Shown: positions 1 through 64,000 of the stretch, one piece after another | How the letters are laid out: each line of letters opens with the position of its first letter | Position numbering within the stretch: position 1 is the stretch's first letter | Source: a virus | Strand: one strand, 5' to 3' | IMG/VR virus record: IMGVR_UViG_3300037466_002724 | Coordinates: 1-64,000 of that record | Length of the DNA: 64,000 nucleotides | Notes under the pieces: model-generated | Databases searched by the model: none | Told to the model about the DNA's origin: nothing | The model's input: only the letters and a program-made list of their open reading frames with translations | Translations under genes and position numbers: made by a program

Positions 1-641
1 GCGATGCCGAAATTGCCGACCTGCGCGCCGCCCTCATCGCCACGGGAGCGAACCTACACACGGCAGTTCGAGAAGCGTGGCGGGCCAACGCGAAGGCTTC
101 TGCCCTTGCTGGCCGTGAGGCTGCACCGCTGGATGACGATGAAGCAACGCGCCTGCGCCGTGTGGTTCGGCTGCTGGGCATGGAGCGCGAGGTCCCCGAG
201 GATGATGCCACGTTGCGTGGTGCGCTGTTTGCAGTTCTCGGGCAGATCGCACGCAAGCTGGAGACCCGCGCCGCACTCGCCCAGCCAGCAGCGCCTGTAG
301 TGGACGGGGAGCTGCCGCCGCTGCCACCGATGGACTGCACTTATGCGGACCATTCGTATCCGGCTTACAAGTGCAAAACTGTTGAAAAGCTCTACAGCGA
401 CTTGGCCGCATGTGTCGCCGCCGCTCGCAGCGCACCAGTGGGCGTGCCGGAGCGAGATACGAAGGACGCCGCACGTTATCGATGGCTGCGCGATGGCGCG
501 TGGCACAACAGCACGCACCCCGAAATCAAGGAGCACCTGATTGCGCATGTGAACCGGGCAGCGCTGGATGCCGCAATTGATGCTGCCATCGCCGCCGCCC
601 CATCGCACACCGAGCCAGCAGGCGGGAAGGATGCCCAATGA
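1..641 (+). CDS. Phage hypothetical protein (5' end uncertain, may begin before the window)
   Basis: Reading frame ends at 641 and overlaps the next ATG (ATGA). Contains 'KDAARYRWLR...LDAAIDAAI', a motif typical of small phage early proteins. Confidence 0.55.
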   Translation, partial: DAEIADLRAALIATGANLHTAVREAWRANAKASALAGREAAPLDDDEATRLRRVVRLLGMEREVPEDDATLRGALFAVLGQIARKLETRAALAQPAAPVVDGELPPLPPMDCTYADHSYPAYKCKTVEKLYSDLAACVAAARSAPVGVPERDTKDAARYRWLRDGAWHNSTHPEIKEHLIAHVNRAALDAAIDAAIAAAPSHTEPAGGKDAQ

Positions 642-756
642 TCCGCGCCCTGCTCAACCTCTGGGCGGCCGTGGCCCAAATCTGGCGCGATGCGCCGTAC
701 TGCAGCGGCGACTGCGGCCAGTCGGACCGGCCGTGCAACTGCGAGACGGGGCGCCG

Positions 757-1167
757 ATGAACTTGGAGTATCCGCTGACCCAGAGGCGGTTGGCGCGCAT
801 CCTGGAGGTCCTGAAAACCGAGGACATGAACATCCACGAGGTCGCGCTGGCGCTGCCGCTGTCGGTGCGCTGGACCAAGCCGTATCTCGACCACCTGGCG
901 GACGGCACGCGCGCGCACGTGGTCCGCTGGGAGCCGTTTGGCGCGAACAACACGCCGATCGCCGTGTACCGCGGCGGGCCCGGAGAGAACGTGCCGAAGC
1001 CGGAGCCGAAGCCGGGCGCGCAGAAGGCCAAGGAGTTCCGTCGACGGCTGCGGCGCGACCCGCTGCGGCGCGACCTCTACCTGGTCAAGCGGCGCGCGCG
1101 CGAGCGGAAGGTGAAGCCTGACCCGCTGGTGGTGGCGCTGTTCGGCATGGAAAAAGCAGCGGCCTGA
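757..1167 (+). CDS. Hypothetical protein, possible winged-HTH DNA-binding protein
   Basis: ATG at 757 is coupled to an upstream 40-codon ORF (638-760). N-terminus RILEVLKTEDMNIHEVALALPLSVRWTKPYL resembles a wHTH; basic C-terminus. Confidence 0.5.
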   Translation: MNLEYPLTQRRLARILEVLKTEDMNIHEVALALPLSVRWTKPYLDHLADGTRAHVVRWEPFGANNTPIAVYRGGPGENVPKPEPKPGAQKAKEFRRRLRRDPLRRDLYLVKRRARERKVKPDPLVVALFGMEKAAA

Positions 1168-1310
1168 GCGAGCGCCGCCCAAAACGCCGCGGTCCGGTTC
1201 AGTACCGCTGCGGAGGGGAATCCGCGAAGAACCCCATGTGAAGATTATTGTCCAGGTCGGTTCGACTGGAATTGATTTGGAGCAGACTGGCGCCCGGCGC
1301 CGACGAAGAT

Positions 1311-1742
1311 ATGGCAGGCAACTCGAAACCCAGAAAGAAAAGGACTAGGCGCGCCACGCCGGCAATTCCGGTGCTGATCGCCACCGATCCGGAGCAGAAC
1401 CGCAACCTGAAACTGATCCCGCACCAGGAGCTGGCCGAGATCCGCGAGGGCCGCGGCACCGAGACCAGCTGGCACACGGTCACCGCGCGCCTGAATTTCG
1501 GCAGCGTGCTGGCGATGCGGCACGAGTTCAGCGAGGATCCTAAGCCAGTGATGAGGGCAGCGCTTGATGCCGTGCGCGCGCTCAAGGCCCGGCACGAGTC
1601 GAGCGGTCGCTACGTGCTGACAGGCGACGAACTCCGGGCGATCGGCGCCGGCCTGACGATGACGGATGACCTGCAGGACGCCACCACGCGGCGGCAGCAC
1701 CGCGACGCACTGCGCATCGTGATGGCCGCCGCGACCGAATAA
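1311..1742 (+). CDS. Hypothetical protein
   Basis: ORF with phage-like codon usage; its TAA stop directly abuts the repeat core at 1743. Confidence 0.6.
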   Translation: MAGNSKPRKKRTRRATPAIPVLIATDPEQNRNLKLIPHQELAEIREGRGTETSWHTVTARLNFGSVLAMRHEFSEDPKPVMRAALDAVRALKARHESSGRYVLTGDELRAIGAGLTMTDDLQDATTRRQHRDALRIVMAAATE

Positions 1743-1834
1743 CCAGACCAGCAATCAGGTGCTCAGCGCAGTCGCGCCGCTGGGATCACACCAATTTTTC
1801 AAGCGCGGCAAATTATTGGGCGCTCATAGGGCGC
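1743..1834 (+). repeat. Bipartite site E1: core CCAGA-N7-TCAGG (1743-1759) + GGGCGC-N5-GGGCGC (1818-1834)
   Basis: Read directly; 58 nt between core and tandem repeat; orientation opposite to the other six copies. Confidence 0.8.
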
Positions 1835-1848
1835 AGAAAGTATAAAAA

Positions 1849-2178
1849 ATGGATCATTTCACCACCAAGAGCAGCGGCCATCTCACCGGCATGATGCAGG
1901 CCAGCGCCATGCCGGCCGCGCAACCTGAAATCAGCGAATTCGAGCGCGAGAGCCAGTCCGTCGAGGCACAGCTCGGGTACCTCGAAGAGCGCATCCAGGT
2001 GCTCAATCGTCGTCTGCAGCCTGTGATCGCGCGAGAAGTGACCGGCGACGCTGGCACCGACAGGGCTTGTCCATCGCCGTCGTCAGAAGTTGGTTCCCAG
2101 CTGCGCGGCTACAGCAACCGCATTGAGTCCGCCGCCGAAACCGTGAACTACCTGCTGAACCAGCTGGTGCTGCCGTAA
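1849..2178 (+). CDS. Hypothetical coiled-coil protein
   Basis: 109-aa ORF followed by an intrinsic terminator. Confidence 0.65.
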   Translation: MDHFTTKSSGHLTGMMQASAMPAAQPEISEFERESQSVEAQLGYLEERIQVLNRRLQPVIAREVTGDAGTDRACPSPSSEVGSQLRGYSNRIESAAETVNYLLNQLVLP

Positions 2179-2202
2179 CCAGGGCCCGTCCATCTCCACC
2201 AA

Positions 2203-2232
2203 GCCGCGCCCGGCAACCGGCGCGGCTTTTTT
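2203..2232 (+). terminator. Rho-independent terminator
   Basis: GCCGCGCC...GGCGCGGC stem followed by TTTTTT. Confidence 0.8.
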
Positions 2233-2239
2233 GTGCCCA

Positions 2240-2320
2240 GTATCAGCGAGTATCAATGAGTCTCACCAGTCTCAATGGTCGTGAGGGTATTTTGAGACCT
2301 GTATTGAGACTGCGCGAGAC
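2240..2320. repeat. Clustered GTMTCA/TGAGAC hexamers upstream of terS (candidate packaging-initiation site)
   Basis: GTATCA at 2240 and 2250; GTCTCA at 2260 and 2269; inverted TGAGAC at 2293 and 2305; CGAGAC at 2315. Confidence 0.55.
2278..2293 (+). promoter_or_regulatory. Late-promoter-like motif GTCGTGA-N4-A-N3-T upstream of terS
   Basis: GTCGTGAgggtAtttT matches the motif found 19 times in the window. Confidence 0.65.
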
Positions 2321-2323
2321 CGC

Positions 2324-2974
2324 ATGCCCCGCCCAAAGGAAGAACAACGAGACGAGATCATCGCCGCCATCCGCCAGCACCTGCTGCTGGTCGGCCCGCG
2401 CGACTACGACCAGCTGATGGCCAAGTACCCTGGCGTCAGCCGGCCGACGTTCTTCCGTTACCTGAAGAAGGCCCGGGAGCTCGAGGAGGCTGCCGCCGCG
2501 GCGCAGAGCCCGGGCGCGCTCAAGATGGCGCAGCAGCGGATCCGCGCCAACGTCGAGCCGGCCGAGAAGGTGCAGGCGAAGATCAAAGCGCACCTGCCGG
2601 CCGCGCCGTCGCCGGCCGTGGTGGCGGCTGACCCGGCCAACTCGGCGCGTGCGTTCCAGTTCTTCGCCTTCTTTAACTCGATCGTCACCGATGCCGAGCT
2701 GCTGCGCGGCACTGCCGTGACCCGCAACGACGACGGCACCGAGAAGGTCCGAAACCCGGCCATGCTCGAGAAGAGCATGCGCGGGCGCCTGGCGATCCTG
2801 GACACGTACCTGCACAGCGTCGAGACCGTCTACAACATGGAGCGCATCCGCGAGCTGTACGACCTGGTGATCGAGGAGGTCGGCAAGGCCTCGCCGGACA
2901 TCCAGATGGCGGTGCTGGCGCGCCTGCGTGAGCTCGACAATAAGCGCGGCTTGACGATGAACGGATCGGTCTGA
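2324..2974 (+). CDS. terS: Terminase small subunit (putative)
   Basis: Directly upstream of and coupled to terL; N-terminal HTH-like segment (YPGVSRPTFFRYLKK); helical, 216 aa. Confidence 0.7.
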   Translation: MPRPKEEQRDEIIAAIRQHLLLVGPRDYDQLMAKYPGVSRPTFFRYLKKARELEEAAAAAQSPGALKMAQQRIRANVEPAEKVQAKIKAHLPAAPSPAVVAADPANSARAFQFFAFFNSIVTDAELLRGTAVTRNDDGTEKVRNPAMLEKSMRGRLAILDTYLHSVETVYNMERIRELYDLVIEEVGKASPDIQMAVLARLRELDNKRGLTMNGSV

Positions 2975-5073
2975 TGGCGTTCGGCCGCAAGAAGCCTGCC
3001 GGCAAGCAGCCGGACCCGTTCGGCTCGATCGGCGAGCTGGTCGCCCGGCTGGAGGCGCGCACCGGGTTCCGCGTCGACACCAGCGAGATCGGCGACAAGT
3101 CGTTCATCGAGTGGTGCGAGTACCTGGCGACGAAGGGCCTCAAGGTGGACGGCAAGCCGTTCCGCTTGGACGACCGGCCGGCGCTGCGCCCGATCTACGA
3201 GGCCATCCCCAGCACCCGCGAGGAGGCCAAGGACGCGATGCTGATCGCCATGAAGGCGACCCAGCTGGGCCTGACCGTCTGGGAGGTCCTGGCCAACATC
3301 TACATGGCCACGAAGTGGGAGCCGGTGTCGATCGGCATGTTCATGCCGTCGATGACGACCGCCATCCACAAGTCCGAGCACCGCTTCATGCGCATGGTCC
3401 GCTCGGCGCCCGACCTGTACAAGCTGCTGGTCAACGGGCGCGACGCCGAGGGCAACGCCCAGAAGGTGGGCGAGGGCAACGTCCTGACCCGTAAGGTCGG
3501 CGAGTCGCTGCTGCTATTCCTCTGGACCACCGGCAAGGTGACCACCGAATCGGTGCCGATGGACGTCGTCACGCTGGACGAGGTGCAGGAGATGGCGCTG
3601 GACCACATCGACAAGGTCCGGGCCCGTATGGGCGACTCGGAGGTCGCCTTCACGCTGATGCTGTCCACAGCCAACATGCCGGACCTGGACATCCATTTCT
3701 GGTATCTCGAGGGCACGCAAGAGGTCTGGCACACCGAGTGCCCGCACTGCAAGGCCATGTCGGACCTGTCGGACCCGGCCGGCGTCTTCCCGGACAAGTC
3801 GATCGGCTACAACACCGGCCAGCACGCCGGCGCGCCGATGAACGAGTACGTCTGGACCTGCCCGAGCTGCAAGGGATGGATCGAGGATCCGCAGATCGGC
3901 CGCTACATTGTCACCAACCCGGGCGCGAACCCGAAGCACCGCAGTTTCCTGCTGCCGCGCACAATCAGCCCGAAGATGACCCCGCGGAAGATGATCGAGG
4001 CCTGGCGCCGGGCGAAGACCGGCAACCAGAAGAAGAGCTTCTACAACCGGACCCTGGCGCGGCCGTACATCGACGCCGACCAGCTGCCGGTGACCATGGC
4101 ACATTGTATTGCCGCCATGCAGGCCGGCATCGCCGCCGGCATCCAGTGGGAGACGAAGCACGACCGCGTCAGCAGCTATTTCATGGGCATCGACCAGATG
4201 GGCAGCTTCAACGCCGTCATCGTCAAGAAGCGCCTGCCCAACGGGCAGCAGGCCGTCGTGCACGTGGAGGCTGTATTCGACAATGACCCGTTCGAGCGCT
4301 GCAGCGAGCTCATGGGCATCTTCAAGGTCTCCGTCTGCGTGGTCGAGCAGCTGCCGAACGTGAACGACGCGCGCCGGTTCGCGAACCGCCACCCGGGCCG
4401 CGTGTTCCTGGCCGGCTACGCGGACCTGCGCGACGACCAGATGGTCTGGGGCGACGACCTATCGAAGTCGGACCGGCGCACCAGCGAAGAGGACCGATCG
4501 CGCTACACTGTCACGCTGAACCAGTACAAGTGCATGCAGACATCGCTGTACCGCATCCGCGACGGTCACTGCATTTTCCCGAACGCCGACGACCTGGTGC
4601 AGGAGGTGGTCGAGAACGGCGAGCGCAAGCGGATCCCGCTGCTGCGCGACTGGGTTTTCGTCCACTACACGAAGACGGCGCTGGTGGTCGACGACGGCTC
4701 GGAGACCGTGAGCGGCAAGCCGAAAAAGGACATCGAGGCGCGCAAGCTGCGCATGAAGGTGCTCAAGGTCGGCATCGACCCGCACTACAGTTACGCGAAC
4801 ATGCTGTGCGACGTCGCCTGGGCGCGATCGCACGGCACGACATCCTTCATCCTGCCCGACACCGCCGCTACAGGAGCGCCCGTGATCCAACCCGAAGACA
4901 TCGGCGCCGCGCCGGTCATCAACGCCGTGCACGAGCTGCGCCAGGAGCTGACCGGCGACCGCTGCGGCGGCTGCGCGAACTACGACGAGACCGACAACAT
5001 GTGCATGGAACGCTGGTTCAAGGTGCGGGCTGAGGACCTGGGCTGCCCGATGTTCATCCGGGCCGAGTCGTGA
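2974..5073 (+). CDS. terL: Terminase large subunit, lambda GpA-like family
   Basis: Walker A-like KATQLGLT, Walker B VTLDEVQEM, CPHC/CPSC zinc finger, nuclease motif MGIDQMG; 699 aa. Confidence 0.88.
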   Translation: MAFGRKKPAGKQPDPFGSIGELVARLEARTGFRVDTSEIGDKSFIEWCEYLATKGLKVDGKPFRLDDRPALRPIYEAIPSTREEAKDAMLIAMKATQLGLTVWEVLANIYMATKWEPVSIGMFMPSMTTAIHKSEHRFMRMVRSAPDLYKLLVNGRDAEGNAQKVGEGNVLTRKVGESLLLFLWTTGKVTTESVPMDVVTLDEVQEMALDHIDKVRARMGDSEVAFTLMLSTANMPDLDIHFWYLEGTQEVWHTECPHCKAMSDLSDPAGVFPDKSIGYNTGQHAGAPMNEYVWTCPSCKGWIEDPQIGRYIVTNPGANPKHRSFLLPRTISPKMTPRKMIEAWRRAKTGNQKKSFYNRTLARPYIDADQLPVTMAHCIAAMQAGIAAGIQWETKHDRVSSYFMGIDQMGSFNAVIVKKRLPNGQQAVVHVEAVFDNDPFERCSELMGIFKVSVCVVEQLPNVNDARRFANRHPGRVFLAGYADLRDDQMVWGDDLSKSDRRTSEEDRSRYTVTLNQYKCMQTSLYRIRDGHCIFPNADDLVQEVVENGERKRIPLLRDWVFVHYTKTALVVDDGSETVSGKPKKDIEARKLRMKVLKVGIDPHYSYANMLCDVAWARSHGTTSFILPDTAATGAPVIQPEDIGAAPVINAVHELRQELTGDRCGGCANYDETDNMCMERWFKVRAEDLGCPMFIRAES

Positions 5074-5082
5074 TGCCAGACT
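5067..5082 (+). promoter_or_regulatory. Late-promoter-like motif overlapping the terL stop codon
   Basis: GTCGTGAtgccAgacT. Confidence 0.55.
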
Positions 5083-5167
5083 GAGGGCTCTTTGGCAGGG
5101 ACCTATTGACCCGATCAACCAGCCTGGAGGCGAGATGATGAAGAGCGAAGGCATCGGCGGCGCTTAA

Positions 5168-5266
5168 GCGCCCGAACAGCGCCCGGCATGCGCCAGCAGT
5201 CGGGCGTTTTCCTTTCTGGGCAGGGACTTGCGCGCGCAGATGCCCAGATGGGCTATCAGGGTGTCA
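5168..5266 (-). repeat. Bipartite site E2
   Basis: GCGCCC-gaaca-GCGCCC at 5168-5184; core CCAGA-tgggcta-TCAGGgtgTCA at 5244-5266; 59 nt gap. Confidence 0.8.
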
Positions 5267-5564
5267 GGCCTCCAAACTCGCGCTCAAGATCAGCATCAGA
5301 GATACCCATCTGGTCGCAATATCCTTTGCAGTAGCGCTTCCCATTCCACCCACAAGGGAATGCAGTTTTAACCCGCTCTGAATGTGGCCATTGCTGGATG
5401 TCTAGCGATTCAGAGTCTGGTTCAAAATGTGCTGAGGGGCAGTTCCGGCAAGCAACCTTATGGCGGCGCGGCTCTGCGGGTTGATCGTCATAGATTGGTG
5501 CAAGGATCTTTATTTGTTTGGACTTCATAGAGATCGGCTTCAGCATCCAGCGTTGACTCAGCAT
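5256..5564 (-). CDS. Cys-rich hypothetical protein, lower GC
   Basis: CRNCP...FPCGW...YCKGYC pattern; start and stop codons both fall inside repeat cores. Confidence 0.55.
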   Translation of the reverse strand: MLSQRWMLKPISMKSKQIKILAPIYDDQPAEPRRHKVACRNCPSAHFEPDSESLDIQQWPHSERVKTAFPCGWNGKRYCKGYCDQMGISDADLEREFGGLTP

Positions 5565-5571
5565 CTGGGTG

Positions 5572-5988
5572 TCACAGCGTCTTGTAATTCGTCATCCAGT
5601 TCTCGAACTGCTGCTTCGCGTGGACGGTCTGAAAGTACGCCATCTCGCCCTCGATCCAGCCGCCGAGCTCAGCAACCTTCTTGCGGAACACGTCGAACGG
5701 GATACCGGGCTGATCGCTCTCGGCGGCCTGCGCCCGGCTGATTGCTTCGCGGATTGCGGCCGTCAGCTTTGACGCCACGCCTTGCGGAACCACGCGGAGG
5801 CTCGGATAGGCCTCGACGAAGATGAGCTCTGAATTCGGGTACGTGCTGACGTAATACGACTTCGCGGGTTTAGAGCCGACCGCCGGGAAGTCAACAATCC
5901 AACGGGTCTTGCAGTTGGCGACATAGTCGATGCGTGCCGACGGAATCGGGCCAGCTAATACTTTTTCCAGCGAGGCAGTGGCATTCAT
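5572..5988 (-). CDS. Hypothetical protein
   Basis: GGAG RBS and an upstream extended -10 (TGATACACT on the minus strand, ~6020-6028); stop TGA is part of TGACACCCAGA. Confidence 0.65.
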   Translation of the reverse strand: MNATASLEKVLAGPIPSARIDYVANCKTRWIVDFPAVGSKPAKSYYVSTYPNSELIFVEAYPSLRVVPQGVASKLTAAIREAISRAQAAESDQPGIPFDVFRKKVAELGGWIEGEMAYFQTVHAKQQFENWMTNYKTL

Positions 5989-6055
5989 AAACCCTCCAGT
6001 AGAATTGATCTGATGTACACAGTGTATCAGAAATGATTAAGCTGGTGTGTTGTTT

Positions 6056-6949
6056 TTACGCTGCGAACAGGTCTGCTTGCGCTACCGCTGCACTTGCTTT
6101 CGCCTCAGCCTCATCGCGCGCCTTGATGGCGGCCGCCAGGCGATCGTTGGCCACGTGGATATAGTCCGGATTGAGCTCGGTTCCGACGTACTGCCGACCG
6201 TGCTGGATCGCGACGGCGCCCGTAGTGCCGCTTCCGTTGAATGGGTCGAGCACGGTGTCTCCTGGCCGGCTGCCGGCGAGAATGCACGGCTCGACCAGGT
6301 CGGGAGGGAACACGGCGAAGTGCGCGCCTTTGAACGGCCTGGTGTTGATGTTCCAGACGCTGCGCCTGTTGCGCGTGTCGCTGCCAGTAAAAACGCTGCC
6401 GTCGCTGTGCATCGTGGTGGCGCCGGTGTGCTTGTTGCCGCCGATGCGGTCGGCGCGCACGCGTCCAGCCTGAACGGCCGGCTCCTGGAACGCTTCGCTG
6501 TTGAACAGATACTTCTGCTTCTTCGCCAGCAGGAACAGATACTCGTGGGACGTCGTGCACCGGTCCGTCACCGGTTGTGGCATGGCGTTCGGCTTGTTCC
6601 AGACGATGTCCTGACGCAGCACCCAGCCGTCGTCCTGGAGAGCGATCGCCAGGCGTGCCGGCACCATCAGCAGCTGCTTGCCCTTGCCGTAGCTGTCGCC
6701 GATGTTGATCCAGAGTGTCCCGTCGTCCGCGAGCACCCGGCGCACCTCCCTGAACACGTCGACCAGCTTCGATACGAATTCCGCCGGCGACTGCTCAAGC
6801 CCGATCTGTCCATCGTGGCCGTAGTCGCGCAAGCCAAAATACGGCGGAGAGGTGACACACATCTGCGCCGACTTATCCTGCAGCTCCTTCATCCTGGTAA
6901 TGCAATCGCCGATGAGCACCTGCGCGCCCGGCAAAATGAGATCGTTCAT
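6056..6949 (-). CDS. DNA methyltransferase, N4-cytosine/N6-adenine beta class
   Basis: Catalytic TSPPY, WINIGDSY, HFAVFP and SAM-binding VLDPFNGSGTTG motifs. Confidence 0.92.
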   Translation of the reverse strand: MNDLILPGAQVLIGDCITRMKELQDKSAQMCVTSPPYFGLRDYGHDGQIGLEQSPAEFVSKLVDVFREVRRVLADDGTLWINIGDSYGKGKQLLMVPARLAIALQDDGWVLRQDIVWNKPNAMPQPVTDRCTTSHEYLFLLAKKQKYLFNSEAFQEPAVQAGRVRADRIGGNKHTGATTMHSDGSVFTGSDTRNRRSVWNINTRPFKGAHFAVFPPDLVEPCILAGSRPGDTVLDPFNGSGTTGAVAIQHGRQYVGTELNPDYIHVANDRLAAAIKARDEAEAKASAAVAQADLFAA

Positions 6950-7083
6950 AAGGTAGTGCCAGGTTGTTTCCCGGCTGTTGAGGTTGATGTCACGTATTAT
7001 AATTGATTAACAGCAAGCTGTGTAAAGGAATGATCTTGCGGGATGTGGCGTGTTGCTTTCGCGCCATGCGGCTGCGCGCGCCT

Positions 7084-7173
7084 GCGCCCTATCGGCGCCC
7101 GAACACCATCGCGTTCTGGCGAGCTCATAGGAGAAACCGCGCCAGCTCCACCAGATTCAGCATCTGGGTGTCA
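7084..7173 (-). repeat. Bipartite site E3
   Basis: GCGCCC-tatcg-GCGCCC at 7084-7100; core CCAGA-ttcagca-TCTGGgtgTCA at 7151-7173; 50 nt gap. Confidence 0.75.
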
Positions 7174-7923
7174 GGCGGCCTTCGCTGGCATGGCGAGCTC
7201 GTAAGCTGCCGCGATCCTAGCCTCCGCCGTCGCGAAGTGTGCAGGATCATCCTCCATGCCGATGAACTGGCGGCCAGTGCGCGCGCATGCGGCGCCGGTT
7301 GTGCCGCTGCCCATGGTGAAGTCCAGCACCACCTGGCCGGGATTCGTGTAGGTCAGCACCAGGTATTCCATCAGCGCCAACGGCTTCTGGGTCGGGTGCA
7401 GCTTGCTGCGCTGCTTGTCGCTTGAGAAGAACTGGACGCTGCGCGGGTAGCGGCTGGTCGAGTCGTACACCGTCAGCTGCTTTCCTTCACCGTAGCACTC
7501 GCTGCCGACCGTCTTGCGCTTCGTGGTCTTGCGGGCGTGGCCGTGCGTCATCTGCGGGTTGTACGTCGGCGAGCCAGCGCAGAACACGAGCACCGACTCG
7601 TGCGCGCGGAGAGGCGCCCGCTTCGCATTCAGGAAGCCGCTGGCGTTCCCCTTCTCCCATACCCAGTCGTGCCGGAACCATCGTGGATTGCTCATCACCA
7701 GGGCGCTGGTGAATGGCTGGCTGGCGGTGAACACGATGGCGCCGCCCGGCTTCACGATGCGGCGCAACTGCTCCCACATCTGTTCGAGGTCGATCACGGA
7801 ATCCCATGCGTTGCGAGTTGTGCCGTAGGGTGGGTCGGCAATTACCGCGTCGACGCTGGCGGCCGGCATGGTGCGCATCACATCGAGGCAGTCGCCAAGA
7901 TGCAGGGTATAGGGTCTCGTCAT
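7171..7923 (-). CDS. DNA methyltransferase, N6-adenine beta class
   Basis: DPPYG, HPTQKP and VLDFTMGSGTTG motifs. Likely start is the ATG at 7923 (MTRPYTLHLGDCL), 7 nt after a late-type motif. Confidence 0.92.
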   Translation of the reverse strand: MTRPYTLHLGDCLDVMRTMPAASVDAVIADPPYGTTRNAWDSVIDLEQMWEQLRRIVKPGGAIVFTASQPFTSALVMSNPRWFRHDWVWEKGNASGFLNAKRAPLRAHESVLVFCAGSPTYNPQMTHGHARKTTKRKTVGSECYGEGKQLTVYDSTSRYPRSVQFFSSDKQRSKLHPTQKPLALMEYLVLTYTNPGQVVLDFTMGSGTTGAACARTGRQFIGMEDDPAHFATAEARIAAAYELAMPAKAA

Positions 7924-7986
7924 AGAAAGTAGTGGAACGTCACGCCCGGCGCGCGGCCGGAGAAAACGCGTGTAATTCAGTGAACT

Positions 7987-8084
7987 GCGCCCGATCGGCG
8001 CCCCAATTCGCATTGTGATGCGTCAAGGCATTGTATCAGAAAAGATAAATCCAATGGGCAACCTGACTTTAAGTCTGGGCCTCA
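7987..8084 (-). repeat. Bipartite site E4
   Basis: GCGCCC-gatcg-GCGCCC at 7987-8003; core CCTGA-ctttaag-TCTGGgccTCA at 8062-8084; 58 nt gap. Confidence 0.8.
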
Positions 8085-8162
8085 ACATTACGTAATGTCG
8101 CCGCCAGGCGACGGCGCAGGGTCGTGACCGAACAGTGAAGGCTCCACAACCAAGGAGCCGAC

Positions 8163-8891
8163 ATGCGCCGCTACCACTGGAGGCCGGACCTCCCCGATCA
8201 CCGCGACTTTCTATATTCCCTGCACCAGCCGGCCGCGACCGCGCTGCCGCAGCAGGTTGACCTGCGCGCGCACTGCCCGCCGGTCGTCGACCAGGGCCAG
8301 CTCGGCAGCTGCACCGCGAACGCGCTGGCCGGCGCCATGGGCTTCATCCATCCCGGCGCGCCGGCGTTCTCGCGCCTGTTCGTCTACTACAACGAGCGCG
8401 CGATCGAGGGCACGATCGGCCAGGACGCGGGCGCCATGATCCGCGACGGCGTCAAGTCGCTGGCCAACCAGGGTGTCTGCCCGGAGACCGACTGCCCGTA
8501 CAACATCGCCCGCTTCACCCGCAAGCCGACCAAGAAGGCCTACAGCGACGCGCTCAAGACGAAGGCCACGTCCTACCTGCGCCTGGTCACGCTCGACGAC
8601 ATGCTGCAGTGCCTGGCGGCCGGCTTCCCGTTCGTGTTCGGCTTCACGGTCTACGATGCGTTCGAGTCCGAGGCCGTGGCCAAGACCGGCGTGCTGAACA
8701 TGCCGGGCAAGGGCGAAAAGGTCCTCGGCGGGCACGCGGTGATGGCGGTCGGTTACGACATGGCGGCGCGCCGGCTGATCGTGCGCAACAGCTGGGGCGC
8801 CGACTGGGGTCAGGCGGGCTACTTCACCATGCCGTTCGACTACATCACGCACCGCGGCCTGTCCGACGACTTCTGGACGCTGCGCGCCTGA
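8163..8891 (+). CDS. Papain-like cysteine protease (peptidase C1)
   Basis: VDLR...VVDQGQLGSCTANA (catalytic Cys), GGHAVMAVGY (His), IVRNSWGADWG (Asn). AAGGAG RBS; late motif at 8121-8136. Confidence 0.92.
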   Translation: MRRYHWRPDLPDHRDFLYSLHQPAATALPQQVDLRAHCPPVVDQGQLGSCTANALAGAMGFIHPGAPAFSRLFVYYNERAIEGTIGQDAGAMIRDGVKSLANQGVCPETDCPYNIARFTRKPTKKAYSDALKTKATSYLRLVTLDDMLQCLAAGFPFVFGFTVYDAFESEAVAKTGVLNMPGKGEKVLGGHAVMAVGYDMAARRLIVRNSWGADWGQAGYFTMPFDYITHRGLSDDFWTLRA

Positions 8892-8935
8892 TCCCAGGTA
8901 AGGCCATGGCGCCGTCGTGAACCGATACTGGCGCC

Positions 8936-9949
8936 ATGGCCATCCTCTTCCTGAAAGCCCGCGACCGGGGCGACACCGATACCGGCGACATGTTCGGCAC
9001 GCACGTGGAGCAGCGCACGCGCAAGGACGGCGTGACGCAGGGTTACCGCGTGAAGGCGAAGGACCTGCCGCCGAACCGATTCAAGGGCATGGACCCGGTC
9101 AAGGCGACGCCGGATATGTTTGCCGGGCCGCCGCAGTCGCCGGCTCCAACGCCTGCGCCTGCGGCCGAGCCCGCTATCCCTGACGGCCACAGCAAGAAGT
9201 TCTACGTGACCATGATCCGCGACCCAGGCCCGCGTCAGCGCGTGGCGCGCCTGGCCGGCCCGTTCGACGAGCACGAGCACGCGCTGGCGCACGTCGAGCC
9301 GGCGCGCAAGCTGGCCGTGGAGGTCGACCCGCGCGCGCATTTCGATGCGTTCGGCACGGCTGGCGTCACCGCGGCCGAGCACCGGCCTGGTGTGCTGAAT
9401 GAGCGGCTGGGGATTGGCGCGCCTGCCGCCGACCCTGATGCCGCGCTGCTCGACGGCTTCCCGCAAGGTTCCCACTTCATCGCCGGCAAGGGCATACTCG
9501 GATCCGGCAAGTGGGCCGTGGCTGGCCCGGACGGGCGCATGATCGGCAACCTGATGGCCACCAAGCGCGACGCGGCCCAGGAGGCGCGCGGTTTCCTGCG
9601 CTCGCGCGAGCTGGCTGCCGCCGCGGCAAAGGAACTCGAGGAGCACTACGCGCACATCGCCGACAAGCTGCGCGCCGGCAAGGACCTTACCGACGTCGAC
9701 CTCAAGGCGCTGGGCCTGAAACCTGGCCGGGCGCGGTTCGACTACCTCTCGCCGGTCGTCCAGCGCCTGTTCGGCATAAGCCGCGCCAAGGTGCGCGCCG
9801 CGATGGGGGACGCGCTGTCGCAATCGTTCAGCGACATGGGCACGCCGAGCTGGTGGGCGAACCCGCGCAAGGCGCTGGCCAATGCGGCAGCGTACGCTAG
9901 CGGTGCCACGCCGGCTCTCACCAAAGCGCTGTTCCTCCGCCGCCCATGA
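8936..9949 (+). CDS. Putative head-associated/internal protein
   Basis: Begins MAILFLKA and ends LTKALFLRRP. HVEQRTRKDGVTQGYR resembles the N-terminus of the 2501-aa protein. Leaderless late motif at 8914-8929. Confidence 0.6.
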   Translation: MAILFLKARDRGDTDTGDMFGTHVEQRTRKDGVTQGYRVKAKDLPPNRFKGMDPVKATPDMFAGPPQSPAPTPAPAAEPAIPDGHSKKFYVTMIRDPGPRQRVARLAGPFDEHEHALAHVEPARKLAVEVDPRAHFDAFGTAGVTAAEHRPGVLNERLGIGAPAADPDAALLDGFPQGSHFIAGKGILGSGKWAVAGPDGRMIGNLMATKRDAAQEARGFLRSRELAAAAAKELEEHYAHIADKLRAGKDLTDVDLKALGLKPGRARFDYLSPVVQRLFGISRAKVRAAMGDALSQSFSDMGTPSWWANPRKALANAAAYASGATPALTKALFLRRP

Positions 9950-9985
9950 GCCCGATCGCCTGGTGGTTCCTCTGGCTGGGCCTGT

Positions 9986-10933
9986 TCACGACGCCGCGTA
10001 CAGAGAGACAACGACAAGACACTTCGCTGCCAGCATCCACTTTGCCAGAACGGACAGCAGCAGAGCCGTAAACCCGCTGCGCAGGGTTTCCCGATAACGC
10101 GCTGGCGTCATGCCGGTGACGTCCTTGAAGCACGTGCTGAAATGCGACTGGCTGGCGAAGCCGCAGTTCAGTGCGATCTGGACCAACGATAGGGTGGAAT
10201 CCGCCAGCCTAACCTTGGCCACATCCACCCGGCGCGCCATCATATAACGCATCGGCGTCTCACCGGTCGCAGCCTTGAACGCCCGTGAGAATTGCGACTG
10301 GCTCAGGTTGACCAAGTCAGCGAGCTCGGAGGCGCGCACGGCACGACCGAGGTGACGATTGATGTAGGCGTCAATCTCGCCGACCTGTTGCTCGGTGAGT
10401 TGGGCCTTGCGGGTCGGATACTGCTCCACCTTGGCGCAAAGGATCCGCAACACCCGCGTGACGATCGAGTTGATCAGCGCATCGACCAGCGGCGGCAGCG
10501 TCTTTGGAGGCGATTCTAACGCCACCTCCTTCAGCAGCGAGATCGCGTAGCCCAGGACCGAACAGTCGCCGCAATCGAAATAGTTGTAGAGGCAATCCTT
10601 GAATCCCGGCGTGAGTTCTGCAGCGCGATCGAACCAGTGTTGTGGGATCGCGACGATAGTGATGTCCATTGGGTATTCAGACCGGCCCGCTAACTGCGTA
10701 TTGCTCGGAAGAAAATAGACTGTGTAGGCTGTATGGATTACGTTCTTGAGTGGCGCGCCTTCGATCCCGACGGAACCGGTCAGTCCATGTTGGACGACAC
10801 CGACGGCGTTCATGTTGAAATACAGTTCGACATCGCCGCGTGCGCCCTGGAACACATCAACTTTTACGTCCCGGATCATCCGCGTGGTGTGCTGGTCACA
10901 ATCCCAAAATCTGAGCCGTCCCTCGTCTGGCAT
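9986..10933 (-). CDS. AraC-family transcriptional regulator
   Basis: C-terminal double HTH: ELADLVNLSQSQFSRAFK...IALNCGFASQSHFSTCFKDVTGMTPARYR. Confidence 0.92.
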   Translation of the reverse strand: MPDEGRLRFWDCDQHTTRMIRDVKVDVFQGARGDVELYFNMNAVGVVQHGLTGSVGIEGAPLKNVIHTAYTVYFLPSNTQLAGRSEYPMDITIVAIPQHWFDRAAELTPGFKDCLYNYFDCGDCSVLGYAISLLKEVALESPPKTLPPLVDALINSIVTRVLRILCAKVEQYPTRKAQLTEQQVGEIDAYINRHLGRAVRASELADLVNLSQSQFSRAFKAATGETPMRYMMARRVDVAKVRLADSTLSLVQIALNCGFASQSHFSTCFKDVTGMTPARYRETLRSGFTALLLSVLAKWMLAAKCLVVVSLYAAS

Positions 10934-10989
10934 GACCTGCCTCGTAGCGGCAACATACCAGTGCTTTATGGGCTATGCGAGCGGAATCC

Positions 10990-11088
10990 GCGCCCTATGA
11001 GCGCCCGGATTGTGGAATGCGGGAAAAAAATGCCTTTATTCACAGGAGGTTCAGGTAGATATTACCCTGATTCCGTATCTGGGCGTCA
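10990..11088 (-). repeat. Bipartite site E5
   Basis: GCGCCC-tatga-GCGCCC at 10990-11006; core CCTGA-ttccgta-TCTGGgcgTCA at 11066-11088; 59 nt gap. Confidence 0.82.
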
Positions 11089-12941
11089 GGATCGGCGCGC
11101 CGGGACGTGTCCGGCCAGCACCAGCATGCGGCGCTCGCCGAGGGCGCGTTCGGTGGCGGCTACGATCTCCGCGCGGTCGACCCTGGTTCCGGCGAAGTGG
11201 CGCAGGGCATTGAACAGCCGTCGGCGCATCCGCCGCATCCGGAACTTGCCGCGGGTCGTGTAGCCAGCCAGGCGCCGGAGCTGGCGCGCGCTGGGCGCCT
11301 TTCTCCGAAAGTCGACAGTGATCTCGATGGCGTCTGTCACGATGCCCCGCCGGCACGCCGATCGAACGCGAAGTGCGCCAGGATCCCCAGCAGCAGCAGG
11401 ATGACGGCGTCCTGACTGTAGTCCGGCGACACGAAGGCCTGCGCCCGGTTCGCGAAAAACACGGCGTAGGCCAGGAGCCCGGCGCCGAAAAACACCCGCG
11501 TGATGATCTTGTCCATGATCGGTCCTACCGTCTCGTTTTTGGGTATTGATAATCTACGTCATGTTTCTCGTTGTGCTGCTTTAGCTTTGTCAAGTGCCAG
11601 CCGCGGCAAAGTCTGCACTCATACATATAAAGCTTAACGCTGGTCTCGGATTGGAGGCATTGGCCGGCCGCCCGGGCGCCGAACTCGTCCGAGTACCGGC
11701 GCTTGCCCTCGCAGCCGCGCAGGATCTTTGAGACCAGCATTCCGGAGCGGCGCAGGGGCTGGGTCATCGCGGCGACTTCGTGTGCAGGACGACGACGGGC
11801 CCTGTCAGCTGGTTACTGTAGGTCGCGGCCAGGTCGGCGCCGACGACGACGTCGCCGATCGCGTCGCGCACCGGGTGGTGCCCTGGTAGACGCTGCAGCA
11901 CCTCGATCAGCTCGGTGACAGTCACGGCATGGCCCTCCCGATCTCGACGGCGGCGCGGAAGATGGCGAGACGCAAAGAGGCTGCCGGATCATCGCCGACC
12001 GGCGCGCTTGCCTTGCCGTACCGGTCCATCACTGAATCGCCCACGCGCCAGAAGCCAGCCTCGATCCACACATCCTCCTGCAGGTGTGCCGCCAGCTCTA
12101 GCGCCTGCCCGCTGTCGCGCCGCGGATCCCAGAGCATGTCGCGCGCGATCTCGTGGCCCTGGTCGCGCAGCCAATCGTAGTCCCAGTCGGCGCGCGCTTT
12201 GCCGGCGGCCTTGGCGGCGAGGGCGAGCTGGTCGCGGTCATCCTGCATGCTGCGCCTCCTTCCACTCCAGAAACGGCCGGCGCACCAGCTCGTGAAACCG
12301 CTCGGCCGCGCCGGCATTCGTGTCGAGCTCGTTGCGGCTGTAGATGCCGCAGGAGGCCAAAACGAACTCCTTGGCGCATTCCTCGTCGAACTCGCCGGCG
12401 GTGCCCGACTGGGCGGCCAGGTGCTCGATCCAGGCCTGGAACTGCCGGTCGCGGCAGAAGACGCAGGCCATGATGCAAAGGTCGCGAGTGCTCACGGCTT
12501 CACCGCCTTGGCTGGAGACAGGCAGCTCACCAGCCGGAAAATGTCGGCATCGAGCTCGCTGTCGAAACCCATGGCCTCGGCCAAGTCGAAATGCCAGTGC
12601 GGAACGCCGGCGCGTTTTCCCCACTTCGGGATGCGCTGCAGGTAGGTTATTCCACTTTTGCTGTGTGTCGTCTCGCGCGCGAGAACCCACATGCGGCGAC
12701 CACGCCAGACAAACTGGTCGGGATAGTTGTTCAGCCCGTGGCTATCCAGACCGTCAGGCCAGCGCCACCGGCCGTCCTCGTAGATCGCAAGGTCTTTCCC
12801 GAACCGACCACCTGGCGCGCTTTGCACCTCGTAGGCACCATCCCGCACCGGTGGTGTCGTGCACGGGATCCAGTCGGTGACCTGCGGCTGTTCGTCGAGC
12901 AGGCGCTCCATAGTCCGCTTCGTCGGTCCGCGGCGGCTCAC
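11086..12941 (-). CDS. Run of small coupled hypothetical genes (approx. 11086-11340, 11337-11517, 11525-11767, 11922-12248, 12238-12495, 12492-12941)
   Basis: Consecutive minus-strand ORFs, several with overlapping stop/start codons. 11525-11767 has a C-x-GK...YECRLCRGWHLT zinc motif. Confidence 0.55.
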
Positions 12942-13909
12942 GGCTGCACCTTGGCGATGATGGCGGCGAGGTCGATGTTCCGGAACTCGAAACCAAAGCA
13001 GACCTTTTCGACGACGGCCCTGTGCACCGCATCGGCGATCGCCATGTCGCGCGCGGCGCGTTCCCCGATGCGTGCAAGCTGGCGCCATTCGCCCTGGAGG
13101 AAGCGATAACCAAGTTCCTCCAGCAGTCGCTCAGCCTTGCCCAGCGCCTCGCTCTTGCGCGCCAGGTCGGCGCGCAGCTGGTCGACTTCCGGCTCGGTGA
13201 CCATCAGCTCATTGATCACATCAACCAAGTAGTCGCGCGCCTGGCCACCGAAGGCTAAACCATGGCGCTTCTCAACCACCGCGAAGGCCTCGTCGATGTG
13301 CTCGCGGCTCATTTTCCCGCCCGGCAGCATCAGGTAGCCGTTATCCACCGCGTGGCGCAGGGCGGCGTTGGCGACGGCAAGCACCGCACTGTGACGACCG
13401 CCATCCGGACCGCTCTTGTTGAGCGTCGCGCCGTGCAACCGGACGAGCTCAACTGCATCCATCCCCGTCACCGGATACTGCTTCTCCGGCGCCGGCCAGC
13501 GGCAGTCGTCAAAGCCGCCGTACCAGTTCGGGGTGACTTCCGACACCGTGTACTCCTGGCCGACAACAGATTTGCATTTCGCCTCGCGCTCGCTGTAGAC
13601 CTTGTCTCCAACAAACACCGGCTTGCCGTCGATGTAGCCGAGCGGGGTCATGACGAGGTCGAACTTGCCGTCGCCGTGGCCCTGGGTGCCGTCGGCGCGA
13701 TAGGTGCGCACGGCCGCGTCCTGCTTCGACACGGTCACCAGGCACTGCGCATGCTTGCGGTCCCACTTGACGATCTCGACGCCTTCACCGGTGGCGAGGG
13801 CATACGGCGCGCCGGCCTTGGCGTGCTCCAAATTGAACGGCCGCGTGAAGAGCTTGGCGGCTTCCTGCTTAAGTAAGGCTGCACCGATGTCGGTGACGGT
13901 GATATTCAT
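12938..13909 (-). CDS. Phage hypothetical protein
   Basis: Strong GGGAGG RBS; 323-aa ORF, first gene after site E6. Confidence 0.7.
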   Translation of the reverse strand: MNITVTDIGAALLKQEAAKLFTRPFNLEHAKAGAPYALATGEGVEIVKWDRKHAQCLVTVSKQDAAVRTYRADGTQGHGDGKFDLVMTPLGYIDGKPVFVGDKVYSEREAKCKSVVGQEYTVSEVTPNWYGGFDDCRWPAPEKQYPVTGMDAVELVRLHGATLNKSGPDGGRHSAVLAVANAALRHAVDNGYLMLPGGKMSREHIDEAFAVVEKRHGLAFGGQARDYLVDVINELMVTEPEVDQLRADLARKSEALGKAERLLEELGYRFLQGEWRQLARIGERAARDMAIADAVHRAVVEKVCFGFEFRNIDLAAIIAKVQP

Positions 13910-13925
13910 AAACCTCCCTGTTTGC

Positions 13926-14024
13926 GCGCCCTATCAGCGCCCGAAGTTAATCGAAATTGATGTAAGTAACTGTACCACAAATGATTAAGTCTGTGCGGAA
14001 ACCAGATTGATTGTCAGGTATTCA
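13926..14024 (-). repeat. Bipartite site E6, with an internal sigma70-like extended -10
   Basis: GCGCCC-tatca-GCGCCC at 13926-13942; core CCAGA-ttgattg-TCAGGtatTCA at 14002-14024; 59 nt gap containing TGGTACAGT on the minus strand. Confidence 0.82.
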
Positions 14025-14135
14025 CAACACGTCAGAAGGATGATCCCAACTGCCAGCAGAACCATGCGTAGGCTAGGCCGACGGCGGCGCCAGCGCACGC
14101 GTAGAGAATGCCGCTGATGATCTTCAAGAGGATAC

Positions 14136-14642
14136 TCATGCTGCCATCCTCGGGGCGCGCTCGCCAACGAGCCACAGCCAGCGGTCGTCCACCTGGTCCG
14201 CCTTGCGCCAAGGCCGGTTGATATCGAGCTCGGCCTTACGGTGAGGGCCGCCCGGCCCGGTCTTCTTGCATCCGCAGCTGGCCGTGTTGCCGTACCTGAC
14301 ATCCTTCAGGCGGACGTTGGTCACGGTGCCGCAGTCGCATTTGAATTCCCACACCGCGCCCTGACTGCCTACCTCTATGAGCCGGACAGCGGTCAGAATG
14401 CCGTAGCGGCCGCCGGTGACATCGAGGTGAGGACGCGCGCGGCCCATGCAGCCGCATGAGCTCACCCTACCAGTGCTGAGAAGCGTCGCACGGGTCACGT
14501 GTTCTTTTCCGCAGTCGCAGATGCACCGCCACCAGCTGCCGCGCCGCCCGCCTTCGGGACGAGGTACGCGCTCGACCGCGACCAGCTTGCCGAACCGCTG
14601 GTTGGCCAGGTCCTTCGGCTTTGTAGAGCGGCGGTCAGCCAT
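14136..14642 (-). CDS. Protein with two CxCDCG...SCGC repeats (N-terminal module of AP2/HNH-type phage proteins)
   Basis: DLANQRFGKLVAV..WRCICDCG...SSCGC occurs twice. Confidence 0.7.
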   Translation of the reverse strand: MADRRSTKPKDLANQRFGKLVAVERVPRPEGGRRGSWWRCICDCGKEHVTRATLLSTGRVSSCGCMGRARPHLDVTGGRYGILTAVRLIEVGSQGAVWEFKCDCGTVTNVRLKDVRYGNTASCGCKKTGPGGPHRKAELDINRPWRKADQVDDRWLWLVGERAPRMAA

Positions 14643-14985
14643 GATCCACCTCGTCCGGCACGGTGTCGCCAAACTTGCTGGCGACGTAGGCGCGCATGGC
14701 GGCGATCAGCGGCGTGGGGCCGCTATAGTCGCCGGCCTCGTGGCAAGCCAGCCATTTGTTGCGCACTGGGGCAATCTGAATGCGCGCGAGCTCGATAATT
14801 GGCCCACCCTCGACCCAGTCGAGTGAAGGCGAATAGATACGCGGGATCCCTTTCTGATAGGCGGTGTCGATGAAGATGTATGCGTGTTGCTTTGCGCAGC
14901 GACTTCGAATTTCGACGCGCAATCCTTCCACCCGCGCGATCCAGTAATCCAGCAGCGCTCCCTCCAGTTCAGCGACTTTCGGCAT
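14635..14985 (-). CDS. DUF2591/NinX-like phage protein
   Basis: LEGALLDYWIA...YSPSLDWVEGGPII...GPTPLIAAMRAYVASKFG. Confidence 0.75.
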   Translation of the reverse strand: MPKVAELEGALLDYWIARVEGLRVEIRSRCAKQHAYIFIDTAYQKGIPRIYSPSLDWVEGGPIIELARIQIAPVRNKWLACHEAGDYSGPTPLIAAMRAYVASKFGDTVPDEVDHG

Positions 14986-15772
14986 CGCCGTTCTCCTTGT
15001 CATTCAGGTCCAGCGACGCCGGCAAGTTGTCGGGCAGGGCCTTGGGCTGGCGGCGCTCCAGCACCTTCTGCGCCCACTCCTGGCCTGATGGTCCTGTGTA
15101 GCCGCGCTCCTTCGCGAGGTTCAGCAGACCGGCCGCTTCGGCTGAATCGGACGCAGGATCTGGCATGGGTTTCCCAAATGGGACGACCCACTTTCCAGTT
15201 GGCGGTTCCGCGTGCTTCTCGACTGGCAGCGGCAGCACGTCGTCGAGCGGGTCGTTGGGGTCGGCACCCTGGGCGGCGGCACGGTTGTATGTCTCATCGG
15301 TGACGTAAGACAGCGTGCCGAACCCATCCAGACTGTAGCCGATCAGCTGGGCCAGCTGCTCCCAGTCTTCTTGCGGAAAGTCCATACAGGCTAGGTCGTT
15401 CAGCTTGCCTTCCGCCAGGTGGTCGACGATGGCATTGCGCTTGAAGCGCAGCCTGCCATGCGCATCCGTGACCAGAGGTTGGATTGGGTGCCTGGCCTCC
15501 ATACTGCCAGCATTGGTAGTAGCCTCCGCCCGCTCCAGCCGCGCGATCAGCTCCAGCACGACGGCGGGGTTGGCGGCGGCGATGTAGGCGGCGTCGATGG
15601 CGCACTCATCCGCGCTGCGCCCAAACCCGGTAGTTTCGCCGACGATCGTTTCGCCGTCAGCGCCGCCCGTGATCGTAGTCGGCGCGTGGCACGTCCAGTT
15701 GCCCGCACCCCACGGCCCCGCCGTCGCCGCCTGCGCCAGCTCCTTGAGGCGGGTGAGGTCGAGGGCGGTCAT
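14969..15772 (-). CDS. Ead/Ea22-like protein
   Basis: LKELAQAATAGPW...DAAYIAAANPAVVLELIARLE. Confidence 0.75.
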   Translation of the reverse strand: MTALDLTRLKELAQAATAGPWGAGNWTCHAPTTITGGADGETIVGETTGFGRSADECAIDAAYIAAANPAVVLELIARLERAEATTNAGSMEARHPIQPLVTDAHGRLRFKRNAIVDHLAEGKLNDLACMDFPQEDWEQLAQLIGYSLDGFGTLSYVTDETYNRAAAQGADPNDPLDDVLPLPVEKHAEPPTGKWVVPFGKPMPDPASDSAEAAGLLNLAKERGYTGPSGQEWAQKVLERRQPKALPDNLPASLDLNDKENGDAESR

Positions 15773-16992
15773 GCGCGACCTCCGCTGGTCAGCTTGAAGA
15801 TGATGATGAAGAGCGCGACACCGATCGCTATGACGGCGAGCAGAGACAGTCGCACCTCTTTCTTTGACCGCGAGCCGTCACAACCGCGCAGGTAGCCGTA
15901 CCAGCCGATCAGGACGAGCAGCATCAGGAACTGCCAGATGATGGGGCCGGCGTTCACTCTGCCTCCCGCGCGGCGAGCATGGCGTCGGCAATCGCATAGG
16001 CGGCCTCTGCAAGGGCCTTTTTGAATTCGTTTGCGTCTCCATTCGACTTCGAAAACTGCTGCACGGTGCTGGCGTAGACTTGCGGCAGCACCTCGGCGGC
16101 AATTTCGTCCCGCTGGCGCTGGCTGATCATGTCGTCGAGCCAGGCAGCACCGCTATTCGGGACGCGCAGCTCGATGGCGGCGTATTCGCGCTTCGTAAGC
16201 CCTTTCTCGGACATGAAGCTGTTATTGATCGGGAAAGCTCCCTGATCTTCGTCGTTGTCGCTCATACCTTCCTTTCATCGCGCCCAGCTCGCGCCGGGCG
16301 CATCGGGGTTGATCAGATTGCCGGCACCAGACCCTTGCGGTCGGCTTTCTTGAGGGCGCGGTAGATGGCGCGGCCGCAGGTGGCGGACAGGCGGTGCTGG
16401 CCGAGGAAGATGGCGCCCGGCGCGCCAGGGAACGGCGGGATGAATACCTGCTTGCCCAGTTGGACAACGACCTCACGCGGGTGCTTGCCGATCTGGCGGA
16501 CGGCGCGGCGGGCGATCTTGGCTTGGATGTGGGACATGTGATTTTCCTAGTTGTGGTGGCTGGTGGTTATGCGGGCACGTCGGCCAGGTCGAACACGATG
16601 CCGCGGCAGTACGGCTCGCCGTCCTCGACGATCTCGAACGTCTCGTGCGGGATAGTGGTCCTGATGATCCAGCTGTAGCCAGCCTCGCCAGCCCAGACCG
16701 CATCGATGGTGACGCCGCCGTTCTCGCGCTTGAAGTAGTCGCGAAGGGCGTCCTGGTCGTCGCGGTCGATGCTGTCGAAGCTCGGGACAACGCCGGCGCG
16801 GTCGATGCGCGCGCTACCGCCGCCGTAGCAGCCGACCTCGTCGTGGATCGCACCGCGCAGCTCGAGCAGGTCGTCGCTGGCGCCGAAGGCCACGATCAGG
16901 CCTGCAGCTTTCGCCTGAGCGGCTTCGTCACGGGTGATCTCACTGCGGTATTCGCGGCCGGTCAGCAGCGCCGCCAGGTCATTGGCGTTCAC
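15769..16992 (-). CDS. Four small phage hypothetical genes (15769-15957 membrane, 15954-16265, 16313-16537, 16567-16992)
   Basis: Consecutive minus-strand ORFs with RBSs, some with overlapping stop/start codons. Confidence 0.6.
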
Positions 16993-17246
16993 GCCGGCAC
17001 CTTGCTGGTGACGTAGTCGATCGCCTGCTGGACGGTCTGGAGCTTTTCGCCGTCGTCGTTCGGGATATCGATGTCGAACTCGTCTTCGAGCGCGAACACG
17101 ATTTCGACCAGGTCCAGGGAGTCGGCGCCGAGGTCATCGACCAGGTTGCTTTCCGGCTTGACGTCCGCCTCGGCGAAACCGAGCTCATGAGCGATGACGC
17201 GCTTCACGCGGTCGACGGTGGTTGCGGCTTGAATATTGGTGTCCAC
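16989..17246 (-). CDS. acpP: Acyl carrier protein
   Basis: [25 protein letters not shown] with the phosphopantetheinylation Ser intact; acidic, 85 aa; GTG start with AAGGA RBS. Confidence 0.93.
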
Positions 17247-17260
17247 GTTTTCCTTCTGTT

Positions 17261-17359
17261 GCGCCCTATACGCGCCCGGGCTGTCTGGCGTGCCTGCAAA
17301 GTGCCGGCGATTGTTGGTGTTCCGTCGCCTTGACGCCCAGACCTCAAATCAGGTCGTCT
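17261..17359 (-). repeat. Bipartite site E7
   Basis: GCGCCC-tatac-GCGCCC at 17261-17277; core TGAcgcCCAGA-cctcaaa-TCAGG at 17331-17353; 59 nt gap to CCAGA at 17337. Confidence 0.82.
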
Positions 17360-17467
17360 GTCCGGCAACGATGTATCAATAATAATCAACAGACGAAAAT
17401 TAAGCAACGACTTGTTGCTTTCCTGCACGCCGCCACCGCCCCGGCGTCGTGACGCTACGCTGCTCCT

Positions 17468-19234
17468 ATGACTACCGATAACGCCCGAGCCGTCCTCGCT
17501 GACCCGCGCGCGCCCGCCGCCGAGCGGTTCGACGCGCAGGCGGAGCTGCAGCAGGCCGCGATGCCGACCGCATCCGACCTGATCCCGGCCGACCGCCTTA
17601 AGCCGTTGATCGACTGGGTGCGCGACTCGTACGAAGAGCAGGAGTTCAACAAGTCGCTGGCGTTCCCGAACGTGATCCCGTTCCCGTCGCGCGCCGTGCG
17701 TGAGAAGCAGCCAGGCATGCAGTCGGTCTACATGGACGACGTGACGGCCGGTGTGTTCGGCGACTACTTTGAAAAGCCGGGCTCGTTCGGTTTCGACTCG
17801 ATGCGCGCCATGGTCGACCAGACGCCGATCCTGTCGGCCATCGTGCTGACACGCATCCGCCAGGTGCAGCGGTTCTGCCGCCTCCAGGAGCACGGCAAGG
17901 GCCCGGGCTTCGAGATCCGCCTGCGCGACCTCAGCGCGAACCCGAACGAGGATGAGAAGAACAGCATCAAGCTGCTTCAGGACTTCTTCACGCATTGCGG
18001 CTGGGAGACGAACCCGCGCCAGCGCGCGCGCCTGCGCCGCGATAACTTCACGTCGTTCATGGTGAAATTCGTGCGCGATAGCCTGACCCTAGACTCGGCG
18101 CCGATCGAGACCGAGTACAAGCGCGACAAGAAGCTCGGCATGGACGGCTTTTACGCCGTCGACGGCGCCACGATCCGGCTGTGCACCGAGAACGGCTACC
18201 GCGGCGAGGACGAGATCCGCGCGCTCCAGGTGGTCCAGGGCCAGCTGCGCACAGCCTACACGTTCGACGACCTGATCTATCAGCCGCGCAACCCGCGCAG
18301 CAATGTCGAGGTCGGCGGCTACGGTCTGTCCGAGACCGAGCTCCTGATCAAGGTGGTCACGAACCTGCTGAACGCGATGACGTACAACGGCAAGTTCTTC
18401 GACTCGAACAGCATCCCCAAGGGCCTGCTGCACCTGTCTGGCTCGTACGATGACAAGGACCTGGCCGCCTTCCGGCGCCAGTGGAACGGCATGGTCCGCG
18501 GCATCAACAACGCCTGGACGATGCCGGTCATGGTCTCCAAGGACCAGGAGAGCAAGGCAACGTTCGAGAAGTTCGGCGTGGACGTCGACGAAATGATGTT
18601 CGGCAAGTGGATGACGTTCCTGACGTCGATCGCCTGCGCGATCTACAGCATCTCGCCGGACGAGATCAACTTCGAGAGCTTCCGCACGACCGCGGGCGGC
18701 CTGAACGGCAACGACACCGAAGAGAAGCTGGCGCACTCGTCCGACAAGGGCCTGCGCCCGCTGCTGTCCTACTGCGAGGACACGTTCTCGGACTTCATCG
18801 TCGCCGACTTCTCCGACAAGTACGTGTTCCGGTTCACCGGGCTCGACGAAGAGGACGAAAAGCAGAAGTTCGAGCGGCAGAAACTCGTGCTCACCGTCAA
18901 CGAGATGCGCGCTCAGGACGGACTGGAGCCGATCACCGAGGACTGGGGCGACGCGCCGCTCAACCCGTCGCTGCTGTCCGCCTGGCAGGCCGAGCACCAG
19001 CAGGGACAGGAGGACTTCGGCAATCCGGGCGCCGACGGCCAGGCTGCGGCCGGCGACGACCAGCAGGGTCAGGACAACCAGCAGGGCGGCGGCGCGCAGG
19101 ATTTTGGCGACGACCAGCAGATGGATTTTGGTGACGGCGCGCCCGACGACGGCAGCGTGCCGGCGGATCCCAACACCGACCCGGCCGAGCTCCAGAAGTC
19201 GTTCGGGCTGCCCGTGTTTGTGGTGGACGCATGA
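17468..19234 (+). CDS. Portal protein
   Basis: YAVDGATIR, YGLSETE, FFDSNSIPKGLL, LTVNEMR motifs; acidic C-terminal tail; late motif at 17446-17461. Confidence 0.88.
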   Translation: MTTDNARAVLADPRAPAAERFDAQAELQQAAMPTASDLIPADRLKPLIDWVRDSYEEQEFNKSLAFPNVIPFPSRAVREKQPGMQSVYMDDVTAGVFGDYFEKPGSFGFDSMRAMVDQTPILSAIVLTRIRQVQRFCRLQEHGKGPGFEIRLRDLSANPNEDEKNSIKLLQDFFTHCGWETNPRQRARLRRDNFTSFMVKFVRDSLTLDSAPIETEYKRDKKLGMDGFYAVDGATIRLCTENGYRGEDEIRALQVVQGQLRTAYTFDDLIYQPRNPRSNVEVGGYGLSETELLIKVVTNLLNAMTYNGKFFDSNSIPKGLLHLSGSYDDKDLAAFRRQWNGMVRGINNAWTMPVMVSKDQESKATFEKFGVDVDEMMFGKWMTFLTSIACAIYSISPDEINFESFRTTAGGLNGNDTEEKLAHSSDKGLRPLLSYCEDTFSDFIVADFSDKYVFRFTGLDEEDEKQKFERQKLVLTVNEMRAQDGLEPITEDWGDAPLNPSLLSAWQAEHQQGQEDFGNPGADGQAAAGDDQQGQDNQQGGGAQDFGDDQQMDFGDGAPDDGSVPADPNTDPAELQKSFGLPVFVVDA

Positions 19235-20850
19235 CGGCAGCACCGAAGAAACCCGAGCCGCAGCCGAACCCGGACGTCTGCAAGGGCGACCACGTGTATT
19301 TCCGCCATGGGTCGGGCCCGTGCGCGGCGGAGGTGCTGGCCACCGGCCGCCACGGGATCACTGTGCGCCACGAGGGCAAGCACCACAAGGTGCGCTGGGA
19401 GCACGTGCTCGGCCACAAGAGCCGGAAGTCGCAAAAGTATGAAGTCCTCGATGAGGGCGAGGATGGGCTGATCGTTCAGGATGAGGACGGCCAGCGTCGA
19501 TACATCACTGTGCCTCCCGAGGCACGCGGAGAGAAAATGGTACTGGGGAAAGCATTCGGCGCCGGCCGCATGGTCATCTTCGCCAAGAGCGGCCCGATCG
19601 CCAACAAGCCGGGCCTGACGCTGAAAGAGGGCACCGACAAGACAGGGCGCCGCGCCAAGCACTGGGTGCGCACGAATAAGGAGCTACCCAGCGGTGACCA
19701 GGGCGGCGCTCCGGAGGCTGGTGCCGAGCATGGCTACGGCACGCACAACCTGCAGCCTGGCGACACCGTGTCGTTCAAGAATGGCGAGCACGAGGGCGAG
19801 GGCAAGATCCATACGATCGGCGAGCACGGCGCCGTGGTGCACGATGACGCTGGCGGCGAGCACCGCGTGCTGCACGCTCATATCACCGGTCATAAGCCTG
19901 CGGCTGGTACGAAGAAACCGGATGTCGGCGCTACCGTGCGCGGCAGCCAGGAGCAGGTCCCGGCCGACACGTTCAAGGCATCCGACTACGCCAAGGAGCA
20001 CGACGATGCCGAAGTGACGCCGGAATCCATCTTGAAAGGCTTCCCGCCGGACACCGCGGACAAGATCGCTGACGTGCAGAAGCGCCTGGCATCAATTGAG
20101 CAGACCATCGACCTGCACAAGAAGGACGGCAAGTACAGCGAGGAACGCGACAAGCTGCACTTCAAGATCATCAGCTCGATACTGTCGCCTGAGCGTATAA
20201 AGGCGGCGACGCCTGCGGAGGGGGACGCTCCGACTTTCACGGTGCTGGGTGGCCGCGGTGGCTCTGGCAAAAGCTGGTTCGAGGGCAACGTGTACGATCC
20301 CGACAAGGCGATCGTGCTCGACGCCGACCACATTAAGGGCATGCTGCCAGAGTATGAAGGCTGGAACGCGGCGCAGGTGCACGAGGAGTCTGGCGACATC
20401 TTCGACGAGATCACCCTGATGTGCGCGCACCTGGGCCTGAACGTGGTCCACGACAAGACCATGAAAACGGCCAAGACCACTCTGGCCGACCTGGACAAGT
20501 TCAAGGAGCTTGGTTACCGCACCGAGGCGCATTACATGCACCTGCCGCGCCAGGAAGCCGCCAAGCGCGCCGTGTCCCGGTTCCTGGGCAAGACCCAGCG
20601 GTATGTGCCGGTGGAGGTGGTGCTGTCGAACACGACCAACGAGTCAACGTTTGACGAGGTCCGCAAGCATGTGGACAAGTGGTCATTCCGCGACAATAAC
20701 GTGCCGCAGGGCAGCGATCCGATCCTGATTTCGGAAAGCGGTAACCAGGACAGCAGCGGCGACGACACGAAACCGGCCGCAAGTCAAGAAAAAACATTGA
20801 CCAAATCTGAGCAAAGGACGATACTGTTCACATGGAAACCAAAGACGTGA
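19231..20850 (+). CDS. Multidomain protein with C-terminal zeta-toxin-like P-loop kinase
   Basis: VLGGRGGSGKS, VLDADHIK and VHEES motifs; two N-terminal SH3/KOW-like beta modules. Confidence 0.75.
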   Translation: MTAAPKKPEPQPNPDVCKGDHVYFRHGSGPCAAEVLATGRHGITVRHEGKHHKVRWEHVLGHKSRKSQKYEVLDEGEDGLIVQDEDGQRRYITVPPEARGEKMVLGKAFGAGRMVIFAKSGPIANKPGLTLKEGTDKTGRRAKHWVRTNKELPSGDQGGAPEAGAEHGYGTHNLQPGDTVSFKNGEHEGEGKIHTIGEHGAVVHDDAGGEHRVLHAHITGHKPAAGTKKPDVGATVRGSQEQVPADTFKASDYAKEHDDAEVTPESILKGFPPDTADKIADVQKRLASIEQTIDLHKKDGKYSEERDKLHFKIISSILSPERIKAATPAEGDAPTFTVLGGRGGSGKSWFEGNVYDPDKAIVLDADHIKGMLPEYEGWNAAQVHEESGDIFDEITLMCAHLGLNVVHDKTMKTAKTTLADLDKFKELGYRTEAHYMHLPRQEAAKRAVSRFLGKTQRYVPVEVVLSNTTNESTFDEVRKHVDKWSFRDNNVPQGSDPILISESGNQDSSGDDTKPAASQEKTLTKSEQRTILFTWKPKT

Positions 20851-21017
20851 AAAAGACGATCCCGAGTCCCGAGCAGCGGCCGGATCTGTACGACGACTTC
20901 GACGGGATCGAGCGGCCCGAAGGCCAGCCGACCGGCGTGAAGACGCCCGACTACATCCAGAAGCTGATCGCCGAGCGCGGGCAGCGGAAGCCGCCGGCGG
21001 CTGACCAGAACAAGTGA
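20832..21017 (+). CDS. Small protein overlapping the zeta-like gene (possible partner/antitoxin)
   Basis: 61-aa ORF overlapping the end of the previous gene; GC hairpin follows at ~21043-21058. Confidence 0.5.
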   Translation: METKDVKKTIPSPEQRPDLYDDFDGIERPEGQPTGVKTPDYIQKLIAERGQRKPPAADQNK

Positions 21018-21221
21018 TGGGAGCCCTGTAAGCCAGGACGCGGGCCGGCTTCGGCCGGGGTATTTCTCACCTTGTGCTCACATGGGTGCATGACCTGGCA
21101 TGAGCTGCGCAGCATCCAGCTTCGGGGCGACCCGTTGTAGTCGTATGGATGCAACGTTGGACACGAGAAATTGAGCAGAAGTAATACACCTGTACAAATT
21201 GTGGTACTATTCGCAAACGTT

Positions 21222-21306
21222 GGATGGGTAGTCCCGTAATGCAGCGGGGGCGGACTGTAAATCCGTTGCTTCGGCCCTGGGAGTTCAAGTCTCTCACCAT
21301 CCACCA
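21222..21306 (+). tRNA. tRNA-Tyr (GTA), atypical
   Basis: Acceptor GGATGG/CCATCC; anticodon arm GCGGA-CTGTAAA-TCCGT; long variable arm; T arm GGGAG-TTCAAGT-CTCTC; encoded CCA; upstream TGGTACTAT extended -10. Confidence 0.82.
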
Positions 21307-21563
21307 CATGCATGGCGATTGAGTGCAAACGCACCAGGGGCAAGAGGCCCGGTATCCATAGCTTGCCTGGCTAGGCCGGGTTCAGTCGCCAGCCGTGTGG
21401 TGAAGGGTCGGGATCCCCGGCCGCCACTCCAGAGGGGATGCCCGGAGCGAAACCGGGGTCTGCACAAACCTCGCCGGACGCTGTAACCGGCAAGAATTTC
21501 GCGCCACTTTCCAGATAGGACTGGGCGTAACGCGTAGCGGGAATGAAGAGCACCCGTCCTAAG

Positions 21564-21588
21564 ACCCGGCCATGTGCCGGGTTTTTTG
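21564..21588 (+). terminator. Rho-independent terminator
   Basis: ACCCGGC-catgt-GCCGGGT followed by a T-run; a late motif follows at 21591. Confidence 0.8.
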
Positions 21589-21634
21589 TTGTCGTGATCC
21601 TACCCTGAACCCATCCACTTAGGGGGAGTCGGTC

Positions 21635-21775
21635 ATGACCAAGCAGCCGAGCAAGCAGCAGGTCCGCGATTACATGCAGCAGCGCCAGCGCGAGCATCGT
21701 CCGCCGCCGACGCCCGATGATATCCGGCGCCAGCTGGGTTGGGGTCTGTTGCGGCCGGAGCGCGGCCGCCGGTAG
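21635..21775 (+). CDS. 46-aa small protein (not in ORF track)
   Basis: GGGGGAG RBS; MTKQPSKQQVRDYMQQRQREHRPPPTPDDIRRQLGWGLLRPERGRR; lies between two late motifs. Confidence 0.65.
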   Translation: MTKQPSKQQVRDYMQQRQREHRPPPTPDDIRRQLGWGLLRPERGRR

Positions 21776-21798
21776 CGTCGTGACCCTACGATCTCTGA

Positions 21799-22947
21799 AT
21801 GACCCTACTCATCGACATCGGCGCCTGCTGCGAGCATCACAGCAACGACGCGCTCGAGTACCTGCACAAAGCGATCGGCGAAGGCGGCCCGGACGACATC
21901 TGGCTGCCGCACCCATCGCCGCTGCTGCGCCGCCTGGTCGAACTCTTCACCCAGCGCGGGCTGATGCGCATCGAGGCATTCGTCAAGGAGGTGCAGGCCT
22001 GGCAGGAGGGCGAGCGGCACCGGCCCGGCAACCGCCCGGCGCGCCCTGACGGCTACATGGAACGCTGGACCGAGGGCGAGCTCAAGCTGGTCAAGCTGTA
22101 CCTGGAGACGCTGCCACCGGACGAGTTCACGATCGACGACCACATGCTCGTGGTGGACTACCTGGCGCAGCGATACCTATCGCCCGAGGACCTGCGGACA
22201 GAGGCCGAATGGCTGGCGGTGCGCTCGACGCTCATGGGCCGCGTGCAGGCGAACATGGACCGGGTCACCGAACGCCAGGCCGACGCGATCCTGGCCGCGA
22301 TGCCGAACACGGTCGACCAGGCCGAGCACCAGTTCAAGCTGTCGCCGGTGCAGCGCGCCGTCATGGAGTTCGGCCGCGCGCGCGCCGCGGAGAACGTGAC
22401 CTCGATGACGGCGCTCCAGCGCCACCGGGTCAAGCGGATCGTCATGCGCCACCAGGAGGCTAAGGCGATGGGCGACATGTCGGGCCCGTCGCTGCAATCG
22501 GACCTGCTCGACGCCATGGGCGAGATGAACCGCGACTGGCGCAGGATCGCGGTGACTGAGGCAGGCGAATGCCAGAACCAGGGCTACGTCGCATCGCTCA
22601 CGCCCGGCACCAAGGTACGCCGGCTCGAGCAGTACCGCGGCGCGTGCCCGTTCTGCCGGAAGATCGACGGCAAGGTCATGGAGGTCGTCGATGCCGGCGC
22701 GCCAGACAAGGACGGCGAGACCCAAATTTGGGTCGGCAAGACCAACGTCGGGCGTTCGGCCGCGCCGCGGCGCCGGCAGGGCGGGGTGCTGATTGAACGC
22801 GAGCCAGCCGAGATGTGGTGGGTCCCTGCTGGCGTGGTTCATCCGCACTGCCGAGGATCATGGTTGCCGATGATCGAGGACAGAACGGGCGACGACGCCG
22901 ACTTTGGAAGCTGGCTTCGCGACACGCTGGGGAAGAAGGAGAAATGA
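21799..22947 (+). CDS. Head morphogenesis protein (MuF/SPP1 gp7-like)
   Basis: RIAVTEA...ACPFCRKIDGK...HPHCRG motifs; position after portal. Confidence 0.8.
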   Translation: MTLLIDIGACCEHHSNDALEYLHKAIGEGGPDDIWLPHPSPLLRRLVELFTQRGLMRIEAFVKEVQAWQEGERHRPGNRPARPDGYMERWTEGELKLVKLYLETLPPDEFTIDDHMLVVDYLAQRYLSPEDLRTEAEWLAVRSTLMGRVQANMDRVTERQADAILAAMPNTVDQAEHQFKLSPVQRAVMEFGRARAAENVTSMTALQRHRVKRIVMRHQEAKAMGDMSGPSLQSDLLDAMGEMNRDWRRIAVTEAGECQNQGYVASLTPGTKVRRLEQYRGACPFCRKIDGKVMEVVDAGAPDKDGETQIWVGKTNVGRSAAPRRRQGGVLIEREPAEMWWVPAGVVHPHCRGSWLPMIEDRTGDDADFGSWLRDTLGKKEK

Positions 22948-23327
22948 TGGGGCAACTTTCGACGAAGTTACGGGGCTGGGATAGCGGTGGGCAGCAGGGG
23001 CTCACGTTTTTCTGCCCGGGGTGCAATAGAGCACACACGATCAAGACCAGTCCCGACGGCTGGGGCTGGAACGGCGACGTCGAGCGGCCGACATTCACGC
23101 CGTCGGTGCTGGTCACCGGCCGGGATTTCACGCCAGCCGGCCAGGCTGAGTACGATGCGTGGTATGAAGCTGGCTGCCCGCCTCTCAACGGCAAACAGTT
23201 CGAGTCGGCTCCTTCGGTCTGCCACTCGTTCGTGACCGACGGCCAGATCCAGTTCCTGGACGACTCCACTCATGCGCTCGCCGGCCAGACCGTGCCGCTG
23301 GCCGACTTTCCGGTCTACTACCAGTGA
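22944..23327 (+). CDS. DUF6527-like zinc-binding protein
   Basis: FFCPGC..H...WGWNGDVERPTFTPSVL...CHSFVTDGQIQFL; ATG overlaps the previous stop. Confidence 0.7.
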   Translation: MMGQLSTKLRGWDSGGQQGLTFFCPGCNRAHTIKTSPDGWGWNGDVERPTFTPSVLVTGRDFTPAGQAEYDAWYEAGCPPLNGKQFESAPSVCHSFVTDGQIQFLDDSTHALAGQTVPLADFPVYYQ

Positions 23328-23334
23328 ACTCGAA

Positions 23335-23871
23335 TCACACGAGGCCGCGCCGCCTCAGTCCAAATCGGATCGCCGTTGCAGAGCAGCCAAAGTGAGCAGC
23401 TATCTTTTTCCAAGCCCAGCCTTGTTCGCGCAGCTTCAAGGTCTCTTCCACGTTCCATTTTGGTTCGTAGTAGTCGCGTTTGTTAGCTGTCGATATACCT
23501 CTGACCCTGAACGCCTTGAGGACAGTATGGGGAGCAACCCCGTATTTGTCGGCAATCTGCTCGATTGTCCATCCCTGCTCACGCAGCTTTTCGCCCTCGT
23601 CACATGGCCATTTTCTGGTGCCCATCAGGTGAATGCGCTGATGTTCGCGCGCAGTTACTACCTCAAGGTTCTCCAGTGCGTTGTTGAGCCCGTTGTGGTC
23701 CTTGTGATGAACATGCTCGGTCGTCAGGAGCTTGCGCCCGAGGTGCTGCTCCATGATGTGCCGGTGCTCCAGCACCTGTTTGCTTTTGCCGTCAACTTTG
23801 ACCCGCACGAGTCTGTAGCGTGCGGAACCGCCTAACCGGCGCACGTGTCCGCCTAGATTTGGTCGTCCCAT
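23335..23871 (-). CDS. HNH homing endonuclease with C-terminal HTH repeats
   Basis: EHRHIMEQHLGRKL...EHVHHKDHNGLNNALENLEV; lower GC; antisense within the late region. Confidence 0.85.
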   Translation of the reverse strand: MGRPNLGGHVRRLGGSARYRLVRVKVDGKSKQVLEHRHIMEQHLGRKLLTTEHVHHKDHNGLNNALENLEVVTAREHQRIHLMGTRKWPCDEGEKLREQGWTIEQIADKYGVAPHTVLKAFRVRGISTANKRDYYEPKWNVEETLKLREQGWAWKKIAAHFGCSATAIRFGLRRRGLV

Positions 23872-24397
23872 GATTATTCTGAAGAGTAATGGAAAGCCTA
23901 TTGTACACTCATCTTCAAAAGCGGTGATGAGCCCGTCTGAAAAACAGATCGAAGCAGGTAACTACAAGAAGCGGCGAATTCCGTGGCATGGCCTAGAAAT
24001 CGCGGTAGAAAACGAGGCCGGCAGTGTTCGCAAGGGGCGCGGTTGGGAGACAAATATGCTGTATCCGTACGGTTATTTTTGCCGTTCGGAAGGCGTCGAC
24101 GGAGACGAGGTCGATGTTTATGTCGGCCCGGACCAGGATGCAAAGATGGTCTACGTTGTGCACCAACGAAAGGCTGGAGATTGGGACCGCTACGACGAAG
24201 ATAAAGTCATGGCGAATTTTTCCAGCGAGGCGGCCGCGCGCGAAGCGTACCTCAAGCACTACGACGACCCGCGGTTTCTGGGCCCGATCACCGCAATGCC
24301 GGTAGACGAATTCGTGCGTAAGGTGCGCGCCACCTACTACAAGCCGGCCATGATCAAAGCCGTCCTATTTTTGAGGAAGTCGGTTCTGGCGTCGTGA
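23870..24397 (+). CDS. Inorganic-pyrophosphatase-like (InPase) domain protein of the polyvalent-protein class
   Basis: AGNYKK...GLEIAVEN..GSVR...YGY...GVDGDEVDVYVGP...YDEDKVM. Confidence 0.75.
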   Translation: MIILKSNGKPIVHSSSKAVMSPSEKQIEAGNYKKRRIPWHGLEIAVENEAGSVRKGRGWETNMLYPYGYFCRSEGVDGDEVDVYVGPDQDAKMVYVVHQRKAGDWDRYDEDKVMANFSSEAAAREAYLKHYDDPRFLGPITAMPVDEFVRKVRATYYKPAMIKAVLFLRKSVLAS

Positions 24398-24434
24398 CCG
24401 GATCATAGAGGCTGACCCATCAAGCGGCGCCTCT

Positions 24435-27400
24435 ATGATCATCCTCTTCCGCAAGTCTCAACTCGCCCTGTTTGACGCGCCCGTGCACGTGGCGGCATCG
24501 GTGCGCAAGGACGGCACCGTCGTCAAGCCGCACATCCGCATCCAGAAGGTCGCGATAAAGCCGACGGCAGCCAAGCCGGTGCAGCTGTCGATCTTCGACG
24601 CGCCGCAGGCGGACGCCAAGCCGATCGTCATAAAGCCGCACACGCTGGACCTGTTCGCGCCGGAGGACCTGCCGGCGCCGCGCGACGACAGCGCCGAGAA
24701 GCTGGAGGCCCTGAGCAAGCGGGTCGGCCGCTACGCATCGGGGATGTCGCGTGCCCGCGACTTCACGGCCGCCAGTTTCGCCGGGCACCCGGTCGGTGTC
24801 GATGTCGGCCAGCTGTCGGGCCCAGCCATGGAGGCGCTGGCCGATGCAGTGGTCAACCGCCATACACCGGTTTTTATCGACTCCGGCGCCTACAGCCTGT
24901 TCCGCGCGCGCGAAAAGCGCCTGGCGGCCGGCGAAGAGGTCGAGCCGCTGGACTTCCACCAGGTGCTGGACCGCTATGACCAGTTCACGGACCTGATCGG
25001 CGAGAAGAACGAGGCCGAGGAATCTCTACCAAAGCCGATCCTGGTGATGCCGGACGTGATGGGCGACCAGGCCGGCTCGCTGGCCGAGCTGAAAAAGCAC
25101 GCGAAGTGGATCAACGTCGAGTGCAGCTTCGATGTGGCGCGCCCGCTGGTGCCGATGCCCAAGGGCGACATGAGCCTGACGGCCTACTATGACGCCGCGG
25201 TCGCCGCGATCGGCACGGATCGCTTCATCGTCGGGATCCCGGCCGTCAGCGGGGCGTGGACGCCAGAGCAGGTCACCGCGTTCCTGAAAGAGCGCAAGCC
25301 GCGCGCGGTCCACTTCCTGGGCGCGCTGCACGACAGCCGCCTGACGAAATGGCTGCAGGCCACGGTCGCCGCCGGCGTGTCGGACGAGATCGAGGTCACG
25401 GCCGACGCCTGCCCGCTCAAGAGCGCGATCGTGCCGCGCGACGGCTCCAAGCAGACCGGCGAAGAACGCGCCGCGAAGATCGTCGACAAGCTGGGCATGC
25501 GCGCGCGCACCAAGGAGCTCGAGAACGTCATAGCGCATTACGGCGGCGCCGAGGGCGTACGCGAGATGCTGGCCGAGGCCAGCTTCGAGGACCAGCAGCG
25601 GTTCATCGGCCTGATCTCCGATCTGTCCGGCAAGCCGCAGACCGAAGTGCGTACCGAGTACGGCCTGGGCGAGGGCCCGGTTGAGGGCGACACCAAGACC
25701 GAGGACGGCGTCGAGTACGTGCTGCGCAACGGCCGCTGGCACCGCGCCAGCCCGGAACAGGCCTCGGCGCCTGCGCCGGCAACAGCCGGTATCCCGGGCA
25801 GCGAGCGTCTGCTGCTAGTGGCGTGCGGCGGCAAGAAGCAGACCGGTGCCCACCCGGCCCGCGAGTTGTACACCGGCGCGCTGGGCGGGGTGATGAAGAA
25901 GTGGATGCCGGCCGGCGCGGCGCGCCCGGACGTGCACATCATCTCGGCCAAGCATGGCCTGGTGCACGGCGACACCGTCATCGAATCGTACGACCAGCGC
26001 ATGACGCCGGCGCGCGCGAAGGAGCTGGCGGCGCAACCGCTCGACCTGGCGGCCTTCAAGGGCAAGCGGTACCGCGACGTGTTCATCGCCGGCGGCGCCG
26101 ACTACCGCGAGGTGGCCGATGCCTATGTCCAGCAGCTGCGCGACGCCGGCGTGATCGCGCCGGATGCGACCGTGAACGCCACCAGCGGCGGCATCGGCGA
26201 GATCCGCGGCCAGCTGGGTGCGTACCTGCGGTCGATCGGCGATGAAAACGGTATAAACGATGTAAACGAAGTAAATCGTATAAACGGTATAAACGAAATA
26301 AACAGTATAAACCGTATAAATGAAATAAACGGTATAAACAATAACAACCAGGACGACACGTTCGGCGTTGCCGCCGGCACCAGCAAGGCGCGCCGCCGCG
26401 AGATCAACGCCGCGGTGATTGCCGAGCTGGAGGCAGACCGCCCAGACCCGGCGCTGCTCCGCCAGTACAGCGGCAACGGCGGCTGCGGTGACAGCCTGAA
26501 CGAGTTCTACACCGACCCGGGCGTCGCGCGCGCCATGTGGACGGCGCTGGGCAATCTGGGGTTCACCACGGGGACCGCGCTCGAGCCGTCGTGCGCCACC
26601 GGCGTGTTCCTGCACACCGCGCCCGATGGCGTGAAGGTCACCGGCGTCGAGCTCGACCCGGTCAGCGCCAAGGTGGCGCACGTGCTGCACGGTACGCGTC
26701 ACGAGATCATGACGGCCTCGTTCGAGCGGTTCGCCACCATGGACGACCGCCAGTTCGACGTGGTGATCGGCAACCCGCCGTACGGCCCGCGCGGCAAGCT
26801 CGCCAAGGACGACAAGAAATATATGTCGACCTGCGAGCAGTATTTCACCGACACGGCGCTCGACAAGTGCAAGCCGGGCGGACTGGTGGCGCTGGTGGTG
26901 CCAACTGGGATCATGGACGGTAAGAACAACCGATCCCTGCGCGCCGACATCCTGCGCAAGGGCGAGTTCCTGGGCGCCATGCGCATGCCGAATACGGCAT
27001 TCGAGCACTCGCACACCGAGGTGACCACGGACGTGGTTTTTCTGCGCAAGCGGCCGGACGATGTCGCCGGCGCGCTGGGCCCGCTAGACGACGAGCAGCG
27101 GCGCGCGCTGGGCGTGTGGGATGAGGAGTTCCTGGCCGGATCGTATTTCACCGGCCGCGGCGCGCACAACGTGCTGGGCACGATGACCGAGGGCTGGCGC
27201 GCGAAGGCCGGCATGGGTAACGACATTACGGTGGAGGGCTCGATGATCGGCGTCGCCGACGCGATCGCCGCGTTCCGGCCGGATTCGGTGGGCGTGGCTG
27301 CTGCTGACCTGACCGTTCCGCAGATCCTGGACAGCCTGCCGAACGACCACATGCGCGAGCGCGCCACCAATGGCGCGGCGCGCCGGCCGTACCAGAACAC

Positions 27401-30400
27401 GGCCAAGGTGGGTGACACCCGCACCGTGGACGGCGTTACCTATGTACTCCAGGGCGAGCCGCCGCGCTGGCACCGCGTCGACGAGTTCATGGCAGGGCCG
27501 GCCATTACCGAGGCAACCGAGCTCGCGCAAGAGATTGACGGGCTGTTCAACGGCCGAGCGGTGGACCGTCCGGCGCTCGAGGCAGCCGTACGCGCGTACG
27601 TCGCGAAATACGGCATCCCGGCCGACAACCCGGAGCTGATGACGGCGGCGAGCGTGGACAAGACGCTGTACCGCCTGGTCGGCGCCGTGAACCGCAATGG
27701 CGAGCTGTCGGACGTGGTGCTGGGCCGAGGCACGCGCAAGGTCGATGGTGGCTTCGACACTACCGCGCAGGTGCTGGCGCTGACCAGTGGCGAGTTCTCC
27801 TCTGCCGACCTGGCCGAGCGACTGGACCGGCCGGCCGACGAGGTCGAGGAGCAGTTGGCGGCCGACAGCCGCTACGCCTACCTCGGCGGCGACCGCTGGA
27901 CCACGATGGACGCCTACCTAACCGGCGAGCTCTGGCCCAAGCTGGACGCCGCGCGCGCGGCGCTGGCCGCTGGCGGCGATCTGCGCACCAAGCTCGAGGC
28001 GCAGGTCGCGGCACTGGAGAAGGCGATCGACCCGAAGGCGCTCGACGACGTCGATTTCCAGCTGAACAGCGCGTTCCTGCCGCTCGACGTGGTGGCCGCG
28101 TTCTTCACCTGGCGCGACCACGAGGGCCCGCATGCGAACGACTGGACCAAGAAGCAGCAGCCGATGGCGATCACGTTCGCCGGCGGCATCTACACCGTCA
28201 CCGGCGGCAACCAGTACGGTGATGCCAAGCTGCTCGACAAGTATCTGAACCGCTCCGGCATCCGCAAGGAAGAGGACCTGCCCAAGGTCGAGGCGCTGAA
28301 CGCCGAGTTCAAGGAGTGGCTGTGCGGTTCGCCGTACCGCGACCAGGTCGAGGACCTGTACAACCGCAAGTTCCGCGGCTACGTGGCGCCGGAATACTCC
28401 GATGAGCCTATGGACGTGCCGGGCCTGAACCCGGACCGCAGTGTGCGCAACTGGCGCTGGTCGAGCCTGCGCCGCTCGCTGGCGCAGGGCAAGGGCATCG
28501 TCGCGGACGACGTCGGCCTGGGAAAGACGCTGGGCGGCCTGCTGCTGGCACGCATGGCGCGCGTGCAGGGCAGCGCCCAGAAGCCGATCATCGTCGTGCC
28601 CAAGTCGGTGCTGGCCAACTGGTACGCCGAATCGCAGGCCTGGTTCCCCGGCGCGCGCATGCTGACGATCGGCGCCGACTTCATGTCGAAGAACGGCGAG
28701 CTGGTCGGCAAGGACGACAGCGCGGCCGAGCGCAAGCGCAAGTACCACGACCTGACCCAGAACGACTACGATTTCATCATCATCAGCGAGCCGGCGTTCG
28801 AGGAGATCGATCTCGACCCGATCACCAAAGAGCAATATTACAGCCAAGACTTCTGGGTGCAGCGCGGCGAGGCCATGGGCAACGCCGGCGACAAGCGCCG
28901 CAAGGCGATCCGCGAGAAGTATGAGCAGGCGCTGGCCCAGCGCGAGTTCGCGGACCGAACCGACGCCATCTACTTCAACGATCTCGGCATCGACATGCTA
29001 ATCGCGGACGAGATGCACCACCAGAAGAACCTGTACGCGGCGCGCGCACGCTTCGGCGAGTCGCCCAAGTTCCTGGGCGGCCAGGGCCTGTCCAACCGCG
29101 CGCTGGACTTCAACCTGAAAACCCGCTGGGTGCGCGAGCAGAACGGTGGCAAGGGCGTGCACGGCCTGACGGCGACCCCGACCAAGAACAGCCCGCTCGA
29201 GATTTACTCGATGCTGTCGCACATCGCGCCCGAGGCCTTCGAGCGGATCGGCGTGCGCAACTCGGAAGAGTTCCTGGACCGGTTCTGCGAATTCCAGCAG
29301 GACAAGGTGCTGTCGACGGCCGGCGAGATCGAGGACGCGCTGGTCGTCTCCGGCTTCAAGAACCTGTCCGAGCTGCGCGAGATCATGGCGCGCTTCATCG
29401 ACCGCCGGACCGCGGAGCAGGTCGGGCTTGAGCTGCCGCAGCGTCAGGACCGGCTGCACCTGGTGGACATGAGCAGCGACCAGGAGGACGTCTACGCCGA
29501 GCTGCGCGCGCTGGCCGAGGAGTCGAGCGGCAAGAAGGACGCCACCGGCGACAGCCACATCTTCGCCATCATGGACAAGATGAACAAGGCCGCGCTCGAC
29601 CTGGCGCTGCTCGACCCGGCCAAGTACGCCGGCCGCATGAGCCCGAAATACAAGGAGCTCGCCCGGCAGGCCGCCGAGGGCAAGAAAGACGGCGCGCAGG
29701 TTATCTTCTCCGAATACATCGATTCCCACGAGAAGATCGCTGACGCGCTGGTGGCAGCCGGGTTCGACCGCAAGCGCATCGCGATCATCAACGCGCAGGT
29801 GGCCGGCTCGGCAGTGAAACGCCAGAACATTGCCGACGCGCTCAACGCGGGCAAGCTGGACGCCGTGATCGGCAACTGCACCATGGCCGAGGGCCTGAAC
29901 CTGCAGAAGAACACGACCGACGTGCACCACCTGGACATCCCATGGGAGCCGGCCACGCTCCAGCAGCGCAACGGCCGCGGCCTGCGCCAGGGCAATCACA
30001 ACGAGGCGGTCCGGATCCACTCGTACCTGTCCAAGGGCTCGTTCGACGGCTACCGCTACCAGGCAGTCGCAGCCAAGAAGGACTGGCAGGACCTGCTGTG
30101 GAATGGCGGTGACCGCGTCGAGAACCTGGCGCGCGAGGGCACGTTCTCGCTCGACGACATGCGCATCATGCTGGCGGCCGATCCGGAAGCGGCGCGTGCG
30201 GCGTTCGAGGCTGACAGAGCCGCGGCGCTGCAGCGGTACGAGGCCGGCCAGCGCACCGAGGCTGTCTCCGAGTTCGTTCGGTTTCAGGACATGAAACGCA
30301 GTTACGGCGCGCTCAAGAACAAGGGCAGCGCCAGCGCCACCCGCCTGCGCGACAAGATCGAGGCGGCCAAGGCCTCCCTGTTCCGCAACAAGTATTTCCC

Positions 30401-31940
30401 GGCCAAAGACGCGCTCGACAGCGACACCGACGTTCTGATCCACCCGGAGACCGGCACCGTGCTGACGGCCGGCACCGGCATGGACTTCGGCGACGACGGC
30501 AAGATGGTCGTCACCGGCGTGAACATGCGCGCCGGCACCGTCACCCTGCGGCGCTACGCCGACACCACCGGTGCCCGCCACGTGACCCTGCCGCTCAAGG
30601 AATTCGGTGACGCTAAGCCGTTCACGCTGGATGCCGAGGCGGAGGCCGGCGAGGTACGCACCAAGATGGAAGAGGCGGCGGCCGCCAACCTGAACAACCT
30701 CAAGCACTGGGACGACGTCAAGAACATGCCGTCCTCTGTACTCGAGGCGAACCACGACCTGATCCAGCGCCAGATCAAGGAAGGTGCTAAGGCCTACAAG
30801 TTCCACATGCCGTACGGCTCGGTGCCGATGGTGAACCGCGAGACGGGCGAGCTCAAGATGGCCGAGAGCTACGAGCACACCAAGATGCACGACACGCACG
30901 ACTACCTGCTGCCGACGGACGCGGCAAAGGAGCGCGTCGCGCAGGCCTGGATGGCTTCGGAGCGCGGCAAGAAGTTTGGCAAGGAGACGTTCCAGGCGCG
31001 CAAGAACAGCCGTACGGAGTGGCGTAACAAGGTTGAGTACCCGGACGCCTCGTACAGCAACCGCAACTACAACCCGTGGACCTCGCTGCTGCGCGACCTG
31101 CACGGCAAGGATCAGGTCACCGGCATCGCCGAGCATCCGGCCGTGCGCGCTACCCGCGAGCGGTTCGAGCGCGAGCAGCTGGAGCGCGTGCGGCGGGCAC
31201 CCACCTTCAAGGAGGCGCTGGCCGAGGCCTTCCCGCTGGCGAAGCTGCCGGAGCACGGCGCCAGCGAAGGCACCAAGCCGACCTGGAACAAGAAGGCGCT
31301 GGCGATCCTGTGGGCGCGCGCCCGGCACGAGGGCCTGCTGGGCAGTCAGATGGACGAGCACCTGCCGACCAAGCCGAGCAAATGGAACCCGAAGGGCGAC
31401 AAGGTCCACGACGGCTACGCCTACCACCGCCCGGGCTACTCGGGCGAGGACAAGACTGTGCACGGCACCCTGCGCGACATCGCGGCCGGCTCCGGTCACC
31501 GCGACCTGGCACACGCTATGACCGTGTCGGCCATTCGCCACCACGACGGGCTAGATAAGGTTGCTGAGCTGCGCTCGTTGTCCCAATACAACAACAGTGA
31601 CCCGGACGCGCTCAAGGTCATGCAGATGCTGGCCCAGAGCACCGGATTGGTCGACAAGAAGGTGCACGAGCTCGACGGGTTCCAGAACGGCCTGCTGTCC
31701 ACGCATCAGTGGGCGCCGGACCGCAATCAAACCGTCGGCGATCGCATCCAGTCGCAAATCGAGCGGCTTCGAATTCCAGACACTGGATGGAAGGAGACGC
31801 TAACTCAAGCCCGCGCCGAAGCTCAAAAAATGGTCTCCCAAGGGAAGCTCCACCAGGACATCGTCAACGATGCCTATTACGACAAGGCCCGATTGGTACA
31901 GGTGATCGAGGCCGCCAAGTTCGCCAAGGAGGCCGCATGA
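24435..31940 (+). CDS. Giant DarB-like polyvalent protein: TGT-like barrel + DUF6884-like + N6-adenine methyltransferase + SNF2-type helicase
   Basis: FIDSGAYS/MPDVMGD/VHFLG; VACGGKK..ARELYTG..ISAKHGL; LEPSCATG and GNPPY; ADDVGLGKT, ADEMH, TATP, QRNGRGLRQG; 2501 aa. Confidence 0.85.
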   Translation: MIILFRKSQLALFDAPVHVAASVRKDGTVVKPHIRIQKVAIKPTAAKPVQLSIFDAPQADAKPIVIKPHTLDLFAPEDLPAPRDDSAEKLEALSKRVGRYASGMSRARDFTAASFAGHPVGVDVGQLSGPAMEALADAVVNRHTPVFIDSGAYSLFRAREKRLAAGEEVEPLDFHQVLDRYDQFTDLIGEKNEAEESLPKPILVMPDVMGDQAGSLAELKKHAKWINVECSFDVARPLVPMPKGDMSLTAYYDAAVAAIGTDRFIVGIPAVSGAWTPEQVTAFLKERKPRAVHFLGALHDSRLTKWLQATVAAGVSDEIEVTADACPLKSAIVPRDGSKQTGEERAAKIVDKLGMRARTKELENVIAHYGGAEGVREMLAEASFEDQQRFIGLISDLSGKPQTEVRTEYGLGEGPVEGDTKTEDGVEYVLRNGRWHRASPEQASAPAPATAGIPGSERLLLVACGGKKQTGAHPARELYTGALGGVMKKWMPAGAARPDVHIISAKHGLVHGDTVIESYDQRMTPARAKELAAQPLDLAAFKGKRYRDVFIAGGADYREVADAYVQQLRDAGVIAPDATVNATSGGIGEIRGQLGAYLRSIGDENGINDVNEVNRINGINEINSINRINEINGINNNNQDDTFGVAAGTSKARRREINAAVIAELEADRPDPALLRQYSGNGGCGDSLNEFYTDPGVARAMWTALGNLGFTTGTALEPSCATGVFLHTAPDGVKVTGVELDPVSAKVAHVLHGTRHEIMTASFERFATMDDRQFDVVIGNPPYGPRGKLAKDDKKYMSTCEQYFTDTALDKCKPGGLVALVVPTGIMDGKNNRSLRADILRKGEFLGAMRMPNTAFEHSHTEVTTDVVFLRKRPDDVAGALGPLDDEQRRALGVWDEEFLAGSYFTGRGAHNVLGTMTEGWRAKAGMGNDITVEGSMIGVADAIAAFRPDSVGVAAADLTVPQILDSLPNDHMRERATNGAARRPYQNTAKVGDTRTVDGVTYVLQGEPPRWHRVDEFMAGPAITEATELAQEIDGLFNGRAVDRPALEAAVRAYVAKYGIPADNPELMTAASVDKTLYRLVGAVNRNGELSDVVLGRGTRKVDGGFDTTAQVLALTSGEFSSADLAERLDRPADEVEEQLAADSRYAYLGGDRWTTMDAYLTGELWPKLDAARAALAAGGDLRTKLEAQVAALEKAIDPKALDDVDFQLNSAFLPLDVVAAFFTWRDHEGPHANDWTKKQQPMAITFAGGIYTVTGGNQYGDAKLLDKYLNRSGIRKEEDLPKVEALNAEFKEWLCGSPYRDQVEDLYNRKFRGYVAPEYSDEPMDVPGLNPDRSVRNWRWSSLRRSLAQGKGIVADDVGLGKTLGGLLLARMARVQGSAQKPIIVVPKSVLANWYAESQAWFPGARMLTIGADFMSKNGELVGKDDSAAERKRKYHDLTQNDYDFIIISEPAFEEIDLDPITKEQYYSQDFWVQRGEAMGNAGDKRRKAIREKYEQALAQREFADRTDAIYFNDLGIDMLIADEMHHQKNLYAARARFGESPKFLGGQGLSNRALDFNLKTRWVREQNGGKGVHGLTATPTKNSPLEIYSMLSHIAPEAFERIGVRNSEEFLDRFCEFQQDKVLSTAGEIEDALVVSGFKNLSELREIMARFIDRRTAEQVGLELPQRQDRLHLVDMSSDQEDVYAELRALAEESSGKKDATGDSHIFAIMDKMNKAALDLALLDPAKYAGRMSPKYKELARQAAEGKKDGAQVIFSEYIDSHEKIADALVAAGFDRKRIAIINAQVAGSAVKRQNIADALNAGKLDAVIGNCTMAEGLNLQKNTTDVHHLDIPWEPATLQQRNGRGLRQGNHNEAVRIHSYLSKGSFDGYRYQAVAAKKDWQDLLWNGGDRVENLAREGTFSLDDMRIMLAADPEAARAAFEADRAAALQRYEAGQRTEAVSEFVRFQDMKRSYGALKNKGSASATRLRDKIEAAKASLFRNKYFPAKDALDSDTDVLIHPETGTVLTAGTGMDFGDDGKMVVTGVNMRAGTVTLRRYADTTGARHVTLPLKEFGDAKPFTLDAEAEAGEVRTKMEEAAAANLNNLKHWDDVKNMPSSVLEANHDLIQRQIKEGAKAYKFHMPYGSVPMVNRETGELKMAESYEHTKMHDTHDYLLPTDAAKERVAQAWMASERGKKFGKETFQARKNSRTEWRNKVEYPDASYSNRNYNPWTSLLRDLHGKDQVTGIAEHPAVRATRERFEREQLERVRRAPTFKEALAEAFPLAKLPEHGASEGTKPTWNKKALAILWARARHEGLLGSQMDEHLPTKPSKWNPKGDKVHDGYAYHRPGYSGEDKTVHGTLRDIAAGSGHRDLAHAMTVSAIRHHDGLDKVAELRSLSQYNNSDPDALKVMQMLAQSTGLVDKKVHELDGFQNGLLSTHQWAPDRNQTVGDRIQSQIERLRIPDTGWKETLTQARAEAQKMVSQGKLHQDIVNDAYYDKARLVQVIEAAKFAKEAA
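26247..26348 (+). repeat. In-frame AT-rich 9-bp tandem repeat (AAY-NNN-RTA x10)
   Basis: aacggtata aacgatgta aacgaagta aatcgtata..., encoding NGINDVNEVNRINGINEINSINRINEINGINNNN. Confidence 0.9.
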
Positions 31941-32260
31941 TCGACCCGAAAACCTTCGCGGCTAGCACGCTGGCTCTGCTCCAGGAGGACCCGCGCCGCT
32001 ACGTCAACTTCGGCACGCACTGGTACCTGGTCAAGGCGCTGATGAAGCGGTTCTACACCCGCGACAACCTGCACTTGCTCGGCGACTACATGGACCAGTC
32101 GGTCATCGATCGCATGCCGGCTCACGCCAGCCTGGCCGAGGCGCTGGAGGCAGCGGTCGAGGAGTACCGCCAGAACGCCAGCTTCAACCTGGGCTCGAAC
32201 GTGGTGACCGACCCGCACGGTGAGCAGTTCACGCTGATCGACACGGACGCCGGGATCTAG
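31937..32260 (+). CDS. Hypothetical protein coupled to the DarB-like gene
   Basis: AAGGAGG RBS, ATGA overlap, followed by a terminator. Confidence 0.7.
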   Translation: MIDPKTFAASTLALLQEDPRRYVNFGTHWYLVKALMKRFYTRDNLHLLGDYMDQSVIDRMPAHASLAEALEAAVEEYRQNASFNLGSNVVTDPHGEQFTLIDTDAGI

Positions 32261-32279
32261 CCGGTGCACCACCCTACCA

Positions 32280-32303
32280 GGCCGCCTTCGGGCGGCTTTT
32301 TTG
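32280..32303 (+). terminator. Rho-independent terminator
   Basis: GCCGCC-ttcg-GGCGGC followed by TTTTTT. Confidence 0.85.
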
Positions 32304-32308
32304 TTGCC

Positions 32309-32572
32309 GGTAACCGGTTTCGGTAACCGTGGTTTCCGGCGCTTTTCGTAAGTCTTTGATTTTACGATGGTAACCGGTAACCGTAACCGGCGGGGAGAAG
32401 ACATATATAACGTGTGATGTGCGTACATGTTGATACATTGAAACACTTCTCATGTAGTATCTATTCATTTCTATTATTCTGGTTACTTGGTTACTGGTAC
32501 TGAAAAAGAGAAAAGAAACAAAGACTTATCGGTAACCAGAAGCGGTTACCGTCCGGTTACCGTGGTTACCGG
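32309..32572. repeat. Origin-like region: GGTAACC/GGTTACC repeats in inverted arrangement around an AT-rich core
   Basis: GGTAAC(C) repeats on the left, mostly GGTTAC(C) on the right; TAAGTCTTTG/CAAAGACTTA inverted pair; AT-rich centre at ~32400-32480. Confidence 0.65.
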
Positions 32573-32607
32573 GTCGGGTAGCACCGTCGTGACCCTACGA
32601 TGGTGGG

Positions 32608-35600
32608 ATGAAGCCGATCCTGTTCCTGAAAGCACAGTCCATTCCGCCCGGCGCGCGCTGGATCACTATTCACGCGGGCGGGAACAAAGACGCCAAGGGT
32701 CAGCCGGTCCTAATCCAGCCCAACGCTGATGGCTCAGCGCACGTGTTGGGCGGGGCAGGGGGAGCCCTCAACTACCTCAAGCTGCGCGCGGTGCGCTCGG
32801 AATCGGACTACAAGCGCGAGGCGCTGGAGAAGAAGAAGGCCCGGACCGAGGCGAAGAAAGAGCAGCGGAAGCGCGACAAGGAAAACGGCCTGGTCGAGTC
32901 GAAGAAGAAGGCCCGCGACGCGGTGAAGGCGCAGGTGCACGAGCACGAGCGCAAGTTCGTCCAGTCGGTGGCGGACGCCATGGGCTGGGATCCGAAGTCG
33001 CTGGAGTTCCCCGAGCAGGACGTTGCGCACCTGTCGGACGCCGCGCAGGCCAAGCTGCGGCTTCAGCACCACCAGGAGCTGCTGCAGCGCGCCACCGAGG
33101 CGGTCGATGTCCAGCGCAAGAGACTGGTCGATGACGCGGCCGCGCGCATGGATGCCGGGATCAGCGAGATCCCGCTCGAGACCAAGGACCCGAAGACGCT
33201 GTCGGTTCAGGACCTGAACCCCGTGAAGGCCGAGGGTGGCGGACCCGGCTTCGCGCCGCACTACAAGGAGCGCGCCGAGGACGCCGGCCTGACCGAGGGC
33301 GAGCTCAAGGCCGAGGCCGCTGCCACCAAAGAGGCCAAGCAGGCGCAGATGACGCCGGCGCAGCGCCAGGCCGCCGTCGCGCGCGGCGAGACCGCGAAGA
33401 TGGTCGCCAACGAGATCAAGTCGATCCGCGAACCGCTGGTCGGCGACACCAAGGTGCAGCTGGCCGACGCCAAGACCGCCGTCGCGCTGCTGAAAGCGCA
33501 GAAGCAGCTGCGCCAGCTCCACAAGAAGGCACAGGACGCCAACCGCGAGATCGACCGCGCGGCGACCGAACCGAAGGCCTACGTGATCGAGTACACCGCC
33601 GACCCGGAGGCCGACGCCAAGGTCGAGGCGGACATCGAGGGCGACCTGCGCACGATGAAGACCCGGGCATTCCTGTCCGAGTTCCAGCAGCTGGCCGGCG
33701 AAGCGCCGGGCGAATCGCTGGGCAAGCACATCGGCGTGGGCGCCTACAACAGCATCAACTCGCTGGCGCTCGCCGTGGGTGGCGAGGCGCTGGTCGATCG
33801 GTCGGTGGTGGACGTGCTGGGCGTGGCGGGGGCCGCGCAGGTGCTGGCGCGCCGGATCCACAACGACCTGCCGCAGGATGTCGAGCGCATCGCCGACGGT
33901 ATGCAGCAGTTCCACCTCGACCACTACATGGCGACCAGCGAGCAGGCGCTGTCGGATGCGCGCGACCTGATGGAGACGGCCAAGGAGATCGAGCTCGGCG
34001 AGCTGACGAACGGCGCTGACCTGCAGGCCGCGCAGGAGCTCAACGCGCGCCGGCGCCGGGCCGTGAACGACGCGCAGAAGGTGCTCGGCCAGGCGCTCGG
34101 GGAGATGGAGGCAAACGCGGCACTGGTGACTGCGCTCAAGCAGGGCAAGAAGGACACGTTCCAGGTATCGCTCGGCAAGACCGGCGTCGAGGACGCCATC
34201 CGCCAGGCGCGCGCGATCGGGCTGCAAAAGGGCGACTACACGCTCGAGGATGTGGCCGGCGACCGCTTCCTGACCATCAACGCGGCCGGACTGGACCGGC
34301 TGGCCAAGCCGGTGAACCGCGACGACGTCGAGCAGGTGAAGCGCAACCTGGCCATCATCCGCGGCGATCAGGACGAGGACGGCTGGCTGCCGCTGGGCGT
34401 GGCGAACCGCCCAGACCTGTCCATGGATGTGAAGCCGGGCGCGGCGCCGTCGCTGGCCATCCCGTTCGAGCCGGGCGAGGACCTGGAGCAGTCGCTGATG
34501 GACTACATCGGCGGGCGCGCGGCTGACGGCGACACGCCGGGCGACATCGTGGCCGACATTCAGTCTGCCGAGTTCTTCCAGAAAGTTGGCTCGGGTCGGG
34601 CCGAACAATATCGCAAGGCGCTCGACGCGGTGGCCCCGCTCAAGGGCGCCGACGGCAAGATGCGCCGCGCCGATGCGCTGGGCGACGCGTTCGATGGTTA
34701 TGCCGACCTCTTTGTGCAGAACCGCTACGGTAATGCCCGCTCGACCCTGAACCGCCAGCAGTTCAAGGTGGACAAGAAGTCGGTCGACGCGCTGCACCGC
34801 GCGCTGGCTGAGACGCCGGAGGGCACCGCCGCTTACAAGCCGATCGGCGAGCTGACGCCGCAGGACCAGCGCGCCATCCGCGAATTCTTCTACCGGAACG
34901 TGGCCAAGGAGTCGCCGGACGCCGCCGCGCTGCGCCAGGACCTGGAGAAGCACGCCTCGGCCGAGCCGGCGGCCGAGACTACCGACATGTTCGGCGACAC
35001 CGTGCCCAACCCGGAACACGGCGAGTGGCGCGCGCGCCGCGACGAGCTGGCCGGCCAGGTCAATGCCTCCTCCCTGACCTGGGGTAAGTACATCGACGTG
35101 ATGGGCGGCCATGCGAAAGCCTACGAGGCGGTCCAGGACCTGATCCGCTCGCGCGTCGGCAAGGCATTCGCCGATGCCCACAACAAGTTGAACCCGGGCG
35201 CGCCGATCAAGGTCGGCAAGGCGCTGATCCGCAACAACCTGAACCACCTGGACGCCACCGACGCCGAGGCGCGCGAAGCCCGGCTCGCCCGTGACCGCGC
35301 GCTGACCGACAGTTTGCGCGAGCGCGTGCAGGGCAAGTACGCATCCGGCAGCGTGGCCGACAAGCTGGACGCCGCGCGCGATCGCCAGGCGGCGTTCGAC
35401 CAGGCGCAGATGGGCTTCTTTGCCGACGAGGCGCCGCCGACCGCGGCCGAGGACATCAAGCTCGAGGGCGACGAGCGCCACTCGATCGGGCACGCGGCCG
35501 AGCGCCAGATCGCCGGCATGATGGGCGTGGTTGGCCAGAACTTCAAACCGGGTGCCCCGACCAAGCTGTGGGCGCCGACCATGAGCGGGGGGAAGAACGC

Positions 35601-37143
35601 CGCGCGCCAGCGCCTGGTCAAGCTGGTGGACGCGAACAAGCGCGTGGTCGCCGCGTTCGGCACCGGCTCCGGCAAGTCGCTGCTGCAGCTGGTCTCGTTT
35701 ACCCACCTGAAACAGCAGGGCAAGGCCAAGCGCGGCCTGTTCCTGGTGCCGTCGATCGTCCAGGGCCAATTCTCGGGCGAGGCGCTGCGCTACCTCGAGC
35801 CGGGCAAGTTCAACTGGCACATCCAGCCTGGCGCGAGCCGCGATGAGCGGATCGCCGCCTACAAGGACCCGAAGCACGATTTCGCGGTAATGACGCACCA
35901 GTCTTTCCGCGACGACATGATCCACCTGGGCGCCAAGCACGCCGGCATCCCAGAATCCGAGATGGCCGACCGCCTGAACGCCATGACGGACGAGGAGCGC
36001 AAAGGCTGGATGGGCGACCTGATGGAGCGCGAGGGGATCAACTTCGACTACCTCACGGTGGACGAGAGCCAGAACACCCTGAACCGCGCCGGCAAGGAGA
36101 ACTCGAACCTGGCGAATGTGGTCGACGCGCTGTCGCACCACACGCCGCACTACCTGCTGGCGTCCGGCGACCCGGTCAAGAACGATGCGTCCGAGGTCTA
36201 CGACCTGCTGCGCAAGATGGACCCGGCCCGCTACAGCGACCGCGGCGCCTTCATGCGCCGCTACGGCGCCGACACGCTGGCCAGCAAGGATGCGCTCAAG
36301 CGCGAGATGGCGCGCTACGTCTACCCGTCGAAGATCGACCCGGACGTGCAGGCCAACCGGCGTGAGGAGAAAATTCCGCTGTCCGAAGGCCAGAAGCTGG
36401 CGCTGTCCGAGCTCGACAAGCATTTCAGCAGCGCGCGTATCGCCCGCATGCAGGGCAAGGTGGACGTGGACGCCATGAAGGCGATCTCGCCGGGCTCGTT
36501 CGCGAAGGTGCCGGCCGACCAGCACGAGGAGGTGGCGCGCAACCTACAGGCGAACATCGGCATCCTGCGCGCATCGGCTGTCCAGCGGGTGATCAACACG
36601 CATGCTGACAACGCCAAGGTCGACCACCTGGCGCAGCTCGCGACCGCGCGCAAGGGCAAGCCGGGCGTCGTGTTTGCGCACTCGCTGGACGCGGTCAAGG
36701 CGATCAAGGAGCGGCTGGAGAAGGAGGGGCATCGCGTGGTCAGCCTGACCGGCGCCGATTCCTCGACCGAGAAGGAGCGCAAGCGCCTGATGTTCAACCC
36801 GGAGCAGGGCGACGCTCAGGCCGACATCCTGATCGCGTCGGACGCCGGCGCCACTGGCATGAACATCCAGCGCGGCCAATGGCTGGTGCAGATGGACACG
36901 CCCCAGACGGCGATGACGCATGCCCAGCGCCAGGGCCGCATCTTCCGCACCGGCCAGAAGAACAACGTCGAGCTGATCGACCTGGTGGCGGACCATCCGG
37001 AGGAGCGCGCCGCGCGCGACCGCCTGTCGAAGAAGTATGGCCTGCGCGAGATGATGACCAGCTCGATGGAGGGGCTGGATGACACCGGCGTCGCCGCATA
37101 CCTCAAGCAGGCGCAGGTCAACCAGCAGGAGAGCCTGCTGTAG
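32608..37143 (+). CDS. Large SNF2/SF2 helicase-domain protein, putative internal head protein
   Basis: AFGTGSGKS, VDESQ and QRQGRIFRTGQ motifs; N-terminus MKPILFLKA...GARWITIHAGG...GQPVLI; 1511 aa. Confidence 0.8.
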   Translation: MKPILFLKAQSIPPGARWITIHAGGNKDAKGQPVLIQPNADGSAHVLGGAGGALNYLKLRAVRSESDYKREALEKKKARTEAKKEQRKRDKENGLVESKKKARDAVKAQVHEHERKFVQSVADAMGWDPKSLEFPEQDVAHLSDAAQAKLRLQHHQELLQRATEAVDVQRKRLVDDAAARMDAGISEIPLETKDPKTLSVQDLNPVKAEGGGPGFAPHYKERAEDAGLTEGELKAEAAATKEAKQAQMTPAQRQAAVARGETAKMVANEIKSIREPLVGDTKVQLADAKTAVALLKAQKQLRQLHKKAQDANREIDRAATEPKAYVIEYTADPEADAKVEADIEGDLRTMKTRAFLSEFQQLAGEAPGESLGKHIGVGAYNSINSLALAVGGEALVDRSVVDVLGVAGAAQVLARRIHNDLPQDVERIADGMQQFHLDHYMATSEQALSDARDLMETAKEIELGELTNGADLQAAQELNARRRRAVNDAQKVLGQALGEMEANAALVTALKQGKKDTFQVSLGKTGVEDAIRQARAIGLQKGDYTLEDVAGDRFLTINAAGLDRLAKPVNRDDVEQVKRNLAIIRGDQDEDGWLPLGVANRPDLSMDVKPGAAPSLAIPFEPGEDLEQSLMDYIGGRAADGDTPGDIVADIQSAEFFQKVGSGRAEQYRKALDAVAPLKGADGKMRRADALGDAFDGYADLFVQNRYGNARSTLNRQQFKVDKKSVDALHRALAETPEGTAAYKPIGELTPQDQRAIREFFYRNVAKESPDAAALRQDLEKHASAEPAAETTDMFGDTVPNPEHGEWRARRDELAGQVNASSLTWGKYIDVMGGHAKAYEAVQDLIRSRVGKAFADAHNKLNPGAPIKVGKALIRNNLNHLDATDAEAREARLARDRALTDSLRERVQGKYASGSVADKLDAARDRQAAFDQAQMGFFADEAPPTAAEDIKLEGDERHSIGHAAERQIAGMMGVVGQNFKPGAPTKLWAPTMSGGKNAARQRLVKLVDANKRVVAAFGTGSGKSLLQLVSFTHLKQQGKAKRGLFLVPSIVQGQFSGEALRYLEPGKFNWHIQPGASRDERIAAYKDPKHDFAVMTHQSFRDDMIHLGAKHAGIPESEMADRLNAMTDEERKGWMGDLMEREGINFDYLTVDESQNTLNRAGKENSNLANVVDALSHHTPHYLLASGDPVKNDASEVYDLLRKMDPARYSDRGAFMRRYGADTLASKDALKREMARYVYPSKIDPDVQANRREEKIPLSEGQKLALSELDKHFSSARIARMQGKVDVDAMKAISPGSFAKVPADQHEEVARNLQANIGILRASAVQRVINTHADNAKVDHLAQLATARKGKPGVVFAHSLDAVKAIKERLEKEGHRVVSLTGADSSTEKERKRLMFNPEQGDAQADILIASDAGATGMNIQRGQWLVQMDTPQTAMTHAQRQGRIFRTGQKNNVELIDLVADHPEERAARDRLSKKYGLREMMTSSMEGLDDTGVAAYLKQAQVNQQESLL

Positions 37144-37200
37144 CAGTGTTGCGGCGGAACATCTTCACAACTTTGATCTTTTCTGGTTATACTTGAGCCC

Positions 37201-37694
37201 ATGAAAAACCGTCACCTTACCAAAATCGCCTTCCTGCTTCTCGGCTTCCTCGTCTTCTGCGCGGCCGCGCCGCTGGTGTTGTTCATGGCGCCGGCACAGG
37301 CTGAGGATGCGAGCGCCTGCTACAGCATCAACGATGGTGACACCCGTACTTACTGCCTGGCGCGCGCGCACCACGATGCCAGCCAGTGCTATGCCATCCA
37401 GCGGCCGGACCTGCGTGCGCAGTGCCGCGCCGAAGTGAGGAAGTGATGCAGGCCCACATCAACACCACGCACAAGCAGCTGGGCGAACTCGCGGCTATGT
37501 CGCGCCAGACCGAGGACGCCGAGCGCCGGATCCTCGCGCGCGCGACCGAGCGGCTGGGCGAGGTCCAGGCCGAGCTGTCTGCGGCAGGGCCCAAGGCGCT
37601 GACCGGCGGCGGCGACAAGTACATGGAGCTGGTCAAGGAGCGCGGCCAGCTGCAACAGGTCATTGCGCAGGCGCGCCAGGTCCTGGACGCCTGA
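37201..37694 (+). CDS. Two small hypothetical genes (37201-37446, Cys-rich with signal/TM segment; 37446-37694, coiled coil)
   Basis: Coupled ORFs after a TATACT -10-like element; terminator at 37717-37740. Confidence 0.6.
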
Positions 37695-37786
37695 GCCGCC
37701 AACCAACCCCTGATTAAAGCCGCCTCGAGCGGCTTTTTTGTTGCCCAGCGCACAGCCTGAATCGTCGTGACACGATGATTGCGGGC

Positions 37787-38677
37787 ATGGACGACCGCGA
37801 TCTGCTGGCAAGCTGCCCTGACTTCCTGAGCATTGGTTCGATGCTCAAGGCGACCCCACGCTTGGAGGGAACGCGCCGCTTTATCCATTTCGAGGCGAGC
37901 AACGAGGCGCTGGACCAGCAGAACGAAGTCGTCATGCAGAAGGCGCTGCGCGACTCGGCCGACTACTTCCTGCGCTACGGCAACATCGACATCGACCACT
38001 TCACCGTGATCGGCGCGAAGGTCGGCATCCCCGACTACACCACCTACGAGATTGGCCGCCCGGTCGACGTGAAGTTCGACGGCAGCCGCACAATGGTCAA
38101 GGCCGAGATTTATTCCGGCACCGGCCCGGCGGCGATGCACGCCAACCAGTTCTGGTCGTCGCTCACCGAGATCAACCCGCCGGCGCGCTGGTACCCGTCA
38201 GTGGGTGGCGCGATCATTGAAAAGGCGATCGAGATCGATCCTTCGACCAAGATGCGCAAGGCGCTGATCAAGAAGGTACGCTGGAGCAACATCGGTGTTT
38301 CGAAGACGCCGGTCAACCAGACCGTGCCGACCGTCGCGGTGATGGGCGTCGAAACCATGGCGAAGAGCTGGGGTGCGGGCGGCCTCGATTTCGCAAAGGC
38401 GCTGGAGGCGAGCTACGCCACGGACGCCAGACAAATGACCGGCGGCGCCGCGCTGCGCATGCAGTCGCTCGATGGCGCGCCGGGCAGTTATTTCGATTTC
38501 CGCAACAAGCTCGCCGAGCACTTGCTGACTGGCCAGGCGGGGGACAACCCCGGCGCCCGCGAGCTCGTAGCTTATTGCGAAAGAACGTTTGGCCTGTCGC
38601 CTGCCGACGCGGCCGAATACGTGGAGCGGTTCTACCGCGATTTGAAAACAGGCCTCACTAAACGGAGTAAGCCATGA
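37787..38677 (+). CDS. Prohead protease (putative)
   Basis: EASNEALDQQNEVV...GNIDIDH...IGRP...YPSVGG...KTPVN pattern; position before scaffold and capsid genes. Confidence 0.75.
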   Translation: MDDRDLLASCPDFLSIGSMLKATPRLEGTRRFIHFEASNEALDQQNEVVMQKALRDSADYFLRYGNIDIDHFTVIGAKVGIPDYTTYEIGRPVDVKFDGSRTMVKAEIYSGTGPAAMHANQFWSSLTEINPPARWYPSVGGAIIEKAIEIDPSTKMRKALIKKVRWSNIGVSKTPVNQTVPTVAVMGVETMAKSWGAGGLDFAKALEASYATDARQMTGGAALRMQSLDGAPGSYFDFRNKLAEHLLTGQAGDNPGARELVAYCERTFGLSPADAAEYVERFYRDLKTGLTKRSKP

Positions 38678-39306
38678 GTGCAGACAACAACAAGCAGTCG
38701 GCAGCGTTCGAAACGCTGCTCGGCGAGCTCGACATCCTGACGAAGGCGCTCCCGGCTGCCGACGTCGCGGACGACAAGAAGATCCAAGCCGCGGCCGATG
38801 GCAACGGCGATGCGGATGACGAAAACAAGGACGATCAGGACGGCGGCGCGCCGATGACCAAGTCCCTGACCGTCACCCTGCCCAACGGCGAGACCATCGA
38901 AGCGGAAGACGGCACCGAGCTCGTCAAGTCGCTGATGGATCAGGTCGGCAAGCAGGAAGACATGATGGTCAAGGCCATGGGCGGCGTCGTGAGCCTGGTC
39001 AAGCACCAGGGCGAGCAGCTGAAAGCCCAGGGCGACCTGATCAAGTCCCTGCAGGACACCGTGACCCGCCTGTCGGGCCAGGGCGCCGGCCGCAAGTCGA
39101 TCGTCGACGTGCACCAGCAGGTGACCGAGCTGACCAAGTCGTTCGGCGGCCAGCAGGAAAAGGGCATCAACCCGGTCGAGATCATGGCGAAGTCGAACGC
39201 CGCTTTCTCGGCTGGCAAGATCAGCGGCCAGGAGCTGAACACGATCGACGTGTCCCTGCGTATGGGCGCGGCAATCGAACCGAGTCTGCTGGCGAAAGTC
39301 GGTTAA
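38674..39306 (+). CDS. Head scaffold protein (putative)
   Basis: Acidic/coiled-coil; between protease and capsid; seven [LM]xK[SA] motifs. Confidence 0.65.
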   Translation: MSADNNKQSAAFETLLGELDILTKALPAADVADDKKIQAAADGNGDADDENKDDQDGGAPMTKSLTVTLPNGETIEAEDGTELVKSLMDQVGKQEDMMVKAMGGVVSLVKHQGEQLKAQGDLIKSLQDTVTRLSGQGAGRKSIVDVHQQVTELTKSFGGQQEKGINPVEIMAKSNAAFSAGKISGQELNTIDVSLRMGAAIEPSLLAKVG

Positions 39307-39336
39307 TTCACACCACCCAAGACCAAGGAAGCAATC

Positions 39337-40848
39337 ATGAATCTTCAACCTCAAATTTCCGGCATGTTCCCGGGTGGCTCGATCCCGATGATCGGCAGCG
39401 CCGGCGGCAACATGACCCAGTTCGAAGAGCTGCAGAAGGCCCTGACCGCGTCGAACTACCAGACCGACATGACCCAGCTGTCGGGTGGTGGTGCACTGGG
39501 TGTGCAGTCGCTGGACACCGCGATGAAGACCGTCGTGCAGGAGAACAAGCACTTCGCTCTGTTCAATCGCCTGCAGAGCACCACCGCGACCAACATCGTC
39601 GACGAATACACCCGCCAGACCTCGGTCGGCGGCGTGCTCGGCGGCTCGACCAACACCCAGATGGGCGTCGTTCGCGCGGCGCAGGGCGAATACCAGCGCG
39701 AAGTCGGCATGGTGAAGTTCCTGATGCAGCTCCGCCAGGTCGGCTACGTGCTGAACATCGGAAAGAACATCATCGACGCCACCTCGGCCGAAGAGCGCAA
39801 CGGCGCCAAGGCCCTGCTGACCGACGCCGAGTACCTGCTGTTCCACGGTAACGCAGCGGCCTCGCCGACCCAGTTCGACGGCATCTACACCCAGATCGAC
39901 GCCGAGATCGCCGCTGGCCACGTGTCTCCGGACAATGTGATCGACATGGGCGGCAAGAAGCTGGACAGCATCGAGCCGATCTCGCAGATCAACGCAGCTG
40001 TCGGCCGCTACGACTCGTGGGGCCAGGTCACCGACCTGTTCCTGCCGAACTCGGTCCAGACTGACCTGAATACCGGCCTGGATCCGGCCTACCGCTGGGT
40101 TCCGGAAGGCGGCAATACCCCGATGGTGGGCGGCCACGTGTCGGCCATCCGTCTGCAAAACGGCGTCCTCAAGACTACGATGGACACCTTCATGCACGAC
40201 GAGACCCACCCGATGGTCATGCCGTGGGACGGCAACCCGGATGCGAAATACACCGGCGCTGCCGCCGCGAACGCCGCGTTCAAGCCGCAGTCGATCACCG
40301 TCGATGCATCGACCTCGGACGCGTCGTCGCAGTTCTCGAACACCCGCGCCGGCAACTACTACTGGGCGGTGGCGGCAATCGGCGCGAATGGCGAAGGCCT
40401 GACCGCCGTCGTCAAGTCGGGCTCGACCGCGGTCGCAGCTGGCAAAAAGGCTGTGCTGACCATCACCGCCTCGACCGCTGGCACCGAGACCGGCTACGCG
40501 ATCTACCGTTCGCGCCAGGACGGCACCAACGCATCGAACGACCTGCGCCTGGTGAAGATCGTCCCGAAGACCGGTGCCACCACCACCTTCACGGACCTGA
40601 ACCGCGACATCCCGGGTACCGTGAGCGTGCCGCTGCTGAACATGACCACGTCGGACGATGCGATCGGCTGGCGCCAGTTCCAGCCGATGACCAAGATCCC
40701 GCTGCCGTTCGGCGTCGGCGGTATCCCGGTCATCTCGTGGTTCCAGTTCCTGTTCGGCTACCTGCGGATCACCAAGCCGAAGCACCACGGCTACATCAAG
40801 AACATCCTGCCGAGCATGGCCAAGTGGCGGCCGCACACCGGCGAGTAA
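39337..40848 (+). CDS. Major capsid protein
   Basis: ELQKALTA..Y.TD..QL.GGGAL..QSLD, EYLLFHGN...QFDGI; 503 aa; resembles SPO1/Twort-type capsids. Confidence 0.88.
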   Translation: MNLQPQISGMFPGGSIPMIGSAGGNMTQFEELQKALTASNYQTDMTQLSGGGALGVQSLDTAMKTVVQENKHFALFNRLQSTTATNIVDEYTRQTSVGGVLGGSTNTQMGVVRAAQGEYQREVGMVKFLMQLRQVGYVLNIGKNIIDATSAEERNGAKALLTDAEYLLFHGNAAASPTQFDGIYTQIDAEIAAGHVSPDNVIDMGGKKLDSIEPISQINAAVGRYDSWGQVTDLFLPNSVQTDLNTGLDPAYRWVPEGGNTPMVGGHVSAIRLQNGVLKTTMDTFMHDETHPMVMPWDGNPDAKYTGAAAANAAFKPQSITVDASTSDASSQFSNTRAGNYYWAVAAIGANGEGLTAVVKSGSTAVAAGKKAVLTITASTAGTETGYAIYRSRQDGTNASNDLRLVKIVPKTGATTTFTDLNRDIPGTVSVPLLNMTTSDDAIGWRQFQPMTKIPLPFGVGGIPVISWFQFLFGYLRITKPKHHGYIKNILPSMAKWRPHTGE

Positions 40849-40922
40849 TCGCCTCGGCTGGGTAACCAGCGCCTCGGTTGCAGCCGCAGCCGGGGCATTT
40901 TCGCATCTACCTGGAGATCATC

Positions 40923-41521
40923 ATGGTTCAAGTCGTCTGCACCCGTCCGAACGCTGCCGAAGAGATCAGCGGCGTCAAGTTCACCAAACACGATCAGGGC
41001 ATGCTGTCGGAAGAAATCTCCGACGAGCAGGCCGCTCACTTCCTGGCGGTCCCGGGCTACCACGTCCTGGGCGAACACCCTGCCGGCGAGGATCATGAGG
41101 CCGATGACATCGAGGCGCTGCGTGCACGCGCGACCGAGCTCGGTGTCGAGGTGAAGCCGGCCTGGAAGGCTCCGCGCCTGAAAGCCGAGATCAAGCGCGC
41201 CGAGGACGAAGCTGCGGCCAAAGCCGCGGCCGAAGCCGCCGGCAAGACCGAATAATTTTTGGCCGTTGGCCGTAACAGGGGAAAATCATGACAGCAGCAC
41301 GTGGCAGCAGGCAGGAAAAAGTCAACAAGTCGTCGCCGGCCCTGAGCAAGGCCAAGTTGGGCGATGTGGTGGCTGAGCTGGTGGCGCAGGTCAACGCGCT
41401 CACCACTGCTCACAATGCGATGGCGGCGAAGCTGGACGCCGACGCGGGTGTCACCGACACCAACTACACCGCGCTGACCGGTGTGTCCGCGACCGCCATC
41501 AAGGACATGGAGAGCCGCTAG
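40923..41521 (+). CDS. Two small head-associated proteins (40923-41255, 41288-41521)
   Basis: Follow the capsid gene with RBSs; terminator at 41546-41573. Confidence 0.6.
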
Positions 41522-41615
41522 GCGCTTTGATCCTGGTGCACAGCAAAGCCCGCTTCCGTAGCGGGCTTTTTTTCGTGACTGCACCATAGACCCAACAGAC
41601 ATTCGAGGAGCTGCT

Positions 41616-42722
41616 ATGCCCACCATTACGCCTGACGGGGAAAATCCCGTCTGGATCGAGCAGGACAAGGACGCGCGCAAGGAATATCGGTTCGACCTGG
41701 CGACGCTGCTGCCGGAAGGCGAGGCGCTGGAATCGGCCACCTGGTCGGCAGATACCGGCTTTACGGTGAATGAGAGCTCGGTCGATGGCACGCAGCTGGT
41801 CGTGGTGCTGTCGGGCGGTTCGCCGCAACAGTGGTACACCGCGACGGCATCGTACCAGACCACCGGCGGGCGTTTCCAGGACCAGCTTGTGGTGCAGGTC
41901 TTCATCAAGAGCGACGCCGAGACTGCCTCGCCGATGGGCTCGGCGCTGTTCCCGAACCGCTTCACCGCAGTGGCGCAGCTCCAGCGCGATAGGCTGATGC
42001 TGGCGGCCCAGACCCACTTCGCTGGCGTGAAGCTGTCACCGGATTACGTCTGGGAGAAGCTGCGCGCGGCAGAGGCCGAGGCCTCGCGCATCCTGCGTGT
42101 GCGGTTCCAGCCAACCATGTTCTTCCCAGACGATCCGACCGACGACCAGGTGGCCGCCCTGAATGGCATGCCGTGGGAGCTCGACCAGGGCTACGACTAC
42201 GATCCGGACATGTACCAGAACGACCGCTGGGGCTTCTTCAAGACCCATTCGTCGCCGCTGATCTCGGTCGAGAAAGTGCGCTTCTCCTATCCGGCCGTCG
42301 GCGGCGTGAATTTCGAGATCCCGCCCGAGTGGCTGCAGCTGGACAAGAAGTATGGCCACGTGCGCATCGTGCCATTGACCGCATCGGCCGCTGCCATGCT
42401 CACGCCGTTCGTCATGCAGCTCATTTCCATGGGCCGCGTGATCCCGAACATGGTTCGCATCACCTATGTGGCCGGCCTCCAGAACGCCGCCGGCGACTAT
42501 CCGGAGCTGGTCGATGTCGTGAAGAAGATGGCCGTGCTCAAGATCATCGAGGACGGCTTCCTGCCGCAGTCCGGGTCGATCGCCGCTGACGGCCTGTCGC
42601 AGACCGTAAGCGTGGACATGAGCAAATATGACGAGATCATCGATCGGACCCTGAATGGCCCGCCGGGCGTGAACGGCGGCCTGCGCGCGGCCATCCACGG
42701 CATCACCATGGGGGTGATGTGA
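41616..42722 (+). CDS. Head-tail adaptor/neck protein with N-terminal Ig-like domain
   Basis: Position; YVWEKLRAAEAEASRIL and SIAADGLSQTVS motifs typical of myovirus neck proteins. Confidence 0.6.
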   Translation: MPTITPDGENPVWIEQDKDARKEYRFDLATLLPEGEALESATWSADTGFTVNESSVDGTQLVVVLSGGSPQQWYTATASYQTTGGRFQDQLVVQVFIKSDAETASPMGSALFPNRFTAVAQLQRDRLMLAAQTHFAGVKLSPDYVWEKLRAAEAEASRILRVRFQPTMFFPDDPTDDQVAALNGMPWELDQGYDYDPDMYQNDRWGFFKTHSSPLISVEKVRFSYPAVGGVNFEIPPEWLQLDKKYGHVRIVPLTASAAAMLTPFVMQLISMGRVIPNMVRITYVAGLQNAAGDYPELVDVVKKMAVLKIIEDGFLPQSGSIAADGLSQTVSVDMSKYDEIIDRTLNGPPGVNGGLRAAIHGITMGVM

Positions 42723-43360
42723 TGCGGCTGAACCCGACCGCCTTCAATGGCCTGCTCAACGGGATCGGCCAGGCCTTCAAATACCGCAAGGCCTTCACCT
42801 GCCCGTGCCGCAATCCGAACTCCGGCGCCGGCAACCCGAAGTGCCCGAAGTGCGCCGGCAAGGGCGTGTTCTGGGGACCGCAGGTCGATGCCACCGCCGG
42901 CGTCGCCAGCCAGGGCGTGACCAAGCAGTATGCGCAGTTCGGGCAGTGGGAGGCGGGCGACGCGGTGTTCTCGATCCCAGAGTCGAGCCCAATGTACGAT
43001 GCTGGCCGCTTTGATCGAATGCTGATGCTGAACAGCACCGACCGCTTCTCACTCACCCTGACCCATGGCGCCAGCGATCGGGTCAACCTGCCGATCGAGG
43101 CGATCGAGTACGTGTTCTGGCTGGATGACGCTGGAAACCAGGTCTACGGCGGCATCCCAGCATTCGATGAGGCTGGATACCTGACCTGGCGCACGGGCGA
43201 GCCACCGCTGGGCAAGCAGTTCGCCGTAGCAGGCACAAGATTTACAGAATACTTCGTGTGGGAGAACCTTCCTTCTGATAGGGGGGAGCATCACGGCGCC
43301 CGGCTGCCCAAGCGCGTGCAGGCGCGCCGCTTCGACCTGTTCAAGGGGGCTTCGACCTAA
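42719..43360 (+). CDS. Neck/head-closure protein with zinc ribbon
   Basis: CPC...CPKCAGKG motif; position. Confidence 0.6.
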   Translation: MMRLNPTAFNGLLNGIGQAFKYRKAFTCPCRNPNSGAGNPKCPKCAGKGVFWGPQVDATAGVASQGVTKQYAQFGQWEAGDAVFSIPESSPMYDAGRFDRMLMLNSTDRFSLTLTHGASDRVNLPIEAIEYVFWLDDAGNQVYGGIPAFDEAGYLTWRTGEPPLGKQFAVAGTRFTEYFVWENLPSDRGEHHGARLPKRVQARRFDLFKGAST

Positions 43361-44148
43361 CCGCCCAGGTCACGCTTGACCGCCTCGCTGAATGCCTTTT
43401 CGGCGAGCGGTTGCAGGCGATCGGTCACGCCCTTGACCAGGTTCAGGCCCGGCTTGGCCGGCACGATCCAGCCTGGCGAGCCCTCCACCATGACGCGGAA
43501 CGTCAGGTAGGTGCTGGACTTGGCGTTCCCGCTCGACGTGTCGAAGCGGTACATCCCAGCGTGTCTGCTCTGCATCTTCGGCGTGGCGCCAGCCGGCAGC
43601 GACCCGCCCCATGCGTACTTGCGCTGCGGGACCGTCAGCGGCTTGCGGCTCTTGATGTCGAAGGCGCCGGTTCCGGATAGCCGGCGCCCGGTCCCGGTGA
43701 CCCGCGAGGGATCGAGCTGGCGCGCGAGCTCGTACACGTCGTCTGGCATCGACGGGGCTAATGCGTTCGCACCTGGGACCCCATGCCTGAACGGAATTAT
43801 TAGGTATCTAGCGCCCTTCTTCGACAGCCTGACTTTCAGGCTGGTGTCCAACATCTTCTTGAGGTCGCGCGCCGGCCGCCCGCTGTCGATCTCCTGGGCC
43901 CACTTGTAGTCGCTCGATACCTCGGCCGAGAAGGCGCCGGTCATCTTCCAGGTGATCGACTCGCCGTACTGCTGCTTCTCGCCGCTCCAGAGCTTGGCGC
44001 GCGCGACGGCCTCCTTCCAGTCGATCGTGGCCTGCTGCGCAACCGCGCTGACTGCCTGGTTCAGACGCGGCAGGACCGAGGCGTCGATAATGCCGCGCGC
44101 CTGGCCCATGACGTCCGAGAGGTCGACCTTGATGCGAAATTGGCTCAT
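43357..44148 (-). CDS. Virion morphogenesis (neck/tail completion-like) protein, inverted
   Basis: DLKKML...GARYLIIPFRH...YLTFRVM..SPGWIVP; own late motif at 44155-44170 on the minus strand. Confidence 0.65.
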   Translation of the reverse strand: MSQFRIKVDLSDVMGQARGIIDASVLPRLNQAVSAVAQQATIDWKEAVARAKLWSGEKQQYGESITWKMTGAFSAEVSSDYKWAQEIDSGRPARDLKKMLDTSLKVRLSKKGARYLIIPFRHGVPGANALAPSMPDDVYELARQLDPSRVTGTGRRLSGTGAFDIKSRKPLTVPQRKYAWGGSLPAGATPKMQSRHAGMYRFDTSSGNAKSSTYLTFRVMVEGSPGWIVPAKPGLNLVKGVTDRLQPLAEKAFSEAVKRDLGG

Positions 44149-44154
44149 GCGCCG

Positions 44155-44196
44155 ATGATAGCGTCACGCCCGCGCGGGTGGTCGTGACGTGATCAT
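44155..44196. promoter_or_regulatory. Back-to-back divergent late-promoter motifs
   Basis: Minus GGCGTGAcgctAtcaT (44155-44170) and plus GTCGTGAcgtgAtcaT (44181-44196); each is 6 nt from an ATG. Confidence 0.8.
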
Positions 44197-44202
44197 GCAG
44201 TC

Positions 44203-45030
44203 ATGATCTCGCTTATCCAACCAGTCGCCGCCGGCAACGCGCTCAGGATTTTCCTTGAGCCGCCGCCGGGCGCCGTCTGGTGGCGGCTGCTGCGCAAGGT
44301 CGCGGACACGTTCACGGACGAATCCGACCCTGACGCCTTGCTAATCTACGAGGGCAGCGCCGAGAAGAACACGCTCGACATCGCCCAGCTGGTGAACGGA
44401 ACCCTGTACTACTACCGACCTTACTACCGGGTCGGCGCCGACTGGGTGGCTGGCGCCACCGTAACCGCCACGCCGAACGCGACCTACGAGGGAATCGGCG
44501 GCGACGTGCTGGAGCTCGTGCGCGACCGGCTCGACCTGGGCCTCCAGGAAGAGGTGCGCCGCGGCGCACTCACTCACGATCAGGGGCATATCAAGGTCCT
44601 GACGGCGCCGCCGATTTTCGAGGACACCGTGTTCCCGGTGGTGACGGTGCACCTGACTGAGGACAGTCCAGCCGAGCGCGCGATAGGCGAGATGGTCGAG
44701 GAAGACCAGTTCGACGCCGACAGCTTCGGATGGGCCGAGAAGGAAGGTTGGCTCGCGCGCACCAGCCTGACGATCATGGGCTGGACCATGAACCCGGACG
44801 AGCGGATCGACCTGCGCAAGGCGCTGCGCCGCCTCGTCCAGGCCAACCTGCCGATCTTCGATTTCGCCGGCATGGTGCAGATCGAGTTCTCGCAGCAGGA
44901 CACCGAAGACTTCGCGTCGTACAGCGCGCCCGTCTACCAGGTCCTGTGCACGTTCTCCTGTCTTTCGCCTGCTCAGGTGGGCGCAAAGGTCGGCGCAATC
45001 AGAGATGTTGTTACAACTTTTACGGAGTGA
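44203..45030 (+). CDS. Tail completion/terminator-like protein with N-terminal FN3-like domain
   Basis: LVNGTLYYYRPY FN3-like motif; FPVVTVHL; upstream of the sheath gene. Confidence 0.55.
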   Translation: MISLIQPVAAGNALRIFLEPPPGAVWWRLLRKVADTFTDESDPDALLIYEGSAEKNTLDIAQLVNGTLYYYRPYYRVGADWVAGATVTATPNATYEGIGGDVLELVRDRLDLGLQEEVRRGALTHDQGHIKVLTAPPIFEDTVFPVVTVHLTEDSPAERAIGEMVEEDQFDADSFGWAEKEGWLARTSLTIMGWTMNPDERIDLRKALRRLVQANLPIFDFAGMVQIEFSQQDTEDFASYSAPVYQVLCTFSCLSPAQVGAKVGAIRDVVTTFTE

Positions 45031-45032
45031 AC

Positions 45033-45251
45033 ATGGGCAAAAGTAACGAGACCGCTCAGGCCCCGGCGGCGCAGGCCCCGGCCCCCGAGCAGGTGACGCT
45101 GGAGGAGTTCTGCATGCGCCTGTCGAACGTCGACAAGCGCGTCGAGCTGATCGGTGGCTTCGAGCACAGCGAAAAGGCCGCCGGCCACACCAAGGACGCA
45201 GAGAGCGAGTTCCAGGCCCGCTTCACTGCCTTCGTCAATAAACCTGTCTGA
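45033..45251 (+). CDS. Small protein preceding the sheath gene
   Basis: GGAG RBS; 72-aa ORF. Confidence 0.6.
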   Translation: MGKSNETAQAPAAQAPAPEQVTLEEFCMRLSNVDKRVELIGGFEHSEKAAGHTKDAESEFQARFTAFVNKPV

Positions 45252-45259
45252 GGACCGAC

Positions 45260-46975
45260 ATGAGCGTATTTTTCAATGGTCGTAAGTGGACGTCGCCGGC
45301 CACCATGTCGGTGGTCGACGATAGCGCCATGAACAACAAGAACCTGACCGTCGGCAACGTGCTGGCGGTTATCGGTCGTTCGTCTGGCGGCCAGCCGAAC
45401 ACCGCGCTGCGCTTCGGCAACCCGAGCGAGGCGGTCGCCACCCTACGTGACGGCGAGCTTCTGACCGCGGTGCTCAAGGCATTCGATCCGAGCGCCCAGA
45501 CCAACGGTCCGTCGGAAGTGGTCGCGGTCCGCGTCAACCCGGCAGTGCAGTCCGCCCTGACCCTGCTCAACTCGGCCAGCGGCCCGGCGATCGACCTGGT
45601 GTCGACCGACTATGGTCTGTACACCAACCAGATCAAGGTCAAGGTGGAGGCTGGCTCGACTGCCGGCCTCAAGCTGACCACGCAGCTGGGCGACTCCTAC
45701 TACACCGGCGACAACATCACCCGGAACGCATTCAGCGTGAATTACACCGGCGCCGCGGTGACCGCCGTGATGTCGATCACCGGGACCCAGATCACCCTGC
45801 AGGCCCCGTCTGGCAGCACGGTGTCCACGATCGACCTGGCCTCGTTCCCGACCGTGCAGCAGGTCGTCGACAAGATCAACTCGACCTCCGGCTTCACCGC
45901 GGCGGTCCTCGACGGCAATTCGACCGCTCCGACCCTGAACGGCCTGGACTACGTCACCGCCACCGACGTCAAAACCGCCCCCTATACCGCCAAGGCAGAC
46001 CTGCAGGCAGCCGTGGACTGGTTCAACGGCATCGGCGAAGGCTTCATCTCGGCGACCCGCTCGACCAATGCCGGCGCCCCGCCGGTGGCCGTCGGCTACA
46101 CCTACCTGGCTGGTGGTTCGGACGGCATCGTGACCAACAGCGAGTGGAGCTCGGCCTACACCACGCTGCAGACCGAAGACGTCCAGTGGGTGGTGCCCAT
46201 CACTTCGGACCCGTCGATCTTCGCGATGAACGACACCCACTGCGCGTTCATGTCTGGCCAGATGCGCAAGGAGCGCCGCGGCATCGTCGGCATGGCCTCC
46301 GGCTCCACCGACGCCGCTGCGATCGCCGCCGCCAAGGCGCTGAACTCGGACCGCACCTCGCTTGTGCACCTGGGCTTCTACGACTACGACGCCACCGGAA
46401 AGCTGGTGCTGTTCCCGCCGTACATCCTGGCGGCGCTGCTCGCCGGCGCATTCAGCGGCGTGAACCCGGGTACCGCGCTGACCAACAAATCGGTCAAGGT
46501 GCGCGGCCTGGAGCGCAACCTGCGCAACCCGACCGACACCGACGTTCTGATCGATGCCGGTGTGCTGTGCGTCGAGAACACGCCGGCCGGCTACAAGGTA
46601 GTCAAGTCCATCAGCACCTGGCTGGTGAACGACAACTACAATCGCGTCGAGGTCTCGTGCGGCGTGGCGGTCGACTTCGTGGCGCGCAACGTTCGCGAGG
46701 CGCTGGATGTGCTGCGTGGCGAGAAGGGTGGCCCAATCGTGCTGTCCCGTGCTGCCAGCATCGCGGACAGCACGCTGCGCGAGCTCGCGCGCCCTGAGCC
46801 GCAGGGCCCGGGCGTGATCGTCGGCGACAAGAACAGCCCGGCGTACAAGAACATCACCGTGGCTCTCGATGGCGACGTGCTGCGCGTCGAGTTCGAGTGC
46901 TCGCCGGTGATCCCGGTCAACTACATCCCGGTCACGATCCACGCTGTCCCGTACAGCGGCTCGGTCTCGATCTAA
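45260..46975 (+). CDS. Tail sheath protein
   Basis: GRSSGGQPN, YLAGGSDG, LIDAGVLCVE, PVIPVNYI; 571 aa. Confidence 0.9.
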   Translation: MSVFFNGRKWTSPATMSVVDDSAMNNKNLTVGNVLAVIGRSSGGQPNTALRFGNPSEAVATLRDGELLTAVLKAFDPSAQTNGPSEVVAVRVNPAVQSALTLLNSASGPAIDLVSTDYGLYTNQIKVKVEAGSTAGLKLTTQLGDSYYTGDNITRNAFSVNYTGAAVTAVMSITGTQITLQAPSGSTVSTIDLASFPTVQQVVDKINSTSGFTAAVLDGNSTAPTLNGLDYVTATDVKTAPYTAKADLQAAVDWFNGIGEGFISATRSTNAGAPPVAVGYTYLAGGSDGIVTNSEWSSAYTTLQTEDVQWVVPITSDPSIFAMNDTHCAFMSGQMRKERRGIVGMASGSTDAAAIAAAKALNSDRTSLVHLGFYDYDATGKLVLFPPYILAALLAGAFSGVNPGTALTNKSVKVRGLERNLRNPTDTDVLIDAGVLCVENTPAGYKVVKSISTWLVNDNYNRVEVSCGVAVDFVARNVREALDVLRGEKGGPIVLSRAASIADSTLRELARPEPQGPGVIVGDKNSPAYKNITVALDGDVLRVEFECSPVIPVNYIPVTIHAVPYSGSVSI

Positions 46976-46986
46976 GGAGCGCATAA

Positions 46987-47412
46987 ATGGCAAAGGTAAA
47001 TCAAAACGTCCGCTCCGGTAACCGGATCGTCATCCAGCTCGACGGCAAGACCGTCGGTCTGATCCAGTCGGTTCGCATGAGCGACGACTATGCACCGGAC
47101 GCTGCCAGCGGCATCGGCGACATCCACGTCACCGAGCACGTGCCGACCATCGCCCGCCACAGCATCTCGGTCAGCACCATGGTGATGAAGCGCGCGACGC
47201 TGCGCCAGCTCGGCATCGCCTCGGAGAACGGCGACGATGCCCTGACCGGCCGTGTGTTCGACATCGTCAGCTACGACAAGGACACGGGCGAGGAGCTGCG
47301 CAAGTACATGGGCTGCACCTACGCCTCGGGCGATCTGGAGGTGAACAAGCACGCCATCGTCATGTCGTCCGGCACCTTCATGGCGCTGGATGTGTCCGGC
47401 ATCGCGGCCTGA
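46987..47412 (+). CDS. Tail tube protein
   Basis: Follows sheath; VGLIQSV...SGIGDIHVTEHVP; 141 aa; terminator at 47434-47458. Confidence 0.85.
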   Translation: MAKVNQNVRSGNRIVIQLDGKTVGLIQSVRMSDDYAPDAASGIGDIHVTEHVPTIARHSISVSTMVMKRATLRQLGIASENGDDALTGRVFDIVSYDKDTGEELRKYMGCTYASGDLEVNKHAIVMSSGTFMALDVSGIAA

Positions 47413-47510
47413 CCCAGCTGCGCTACCGCGCCAGGGCCCGCTTCGGCGGGCCTTTTTCATGTCGTGACCGTATCCTCGGATCCAGATCGTCAACCCAACT
47501 TAGGAAACCC

Positions 47511-47915
47511 ATGAGCCGTCCAGCCGCTGCCTCCGATTTCCCCGTCGACGTGCCCAACGTCGGCGCGTTCTTCTTCGCCAAGCGCATGCTGCGCGACGAG
47601 ATGCGCATCGCCGCCGAGTATTCTCGCCTCACCGAGGGCGTCGAGACGCCATCGACCTGGCTGGCAATCGTGGCTGGATGGATTTCGGCGCTCAAGGTGC
47701 TGACGGTTTCAGCCCCGCAGGGCTGGGACATCGACGCGATGGACCCGCTCGACCCGGCTACCTACGACAAGCTGCGCGACGTGCACTCGGCGCTGCGCGA
47801 AAAGGAGGACTCCTTTCGCGCAGGGGCTGGAAAAGCGGGCCAAGCGAGCGGGCCGCGAGCTGGCGAAGTCGAAGGAGTTCTGGTTCCGGCGCAAGTACAA
47901 TCTGGCGCCGACTGA
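47511..47915 (+). CDS. Tail assembly chaperone (G-type), with a +1-frame extension to 48087
   Basis: Between tube and tape measure genes. In-frame TCC TTT CGC at 47811-47819 leads into an overlapping +1 frame ending at TGA 48085-48087. Confidence 0.8.
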   Translation: MSRPAAASDFPVDVPNVGAFFFAKRMLRDEMRIAAEYSRLTEGVETPSTWLAIVAGWISALKVLTVSAPQGWDIDAMDPLDPATYDKLRDVHSALREKEDSFRAGAGKAGQASGPRAGEVEGVLVPAQVQSGAD

Positions 47916-48083
47916 TCCACGATTCCTCGACGCGACCTACGAACAGATCGAGATCGAATACTGGGCGCACGAATACGCGAACAAGCCGCCGGGCGAGGAG
48001 ATCGAGGACGATGATTTCGATCTCGGCGACGTCATGAAGCAAATGGAAGGGGAGGGTGACCTCGACGACTGGGGTCCGCCGCT

Positions 48084-50975
48084 ATGACCGGAATCAAAAT
48101 CCCTGTCAGCGCCGATTTTGACGGCGCCGACCTTGAAAAGACCATCGCCAAGCTGAACGAGCAAATGAATCGGCTCGCTCAGGGGGTGGCGGCCGCGAAC
48201 AAGGTCCAGTTCACCCCGGTCAGCAAGGGAACGCTCCAGGAGCTCAAGCAGGTCGAGGAGCGGTTCAAGGAGCTGACCAAGATTTCCGGCGCGCTGCGCG
48301 ACCGGATCAAGGCGACCGGGCAGGGTGGCTCTTCGTTCGGCGGTCTCGACTGGACCCGTCTGTATGACGACCCGGTCATTCGTCAGCGCAAGATGATGCA
48401 GGCCTTCCAGCATGTCACGGCGGGGACGGCCTATGGCCTGCAGGTTCCGTCGCCGGCATCGCCTGGCGGCCGGCAGCCGGCGCCGCCGCCAAGCGAGCCG
48501 CCGCCGCCTCGGCGTCCGAATGGGCCGACCGTTGGCGGCACGTTGGGCGGCATCGCTGCGGCCGGCCTGCGCGCCACGGGCCCGGTGGGCGGTGTGGTGG
48601 CCAATGCCGGCGGCGCTGCGGCAGCTGGCGGCTTCTCGGCAGGCCTCATGGGTCTGTTCGGCGGCCTGGCCGCACTTGCCGTCGGCAAGGGCATCGGCGC
48701 GATCAAGGACAAGGCGGACGCTGCCGGGCAGGAAGGCATCGGCTACGACACGATCAAGCGCACGCTGGGCGATGTGAACGTCAGTTTCAGCCTGCTGCGC
48801 GAATCGCTTCGGGCCGCTTCCTACGACATCGACACGACGTTCGAGCAGACCCAGAAGCTGGGCACCGACTTCGCCAAGCTGTCCGGCGTCACGCGCGACC
48901 AGTACAAGACCATCGCCGAGGAGGTCAAAGTCGGCGGTGGTTTCGGTCGCAGCTTCGGCATGGATCCGGAGCAGTCGAACGCCTTCTTCGCCCAGATGCG
49001 CCAGTTCCGGGTCACCGAGAACGTCAACGACAGCCGGCGCCTGGCGCTGATGATCGGTGAGGCGGTCGGCAAATCCGGCCAGTTCGGCAAGATGGACGAG
49101 GTCCTGCAGGCCATCTCCGGTTTCGCAGCGACCCAGACGCGATCGAGCCTGGCCGGCGCCAACGTCGAGGGCTATGCCGGCCAGCTCGCCGGGTTCATGT
49201 CCTCGCGCACGCCGGGCCTGGATGCGCAGGGGGCGGCGGCGCTGCTTGGGCGCGTCAACGGCGCGATCGCCGGCGGCGGCGCAATCGGCGAGGCCGGCCA
49301 GAACTATCTTTACAGCGCGCTCGGCAAGAAATACGGCCTCGACCCGGTCCAGACCGCGCTGCTCCAGCAGCAGGGTGCTTTCGGCACCGGGCGCACGGCG
49401 TTCGGCAGTGGCTCGCTCTACGCGCAGTTCTCCCGAAAATTCGGCGGCAGCGTGCCGGGCGCGGCGGCGAGCTCGGACGAGACCAACATCTCGACGATCC
49501 TCGCCAAGATCCAGCGCGACTACGCCAGCAACCCCAGCCTGATGCTGAATGCCACGGCGCGCCTGCTTGGCGTGAATGAGAACCAGGCCATGGCGCTGCA
49601 CACGATCGCGCCGCAGTCGCTGGGCGGCATCACCGGCCGCATGGGACGGCTGGGCCTGGATATGGGCTCGCTGTCGGCTACCGGCATTTCGGCGCTGGCC
49701 AACATTGAGACCGGCGATCGCACGACCCTGCTCGGCCAGGCCGCTGCGCTGCGCAAGAGCCGCAAGCCGCTGTCGGTCGAGGAGAACGCCCGACTGAACG
49801 ACGCGATCGACAGCGGCAGCACCGAGAAGCTGCGCGATATCCTGACCGAGCTGACCTACTCGCGCGAGCAGGAGCAGACCGAGGGCAGCAAGACCCGCGA
49901 ATCCATCCAGGGCGTCGACAAACGCATCCAGGAGCTCGCAACGCACCTGGTCGGCCCGATGAACGATATGCGCAATGCGTTGGTCTACCTGGCAGGCGGC
50001 AGGGAGAAACTGGGCGCAACCGGCATCGCTGAGCGGGTGATGCGTACCGAGTCGGCTGAAAATATCGAGAACATGAAGGCCAAGAACGCGGCCGACATCG
50101 ATGCGCAGCGGGCCATCATCAGCGACGTTGGCGTGAACGATGCCACCGGGAAGCTGGGCGCGCTGAGCGAGGAATACCGTAACAAGATCATGGGTGCTGG
50201 CTCGGAACAGGAGAAGGAAGCGCTCCGGGAAGAGCTTAAGAAAAAGCGCGAGGCTCTGCTCGCGCGCCGCACCGAGGCCCAAAAGCGCATCGTCGATCTT
50301 CAGGAGGAAATGTCCAAAGCCGAGGAATCGGAAAAAAAGCGCCTTGAGACCGAGGTCCGCAAGTTGAAAATCCAGCCTGCCACGCCTGGCACGGGTGGCG
50401 ACGCCTCGGCGGCCACCAAGCAGGAATTCCAGCAGCGGTATGGCGACGCGGCGCGCCGCGCTGGCACCGCCCTGGGCGTGGACCCGAAGTTCATACTGGC
50501 GCAGTGGGGCGTCGAAACCGGCTGGGGGCGCTCGATCATCCCGGGCACGAACAACCTGGGCAATATCAAAGACTTCCGCGGCCGCGGCGTCGCCGCGCGC
50601 GACAACGCGACCGGGCGCGTCGACAATTACCGCGCGTTCGACTCGATGGACGCATTTGCCGACCACTATGTGAGCCTGATCAAGCGCAAGTATCCGAATG
50701 CGGTCGGCGCTGGCTCCGACGGCGCCAAGTTCGCGGCCGGCCTGAATGGCTACGCCGAGGACGGCGCCTACGGGTCCAAGATCCTGCGCAGCAGCAACGG
50801 GCTATTCCCTGATTCGGCGCCGCTGCCGGCTGGCGGGCGCACACAGGCCGACCAGCAATCGCAGACCGTGAATTTCAACGGCGAGTTCACCCTGGTGACA
50901 CCGTCCGGCCAGCGCGTGGGCGACCCGCTGCGCATGAACAAGCGCGTGGCGATGCCGACGCCGTCGGGGGGCTGA
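48084..50975 (+). CDS. Tape measure protein with C-terminal glucosaminidase (FlgJ-like) domain
   Basis: Ala/Gly-rich and helical; ILAQWGVETGWG...NNLGNIK...YRAFDS...GYAEDGAY. Confidence 0.88.
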   Translation: MTGIKIPVSADFDGADLEKTIAKLNEQMNRLAQGVAAANKVQFTPVSKGTLQELKQVEERFKELTKISGALRDRIKATGQGGSSFGGLDWTRLYDDPVIRQRKMMQAFQHVTAGTAYGLQVPSPASPGGRQPAPPPSEPPPPRRPNGPTVGGTLGGIAAAGLRATGPVGGVVANAGGAAAAGGFSAGLMGLFGGLAALAVGKGIGAIKDKADAAGQEGIGYDTIKRTLGDVNVSFSLLRESLRAASYDIDTTFEQTQKLGTDFAKLSGVTRDQYKTIAEEVKVGGGFGRSFGMDPEQSNAFFAQMRQFRVTENVNDSRRLALMIGEAVGKSGQFGKMDEVLQAISGFAATQTRSSLAGANVEGYAGQLAGFMSSRTPGLDAQGAAALLGRVNGAIAGGGAIGEAGQNYLYSALGKKYGLDPVQTALLQQQGAFGTGRTAFGSGSLYAQFSRKFGGSVPGAAASSDETNISTILAKIQRDYASNPSLMLNATARLLGVNENQAMALHTIAPQSLGGITGRMGRLGLDMGSLSATGISALANIETGDRTTLLGQAAALRKSRKPLSVEENARLNDAIDSGSTEKLRDILTELTYSREQEQTEGSKTRESIQGVDKRIQELATHLVGPMNDMRNALVYLAGGREKLGATGIAERVMRTESAENIENMKAKNAADIDAQRAIISDVGVNDATGKLGALSEEYRNKIMGAGSEQEKEALREELKKKREALLARRTEAQKRIVDLQEEMSKAEESEKKRLETEVRKLKIQPATPGTGGDASAATKQEFQQRYGDAARRAGTALGVDPKFILAQWGVETGWGRSIIPGTNNLGNIKDFRGRGVAARDNATGRVDNYRAFDSMDAFADHYVSLIKRKYPNAVGAGSDGAKFAAGLNGYAEDGAYGSKILRSSNGLFPDSAPLPAGGRTQADQQSQTVNFNGEFTLVTPSGQRVGDPLRMNKRVAMPTPSGG

Positions 50976-50976
50976 C

Positions 50977-52482
50977 ATGGCGCAGCGCGACGTCCCGGTT
51001 CTCCAGCCGCAATTCAAGGTAACCCTGTTCAAGACCGTCAAGCGGGAGACCATCGACGGGTCCGAGAAGGTATCGGTTCGCTACGGCGCGACCACCAAGA
51101 CCATCGACCTGACGCCGTTCCTGACCGACCAGTCCACGATCTCGACGTCCAAGTCGGTGCGCGAGCCGGCCGGCGCGTTCGCCATCACGGTGTCCGACCA
51201 GCCGTACGCGGTGGCGGCCGGCGCCGATACCCTGGCGGGCGTGGTCGAGCCCATGGACATGGTCGAGATCCGGTTCCGTCACGTGCCGAACGGCTCGCCA
51301 GAACTACCCGTGGTCATGCGCGGCTTTGTGTCGGACGTGTCGCGCAGCGAGTTCGTCGATAACGAGGGCCGGCCGATTCGCACCGTCACCATCACCGGCC
51401 AGGACTATGGCAAGCTGTGGCAGCTGTTGCAGCTTTTCTATGGCCCAGGCTACGTGATCGGCCAGGACATCATCTCCGCTTACCAGATGTTCGAACGGTT
51501 CGGCGCCGGGATGAAGATCGGGCAGAAGGGTTCCGAATTTTTGCAGGAAACCTTCGACAAGATCCTGAACCCGTACGTCAAGGACATCGTGTCGGGCAAC
51601 TCCAGCAACCCGTCTACGATCGAGGTGAAGGCGCTCCAGAAGCACGGCGTCACCTCGATTTCCGGTACCCAGAACCAGGAGGGCGCGCTGTACGACCTGC
51701 TGCGCCGCTTCCTGGACGTGGGCACCTGGAACGAACTCTTCATCACCGAGGACGACGACAAGGTCTACTGCATCTACCGGCCGAACCCATACCTGGATGT
51801 GCACGGCAAGCCGATCGACCCGGACACCCAGGCGCCGGCGGCCTACAGCGCCGGCGATAAGGACCCGACCAAGCTGGTCTACTACGACGTGCCGGCGGCC
51901 GACATCCGCTCGATGAGTGTTTCGCGCAGCGATGCCAACGTCGCGAACTACTACTGGGTGCGGGCGCCGCGCTACGAGATGGTCAGCGACATCTACCAGA
52001 AGCAGGCCGGCGCGACGTCCGGCGACAAGAAAACCATCGACCTGACCGACTACGTCAATACCAAGGGCAAGCTGTACGGCATCCGCAAGATGGAGGACTC
52101 TACCGAGATGGGCGGCGACGACGTGACCAACACGGCGTCAGGTGTGTCCGAGGACGAGAAGACCAAGCGCGACACCAGCGTGGCCAACTGGATCAAGAAC
52201 CGCCGCCAGCTGCTGGTCGAGATGAACCGCGATAACGTGCTGCTCGAGCGTGGCACGCTGACGATCAAGGGCAACGAGGCTATCCGCGCCGGCAACTACC
52301 TGAAACTACACCGCGGCACGTTCACGGCACTGTATTACATCGTGAACGTCGAGCACCAGTTTTCGCCCTTCAACAACTTCTTGACCGTGCTGACCGTGGA
52401 CCGCGGCCTGGGCTTCGTCGAGCGCATGCGCAAGAACGGCGGACCCGAGTCACCTTATTACGCTGAAATGGCGAGCACCTGA
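50977..52482 (+). CDS. Baseplate hub protein
   Basis: Position after tape measure; RGFVSDVSRS...ITGQDYGK; GTLTIKGNEAIRAG...YYIVNVEH. Confidence 0.7.
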   Translation: MAQRDVPVLQPQFKVTLFKTVKRETIDGSEKVSVRYGATTKTIDLTPFLTDQSTISTSKSVREPAGAFAITVSDQPYAVAAGADTLAGVVEPMDMVEIRFRHVPNGSPELPVVMRGFVSDVSRSEFVDNEGRPIRTVTITGQDYGKLWQLLQLFYGPGYVIGQDIISAYQMFERFGAGMKIGQKGSEFLQETFDKILNPYVKDIVSGNSSNPSTIEVKALQKHGVTSISGTQNQEGALYDLLRRFLDVGTWNELFITEDDDKVYCIYRPNPYLDVHGKPIDPDTQAPAAYSAGDKDPTKLVYYDVPAADIRSMSVSRSDANVANYYWVRAPRYEMVSDIYQKQAGATSGDKKTIDLTDYVNTKGKLYGIRKMEDSTEMGGDDVTNTASGVSEDEKTKRDTSVANWIKNRRQLLVEMNRDNVLLERGTLTIKGNEAIRAGNYLKLHRGTFTALYYIVNVEHQFSPFNNFLTVLTVDRGLGFVERMRKNGGPESPYYAEMAST

Positions 52483-53351
52483 TGACGATTCGATATGGCG
52501 TCGTGGTTGCGACGCACCCCGAGGACCACTCGGTCGACCTGGTGATGACTGACGACTACTCGCGCCTGGCAGGCGTGCAGGTCCTGACTTCGAACGGCAA
52601 CGGCGCTTATGGGCGCAACGACCTGTACGCGCCGGACGAGAAGTCGGACGATGCGAAGTGGGACCTGAGCAAGGTCGGCCCCAAGAACCCGATCGCAGCG
52701 GTCGCGTTCGGGCTGGGCATGGCGGTGGTGATCGGCTTCCGCTTCCCGCAGGTCAACGGGCTGACCTTCAACGAGAAGAACCTGCGGGTCGACCGGCATT
52801 CGTCCGAGGTCTACTCGACGTTGAACGATGCCGGCGACTACGAGATGGCCTGGCCGAATGGCACCTTCGTGCGCGTGGGTGCCAGCCCGGACCACGTCGA
52901 CCTGAACGGCAAGGGCACCGACAGCAAGTGGGCGACCGACAAGAACACCGGCGCGCAGATGCACCTGCGCCTGGTGCTGGGCGCCGGCAAGCTGGACTTT
53001 CATGTGGATCCCGACGGTAACGTGGTGATGACCCATGATGGCGACCTGACCCTGCACACCAAGGGCAAGGCGACCGTCAACGTAGACGGCACGGCCGACA
53101 TCACCGTGGGCGGCGACACGAAGCTGACGACCCCGAAGCTGACGGTAGACGCCCCGGAATCGACGTTCACCGGGCACGTTACGATCGAGGGTGGGCTGTC
53201 GGTGTCCGGCGGCACGGGCACCACCGCGGCGATCGCCGGCGACCTGGCCGTGACGGGTGGCGACGTGAAGGCCGACGCTATCAGCCTGAAACAGCACAAG
53301 ACCTCGGGCGTCGTGCCAGGCAGCGGCACCAGTAACGTCCCGGTCCCCTGA
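52482..53351 (+). CDS. Baseplate spike (gpV-like)
   Basis: OB-fold-like N-terminus, beta-repeat C-terminus, terminal SLKQHKTSGVVPGSG. Confidence 0.8.
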   Translation: MTIRYGVVVATHPEDHSVDLVMTDDYSRLAGVQVLTSNGNGAYGRNDLYAPDEKSDDAKWDLSKVGPKNPIAAVAFGLGMAVVIGFRFPQVNGLTFNEKNLRVDRHSSEVYSTLNDAGDYEMAWPNGTFVRVGASPDHVDLNGKGTDSKWATDKNTGAQMHLRLVLGAGKLDFHVDPDGNVVMTHDGDLTLHTKGKATVNVDGTADITVGGDTKLTTPKLTVDAPESTFTGHVTIEGGLSVSGGTGTTAAIAGDLAVTGGDVKADAISLKQHKTSGVVPGSGTSNVPVP

Positions 53352-53386
53352 CCGGCGGGCGCCCGTCGTGACGCTACGATGGGCGC

Positions 53387-54529
53387 ATGAACCTTTCCCC
53401 GGCTCAAAGTCAGAAGGCGGAAGATCGCCCGATCTCATTCATCCTCGACGCCAGCGGCGGCGCGGACGAGGTGACTTTGTTCATCCGGCCGGAGGAGATG
53501 ACGCGCACGCATCCGTCGCGCACCTCGGTCAACCAGACCCTTGGCGGGGCCTGGATCGATAGCTTCGGCGAGGGGCTGGAGACGGCCACGATCACCGGCA
53601 CGCTCGGCTGGCGCACCGGCCCGGACGGGCAAGATGGCGCCCAGCGCCTGCTCACGATGCGCGAGAAGACCTACACCGAATGGCACAAGCAGCGCCACGC
53701 GGCGGTCGATCGCGGCGATGATCCGAACGGTGTCAAGCTGCGGTTCGTGGACGCGCTCAACAGCTACTCCAGCGTGATCGTGCCGCTGACCTGGGAGGTT
53801 CGGCGCAGCAAGAGCCGGCCGCTGCTAGCGAGCTACCGTATCTCGTTTATTGCGGTCGGCAAGGCCGGCGCGCCGGGCGGTATCTCCGGCCTGCTGCTCG
53901 GGGCTGGCGGATTCGGTGACGTACAGGGCCTCGGCCTGAACAGCCTGTTCTCGTCCCTGGGCGAGATCAACCGCGCCATCAACACGGCAAAGAGCTTCGT
54001 CAACAACACGGTCCTGGCGCCGGTGACCGGCTTCCTGCGCCTGTCGAGCCAGGTTTTCACCCAGGTGCACGGCACGATCCAGAACGGCCTGTCCCTGGCC
54101 GATCCGTTCATCCAGGTCGCGCACAACATCGCCCAGACCGGAGTCAACGTGTTCCGGACACTGGCCTCGGTCGCGAACATCCCGATGGAGGCCAAGGCCG
54201 CGCTGATGCAGGTGGCTGGCGCCTACAGCAACATCTTCTGCGTGCTGAAAAACTCGCTCAAGAAGTCGGCGACCTACGAGGACTACAACCCGCTGTACGG
54301 CGCATCGAACTGCTCGTCGACGGGTGGCGGCTTGCCGCCGTCGCAGTATGCGGACCAGAACCCGTTCTACTACGTGTCCCCTTCCGCAACCAACTCGGTC
54401 GGCGTCTCCCCGCGCGCCAGTGCCGCCCTCAATGACTTGGCGCAGCGCGACATCGTCCTGACGCCGTTGCCGCTGTCGACGATCGGCACATCGCTAACTG
54501 ATGTGAATGCGGGGGTGCTGCTGGCATGA
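53387..54529 (+). CDS. Baseplate/tail-tube initiator-like protein
   Basis: IRPEEM...VNQTLGGAWIDSFGEG..TITGT; leaderless late motif at 53365. Confidence 0.6.
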   Translation: MNLSPAQSQKAEDRPISFILDASGGADEVTLFIRPEEMTRTHPSRTSVNQTLGGAWIDSFGEGLETATITGTLGWRTGPDGQDGAQRLLTMREKTYTEWHKQRHAAVDRGDDPNGVKLRFVDALNSYSSVIVPLTWEVRRSKSRPLLASYRISFIAVGKAGAPGGISGLLLGAGGFGDVQGLGLNSLFSSLGEINRAINTAKSFVNNTVLAPVTGFLRLSSQVFTQVHGTIQNGLSLADPFIQVAHNIAQTGVNVFRTLASVANIPMEAKAALMQVAGAYSNIFCVLKNSLKKSATYEDYNPLYGASNCSSTGGGLPPSQYADQNPFYYVSPSATNSVGVSPRASAALNDLAQRDIVLTPLPLSTIGTSLTDVNAGVLLA

Positions 54530-55140
54530 CCGATTTCACCCGCCCGATTTCCGGTTTCCGGTTCGTCCAGACGCAGCGCGGCGACACGCTGCGCGCGGTG
54601 GCTCTGCGCGAGCTCGGGGACGCCAGCGGCTGGGCCCAGCTGATCTGGCTGAACAAGCTGGTCCCTCCGTACCTGACGGACGATCCGGCGGAAGTGCGCA
54701 CCGGCGTCCTGCTGACCGGATCGACGATCCGTGTGCCGTCGGCGAGCGCGGAGGTCGATGCTGCCGTCTACCCGGACCAGGTATTCCAGACCGATTGCCT
54801 GCTCAAGGATGGCGCGTTCCAATTCTCGGGCGGCGACTTCGCTACCGTGTCCGGCCGTGAAAACCTGCACCAGGCGCTGGTCCACCGCATCCAGACCGAC
54901 CACGGCGAGCTGCAGTTTCACCCGCGCTACGGCGCCAACCTGGGTCGCCTGATCGGCTCGCTATCGGGCCCGGTGCGCGCGCTGGTCGCCGGCGACTATG
55001 TGGACGAGGCGCTGCGCGAGGAAACCCGCATCAAGGACGTGACCAAGGTGACGGCGACCACGACAGGTGACCGGCTGAGCGTCGATGCCGAGGTCGTGCC
55101 GATCACGGGCGTCAACCTGAACGTATCCAAGGTGGTGTAA
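54526..55140 (+). CDS. LysM + gp25/gpW-like baseplate wedge protein
   Basis: RGDTLRAVALRELGD (LysM); GRENLHQAL..RIQTDHGEL.FHPRYG. Confidence 0.8.
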   Translation: MTDFTRPISGFRFVQTQRGDTLRAVALRELGDASGWAQLIWLNKLVPPYLTDDPAEVRTGVLLTGSTIRVPSASAEVDAAVYPDQVFQTDCLLKDGAFQFSGGDFATVSGRENLHQALVHRIQTDHGELQFHPRYGANLGRLIGSLSGPVRALVAGDYVDEALREETRIKDVTKVTATTTGDRLSVDAEVVPITGVNLNVSKVV

Positions 55141-56255
55141 TGGCATTTCAAATCAAGGATTTCCGCTCGATTTCGGCATCTATGGTGAACTGGATGAAGG
55201 CCACTCAGCAGAAGCTGACGGACTTCAACCAGGGTTCTGTCGCGCGCACGCTGGTCGAGGCCCCCGCCGCCGAGATCGACGAGCTCTACCAGCAGATGTT
55301 CATCGGCCTGAAAGAGGCGATCCCGGTCTCCGTCTACAACAGCTTCGGGTTCGATGCGATCACTGAGCTGCCGGCGACTGGGCTGATTCGGGTCAGCGTG
55401 ACGGCCGCCGCGGTGCCGATCACGATCCCGGCTGGGACGACCTTCTCGCTGCCGTTCGGCGACGTGACGTACACCTCGAACAACGATGTCACGATTGCAC
55501 CAGGGGGCACCTATGCTGACGTGCTGGTCACCTGCTCGGTGACCGGCGCTGCCGGCAATCTGCTGCCGGGCCAGTCGTTCACTGCCGAGCCCACCATCGG
55601 CGGCTTCCAATCGGCGCAGAACCTGGCCGCCTTCATCAGCGGCGTGGATACCGAAACCGCCGAGGCGCGCAAGAACCGGTTCAATGCTTTCATCGCGGCG
55701 CTGCCGCGCGGCACCGTCGCGGCGCTGACCTACGGGCTCAGCCTGGTCAACCTGACGGATGCCAGCGGTAGCCAGATTGAGCGGGTTGCGTCGAGCTCGA
55801 TCGTCGAGCCATGGGTGACCGACGACACCCAGCCGATCGCACTGGTTCATTGTTACATTCACAACGGCGTAGGTGGAACCTCCGGCGACCTTGTCAACCG
55901 GGCGATCGAGGTGATCCACGGCTACTACGACGCGAACGGCGTTGCGGTTCCCGGCTGGAAAGCGGCTGGCGTGAAGGTGGAAATCTACGCCGCCACCGAG
56001 GTGCTGGTCCCTGTCGCCGGCGTGTTGACGGCCATTGCCGGCTACGACAAGGCGACGCTGATCAGCCAGGCAGAGCAGGTGGTCTACAGCTACATCCTCA
56101 CGCTGCCGATCGGCGCCGCAGCCATCAAGTCGGAGCTGATCGCGCTCGTGATGGAGATCGACGGCGTGTTCAACATCACGTTCTCGGATCCGTCCGATGA
56201 CGTGGCGGCAGACCAGCAGACCAAACTCATGCCGGGCGCGATCGCGCTGACCTGA
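55140..56255 (+). CDS. Baseplate J-like wedge protein
   Basis: TDFNQGSVARTLVEA; GAAGN; SGVDTET..RK.RF; KAAGVKV. Confidence 0.88.
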   Translation: MAFQIKDFRSISASMVNWMKATQQKLTDFNQGSVARTLVEAPAAEIDELYQQMFIGLKEAIPVSVYNSFGFDAITELPATGLIRVSVTAAAVPITIPAGTTFSLPFGDVTYTSNNDVTIAPGGTYADVLVTCSVTGAAGNLLPGQSFTAEPTIGGFQSAQNLAAFISGVDTETAEARKNRFNAFIAALPRGTVAALTYGLSLVNLTDASGSQIERVASSSIVEPWVTDDTQPIALVHCYIHNGVGGTSGDLVNRAIEVIHGYYDANGVAVPGWKAAGVKVEIYAATEVLVPVAGVLTAIAGYDKATLISQAEQVVYSYILTLPIGAAAIKSELIALVMEIDGVFNITFSDPSDDVAADQQTKLMPGAIALT

Positions 56256-57457
56256 TGAAGCTGACCCAGAAGCTCCTATCGTGCCTGCACCGGGTGTTCG
56301 ACAAGGACGCCGCACCGTTCCTCGTGCTGCGCCTGCGCTACGCTGGTGCAGGCATGACCTGGCGCGTGGAAAGCGCGACGCTGACCACGGCGCCGACCGG
56401 TGGCATCGGCGCGCCGCTGATGGTCGACTTGACCCAGTACACGATCGGCGAACTGGTCAACTACTTGGCCGCCCAACCGGGTTACTCGGTCGAGTATGCG
56501 GATCGGTCCGAGCTCTCCCTGATGGGTGCCGCGGTGCTGTTAGACGGCGCCGGGGACCAGAACCAGTCGAATGGTGACCACCTGTATGGCTACACCAGTG
56601 TGCTGTGGTCCTACATGGAGGCAAATGCGCGCGAGCTCGAAGCGGCTGCCGCCCAGATCGACCAGATGCTGCTCCAGATGAGCACGACCACCGCAGGCGA
56701 CATCTGGCTGGACGAGCTGGGCGGCTACTATGGCGTGCCGCGCCTGCAGGGCGAGCTCGACGGGTCATACGGCCCACGCATCATCGCCGAGGTGCTGCGA
56801 CAACGTGGAAACAATGTGGCGATCGAGGCGGCCATTTCAGCGTACACCGGCCAGTCCACAACAGTCACCGATGTGATCGTGCACACGCCGTTGTCGCCGC
56901 TCTTCGATGCGCACGACGACTTCGATGGTGCGCGGTTCTACAACTCGACCTCTTCGCCGCTCTACGGTCTGTTCGACGTCGAATACAGCTATGACCTGAT
57001 CAACGGTGGGCAGATCGACAGTTTCCAGCAGATCGTGCACGACCTGATCGGCCGCTTGCGCGACGCCGGCACGCACTTGCGCTCGCTGCTGCTCAAGGGC
57101 TCCGTGCTGATCGACACGGTGGCCGCTCCGACAGATGGCGGCGCGCTCGGACTGCAGCCTGGGTTGTCGTTGGCCGATGCCGTGGCAGCTCCCTCGGAGA
57201 GTACCACGATGGCGGTCGGAGCGCTGCCGATGATCGACGCGCCCGATGTGTCGCTCGATGGTCTCGGCGTAGTAGTGACGACAAACTATCGATACAGCGG
57301 CGTGCGCAGGTTCAACGGGCAGGCGGTGTATCGGGGCGACCAGGTGAGCGCCGAAGACGTGGGTACGTCCGGCGACATCCCGTTCACGGCGCTGCTACTG
57401 GCTGATGGAACGCGCAATGCAAACGGCGCGGAAATTGCTGACGGATTGATCGGATAA
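56255..57457 (+). CDS. Baseplate wedge protein (gpI-like)
   Basis: TTAGDIWLDELGGYYGVPRLQGELD.SY..RII. Confidence 0.7.
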   Translation: MKLTQKLLSCLHRVFDKDAAPFLVLRLRYAGAGMTWRVESATLTTAPTGGIGAPLMVDLTQYTIGELVNYLAAQPGYSVEYADRSELSLMGAAVLLDGAGDQNQSNGDHLYGYTSVLWSYMEANARELEAAAAQIDQMLLQMSTTTAGDIWLDELGGYYGVPRLQGELDGSYGPRIIAEVLRQRGNNVAIEAAISAYTGQSTTVTDVIVHTPLSPLFDAHDDFDGARFYNSTSSPLYGLFDVEYSYDLINGGQIDSFQQIVHDLIGRLRDAGTHLRSLLLKGSVLIDTVAAPTDGGALGLQPGLSLADAVAAPSESTTMAVGALPMIDAPDVSLDGLGVVVTTNYRYSGVRRFNGQAVYRGDQVSAEDVGTSGDIPFTALLLADGTRNANGAEIADGLIG

Positions 57458-57459
57458 AC

Positions 57460-59040
57460 ATGACGAACCTTATTGCCACCCCGGGCTGGGATGATGTCCC
57501 GCAAATCGAAACCACTACGCCGCTGCTCGGCGGGCCCGGCGGTGGTTTGAACGGTCCCGCGCAGGCCCTAGCCAACCGCAGTGAACTGCTGTCAGACCGG
57601 GACGATTCGATCAGCTTCGACTCGTTCTCGCCGACAGCTGATGGCGTTACGGATGTGGCTGGCCTATTCGAGACCGTGCGGGATTGGTGCAAGGCTGAAA
57701 ATAAAAAACTCATTGTCGAACCTGGTAGCTACTACCTCTCGCGGCATGTTTATTTCTCCGAGCGCGAGCTGGCCGAGATTCGCCGAGGTGCCAACTTCGT
57801 CAACAAGAAGCTGATCGTATCAGGACGCAGAGACCTGACGCACCACTACCAGAACGACCTACGGCCGCATGCCGACTGGGTCCAGTCCCTGACCTACGGC
57901 CGCGTTCATTTCACCTTCGGCTTCCACTTGCCGTCGGGGATGAACAACCAGGGCATGACGTACTGGAATGGTGCCTATTACGTCGGCTTCGACGTGACCG
58001 GCGGTAATGGGCAGATCAACCGCTACTACGACAACGGCGATCAGGATCTGGGCTACGGCAACGTATGGGTGCCGACCGCGCACACCGCCGAGCTGGCATA
58101 CCGCAAGGCCGACAACCGCGTATATGCAGCCTCTGGCGGAGCCACTTCGCCCACATTCGTGTATCGCCTGTCGGGCACTGGAAACGCAGTCGACATGACG
58201 CTCGACTTTTCGGCGTACGGCAATTCTGGCCTGATCGCGTTCGACAACGACAACGACCTGCTGCTGCTGCACACCGGTCCAGATGACGCATCAGCTAAGA
58301 CCTTCCGCCTGATCGACCTGAACGATAGCAATAGGGTTATTTCGCAATTCACGATCCCGAGTCAGGGCACGCCGCAGGGGCTGGAGACATTCGATTCGGT
58401 GATCTACTACTGCTGCAATGGCAAGGTGGTGCTGCTCGACTATGCCGGCAACATCCTCGACACGTGGAGCTTCGGCGGCATGGTGGGCGAGTGCGAAGGT
58501 ATCGCACTGGTGCAGAACTACGGCGAGCCGTGTTTGGCAATCTCGTTTAACTCGCCGCCGCGGGTGTACACGGTTCGGCCAGCGGGCAGCCTCGCCAACT
58601 TCAAGGGCGTGCAGACCGTTGGCTGCTGGAACCGCGCCGTCGACAACGGCAACAGCGGCCCCGGCACGTCGCTGGTGCCGAGCACGTTCAAGTGCTCAAT
58701 TCGGAAAGTTGGCGCCGGTGCTTCGCCGGACTACGGATGGAAGGTGTCGACCTTCGGCAGCGGAAATCACACTTTCAACGACCTTCTGAACACGCCGACC
58801 ACCAGCACGACGGAAGTGCGCTTCAAGTTCAAGCGCACGTTCTTCCAGTCGATCGTCAACGTCATGTGCTCGACTGGCAAAGGCTCGCCCTACATCGCGC
58901 GTGCCGACTACGACGAGAGCACGCAGGAAATCGTGGTGCAGCTGCTGACTTCGGCGCTGGCCGTGGTGAACCCGCAGACCGCCGCCGACAACCTGCTGTG
59001 GGTGTCTATCGACGGCGGCGTGCGCTACGACAACTACTAG
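57460..59040 (+). CDS. Receptor-binding/tail fibre protein 1
   Basis: N-terminal QIETTTPLLGG..G.LN..AQALANR anchor; GVTD motif; beta-propeller-like body. Confidence 0.7.
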   Translation: MTNLIATPGWDDVPQIETTTPLLGGPGGGLNGPAQALANRSELLSDRDDSISFDSFSPTADGVTDVAGLFETVRDWCKAENKKLIVEPGSYYLSRHVYFSERELAEIRRGANFVNKKLIVSGRRDLTHHYQNDLRPHADWVQSLTYGRVHFTFGFHLPSGMNNQGMTYWNGAYYVGFDVTGGNGQINRYYDNGDQDLGYGNVWVPTAHTAELAYRKADNRVYAASGGATSPTFVYRLSGTGNAVDMTLDFSAYGNSGLIAFDNDNDLLLLHTGPDDASAKTFRLIDLNDSNRVISQFTIPSQGTPQGLETFDSVIYYCCNGKVVLLDYAGNILDTWSFGGMVGECEGIALVQNYGEPCLAISFNSPPRVYTVRPAGSLANFKGVQTVGCWNRAVDNGNSGPGTSLVPSTFKCSIRKVGAGASPDYGWKVSTFGSGNHTFNDLLNTPTTSTTEVRFKFKRTFFQSIVNVMCSTGKGSPYIARADYDESTQEIVVQLLTSALAVVNPQTAADNLLWVSIDGGVRYDNY

Positions 59041-59097
59041 GACCGTCTCCAAATCGTCGTGACACCACAATGACCTCTAACACCATCGGAGGTCATT

Positions 59098-59541
59098 GTG
59101 AAATTCAACGACGATGTGGGCCGGCCTCGCGGCGAGTTCATCCTGAACGTATTCCGCGGCGGCGAGCTCATCGAACAATACCGCGACGCGAACCTGGTCG
59201 TGGACAGCTCGAAGCCGACGCTGGCCAAGCTGCTCGGCGGAACCGTCGCGAACAACAGCGTCACCCAGATCGCATTCGGCACCAGCGGCACCTCGCCCGC
59301 CCCCGGCAACACCTCGATCACCAGCCCGTACCAGAAGGCGATCGACACGGTCACCTACCCGGCCAGCAACCAGGTCTCCTTCAACTTTTCGCTGGGTACT
59401 GGCGAGGCGAACGGGATGGGTATCCTCGAATTCGGCCTGCTGACCACCGCCGGGGCCTTGTTTGCCCGCAAGGTGCGCACCTCCGCCCTCAACAAGGATA
59501 CCGACCTGACGCTGTCCGGATCCTGGATTATTTCCTTCTAA
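59098..59541 (+). CDS. Tail fibre attachment/baseplate protein
   Basis: NLVV...IAFGTSG...EANGMGILEFGLL...LFARK; GGAGG RBS; late motif at 59056. Confidence 0.65.
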   Translation: MKFNDDVGRPRGEFILNVFRGGELIEQYRDANLVVDSSKPTLAKLLGGTVANNSVTQIAFGTSGTSPAPGNTSITSPYQKAIDTVTYPASNQVSFNFSLGTGEANGMGILEFGLLTTAGALFARKVRTSALNKDTDLTLSGSWIISF

Positions 59542-59550
59542 GGGCCGCAC

Positions 59551-61101
59551 ATGGCGAACATCCCAGAGCTCATTCAATACGACGCTGGCATCTACCAGCT
59601 CGAAACCACTGACCCGGTCCAGGGCGGCGTCAACGGCATCGCGAACGCGCAAGCCAAGGGGCTCGCGAACCGCACCGCGTACCTGAAACAACATATCGAC
59701 AACCTGGAGGCCGGCAACACAATCCCGCCTGGCATCGCCAAGGTTGATAGCCAGGCGTTCACTGGTTCGCCGACGGTGCCAACGCCGGCGCGCGGCGACC
59801 GCAGCCTGCTGATCGCCAACACGACGTTCGTTAAGGACGTCGCGCACGGCGTCCTGGCAAAGAATGTAGCCGGCGGCGCCAATGTCACGCTTACTGCGGA
59901 TGAGGCCAGCTACGCCATCCTGGTGCTGACGGGCGCCATCACCGCCAACATCGACGTGATCGTGCCGGCCACCGCGCACAACTTCGTCGTCCTGAACCAG
60001 ACCACGGGCGCGTACACGCTGCGCATCAAGACCGCGGCCGGCACCGGTGTCTACGTCAAGCAGGGCAAAAACCTTGAGCTCGTCTGCGACGGCACCAACG
60101 TCCTGCAGGCCACGACCGATTTCACCGACACGGCGCTGACTGGCACCCCGACGGCCCCGACGGCGGCGATTGGCGACAATAGCACCCAGCTGGTCAACAC
60201 GTCGTTCCTGCAGAACACCATCGGTGGCGTGGTATCCGTCAATGTGGCCGGCGGCGCCGACGTCACGCTGACCCAGCCCCAGTGGGGCTACGGCATCATC
60301 CTGCTGACCGGTGCGATCACTGCCAACATCAATGTCATCCTGCCGACCATCAACGACCAGTGGATCATATGCAATAAGACCACGGGCAACTTTACGGTGA
60401 CCCTCAAGACGGCCGCCGGCACCGGCGCCGTGGTCCAGCAGGGCGCGAGCGTGGTCGCCTACTGCGATGGCACGAATATCGCGCTGGCCGGCTCGACCCC
60501 GGCGTCCACGTTCAACCCGGTGCAGATTTCCGGCACCGGTACGACCTTCGCCCTGACCTACACGCCGGGCAACCTGATCGTGGTGAAGAACGGCGCGACG
60601 CTGGCGCCCACCGACTACACTGCAACCAGCGGCACCAGCATCACGTTCAACACGGCGCTGGTCAGCAGCGATGTCGTGTACGCGTTCGTTTTTTCGTCGA
60701 TCGTCATCGCCAATGCGCTGACCCAGGCGAGCGCGGATCTGCGCTATGCGCTGATCAACAACGGGACGCTGAACAAGCCCACCATCAAGGGCTACATCGA
60801 GCAGCTGCAGTCGCTCACGGGAGCCTTGGTGACGGTCGACCCGACCAACGGCACGATCGTGCTAATCACCACGTCGGCCAACACCACGATCACGTTGCCG
60901 ACGCCGGTCGACGGCATATGCTTTGTGCTGGTTGTCTCGTACGGCGGCGCGCACACGGTCATGTTCGCTGGCGGTGGCACGCTGCGCTGGGCCAATGGTT
61001 CCGCGCCGACAGCCACCAGCACGGCTGGCAAGATGGACAAATACGTATTCACCTGCCTGGGTGGCAATACGCTTGGCCAGGACGGCGGCCGGGGCTTCTG
61101 A
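59551..61101 (+). CDS. Tail fibre protein 2
   Basis: QLETTDPVQGG..G.AN.QAK.LANRT anchor; two ~120-aa internal repeats containing TGxPTxPT fibre motifs. Confidence 0.8.
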   Translation: MANIPELIQYDAGIYQLETTDPVQGGVNGIANAQAKGLANRTAYLKQHIDNLEAGNTIPPGIAKVDSQAFTGSPTVPTPARGDRSLLIANTTFVKDVAHGVLAKNVAGGANVTLTADEASYAILVLTGAITANIDVIVPATAHNFVVLNQTTGAYTLRIKTAAGTGVYVKQGKNLELVCDGTNVLQATTDFTDTALTGTPTAPTAAIGDNSTQLVNTSFLQNTIGGVVSVNVAGGADVTLTQPQWGYGIILLTGAITANINVILPTINDQWIICNKTTGNFTVTLKTAAGTGAVVQQGASVVAYCDGTNIALAGSTPASTFNPVQISGTGTTFALTYTPGNLIVVKNGATLAPTDYTATSGTSITFNTALVSSDVVYAFVFSSIVIANALTQASADLRYALINNGTLNKPTIKGYIEQLQSLTGALVTVDPTNGTIVLITTSANTTITLPTPVDGICFVLVVSYGGAHTVMFAGGGTLRWANGSAPTATSTAGKMDKYVFTCLGGNTLGQDGGRGF

Positions 61102-61760
61102 TGTTTAGCTCTATCGGAATAGCCACCCGCCGGCTGGTCACCCAGACGTTCACCGGCAATGGCACGTGGACAGCGCCCGCGACCACGACGCGGATCGAGT
61201 CGGCGAGCGGTTATGGTGCGGCCGGCACGCCGAGCAGCTACAGCGGCGATGTAAATCAGAGCCACATAGTCGATACGATTCTTGGACAGAATAACACAGG
61301 TAACGGATCCTCGACATCTGGAGCCCGGTCCTGGGATAGCTTCCAGAACGATGCTGTCAGTGTTGCCTCTCACATCAACGGTGGTGGGACAGGGACGGAC
61401 TTGGACTTCCATTACACCGGTCATTTGGCTGATAACACCTATGATTGGGCGACGAATTCGTTTCCTTTCAATAATGCTATCCCCGGAAGCGCGACGGTCT
61501 CCTATAGCTCCGGATGGAAAACTACCGGGGCGGTCGTTGACGGGGACATTGGTTTCAGCACGGTCGCCTGGCGCGAGTACGGCACGACTACGCCAGCCAC
61601 GACAGGAGCCGACACGACCGCCTTCGGCGACACGTTCCCGGGCGGCACTGGTGGTCCGGCGACCCCGACATCGTTCTCGAACATCGCGGTCACCCCTGGC
61701 ACCGCATACCCCATCACGGTCCCGTCAGGCGGATCGTTGACAATCACGTATTACCAATAA
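61101..61760 (+). CDS. Tail fibre-associated protein
   Basis: ATG overlaps the previous stop; QTFTGNGTWTAP...VTPGTAYPITV; central part is lower GC. Confidence 0.6.
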   Translation: MFSSIGIATRRLVTQTFTGNGTWTAPATTTRIESASGYGAAGTPSSYSGDVNQSHIVDTILGQNNTGNGSSTSGARSWDSFQNDAVSVASHINGGGTGTDLDFHYTGHLADNTYDWATNSFPFNNAIPGSATVSYSSGWKTTGAVVDGDIGFSTVAWREYGTTTPATTGADTTAFGDTFPGGTGGPATPTSFSNIAVTPGTAYPITVPSGGSLTITYYQ

Positions 61761-61778
61761 GAAAGGCTGGGCCGATGT

Positions 61779-62663
61779 GTGTCGATTGCTGAAAACCTTG
61801 CACGGATCGCTTCCTTCCTGACGGCTGACACGTCGGGGAACCTGACCGGCACAACTACACCGCCGTCGAACGACAACTCGAAGGCACTGGCCACCACCGA
61901 GTGGTTCAACCTGCTGGCGGCCGCGCATGGTCAGTGCCGGCTGGCTTACGTCAGCGGGACCTCGATTAAGCTGTCCCCGGCCAACGGCCGCAGCCTGATC
62001 ATCAATGGCACGGCGCAACAGGTACCGACGGCTGGCGTGACGGTCTCCAACTCGGGACTTGCCGCCTCGACGCTCTACTACGTGTACGCATACATGAATG
62101 CCGGTGCGATGGCGCTTGAGCTGTCTACTACCGGGCATTCCACCAACACGAATTGTGTCGAGATCAAGAGTGGCGACGCATCGCGCACGCTCGTCGGCAT
62201 GGCGTACTTGAACGCCAGCTCCCAGTTCCAGGACGATACGGCCAACCTGCTGGTGCTTTCTTACTTCAACCGCAAGCGCAAGGTGGGCAAGGCGAAATTC
62301 ACGGCCGATCGCTTCATGGCGTCCAGTGTTGGCGTATTCAGCGAAGTCAACACCGAGATCCGCGTGACTTTCCTGACGTGGGCAGACGAGCCGGTTCGCC
62401 AGGCCATTTGTGGTGGCTGGACCGTCAATGGCGCGGCCACCGGTTACGGCTATGCCAACATCGACAACGATACAAGCGGCCAGCGTGCCTGGTGCTCGAC
62501 CAGCTCGAACACGACCACCACGCTGAGCTCGGTCGACGAGCGGTTCGTGACCGAGGGCTATCACTTCGGCTCGCTCACCGGCAACTGCGCCAGCGGCACC
62601 AGTGTCCAGTACATCGGCGGAAAGAACGGCGAAGTGAGCCACGTGCTGACTGTGGCGGGGTGA
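61779..62663 (+). CDS. Tail fibre-like protein 3
   Basis: TPPSNDNSKALATTEWF fibre repeat; GLAASTLYYVYA. Confidence 0.6.
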   Translation: MSIAENLARIASFLTADTSGNLTGTTTPPSNDNSKALATTEWFNLLAAAHGQCRLAYVSGTSIKLSPANGRSLIINGTAQQVPTAGVTVSNSGLAASTLYYVYAYMNAGAMALELSTTGHSTNTNCVEIKSGDASRTLVGMAYLNASSQFQDDTANLLVLSYFNRKRKVGKAKFTADRFMASSVGVFSEVNTEIRVTFLTWADEPVRQAICGGWTVNGAATGYGYANIDNDTSGQRAWCSTSSNTTTTLSSVDERFVTEGYHFGSLTGNCASGTSVQYIGGKNGEVSHVLTVAG

Positions 62664-62745
62664 TTGGCGGCGCGCTCGTTGGGCGGCCGTCGTGACGATA
62701 CGATTCTGAACAGCAACTTCACAATCCTCTTCTAAGGCGCCCGAT

Positions 62746-63021
62746 ATGGCGAGTTCCCAACCCGACAACCGGGTCCGCTTCGACCGAACGGTCAACCTCG
62801 GTCACATCCTGACATTCATCGGCTTCCTGATCACCGCCGGTGTCGGCTGGAGCACGATGGACCGCCGTGTGTCGGTGCTCGAGGACCGGGTCGCCATGCA
62901 GCGCGAGCGTGATTCGATGCAGGACGCTTCGAACAAAGACAAGTTTCAAGAGGTGCGCGAGAGCCTGCAGGACTTGAAGCGCAGCGTCGAGAAAGTAGCC
63001 GATAAGGTGGGGGCAAAGTGA
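62746..63021 (+). CDS. Lysis-region membrane protein (1 TM + coiled coil)
   Basis: TVNLGHILTFIGFLITAGVGW; follows the late motif at 62689. Confidence 0.6.
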   Translation: MASSQPDNRVRFDRTVNLGHILTFIGFLITAGVGWSTMDRRVSVLEDRVAMQRERDSMQDASNKDKFQEVRESLQDLKRSVEKVADKVGAK

Positions 63022-63320
63022 TGAAGAATTCCGTGGGGTTCCTGGGCTCGATCAAGGACAAGATGCGCATGTTTCACTGGGTGCTGATCTCGATCGCCCT
63101 GTATGTCGCGGCTGCGATACTGGCGGCCACGCAGTCCCTGCCACAGGTGCAGGTCGTGCTGTGGAAGCTCGGGCACATCACCCTGGCGGCTTTCGTCGGA
63201 TACTGGGTCGACCGCCACGGCGCCCGTGATCGGCTCACAGAGACCAGCCCGCCGCATGCGCACCTGCGCCGGGCAATCATCATCGGCGCGGCGATGCTCG
63301 CCATCGCCATGGGGCTTTAA
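63018..63320 (+). CDS. Putative holin (2/3-TM family)
   Basis: LWKLGHITLAAFVGYWVDR...LRRAIIIGAAMLAIAMGL. Confidence 0.75.
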   Translation: MMKNSVGFLGSIKDKMRMFHWVLISIALYVAAAILAATQSLPQVQVVLWKLGHITLAAFVGYWVDRHGARDRLTETSPPHAHLRRAIIIGAAMLAIAMGL

Positions 63321-63385
63321 GATAACGGTCTTGGCTGTGGTATTATTGTTTAGCACACCTTCGTGCTACTTCTATTTCCACAGTC

Positions 63386-64000
63386 ATGAACCTGAAACAC
63401 GGTATGTACGGCACCCCGACTTACAACTCGTGGGCCGCCATGAAGCAGCGCTGCTATTACGAAAAGCACATTGAATTCGAGCGGTACGGAGCACGCGGTA
63501 TAAAGGTTTGCGAGAGGTGGCACGACTTCATTGGCTTCTTTGCTGACATGGGTGTCAGACCCGATGGGTGCACGATCGACAGGATTGACCCTGACGGTGA
63601 TTACGAACCAGGCAACTGTCGATGGGCTACAGGAATCGAGCAGGCCAACAACTGCGGCTCTAACCATGTGATCTGCTGGCAGGGTAGAGCACTGACTGCA
63701 GCAGAATGGGCACGCGAAGTTGGGTTCAAGAATGGCGGCGTGATCACAAAGCGGCTTCGTAGGGGGTGGTCAATTGGAGATGCCCTTGGGAAGCCAAATG
63801 GCACGTTCGTGAATGAGCCTGGTGGGAAGGCGACACAGTTCCAACCCGTGACGTTAGAGTTTAATGGGGAACGAAAGAGCATTTCAGAATGGGCGCAACA
63901 CTTAGGCTTTGCCAATCCATCGGCTATTTCAAAACGGTTGCGACGTGGCTTGCCATTGTCGGATGTACTGTCGCCACCTCAGCGCAAGCGCAAGAACTGA
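63386..64000 (+). CDS. HNH-type homing endonuclease-like protein
   Basis: KHGM..TPTY.SW..MKQRC...YGARGIKVCERW...TIDRID.DGDYEPGNCRWAT; lower GC. Confidence 0.82.
   Translation: MNLKHGMYGTPTYNSWAAMKQRCYYEKHIEFERYGARGIKVCERWHDFIGFFADMGVRPDGCTIDRIDPDGDYEPGNCRWATGIEQANNCGSNHVICWQGRALTAAEWAREVGFKNGGVITKRLRRGWSIGDALGKPNGTFVNEPGGKATQFQPVTLEFNGERKSISEWAQHLGFANPSAISKRLRRGLPLSDVLSPPQRKRKN

Follow-up and report, generated by a model that had tools for sequence, protein, structure and literature searches.

What do the paired repeats that recur between the genes of this temperate phage bind, and what are they for? The window analyzed comprises 64,000 nt of the 91,008-bp genome. A sequence-only reading had placed seven inverted-repeat cores, CCWGA-N7-TCWGG, in the accessory region, each next to a tandem repeat, GGGCGC-N5-GGGCGC, and had proposed a phage-borne, integron-like system run by a heterobivalent tyrosine recombinase. 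All cores and all tandem pairs are found at the positions reported. The core has exactly 7 matches in the window (shuffle expectation 0.24; 0 of 100 shuffles reach 7) and the tandem repeat also 7 (0.20 expected by chance), which rules out a chance-level frequency.

Two-part sites between stop and start codons

The distances between core and repeat for sites A to G are 58, 59, 50, 58, 59, 59, and 59 nt, as had been claimed, and six sites share the minus orientation, the seventh (1743/1818) being plus. A scan of the full genome yielded ten cores and twelve repeat pairs. Beyond the window, core and repeat are paired at 66955/67000 (gap 28), 84993/85067, and 88058/88133, and the repeat occurs without a core at 67113 and 67387. 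In agreement with the earlier reading, the structural genes contain no paired sites; the two other CWGA-N7-TCWG matches, at 25611 and 58280, lack the repeat.

Within the arrays, the order is stop codon, core, gap, arms, and next start codon. The upstream stop codon falls within -5 to +4 nt of the core in 45 of 62 cases, bearing out the description of stop codons abutting or inside the cores, and SD-preceded start codons lie 7-16 nt past the arm motif. The conserved core can be written as (C/A)CWGA-Y-N4-A-R-TCWG(G/T), and the arm repeat unit as T[C/A]GGGCGC with an 11-bp period. Among 141 distinct IMG/VR sites, the gap measures 57-59 nt in 104, 46-49 nt in 20, and 35-39 nt in 10; these classes are about one helical turn apart, which is helical phasing. 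The gap, which had been called unconserved, is not featureless: it carries phased A (-44/-43) and T (-24 to -22) tracts. The two W positions of the core are complementary in just 79 of 147 sites, so that this is a protein site on DNA and not an RNA hairpin. In groups of orthologous sites, the central spacer is more conserved than the adjacent gap (0.59 versus 0.44; 12 of 16 groups, Wilcoxon p = 0.013).

A minus-strand accessory array (5168..17353) lies between terL (2974-5073) and the portal gene (17468-19234). Site G (17261..17353), the first of the array, adjoins the divergent portal gene; its core, CCTGA-tttgagg-TCTGG, and a 59-nt gap lead to the arms (17277 to 17261), and the GTG of an acyl-carrier-like (ACP-like) ORF (16989-17246) follows 14 nt later. 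The spacer of this site is also found in the related phage G001 (74014). In site F (13926..14018; core CCTGA-caatcaa-TCTGG), a 59-nt gap with TGGTACAGT precedes the arms (13942 to 13926), followed by an SD and, 16 nt after the arms, the ATG of ORF 12938-13909. Site E (10990..11082; core CCAGA-tacggaa-TCAGG, 59-nt gap, arms 11006 to 10990) is upstream of the gene for an AraC-family regulator (9986-10933), and site D (7987..8078; core CCAGA-cttaaag-TCAGG, 8078 to 8062; arms 8003 to 7987) is upstream of a methylase gene (7171-8013), its 58-nt gap containing the extended -10-like TGATACAAT. The gap of site C (7084..7167; core CCAGA-tgctgaa-TCTGG, 7167 to 7151; arms 7100 to 7084) is 50 nt long, one helical turn shorter. 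Site B (5168..5260; core CCTGA-tagccca-TCTGG, 5260 to 5244; 59-nt gap; arms 5184 to 5168) terminates the array facing the terL 3' end, with no credible co-directional gene downstream; equivalent terminal sites are found in PHB04 (52020) and G001 (64863).

The array also carries an HNH-like protein (14136-14672), an Ead/Ea22-like protein (14969-15772), and a second methylase (6056-6949), both methylases being of the N6/N4 DNA type. Two genes within it are on the plus strand, 8163-8891 (papain-like peptidase) and 8936-9949, and each is preceded by a late-promoter-like motif. A degenerate minus-strand site without arms, CCAGA-tgctgag-TCAAC (5553..5569), matches site C in its left flank, in its left half-site, and at 6 of the 7 spacer positions. 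The two sites bracket the site C arms, methylase 6056-6949, and ORF 5572-5988, and the ATG of ORF 5256-5564 lies inside the degenerate one.

Site A (1743..1834, plus strand) is the final site of a plus-strand non-late array that begins at about 84131 of the genome. It consists of the core CCAGA-ccagcaa-TCAGG (1743-1759), a 58-nt gap, and the arm pair GGGCGCTCATAGGGCGC (1818-1834), with the ATG of ORF 1849-2178 14 nt downstream. Its orthologues are found in PHB04 (55886) and G001 (61509).

Integrase, attP, and the target tRNA

The recombinase that had been expected elsewhere in the genome is present at 65659-66945, outside the window. It is a P4-type tyrosine integrase with a PF13356 arm-binding domain, the sole one in the genome, and a PF00589 domain. 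The attP beside int holds a tRNA-Arg(ACG) fragment, TAAGA-CTACGAA-TCTGG, and this core is flanked by GGGCGC-N5-GGGCGC pairs 117 nt away on one side and 123 nt on the other, with further copies. The same attP plan is seen in G001, G009, PHB04 (tRNA-His), and G002 (tRNA-Gly). In provirus G010, the target tRNA-Arg is intact, and its anticodon arm, CCAGA-CTACGAA-TCTGG, is identical to the consensus of the dispersed cores, including the 5-7-5 geometry and the Y..AR positions. The att-like interpretation thus holds up well. The outer base of the half-sites partly co-varies with the stem of the target tRNA, being A..T in G002 and C..G in the phage studied here and in G001. Across 11 phages, about 30 residues of the arm-binding domain are invariant, whereas the remaining parts of the integrase fall into two classes that can barely be aligned; conservation of the domain goes along with that of the GGGCGC arms.

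In all likelihood, the dispersed sites serve the phage's own integrase as docking places. Apart from inserting the phage into a host tRNA gene, this enzyme would probably bind at internal gene-block borders, where it may recombine. From the motifs and their statistics, the attP/attB identity, conservation, phasing, and integrase domains, we infer integrase binding, looping, and strand exchange along the following lines. The inverted repeat copies the 5-7-5 anticodon arm encoded by the target tRNA gene, which is the true crossover site of the integrase, and would accommodate two catalytic/core-binding domains; the tandem T[C/A]GGGCGC pair would be an arm-type site for two N-terminal arm-binding domains. 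With the ~58-bp gap folded by the phased A/T tracts or by a bending protein, an integrase dimer could bridge arm and core in the manner of the lambda attL intasome. The looping part of the earlier alternative, a two-protein looping operator, is retained, with the integrase itself as the looping protein in place of two proteins. The sites punctuate the two unidirectional non-late arrays, and gene modules would be swapped or inserted at cores, mainly between related genomes (co-infecting phages, or phage and prophage). Exchange could alternatively join a site and a circular segment if their overlaps match or the difference is tolerated.

Homology breaks and private overlaps

The core and arm site recurs at about 147 distinct sites in a large family of ~90-kb phages that includes the cultured Bordetella phage PHB04, which has the same accessory-array architecture. 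We found no published description of these dispersed sites. Two early genes, 84131-84658 and 84658-84966 (zinc ribbon), lie directly upstream of the first site in 12 of 12 genomes; the position after this pair is kept in most genomes and its spacer varies freely. Conserved positions also lie ahead of the terS-side gene and at the 3' end of terL, and the proteins flanking conserved positions are 40-50% identical. Arrays close with a terminal site that lacks any gene after it. In G008-G011, sites are 1-10 kb apart, so that the units are multi-gene blocks and not integron-like cassettes.

For the block of methylase 7171-8013, homology with G001 runs between the right half of core D and core C, and the DNA outside is unrelated. 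The spacer TGCTGAA is downstream of this block here and upstream of it in G001, and the TGCTGA overlap recurs at the core-only site 5553-5569. Gene-content breakpoints had been expected at the cores. Some recent breaks do fall there, at the left half-site (L086/L098) and between spacer and right half-site (L072/L117), but others lie 4 nt past the arms (L032/L100) or at start codons, and core exchange cannot yield these.

No two sites share a 7-nt overlap in any of 12 complete genomes (chance expectation for duplicate spacers only ~0.4). Exchange within a genome should consequently be blocked for an ordinary tyrosine recombinase: the private overlap of each site would stop sites of the same genome from recombining with one another. 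Several identical and seemingly context-free spacers proved to be deep orthologs by tblastx. Junction reads had been suggested as a sign of recombination, and no junction contigs were seen. Since no overlap is used twice in a genome, it seems unlikely that a genome frequently shuffles its own modules as an integron does. Of the integron-like system first proposed, the heterobivalent integrase and the att-like sites remain; capture and shuffling are the less well supported part, in view of the absence of shared overlaps in 12 genomes, the breaks past the arms, and the conserved positions.

Alternatives and known systems

Our leading reading, tentative and given somewhat less than even confidence, is that the dispersed sites are secondary attachment-type integrase sites used mainly as fixed crossover points for module swapping. 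It is favored by the homology breaks at cores, the repeated overlap around the methylase block, and spacers that are more conserved than their flanks. Integrase-dependent transcription control is a close rival. In that view, less probable in our judgment, the integrase docks but the sites do not recombine, and its dimer folds ~75 bp of the stretch separating stop and start codons into a loop that acts as a roadblock, an insulator, or a means of repression. It would thereby punctuate the two early/accessory operons and make their expression depend on how much integrase is present: the choice of lysogeny could, for instance, switch off accessory and lytic transcription, and int could be autoregulated through the pair 66955/67000, whose two elements are found 10-70 nt ahead of the int start. 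Without exception, the sites follow the direction of transcription, and they occur in the two non-late arrays only, a late-promoter-like motif marking the other genes; their positions persist despite the divergence of the flanking proteins. The arm-binding domain is frozen, as expected of a domain with many genomic targets, private overlaps would render the sites non-recombinogenic, and G008 and G011 keep an intact int and dispersed sites although no attP-like arm cluster was seen in them. G001 also keeps the extended -10-like elements that gaps D and F contain 26 nt ahead of the arms, and KplE1 IntS is reported to repress its own gene by binding att sites (PMC2951348). Nevertheless, no consistent sigma-70 promoter is found in the gaps, and terminal sites have no gene to control. 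An architectural site needs no particular central spacer bases, yet these exceed the gap in conservation, and the core-edge breaks and the repeated TGCTGA overlap point to strand exchange.

The integrase could also be uninvolved at the dispersed copies. A regulon in which a dimeric factor binds the inverted repeat and another factor binds the tandem pair, both also serving as accessory proteins at attP, appears improbable. For the tandem binder, one candidate is a Cox/Apl-like excisionase-regulator, as direct repeats of 10-11-bp period serve P2 Cox and 186 Apl at both attP and promoters; another is one of the two early proteins, whose genes directly precede the first site in every genome. G005 and G012, which have dispersed arms and none beside int, would fit such a regulon, as would the class-B integrases, whose core-binding region is very different and whose genomes carry the same dispersed cores; both observations weigh against the leading reading. 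An unrelated regulator, however, does not explain why the inverted repeat is the actual attB crossover, and the pairs on both sides of the attP core at similar distances resemble integrase arm sites; arms and arm-binding domain are also conserved jointly. No HTH repressor or excisionase family was found among 30 small proteins scanned, and the AraC-family protein is absent from G008, G011, G005, and G012, all of which have sites. It is less probable still that the sites are a conserved linker or selfish miniature repeat, with no protein dedicated to the dispersed copies, whose 12-17-bp identities serve as microhomology for general or phage-encoded recombination. Mosaic joints at both module edges, including those right past the arms, would follow, and a RecE-like exonuclease is encoded by the family according to the PHB04 annotation. 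However, ends with helically phased spacing over 141 sites around an unconserved interior need a bridging protein, both half-sites stay at consensus across deep divergence, and the elements are identical to those of attP and attB. We give least credence to a sigma-54-type -24/-12 promoter with an enhancer-binding site ~90 bp upstream: GG-N10-GC has the canonical spacing and the inverted repeat is centered near -93 (by inspection), but the two hexamers are copies of one tandem unit, transcription would be predicted to begin within or beyond the SD-preceded start codons, the genome encodes no sigma-54 activator domain, and such pairs are also found on both sides of attP, which has no gene to be transcribed.

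The dispersed sites have several partial parallels. The lambda-type attL/attP intasome likewise has an inverted core around a central region of 7 bp, tandem arm-type repeats placed to one side at a distance of tens of bp, an integrase whose arm-binding domain is separate, and phased or bent DNA between. In contrast, about ten sites are scattered here inside the phage genome, away from attP and all at gene-block borders. In every one of them the core is perfectly attB-like, more so than the attP core TAAGA/TCTGG, the spacer is private, and a single arm pair lies 58 nt away, not ~120 nt. Integron arrays (IntI, attI, attC) likewise consist of unidirectional variable accessory genes separated by tyrosine-recombinase sites, with stop codons in or against the sites and a terminal site that closes the array. 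They differ in having IntI beside attI and Pc, whereas the recombinase here is P4-type, has an arm-binding domain, and is encoded ~50 kb away. Double-stranded core and arm modules (W unpaired in half the sites) replace folded single-strand attC hairpins, units are often multi-gene, and no shared recombination point is visible within a genome.

L5 stoperators and the Cluster K SAS/ESAS elements of temperate mycobacteriophages resemble the sites described here in being dispersed in many copies over short intergenic regions, in following the direction of transcription, and in frequently preceding a start codon at close range; in Cluster K, an inverted-repeat element is also paired with a start-proximal element. 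The mycobacteriophage motifs either correspond to repressor operators or lack a known binder, and they have no relation to att sites, whereas both elements here are the integrase's own core and arm sites. The pdif modules of Acinetobacter plasmids (PMC13141974, PMC9947245) are likewise reported as separate blocks of genes that have tyrosine-recombinase sites at their borders and are reshuffled between related replicons. They use host XerCD (XerC/D) and 11-6-11 dif-like sites of alternating orientation, whereas here the phage encodes the recombinase, there are arm sites, and the sites within an array all point one way. KplE1 IntS (PMC2951348) is also reported as a P4-type integrase that uses att binding sites for transcription control; there the int promoter within attL alone is concerned, and here a genome-wide set of sites.

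Core and arm modules in the genome and its relatives

The sequence-only reading had placed seven inverted-repeat cores, CCWGA-N7-TCWGG, in the window, each accompanied by a direct-repeat pair, GGGCGC-N5-GGGCGC (the arms). Both sets are present in full and above chance (seven cores vs 0.24 expected; seven repeat pairs vs 0.20 expected), and the pairing across gaps of 58, 59, 50, 58, 59, 59, and 59 nt was borne out, defining site A on the plus strand (1743..1834) and sites B (5168..5260), C (7084..7167), D (7987..8078), E (10990..11082), F (13926..14018), and G (17261..17353) on the minus strand. The window covers bases 1-64000 of a virus record of 91,008 bp with direct terminal repeats, and a scan of this full genome found ten cores and twelve repeat pairs. 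Outside the window, core and arms are paired at 84993/85067, 88058/88133, and 66955/67000, the last with a gap of 28 nt, while two copies of the repeat, at 67113 and 67387, have no core. In all cases the repeats point toward the downstream gene, which is the orientation bias expected of stoperator-type operators.

An additional half-site-like sequence, CTGAC(A/G)C, is found immediately 5' of the core in five sites of this genome (window 5240-5270, 7160-7180, and 11075-11095; genome 88045-88060, among others). Across the phage family, many sites also carry a TCA 3 nt 3' of the core, the full palindrome being TGA-N3-CCWGA-N7-TCWGG-N3-TCA. Such flanking elements may offer additional binding positions or supply stop codons.

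Genes were assigned to arrays from a GC3-based gene call and a scan for a late-promoter-like motif. The sites are confined to two unidirectional non-late arrays: a plus-strand array running from ~84131 across the genome ends to ~2228, with sites at 84993, 88058, and 1743, and a minus-strand array between terL and portal, from 17353 down to 5168. The latter, first described as an insert, is not special to this phage, since the cultured Bordetella phage vB_BbrM_PHB04 (PHB04) has the same order of terL, minus-strand block, and portal gene. Stop codons are associated with the cores over the family too, the upstream ORF ending between -5 and +4 nt from the core in 45 of 62 cases, and the next start codon most often lies 10-19 nt from the arms. 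Sites without a following gene are found at array ends (site B, PHB04 52020, and 64863 in the related phage G001).

Two early genes outside the window (genome 84131-84966; L150:131-966) encode proteins of 175 aa and 102 aa, the second with a weak zinc-ribbon match. They are present in 12/12 genomes, in most of which the first bipartite site directly follows and keeps this position, and are candidate regulators. The late-promoter-like motif, GTCGTGA-N4-A-N3-T, occurs on the plus strand at 8121, 8914, and 17446 and in 13 further copies. It precedes the portal gene and, within the minus-strand array, the plus-strand genes 8163-8891 (a papain-like peptidase) and 8936-9949, which are therefore islands of late-class genes within the accessory array. 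A strong terminator-like hairpin with a T run (2201-2228, plus strand) ends the plus-strand non-late array past ORF 1849-2178, just before a late-promoter-like motif at 2278 that lies ahead of a terS-like gene and terL.

In PHB04, whose terL is 82% identical, six modules are found with cores relaxed to CWGA-N7-TCWG (at 39430, 44559, 48378, 52020, 55886, and 60739); its attP lies at ~86400-86790. Searching IMG/VR with the pattern gave 110 stretches, mainly from 85-97-kb contigs, with 141 distinct sites; with the complete genomes included, the module recurs family-wide at 147 distinct sites. The family consensus is (C/A)CWGA-Y-N4-A-R-TCWG(G/T), a gap, T[C/A]GGGCGC twice at a period of 11 bp, and then A. 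This layout is shared by a large family of temperate phages of ~90 kb recovered from soil and rhizosphere metagenomes. Three classes of gap length, about one helical turn apart, stand out, namely 57-59 (104 sites), 46-49 (20 sites), and 35-39 nt (10 sites), and gap composition is marked by A at -44/-43 and, at a distance of two turns, by T at -24..-22. Judged from sequence, this phasing and these A/T tracts are what a protein bridging core and arms over bent DNA would require. Only 79 of the 147 sites (54%) have complementary W positions in the core; unpaired in nearly half of the sites, these positions mark the core as a degenerate protein-binding DNA site, and we rejected its reading as an RNA hairpin.

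An integrase and its attachment sites

The tyrosine recombinase with an arm-binding domain that had been postulated for these sites was found beyond the window, encoded by a 428-aa ORF on the minus strand (65659-66945). The protein matches PF13356 (Arm-DNA-bind_3, E 1.9e-14) and the catalytic domain PF00589 (Phage_integrase, E 1.8e-14), with a weak match to an integrase central domain; a genome-wide search found no second arm-binding domain. The 636-bp spacer upstream of the integrase gene has 14 copies of the hexamer GGGCGC, against an expectation of about one, and includes a 3' fragment of a tRNA-Arg(ACG) gene, with anticodon loop CTACGAA (67252-67258) and 3' stem TCTGG when read backwards from the T arm. 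From this fragment the attP core is deduced as TAAGA-CTACGAA-TCTGG and the target anticodon arm is predicted as CCAGA-CTACGAA-TCTGG, matching the dispersed core both in its bases and in the 5-7-5 arrangement. Arm pairs flank this attP at 117 nt from the core on one side and 123 nt on the other.

Matches to the integrase in GTDB genomes were only 31-32% identical and unusable for locating prophage junctions; a junction was obtained instead from the IMG/VR provirus G010, whose integrase is 67% identical. Host DNA opens this record; next come an intact tRNA-Arg(ACG) gene, whose anticodon arm is CCAGA CTACGAA TCTGG as predicted, and then the phage P' arm with GGGCGC pairs.

The same attP plan is shared by G001 and G009 (tRNA-Arg, arm pairs on both sides of the core), by PHB04 (tRNA-His, loop TTGTGAT and TCTGG, arm pairs with one mismatch), and by G002 (tRNA-Gly(CCC), stem ACAGC/GCTGT, partial arm pairs). 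In G006, G007, G013, and G014 the arm pairs are located in the P arm, and none were found beside the integrase gene in G005, G012, G008, and G011. The four dispersed cores of G002 have the form (A/T)CWGA..TCTGT, so that the A..T outer pair of its target stem is matched by 3/4 left and 4/4 right half-sites; our phage and G001 have C..G.

G008 (L140, L151-L155) and G011 (L144, L166-L170), both complete genomes, each encode an intact integrase (67-68% identical) and carry five dispersed sites. Beside their integrase genes we found neither an arm-repeat cluster nor a tRNA fragment, a terminator and another gene following directly; a tRNA-like 3' fragment, possibly of tRNA-Trp, lies immediately upstream of their portal genes. 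Phages with a second class of integrase carry a complete tRNA-Leu(CAA) gene ~90 nt past an attP-like core such as CCAAA-CTCAAAA-TCTGT (L142:2836-2921 in G006, L141:1181-1267 in G007, L147:2663-2748 in G013, and L148:2831-2917 in G014). Its anticodon loop equals the 7-nt centre of the adjoining core. Integration into the anticodon loop of the host tRNA-Leu would split that gene, and the phage copy may thus be a replacement.

An alignment of the integrases of 11 phages shows a highly conserved N-terminal region of ~95 residues in 11/11, with ~30 invariant residues within the first ~90, whereas beyond it, in the core-binding and catalytic parts, the proteins form two classes that can barely be aligned. 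Conservation of the arm-binding domain thus goes together with that of the GGGCGC arms, whereas the tRNA target and the catalytic half are variable. The integrase is a domain mosaic, which suggests swapping of its C-terminal half.

Possible exchange at the cores and competing readings

Flanks were compared by blastn and tblastx to map breakpoints. Some fall at the cores: in one near-identical pair (L086/L098) identity begins at the left half-site, and in another (L072/L117) between the spacer and the right half-site. Others do not, a recent break in L032/L100 lying 4 nt past the arms and further ones at start codons, so that exchange at the core is supported only in part. In favour of exchange, homology between our phage and G001 over the methylase block 7171-8013 runs from core C up to the right half of core D, and the DNA beyond is unrelated; spacer TGCTGAA lies downstream of this block in our phage and upstream of it in G001. 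A degenerate, core-only copy at 5553-5569 has the left flank and 6/7 spacer bases of site C and is the sole near-duplicate. This copy and site C enclose arms C, a second methylase, and one ORF, the arrangement expected of two insertion junctions. Accessory blocks between sites can reach 4-9 kb, and averaged flank profiles show the module remaining attached to one flank or the other.

Among orthologous sites, conservation of the central four bases of the spacer exceeds that of the adjacent gap (0.59 vs 0.44; higher in 12/16 groups, p=0.013), and in several groups the spacers are 100% identical although gap identity is 0.30-0.65. Such site-specific conservation is hard to explain by protein contacts and would be expected from selection for matching between partner overlaps. 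At the conserved early site, spacers vary freely. Identical spacers exist at equivalent sites of different genomes, and sites without flank homology share them more often than expected (39 vs 7.7), an excess weakened by the fact that many such sites are deep orthologs by tblastx. No spacer is duplicated within any of the 12 complete genomes, where ~0.4 duplicates were expected, a difference that is non-significant alone. Contig joints in the single run, probably the source rhizosphere metagenome, are only short-sided (20-32 nt, uninformative on circles or deletions), and none lies at a core.

It is very probable that the phage integrase binds the dispersed sites with both of its DNA-binding parts, forming an attL-like bridged loop in which the N-terminal domain would contact the TAGGGCGC pairs and the C-terminal part CWGA-N7-TCWG. 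As to what such binding serves, we tentatively rank first the exchange or insertion of modules at the cores. Related genomes would for the most part be the partners, recombining at equivalent sites, and the private overlap of each site would prevent rearrangement within one genome. Ranked second, and compatible with exchange, is integrase-dependent transcriptional punctuation without recombination, a possible but less favoured reading. Intrinsic terminators were rejected as occupants of the gap (31/148 forward, ~21%, and 33 reverse, vs 17 after shuffling), and a forward GC-rich hairpin with a T run is found in none of the gaps of this genome. A sigma-70 promoter was likewise rejected, no gap containing a consensus match and 110 sites giving no positional -10 signal. 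Extended -10-like elements, TGATACAAT and TGGTACAGT, occur on the minus strand at 8018-8026 and 13969-13977, in gaps D and F only. They lie exactly 26 nt upstream of the arm repeats and are kept in the G001 counterparts, and are thus possible host-type promoters enclosed between core and arms.

A regulon operated by proteins other than the integrase is ranked third and seems rather improbable. An AraC-family protein was rejected as the repeat binder, being missing from four genomes that carry sites, and a Pfam scan found no CI/Cro/Xis-type family among 30 small proteins, although many small ORFs belong to no family at all. The notion that the repeats are passive linkers we consider very improbable, and a sigma-54 promoter, still less probable, was rejected: GG-N10-GC fits the -24/-12 spacing, but start codons lie 7-16 nt past the motif, and the genome has no match to PF00158, the activator domain. 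Positions 1-18000 have no match to Rfam families.

It has long been asked how mosaic phage genomes exchange modules at clean gene boundaries. In this phage, the most variable regions (methylases, regulators, and other accessory cargo) are bordered by complete predicted docking sites for the phage's own recombinase. If the integrase recombines at them, they would represent a dedicated viral mechanism for modular exchange; if it only binds them, the integrase would act as a genome-wide regulator. Either outcome would broaden the known roles of heterobivalent integrases, and the question is directly testable because PHB04 is in culture. The strong conservation of the arm-binding domain beside a swappable catalytic half also offers a lead for engineering integrase specificity.

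Comparison with known recombination systems

None of the papers searched describes integrase sites dispersed in this way, in this or any other phage family. As with heterobivalent att sites of the lambda/P4 type, the phage has a cognate integrase with N-terminal arm-binding and catalytic domains, its core consists of inverted half-sites, identical to those at the true crossover, around a 7-bp overlap, and its arm-type repeats differ from the core and recur in the bona fide attP. The dispersed sites have no identical-overlap partner in the genome; apart from such a visible partner, their sequences correspond to att sites of a heterobivalent integrase. The defining features of pdif modules are not found in them.

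The sequence-only reading had likened the arrangement to an integron run by a heterobivalent recombinase. The P4-type integrase and its matching attP and attB elements agree with the heterobivalent part of that proposal, but the frequent shuffling within one genome that it implied is unsupported. In integrons, IntI lies beside attI and a cassette promoter, whereas the only recombinase here is of the P4 type, beside a tRNA-type attP ~50 kb from the array. The ends of attC pair as a single-strand hairpin, while the ends of our module are different elements, an inverted and a direct repeat. The arrays are unidirectional with a terminal site, and cores flank one methylase block at either end, but breaks also fall past the arms and blocks can span 4-9 kb. 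We speculate, with reserve, that the system may be a phage-borne, double-stranded counterpart of the integron, in which a tRNA-inserting integrase would also exchange DNA at about ten internal attB-like sites with private 7-nt overlaps as addresses. Swaps of modules would then be limited to equivalent junctions in relatives that co-infect or are resident, or modules would be taken up as circles, allowing site-specific modular reassortment without scrambling of the genome. Having many internal targets would freeze the arm-binding domain, while the catalytic half and the tRNA target would stay swappable.

Follow-up and report, generated by a model that had tools for sequence, protein, structure and literature searches.

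In the window, which is the whole 64,000-nt stretch of viral DNA that was analysed, the slot beside TerL begins with a tandem repeat on the minus strand (5168..5185) and a terminator-like hairpin of the TerL operon on the plus strand (5190..5207), followed by the minus-strand genes orf102 (5256..5564), orf138 (5572..5988), methyltransferase 1 (6056..6949) and methyltransferase 2 (7171..7921), both methyltransferases being of the N6_N4_Mtase type. orf102 encodes a small protein rich in Cys, whose family matches nothing in Pfam or PHROG, and orf138 is an orphan gene, for which a search of 5.8 billion proteins returned the window's own copy only. Methyltransferase 1 has a sigma-70-like promoter (TACACA-17-TATAAT; 6996..7024, minus strand) and a homologue of about 72-80% nucleotide identity in Bordetella phage PHB04, where the context is different. 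The longest ORF of methyltransferase 2 extends to 8013; its start at 7921 was taken from comparison with a relative, G001. Megablast of the region against isolated phages gave no match.

The GC content over positions 5251-5550 is 0.52, against about 0.65 nearby, in agreement with the first-pass annotation, which had noted the lower GC of orf102 and had placed its TGA inside a repeat core (E2) and its ATG inside a half core. The stop codon (5256-5258) does lie in the right arm of the dyad at 5244, which provides the final codons of the gene, and the C terminus is cut at this dyad relative to the closest homologue. The ATG in the half core is the first one in frame, but eight homologues (83-105 aa) start at the position of residue 13 of the window ORF, so the true start is probably 5528 and the half core would be intergenic. 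As for the contexts of orf102 homologues, scanning viral contigs yielded one truncated match and scanning genome contigs yielded none.

The sequence TCAGCATCTGGGTGTCA occurs exactly, and in direct orientation, at 5558-5574 and 7157-7173 (plus strand), as had been reported, and its sole further match at up to three mismatches is at 11072-11088; shuffled controls gave a mean of 0.13 matches, and 0 of 100 shuffles reached 3. The pair indeed brackets a methyltransferase and a hypothetical gene, namely methyltransferase 1 with its promoter, and orf138, together with one tandem repeat. Both 17-mers fall within a 25-nt family of four members (5244-5268, 5552-5576, 7151-7175 and 11066-11090). Two of these, on the plus strand, are complete dyads with the flank GTGTCAGG: CCAGAT-GGGCT-ATCAGG at 5244..5268, the earlier core E2, and CCAGAT-TCAGC-ATCTGG at 7151..7175, which contains the stop codon of methyltransferase 2. 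The copy at 5552..5574 (plus strand) contains the stop codon of orf138 and is fairly called a half core: flank, one arm and spacer are present, and the second arm is lost after 3 nt, the 17 bases identical to the 7151 copy being followed by one mismatch and two further identical bases. It has no tandem-repeat partner.

The dyads are one half of a bipartite element, which consists of a 17-bp dyad, CCWGAT-N5-ATCWGG, often with GYGTCA directly after it, a phased spacer, and a tandem repeat, GGGCGC-N5-GGGCGC (D2). We found nine such elements in the phage, all intergenic, and 138 distinct units in the DNA fetched from relatives, coming from some 50 viral contigs; the reversed pattern, used as a control, had 0 matches. 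The spacer measures 56-58 bp (113 of the 138 units) or, one helical turn less, 44-49 bp (22 units), with the helical phase kept. The family to which the element belongs is a large one of 90-kb temperate phages (myoviruses), including PHB04 and Pseudomonas phage Dolphis-like phages, and no description of the element was found in the literature searched. In the TerL-side element, whose D2 is the repeat at 5168..5185, the hairpin lies inside the 58-bp spacer. This D2 is homologous to the single element of the relative L206, which also has the hairpin, and is an orphan, since no minus-strand gene comes after it. The 7151 element has its D2 at 7084..7101 (minus strand; 49-bp spacer), and the 8062 element combines a D2 at 7987..8004 (minus strand) with a dyad of weak flank, CCTGAC-TTTAA-GTCTGG, at 8062..8078 (plus strand). 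Further elements lie at 1743..1834 (plus strand; dyad 1743-1759, D2 1817-1834), at 10990..11090 ahead of an AraC-like gene (minus strand; D2 10990-11007, dyad and flank 11066-11090), at 13926..14018 (minus strand; D2 13926-13943, dyad 14002-14018), and at 17261..17353 between divergent ACP-like and portal genes (minus strand; D2 17261-17278, dyad and flank 17331-17353).

Comparison with relatives shows, at the level of sequence, that these conserved islands of ~100 bp are joints of cassette gain, loss and replacement. Between TerL and the next conserved gene, L206, L251 and L002 have one element, hence one dyad, and G001 has another gene, of 245 aa, between the two dyads of the slot. By this comparison, the 1.9-kb block from the 5244 dyad to the 7151 dyad (orf102, orf138 and methyltransferase 1) is an insert; at that place relatives are empty or carry a different gene. 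Homology with G001 begins exactly at the 7151..7175 dyad and stops at the 8062..8078 dyad, beyond which a papain-like protease gene is additional in the window, and the 13926..14018 element is conserved with G001 although both of its flanks are different. The homology breaks between G000 and G001 (7151, 8066, 13926, 14025, 85103 and 88150) all lie at most 20 nt from element edges. The two genomes carry their nine elements in identical order, and at about four of the nine matched positions the genes that follow D2 have unlike start peptides, the start peptides alone being compared. G005 has a 1-kb insert between two dyads where G006 has one hybrid dyad. Breakpoints among the relatives fall at dyad edges, inside dyads or at tandem-repeat edges, so that no one crossover point is fixed. 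The recombination reading of the first-pass annotation is supported in so far as cassettes have indeed been gained and lost at the cores, but not in its form of single attL/attR events. The empty sites it suggested looking for do exist with complete cores, as one dyad in L206, L251 and L002 and as the hybrid dyad in G006, but none of the relatives lacks only orf102 (5256-5564) or only 5575-7173; the TerL-based metagenome scan gave five loci only.

The tandem repeat is linked to the integration machinery. The phage encodes a P4-type tyrosine integrase with Arm-DNA-bind_3 (PF13356) and catalytic domains, and its genome holds no second gene with an arm-binding domain. The attP adjoins the integrase gene and contains a perfect 45-nt match to tRNA-Arg(ACG), in the 3' half of the tRNA, and the attP core is surrounded by five tandem-repeat pairs. 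We checked the attachment-site repeats in 16 relatives, and the tandem repeat flanks the att site in at least 7. In G000, G001, G002, G014 and G024 the tRNA piece has repeat pairs on either side; in four further relatives the pairs are in the interval from int to the tRNA piece, and in three others they are beside int, with no tRNA piece found there; four relatives have no repeat pair beside int. The phages with repeat pairs have tRNA pieces of three kinds (Arg, His and Leu). PHB04 (G002) has its own repeat variant, AGGGCGC, at both attP and the elements, G004 (tRNA-Gly) has single heptamers only, and the attP of G005 and G006 was not found beside int. Over residues 1-100 the integrase is 58-76% identical in 15 relatives, and the rest drops to 17-26% in a second lineage. 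Phages that bear this integrase have 6-12 repeat matches each, and two complete contigs without it, picked by pattern scan alone, have one each. As it flanks attP and goes together with the integrase's conserved arm-binding domain, the repeat is most likely an integrase arm-type site.

The dyad behaves differently. CWGA-N7-TCWG is identical in phages with different targets (tRNA-Arg, His, Gly and Leu) and unrelated catalytic parts; in the phages compared it follows neither the core specificity of the integrase nor attB. The earlier term att-like is apt for the tandem-repeat half, which flanks attP and tracks the arm domain. In this phage, the dyad with its flank can be aligned to the target tRNA-Arg along its anticodon arm and variable loop; outside the loop, the arms agree at 10 of 10 bases and the flank at 6 of 7. 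Only some phages show a match to the tRNA-Arg anticodon arm. The match in this phage would fit direct action of the integrase, and counts against the explanation favoured below. Mimicry of the tRNA, with the dyad as anticodon arm and D2 as a copy of the acceptor strand, fits tRNA-Arg in this phage and was ruled out by PHB04 (tRNA-His, AGGGCGC repeats) and G004 (tRNA-Gly), and an nCAGn stem common to all target tRNAs does not hold for the T-stems of tRNA-Leu in G018 and G027.

The explanation that we favour as a whole, with a probability of roughly 0.55, is that the 17-mers are the shared part of two dyads of a bipartite boundary element at a cassette joint, that is, the common part of two copies of its dyad half. 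At the tandem repeats the P4-type tyrosine integrase would have its arm-type sites, a dimeric protein would bind the dyad, and repeats and dyad, held on one helix face, would form a protein-DNA complex at the borders of accessory units. The half core at 5552 would be a truncated dyad without arm repeats, originating from a secondary join that put orf102 behind orf138. Most exchanges may have occurred via the elements as portable short homology, as proposed here by likeness to PeSL cassettes, and not through conservative, integrase-made crossover at one fixed place. Searches of the phage for the annealing proteins RecT and ERF gave none, so that short-homology exchange would depend on a host enzyme or on an unrecognised one; a serine recombinase was not found either. 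We consider it unlikely that the integrase, docked at nine attL-like half sites, drives or assists cassette exchange at the neighbouring dyads. If it does, the 5552/7151 pair would be a recent product, and a 90-kb temperate phage family would carry an integron-like cassette system made of its own attachment-site parts.

The first-pass annotation had taken the 17-mers as attL/attR-like scars of a single integration event. Spelled out, this would be one conservative, integrase-catalysed insertion, in which a 1.6-kb circle, with tandem repeat, methyltransferase 1, orf138 and dyad, entered a half site beside orf102, and orf102 would be a second cassette of this kind. The repeats are direct, have 6 of 7 spacer bases, one arm and flank in common and bracket a self-contained unit; every complete dyad keeps phase with probable arm sites of the integrase; the 5+7+5 layout of the dyad is that of the tRNA-Arg anticodon arm used as attB, which the dyad in this phage matches outside the loop; and one dyad is kept at the relatives' empty sites. 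Nevertheless, we think such an insertion improbable. No relative lacks exactly this unit, and PHB04 has in common only methyltransferase 1 and its promoter, with other neighbours. The similarity of the 5552 copy stops within the second arm and not at the spacer boundary, the crossover points vary, and the dyad stays the same despite core-binding and catalytic integrase domains of 17-26% identity and other tRNA targets. Only about 3-5 central dyad bases are unconstrained, which is short for an overlap region. The identity of the 17-mers is itself less striking than at first sight, because the conserved arm and flank of the family consensus account for 12 of the 17 bases and because the spacer variant, TGCTGAA on the gene strand, recurs in unrelated contexts (6 of 137 other distinct units). 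Among the insert-flanking pairs that we compared, 5552 and 7151 alone have 6 of 7 overlap bases in common; those of 5244/7151, 5244/5552, the G001 pair and the G005 pair are all different. Moreover, the spacers around orf102 (TGGGCTA and CTCAGCA) are unrelated, so these two sites are not products of one conservative exchange, and the claim that orf102 arrived by one integration event is not supported, nor is that of 5552/7151 as attL and attR of one event.

The element could also be purely regulatory, an operator and docking site for the downstream gene, with the joints reflecting the usual placement of mosaic boundaries and the 17-mer identity due to chance. D2 is directed toward the downstream gene and often ends 6-18 nt ahead of the start codon, the size and symmetry of the dyad are those of an HTH-dimer operator, G000 and G001 keep the same element order, and, by our calculation from the unit counts, two among the ten dyads of a genome would share the TGCTGAA spacer with ~7% chance. 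We regard this, too, as doubtful: a purely regulatory role does not account for the TerL-side orphan element, and four phages retain such orphans without downstream gene; no promoter-like positions are conserved after the tandem repeat, the promoters sitting at varying places relative to the elements; attP has clustered tandem repeats; empty sites hold hybrid dyads; and the activator expected for sigma-54 is not encoded. A sigma-54 promoter with enhancer was set aside as well, the GG/GC spacing being a loose fit and the activator gene absent from five phages. Finally, a reading of the core as a hairpin in RNA or DNA, serving as terminator or processing site behind each gene and giving rise to the repeat through its structure, is highly improbable: although the arms are inverted repeats and the TGAC flank contains the stop codons of three genes, variable arm positions do not covary (complementary W positions occur in 76 of 138 units, with 48% expected, which makes this a DNA dyad and not a hairpin), a T-run is absent, dyads lie in both orientations relative to genes and also at the head of the portal operon, and the helical phase is kept in the spacing to the tandem repeat.

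In lambda/P4-type attL half sites, Int bridges core and arm sites over a bend. The phage element resembles such a half site (core B-O-C' plus tandem P' arm-type sites) in having a dyad with variable centre about 50-60 bp from tandem repeats, a fixed helical phase, the same repeats around the real attP and a co-conserved arm-binding N-domain in the integrase. Unlike attL, it exists in nine scattered intergenic copies, its spacers differ from site to site and its dyad is untied to integrase core specificity or attB; the likeness is one of sequence alone. With integron attI/attC arrays it shares units of one or a few genes in one orientation, separated by recombination-site-like sequences, and a docking element that remains when the array is empty; attI1, too, pairs a simple site with two integrase-bound direct repeats. 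However, the enzyme is a P4-type integrase with arm domain instead of IntI, folded structures like attC are absent, some cassettes have their own promoter (methyltransferase 1), and the element positions are stable across relatives. Cluster A stoperators bind the immunity repressor. Like these and the SAS/ESAS of Cluster K mycobacteriophages (PMC3203893), the phage motifs are asymmetric, intergenic, transcription-oriented and near start codons, and some SAS/ESAS are paired with an upstream inverted repeat (PMC3203893); yet the sequences are unrelated, and those motifs have no link to attP or integrase. The PeSL of T4-type phages, composed of a sigma-70 promoter and a terminator hairpin, punctuate hyperplastic regions of non-essential genes, where indels and replacements between close relatives end, and exchange between neighbouring copies could yield mini-circles (PMC2839356, PMC4122927). 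The phage element, too, is short and conserved and punctuates regions of accessory genes; indels and replacements between close relatives likewise end at it, and its neighbouring copies could equally yield mini-circles by exchange. It differs from PeSL in having no promoter or terminator hairpin at a fixed place, in combining a dyad (a putative protein site) with putative integrase arm repeats, and in belonging to temperate phages.

The gain and swapping of accessory genes by phages, methyltransferases and further genes for anti-defence or host modification among them, are mostly ascribed to untargeted mosaic recombination, and here a phage family keeps a defined, putatively protein-binding element at the joints, half of it borrowed from the integration machinery. 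If the integrase docks at these elements, it would have a second job in the phage genome, organising or exchanging accessory units, and this would offer a testable handle on cassette turnover. The integrase, with its arm-binding domain kept and its core-binding and catalytic parts swapped, offers a clean natural example of a change in attB specificity with constant arm architecture. As for other proteins that might bind the element, an AraC-like protein as repeat binder was discarded, being absent from G005 and G006, which carry elements, and GANTC (CcrM-type) sites are not enriched in the dyad (36 observed, 42 expected). An IHF consensus in the spacer was found, at one position, in only 8 of 113 units; the spacer instead has a weak AAnCCC-N11-GGnTTT pattern.

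The viral contig is 91,008 bp long and has direct terminal repeats, the window being its first 64 kb; among isolated phages the nearest is Bordetella phage vB_BbrM_PHB04, whose large terminase (TerL) is 82% identical. At the locus, the plus-strand TerL gene (2974-5073) is followed by the minus-strand genes orf102 (5256-5564), orf138 (5572-5988) and two N6_N4 DNA methyltransferases (methyltransferase 1, 6056-6949; methyltransferase 2, 7171-7921), and then on the plus strand by a papain-like cysteine protease gene (8163-8891) and a conserved gene at 8936. An AraC-like gene lies on the minus strand. The first-pass annotation had reported a 17-bp repeat at 5558-5574 and 7157-7173, and indeed both copies are exact and no other exact copy exists. 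They belong to a 25-nt family with members at 5244, 5552, 7151, 11066, 17331 and, outside the window, 88052, together with degenerate copies at 1743 and 8062. On the gene strand, a flank, TGACRC, contributes its TGA as the stop codon of the gene upstream, and the dyad CCWGAT-N5-ATCWGG comes next; in the 5552 copy, flank, spacer and one arm are preserved, with 3 nt left of the second arm.

Comparison with relatives indicated what these sites delimit. Three relatives (L206, L251 and L002) carry a single element, and so one dyad, in the interval from TerL to the conserved plus-strand gene; in L251 and L002 that interval is entirely free of minus-strand genes. The L206 element is homologous to window 5168-5260 on its left and consists, on its right, of the final seven methyltransferase 2 codons. 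In the relative G001, a different 245-aa gene occupies the space between two dyads, and similarity to the window sets in again precisely at 7151. In a more distant pair, two dyads in G005 enclose an insert of 1 kb with three ORFs where G006 has one hybrid dyad, with the spacer of the left site and the flank of the right site. Judged from these alignments, the 1.9 kb that separate 5244 from 7151 are therefore a dyad-bounded insert, and empty sites retain one complete dyad, as had been anticipated for one core. In a separate case, window 8081-8905, the protease gene region, is an insertion relative to G001, with the 8062 dyad as its left border and no dyad on the right.

The repeats had been interpreted as attL/attR-like scars of single integration events, and the comparisons did not establish this reading. 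No relative was found lacking just 5575-7173 or just orf102, and PHB04 shares only the methyltransferase and its promoter with the 5575-7173 unit, among other neighbours. The spacers differ between the dyads flanking every known insert. The spacer common to 5552 and 7151 is carried by six other units in unrelated contexts, one being the unit upstream of G001's methyltransferase 2, a position at which the window's spacer is different. Homology between the window's phage and G001 is interrupted at the edges of dyads (7151, 8066 and 14025) and equally at those of tandem repeats or close to them (13926, 88150 and 85103). Across all units the spacer mostly went with the repeat side (16 pairs, mean 1.8 differences) rather than the far side (12 pairs, mean 2.7 differences), and clear exceptions occurred. 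The units share no single crossover point.

The proposed footprint in orf102 stood in part. Its final codons and stop are supplied by the 5244 dyad, as claimed for the stop, and the closest homologue (89% identity) extends about 17 residues beyond its end. The ATG placed in the half core is probably not the true start: eight homologues start at the position matching residue 13, so that translation probably begins at 5528. The family is small and Cys-rich, with conserved C..CPS.H, FPCGWNG and CKGYCD motifs, and matched nothing in Pfam or PHROG. Contigs with members reach 375 kb in length, and one member lies on a 90-kb viral contig otherwise without DNA similarity to the orf102 region.

Every complete dyad in the phage is paired with a tandem repeat, NGGGCGC-N4-NGGGCGC, at a gap of 56-58 bp or, in a few cases, 47-49 bp. 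A scan of viral contigs with the combined pattern returned 98 stretches on some 50 contigs, many of 80-98 kb; a literature search found no description of such a bipartite element. Among the 138 distinct units in the relatives' DNA that we fetched, the gap was 56-58 bp in 113 and 44-49 bp in 22, so that helical phase is kept. The intervening spacer is weakly conserved, and no position 3' of the tandem repeat is conserved across units. In the dyad only the central 3-5 bases are free. A hairpin is very unlikely, because the variable W positions of the arms do not covary (complementary in 76 of 138 units, 48% expected); the dyad would therefore be read as double-stranded DNA by a predicted dimer. 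At one matched position, the dyad spacers of L176 1555 and L182 3334 and that of L237 12048 (TTCGCAA and TTGCGAA) are exact reverse complements, with flank orientation unchanged. At the centre of the 57-bp spacer, 113 units show a weak conserved pattern, AAnCCC-N11-GGnTTT (positions -43 to -21 relative to the tandem repeat). It does not match the IHF consensus and may be bound by a third protein, perhaps one that bends DNA.

The tandem repeat recurs at attP. The tyrosine integrase gene (int; 65659-66945, outside the window) encodes an N-terminal Arm-DNA-bind_3 domain, found in no other gene of the phage, and adjoins an attP region (66950-67600 of the whole contig) that shares 45 identical nt with the 3' half of tRNA-Arg(ACG). 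Five tandem-repeat pairs surround this core; a perfect dyad, CCAGA-N7-TCTGG, is located 13 nt from the int start. We examined the DNA beside int in this phage and 15 relatives. In the window's phage, G001, PHB04, G014 and G024 the tRNA piece is flanked by pairs on either side, at a distance of about 135 bp in the first two; in G015, G018, G021 and G027 the pairs lie between int and a tRNA-Leu piece. PHB04, which targets tRNA-His, carries a variant of its own, AGGGCGC, at attP as well as within its intergenic units. Around the attP of G004 (tRNA-Gly) there are only single heptamers. A pair adjoins int in three relatives for which no tRNA piece was found, and the fetched DNA of another four contained none. 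Over residues 1-100 the integrase is 58-76% identical in the 15 relatives, whereas the core-binding and catalytic domains form two lineages 17-26% identical to each other. This domain mosaic runs through the integrase genes of 16 related phages (L028, L155-L159 and L257-L268), with differing tRNA targets (Arg, His, Gly and Leu). Two complete contigs without this integrase, chosen by pattern scan alone and not by family membership, had one tandem-repeat match each, against 6-12 in integrase-bearing phages. This covariation with the arm domain and attP suggests that the tandem repeat is the integrase arm-type site.

The dyad tracks neither integrase lineage nor tRNA target. In the window's phage, dyad and flank match the anticodon arm and variable loop of tRNA-Arg (7151 dyad, outside the loop: 10/10 arm bases and 6/7 flank bases). 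The match is no general rule: the flank differs in G014, also a tRNA-Arg phage, and neither PHB04 nor G004 conforms.

The repeats, their family and spacing, the attP association, the integrase domain pattern and the empty or differently filled sites are direct observations; from them we infer which proteins bind the elements and how exchange occurs. The elements would be protein-bound boundary sites punctuating accessory units, with integrase docked at the arm repeats and a dimer at the dyad. Like the PeSLs of T4-type phages, which are portable homology for cassette exchange (PMC2839356), they would act in the same capacity, and the 5552 half core would be a truncated copy from a secondary join. 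Integrase-assisted exchange of the cassettes seems unlikely, at perhaps one chance in five.

Elsewhere in the window, a phage-borne acyl-carrier-protein-like gene (PP-binding domain; 16989-17246), divergent from the portal gene, has a bipartite element directly upstream. Downstream of the locus, within the ORF of a 2501-aa DarB-like protein (24435-31940), an AT-rich 9-nt unit (AAACGNTAT-like) is repeated in tandem about 13 times at 26237-26353. Immediately 5' of the conserved plus-strand gene, a promoter-like box, GTCGTGA-N4-A-N3-T (8909-8935), is kept in all relatives (L206, L251, L002 and PHB04), and lies about 20-35 nt from the dyad in the empty-site phages.
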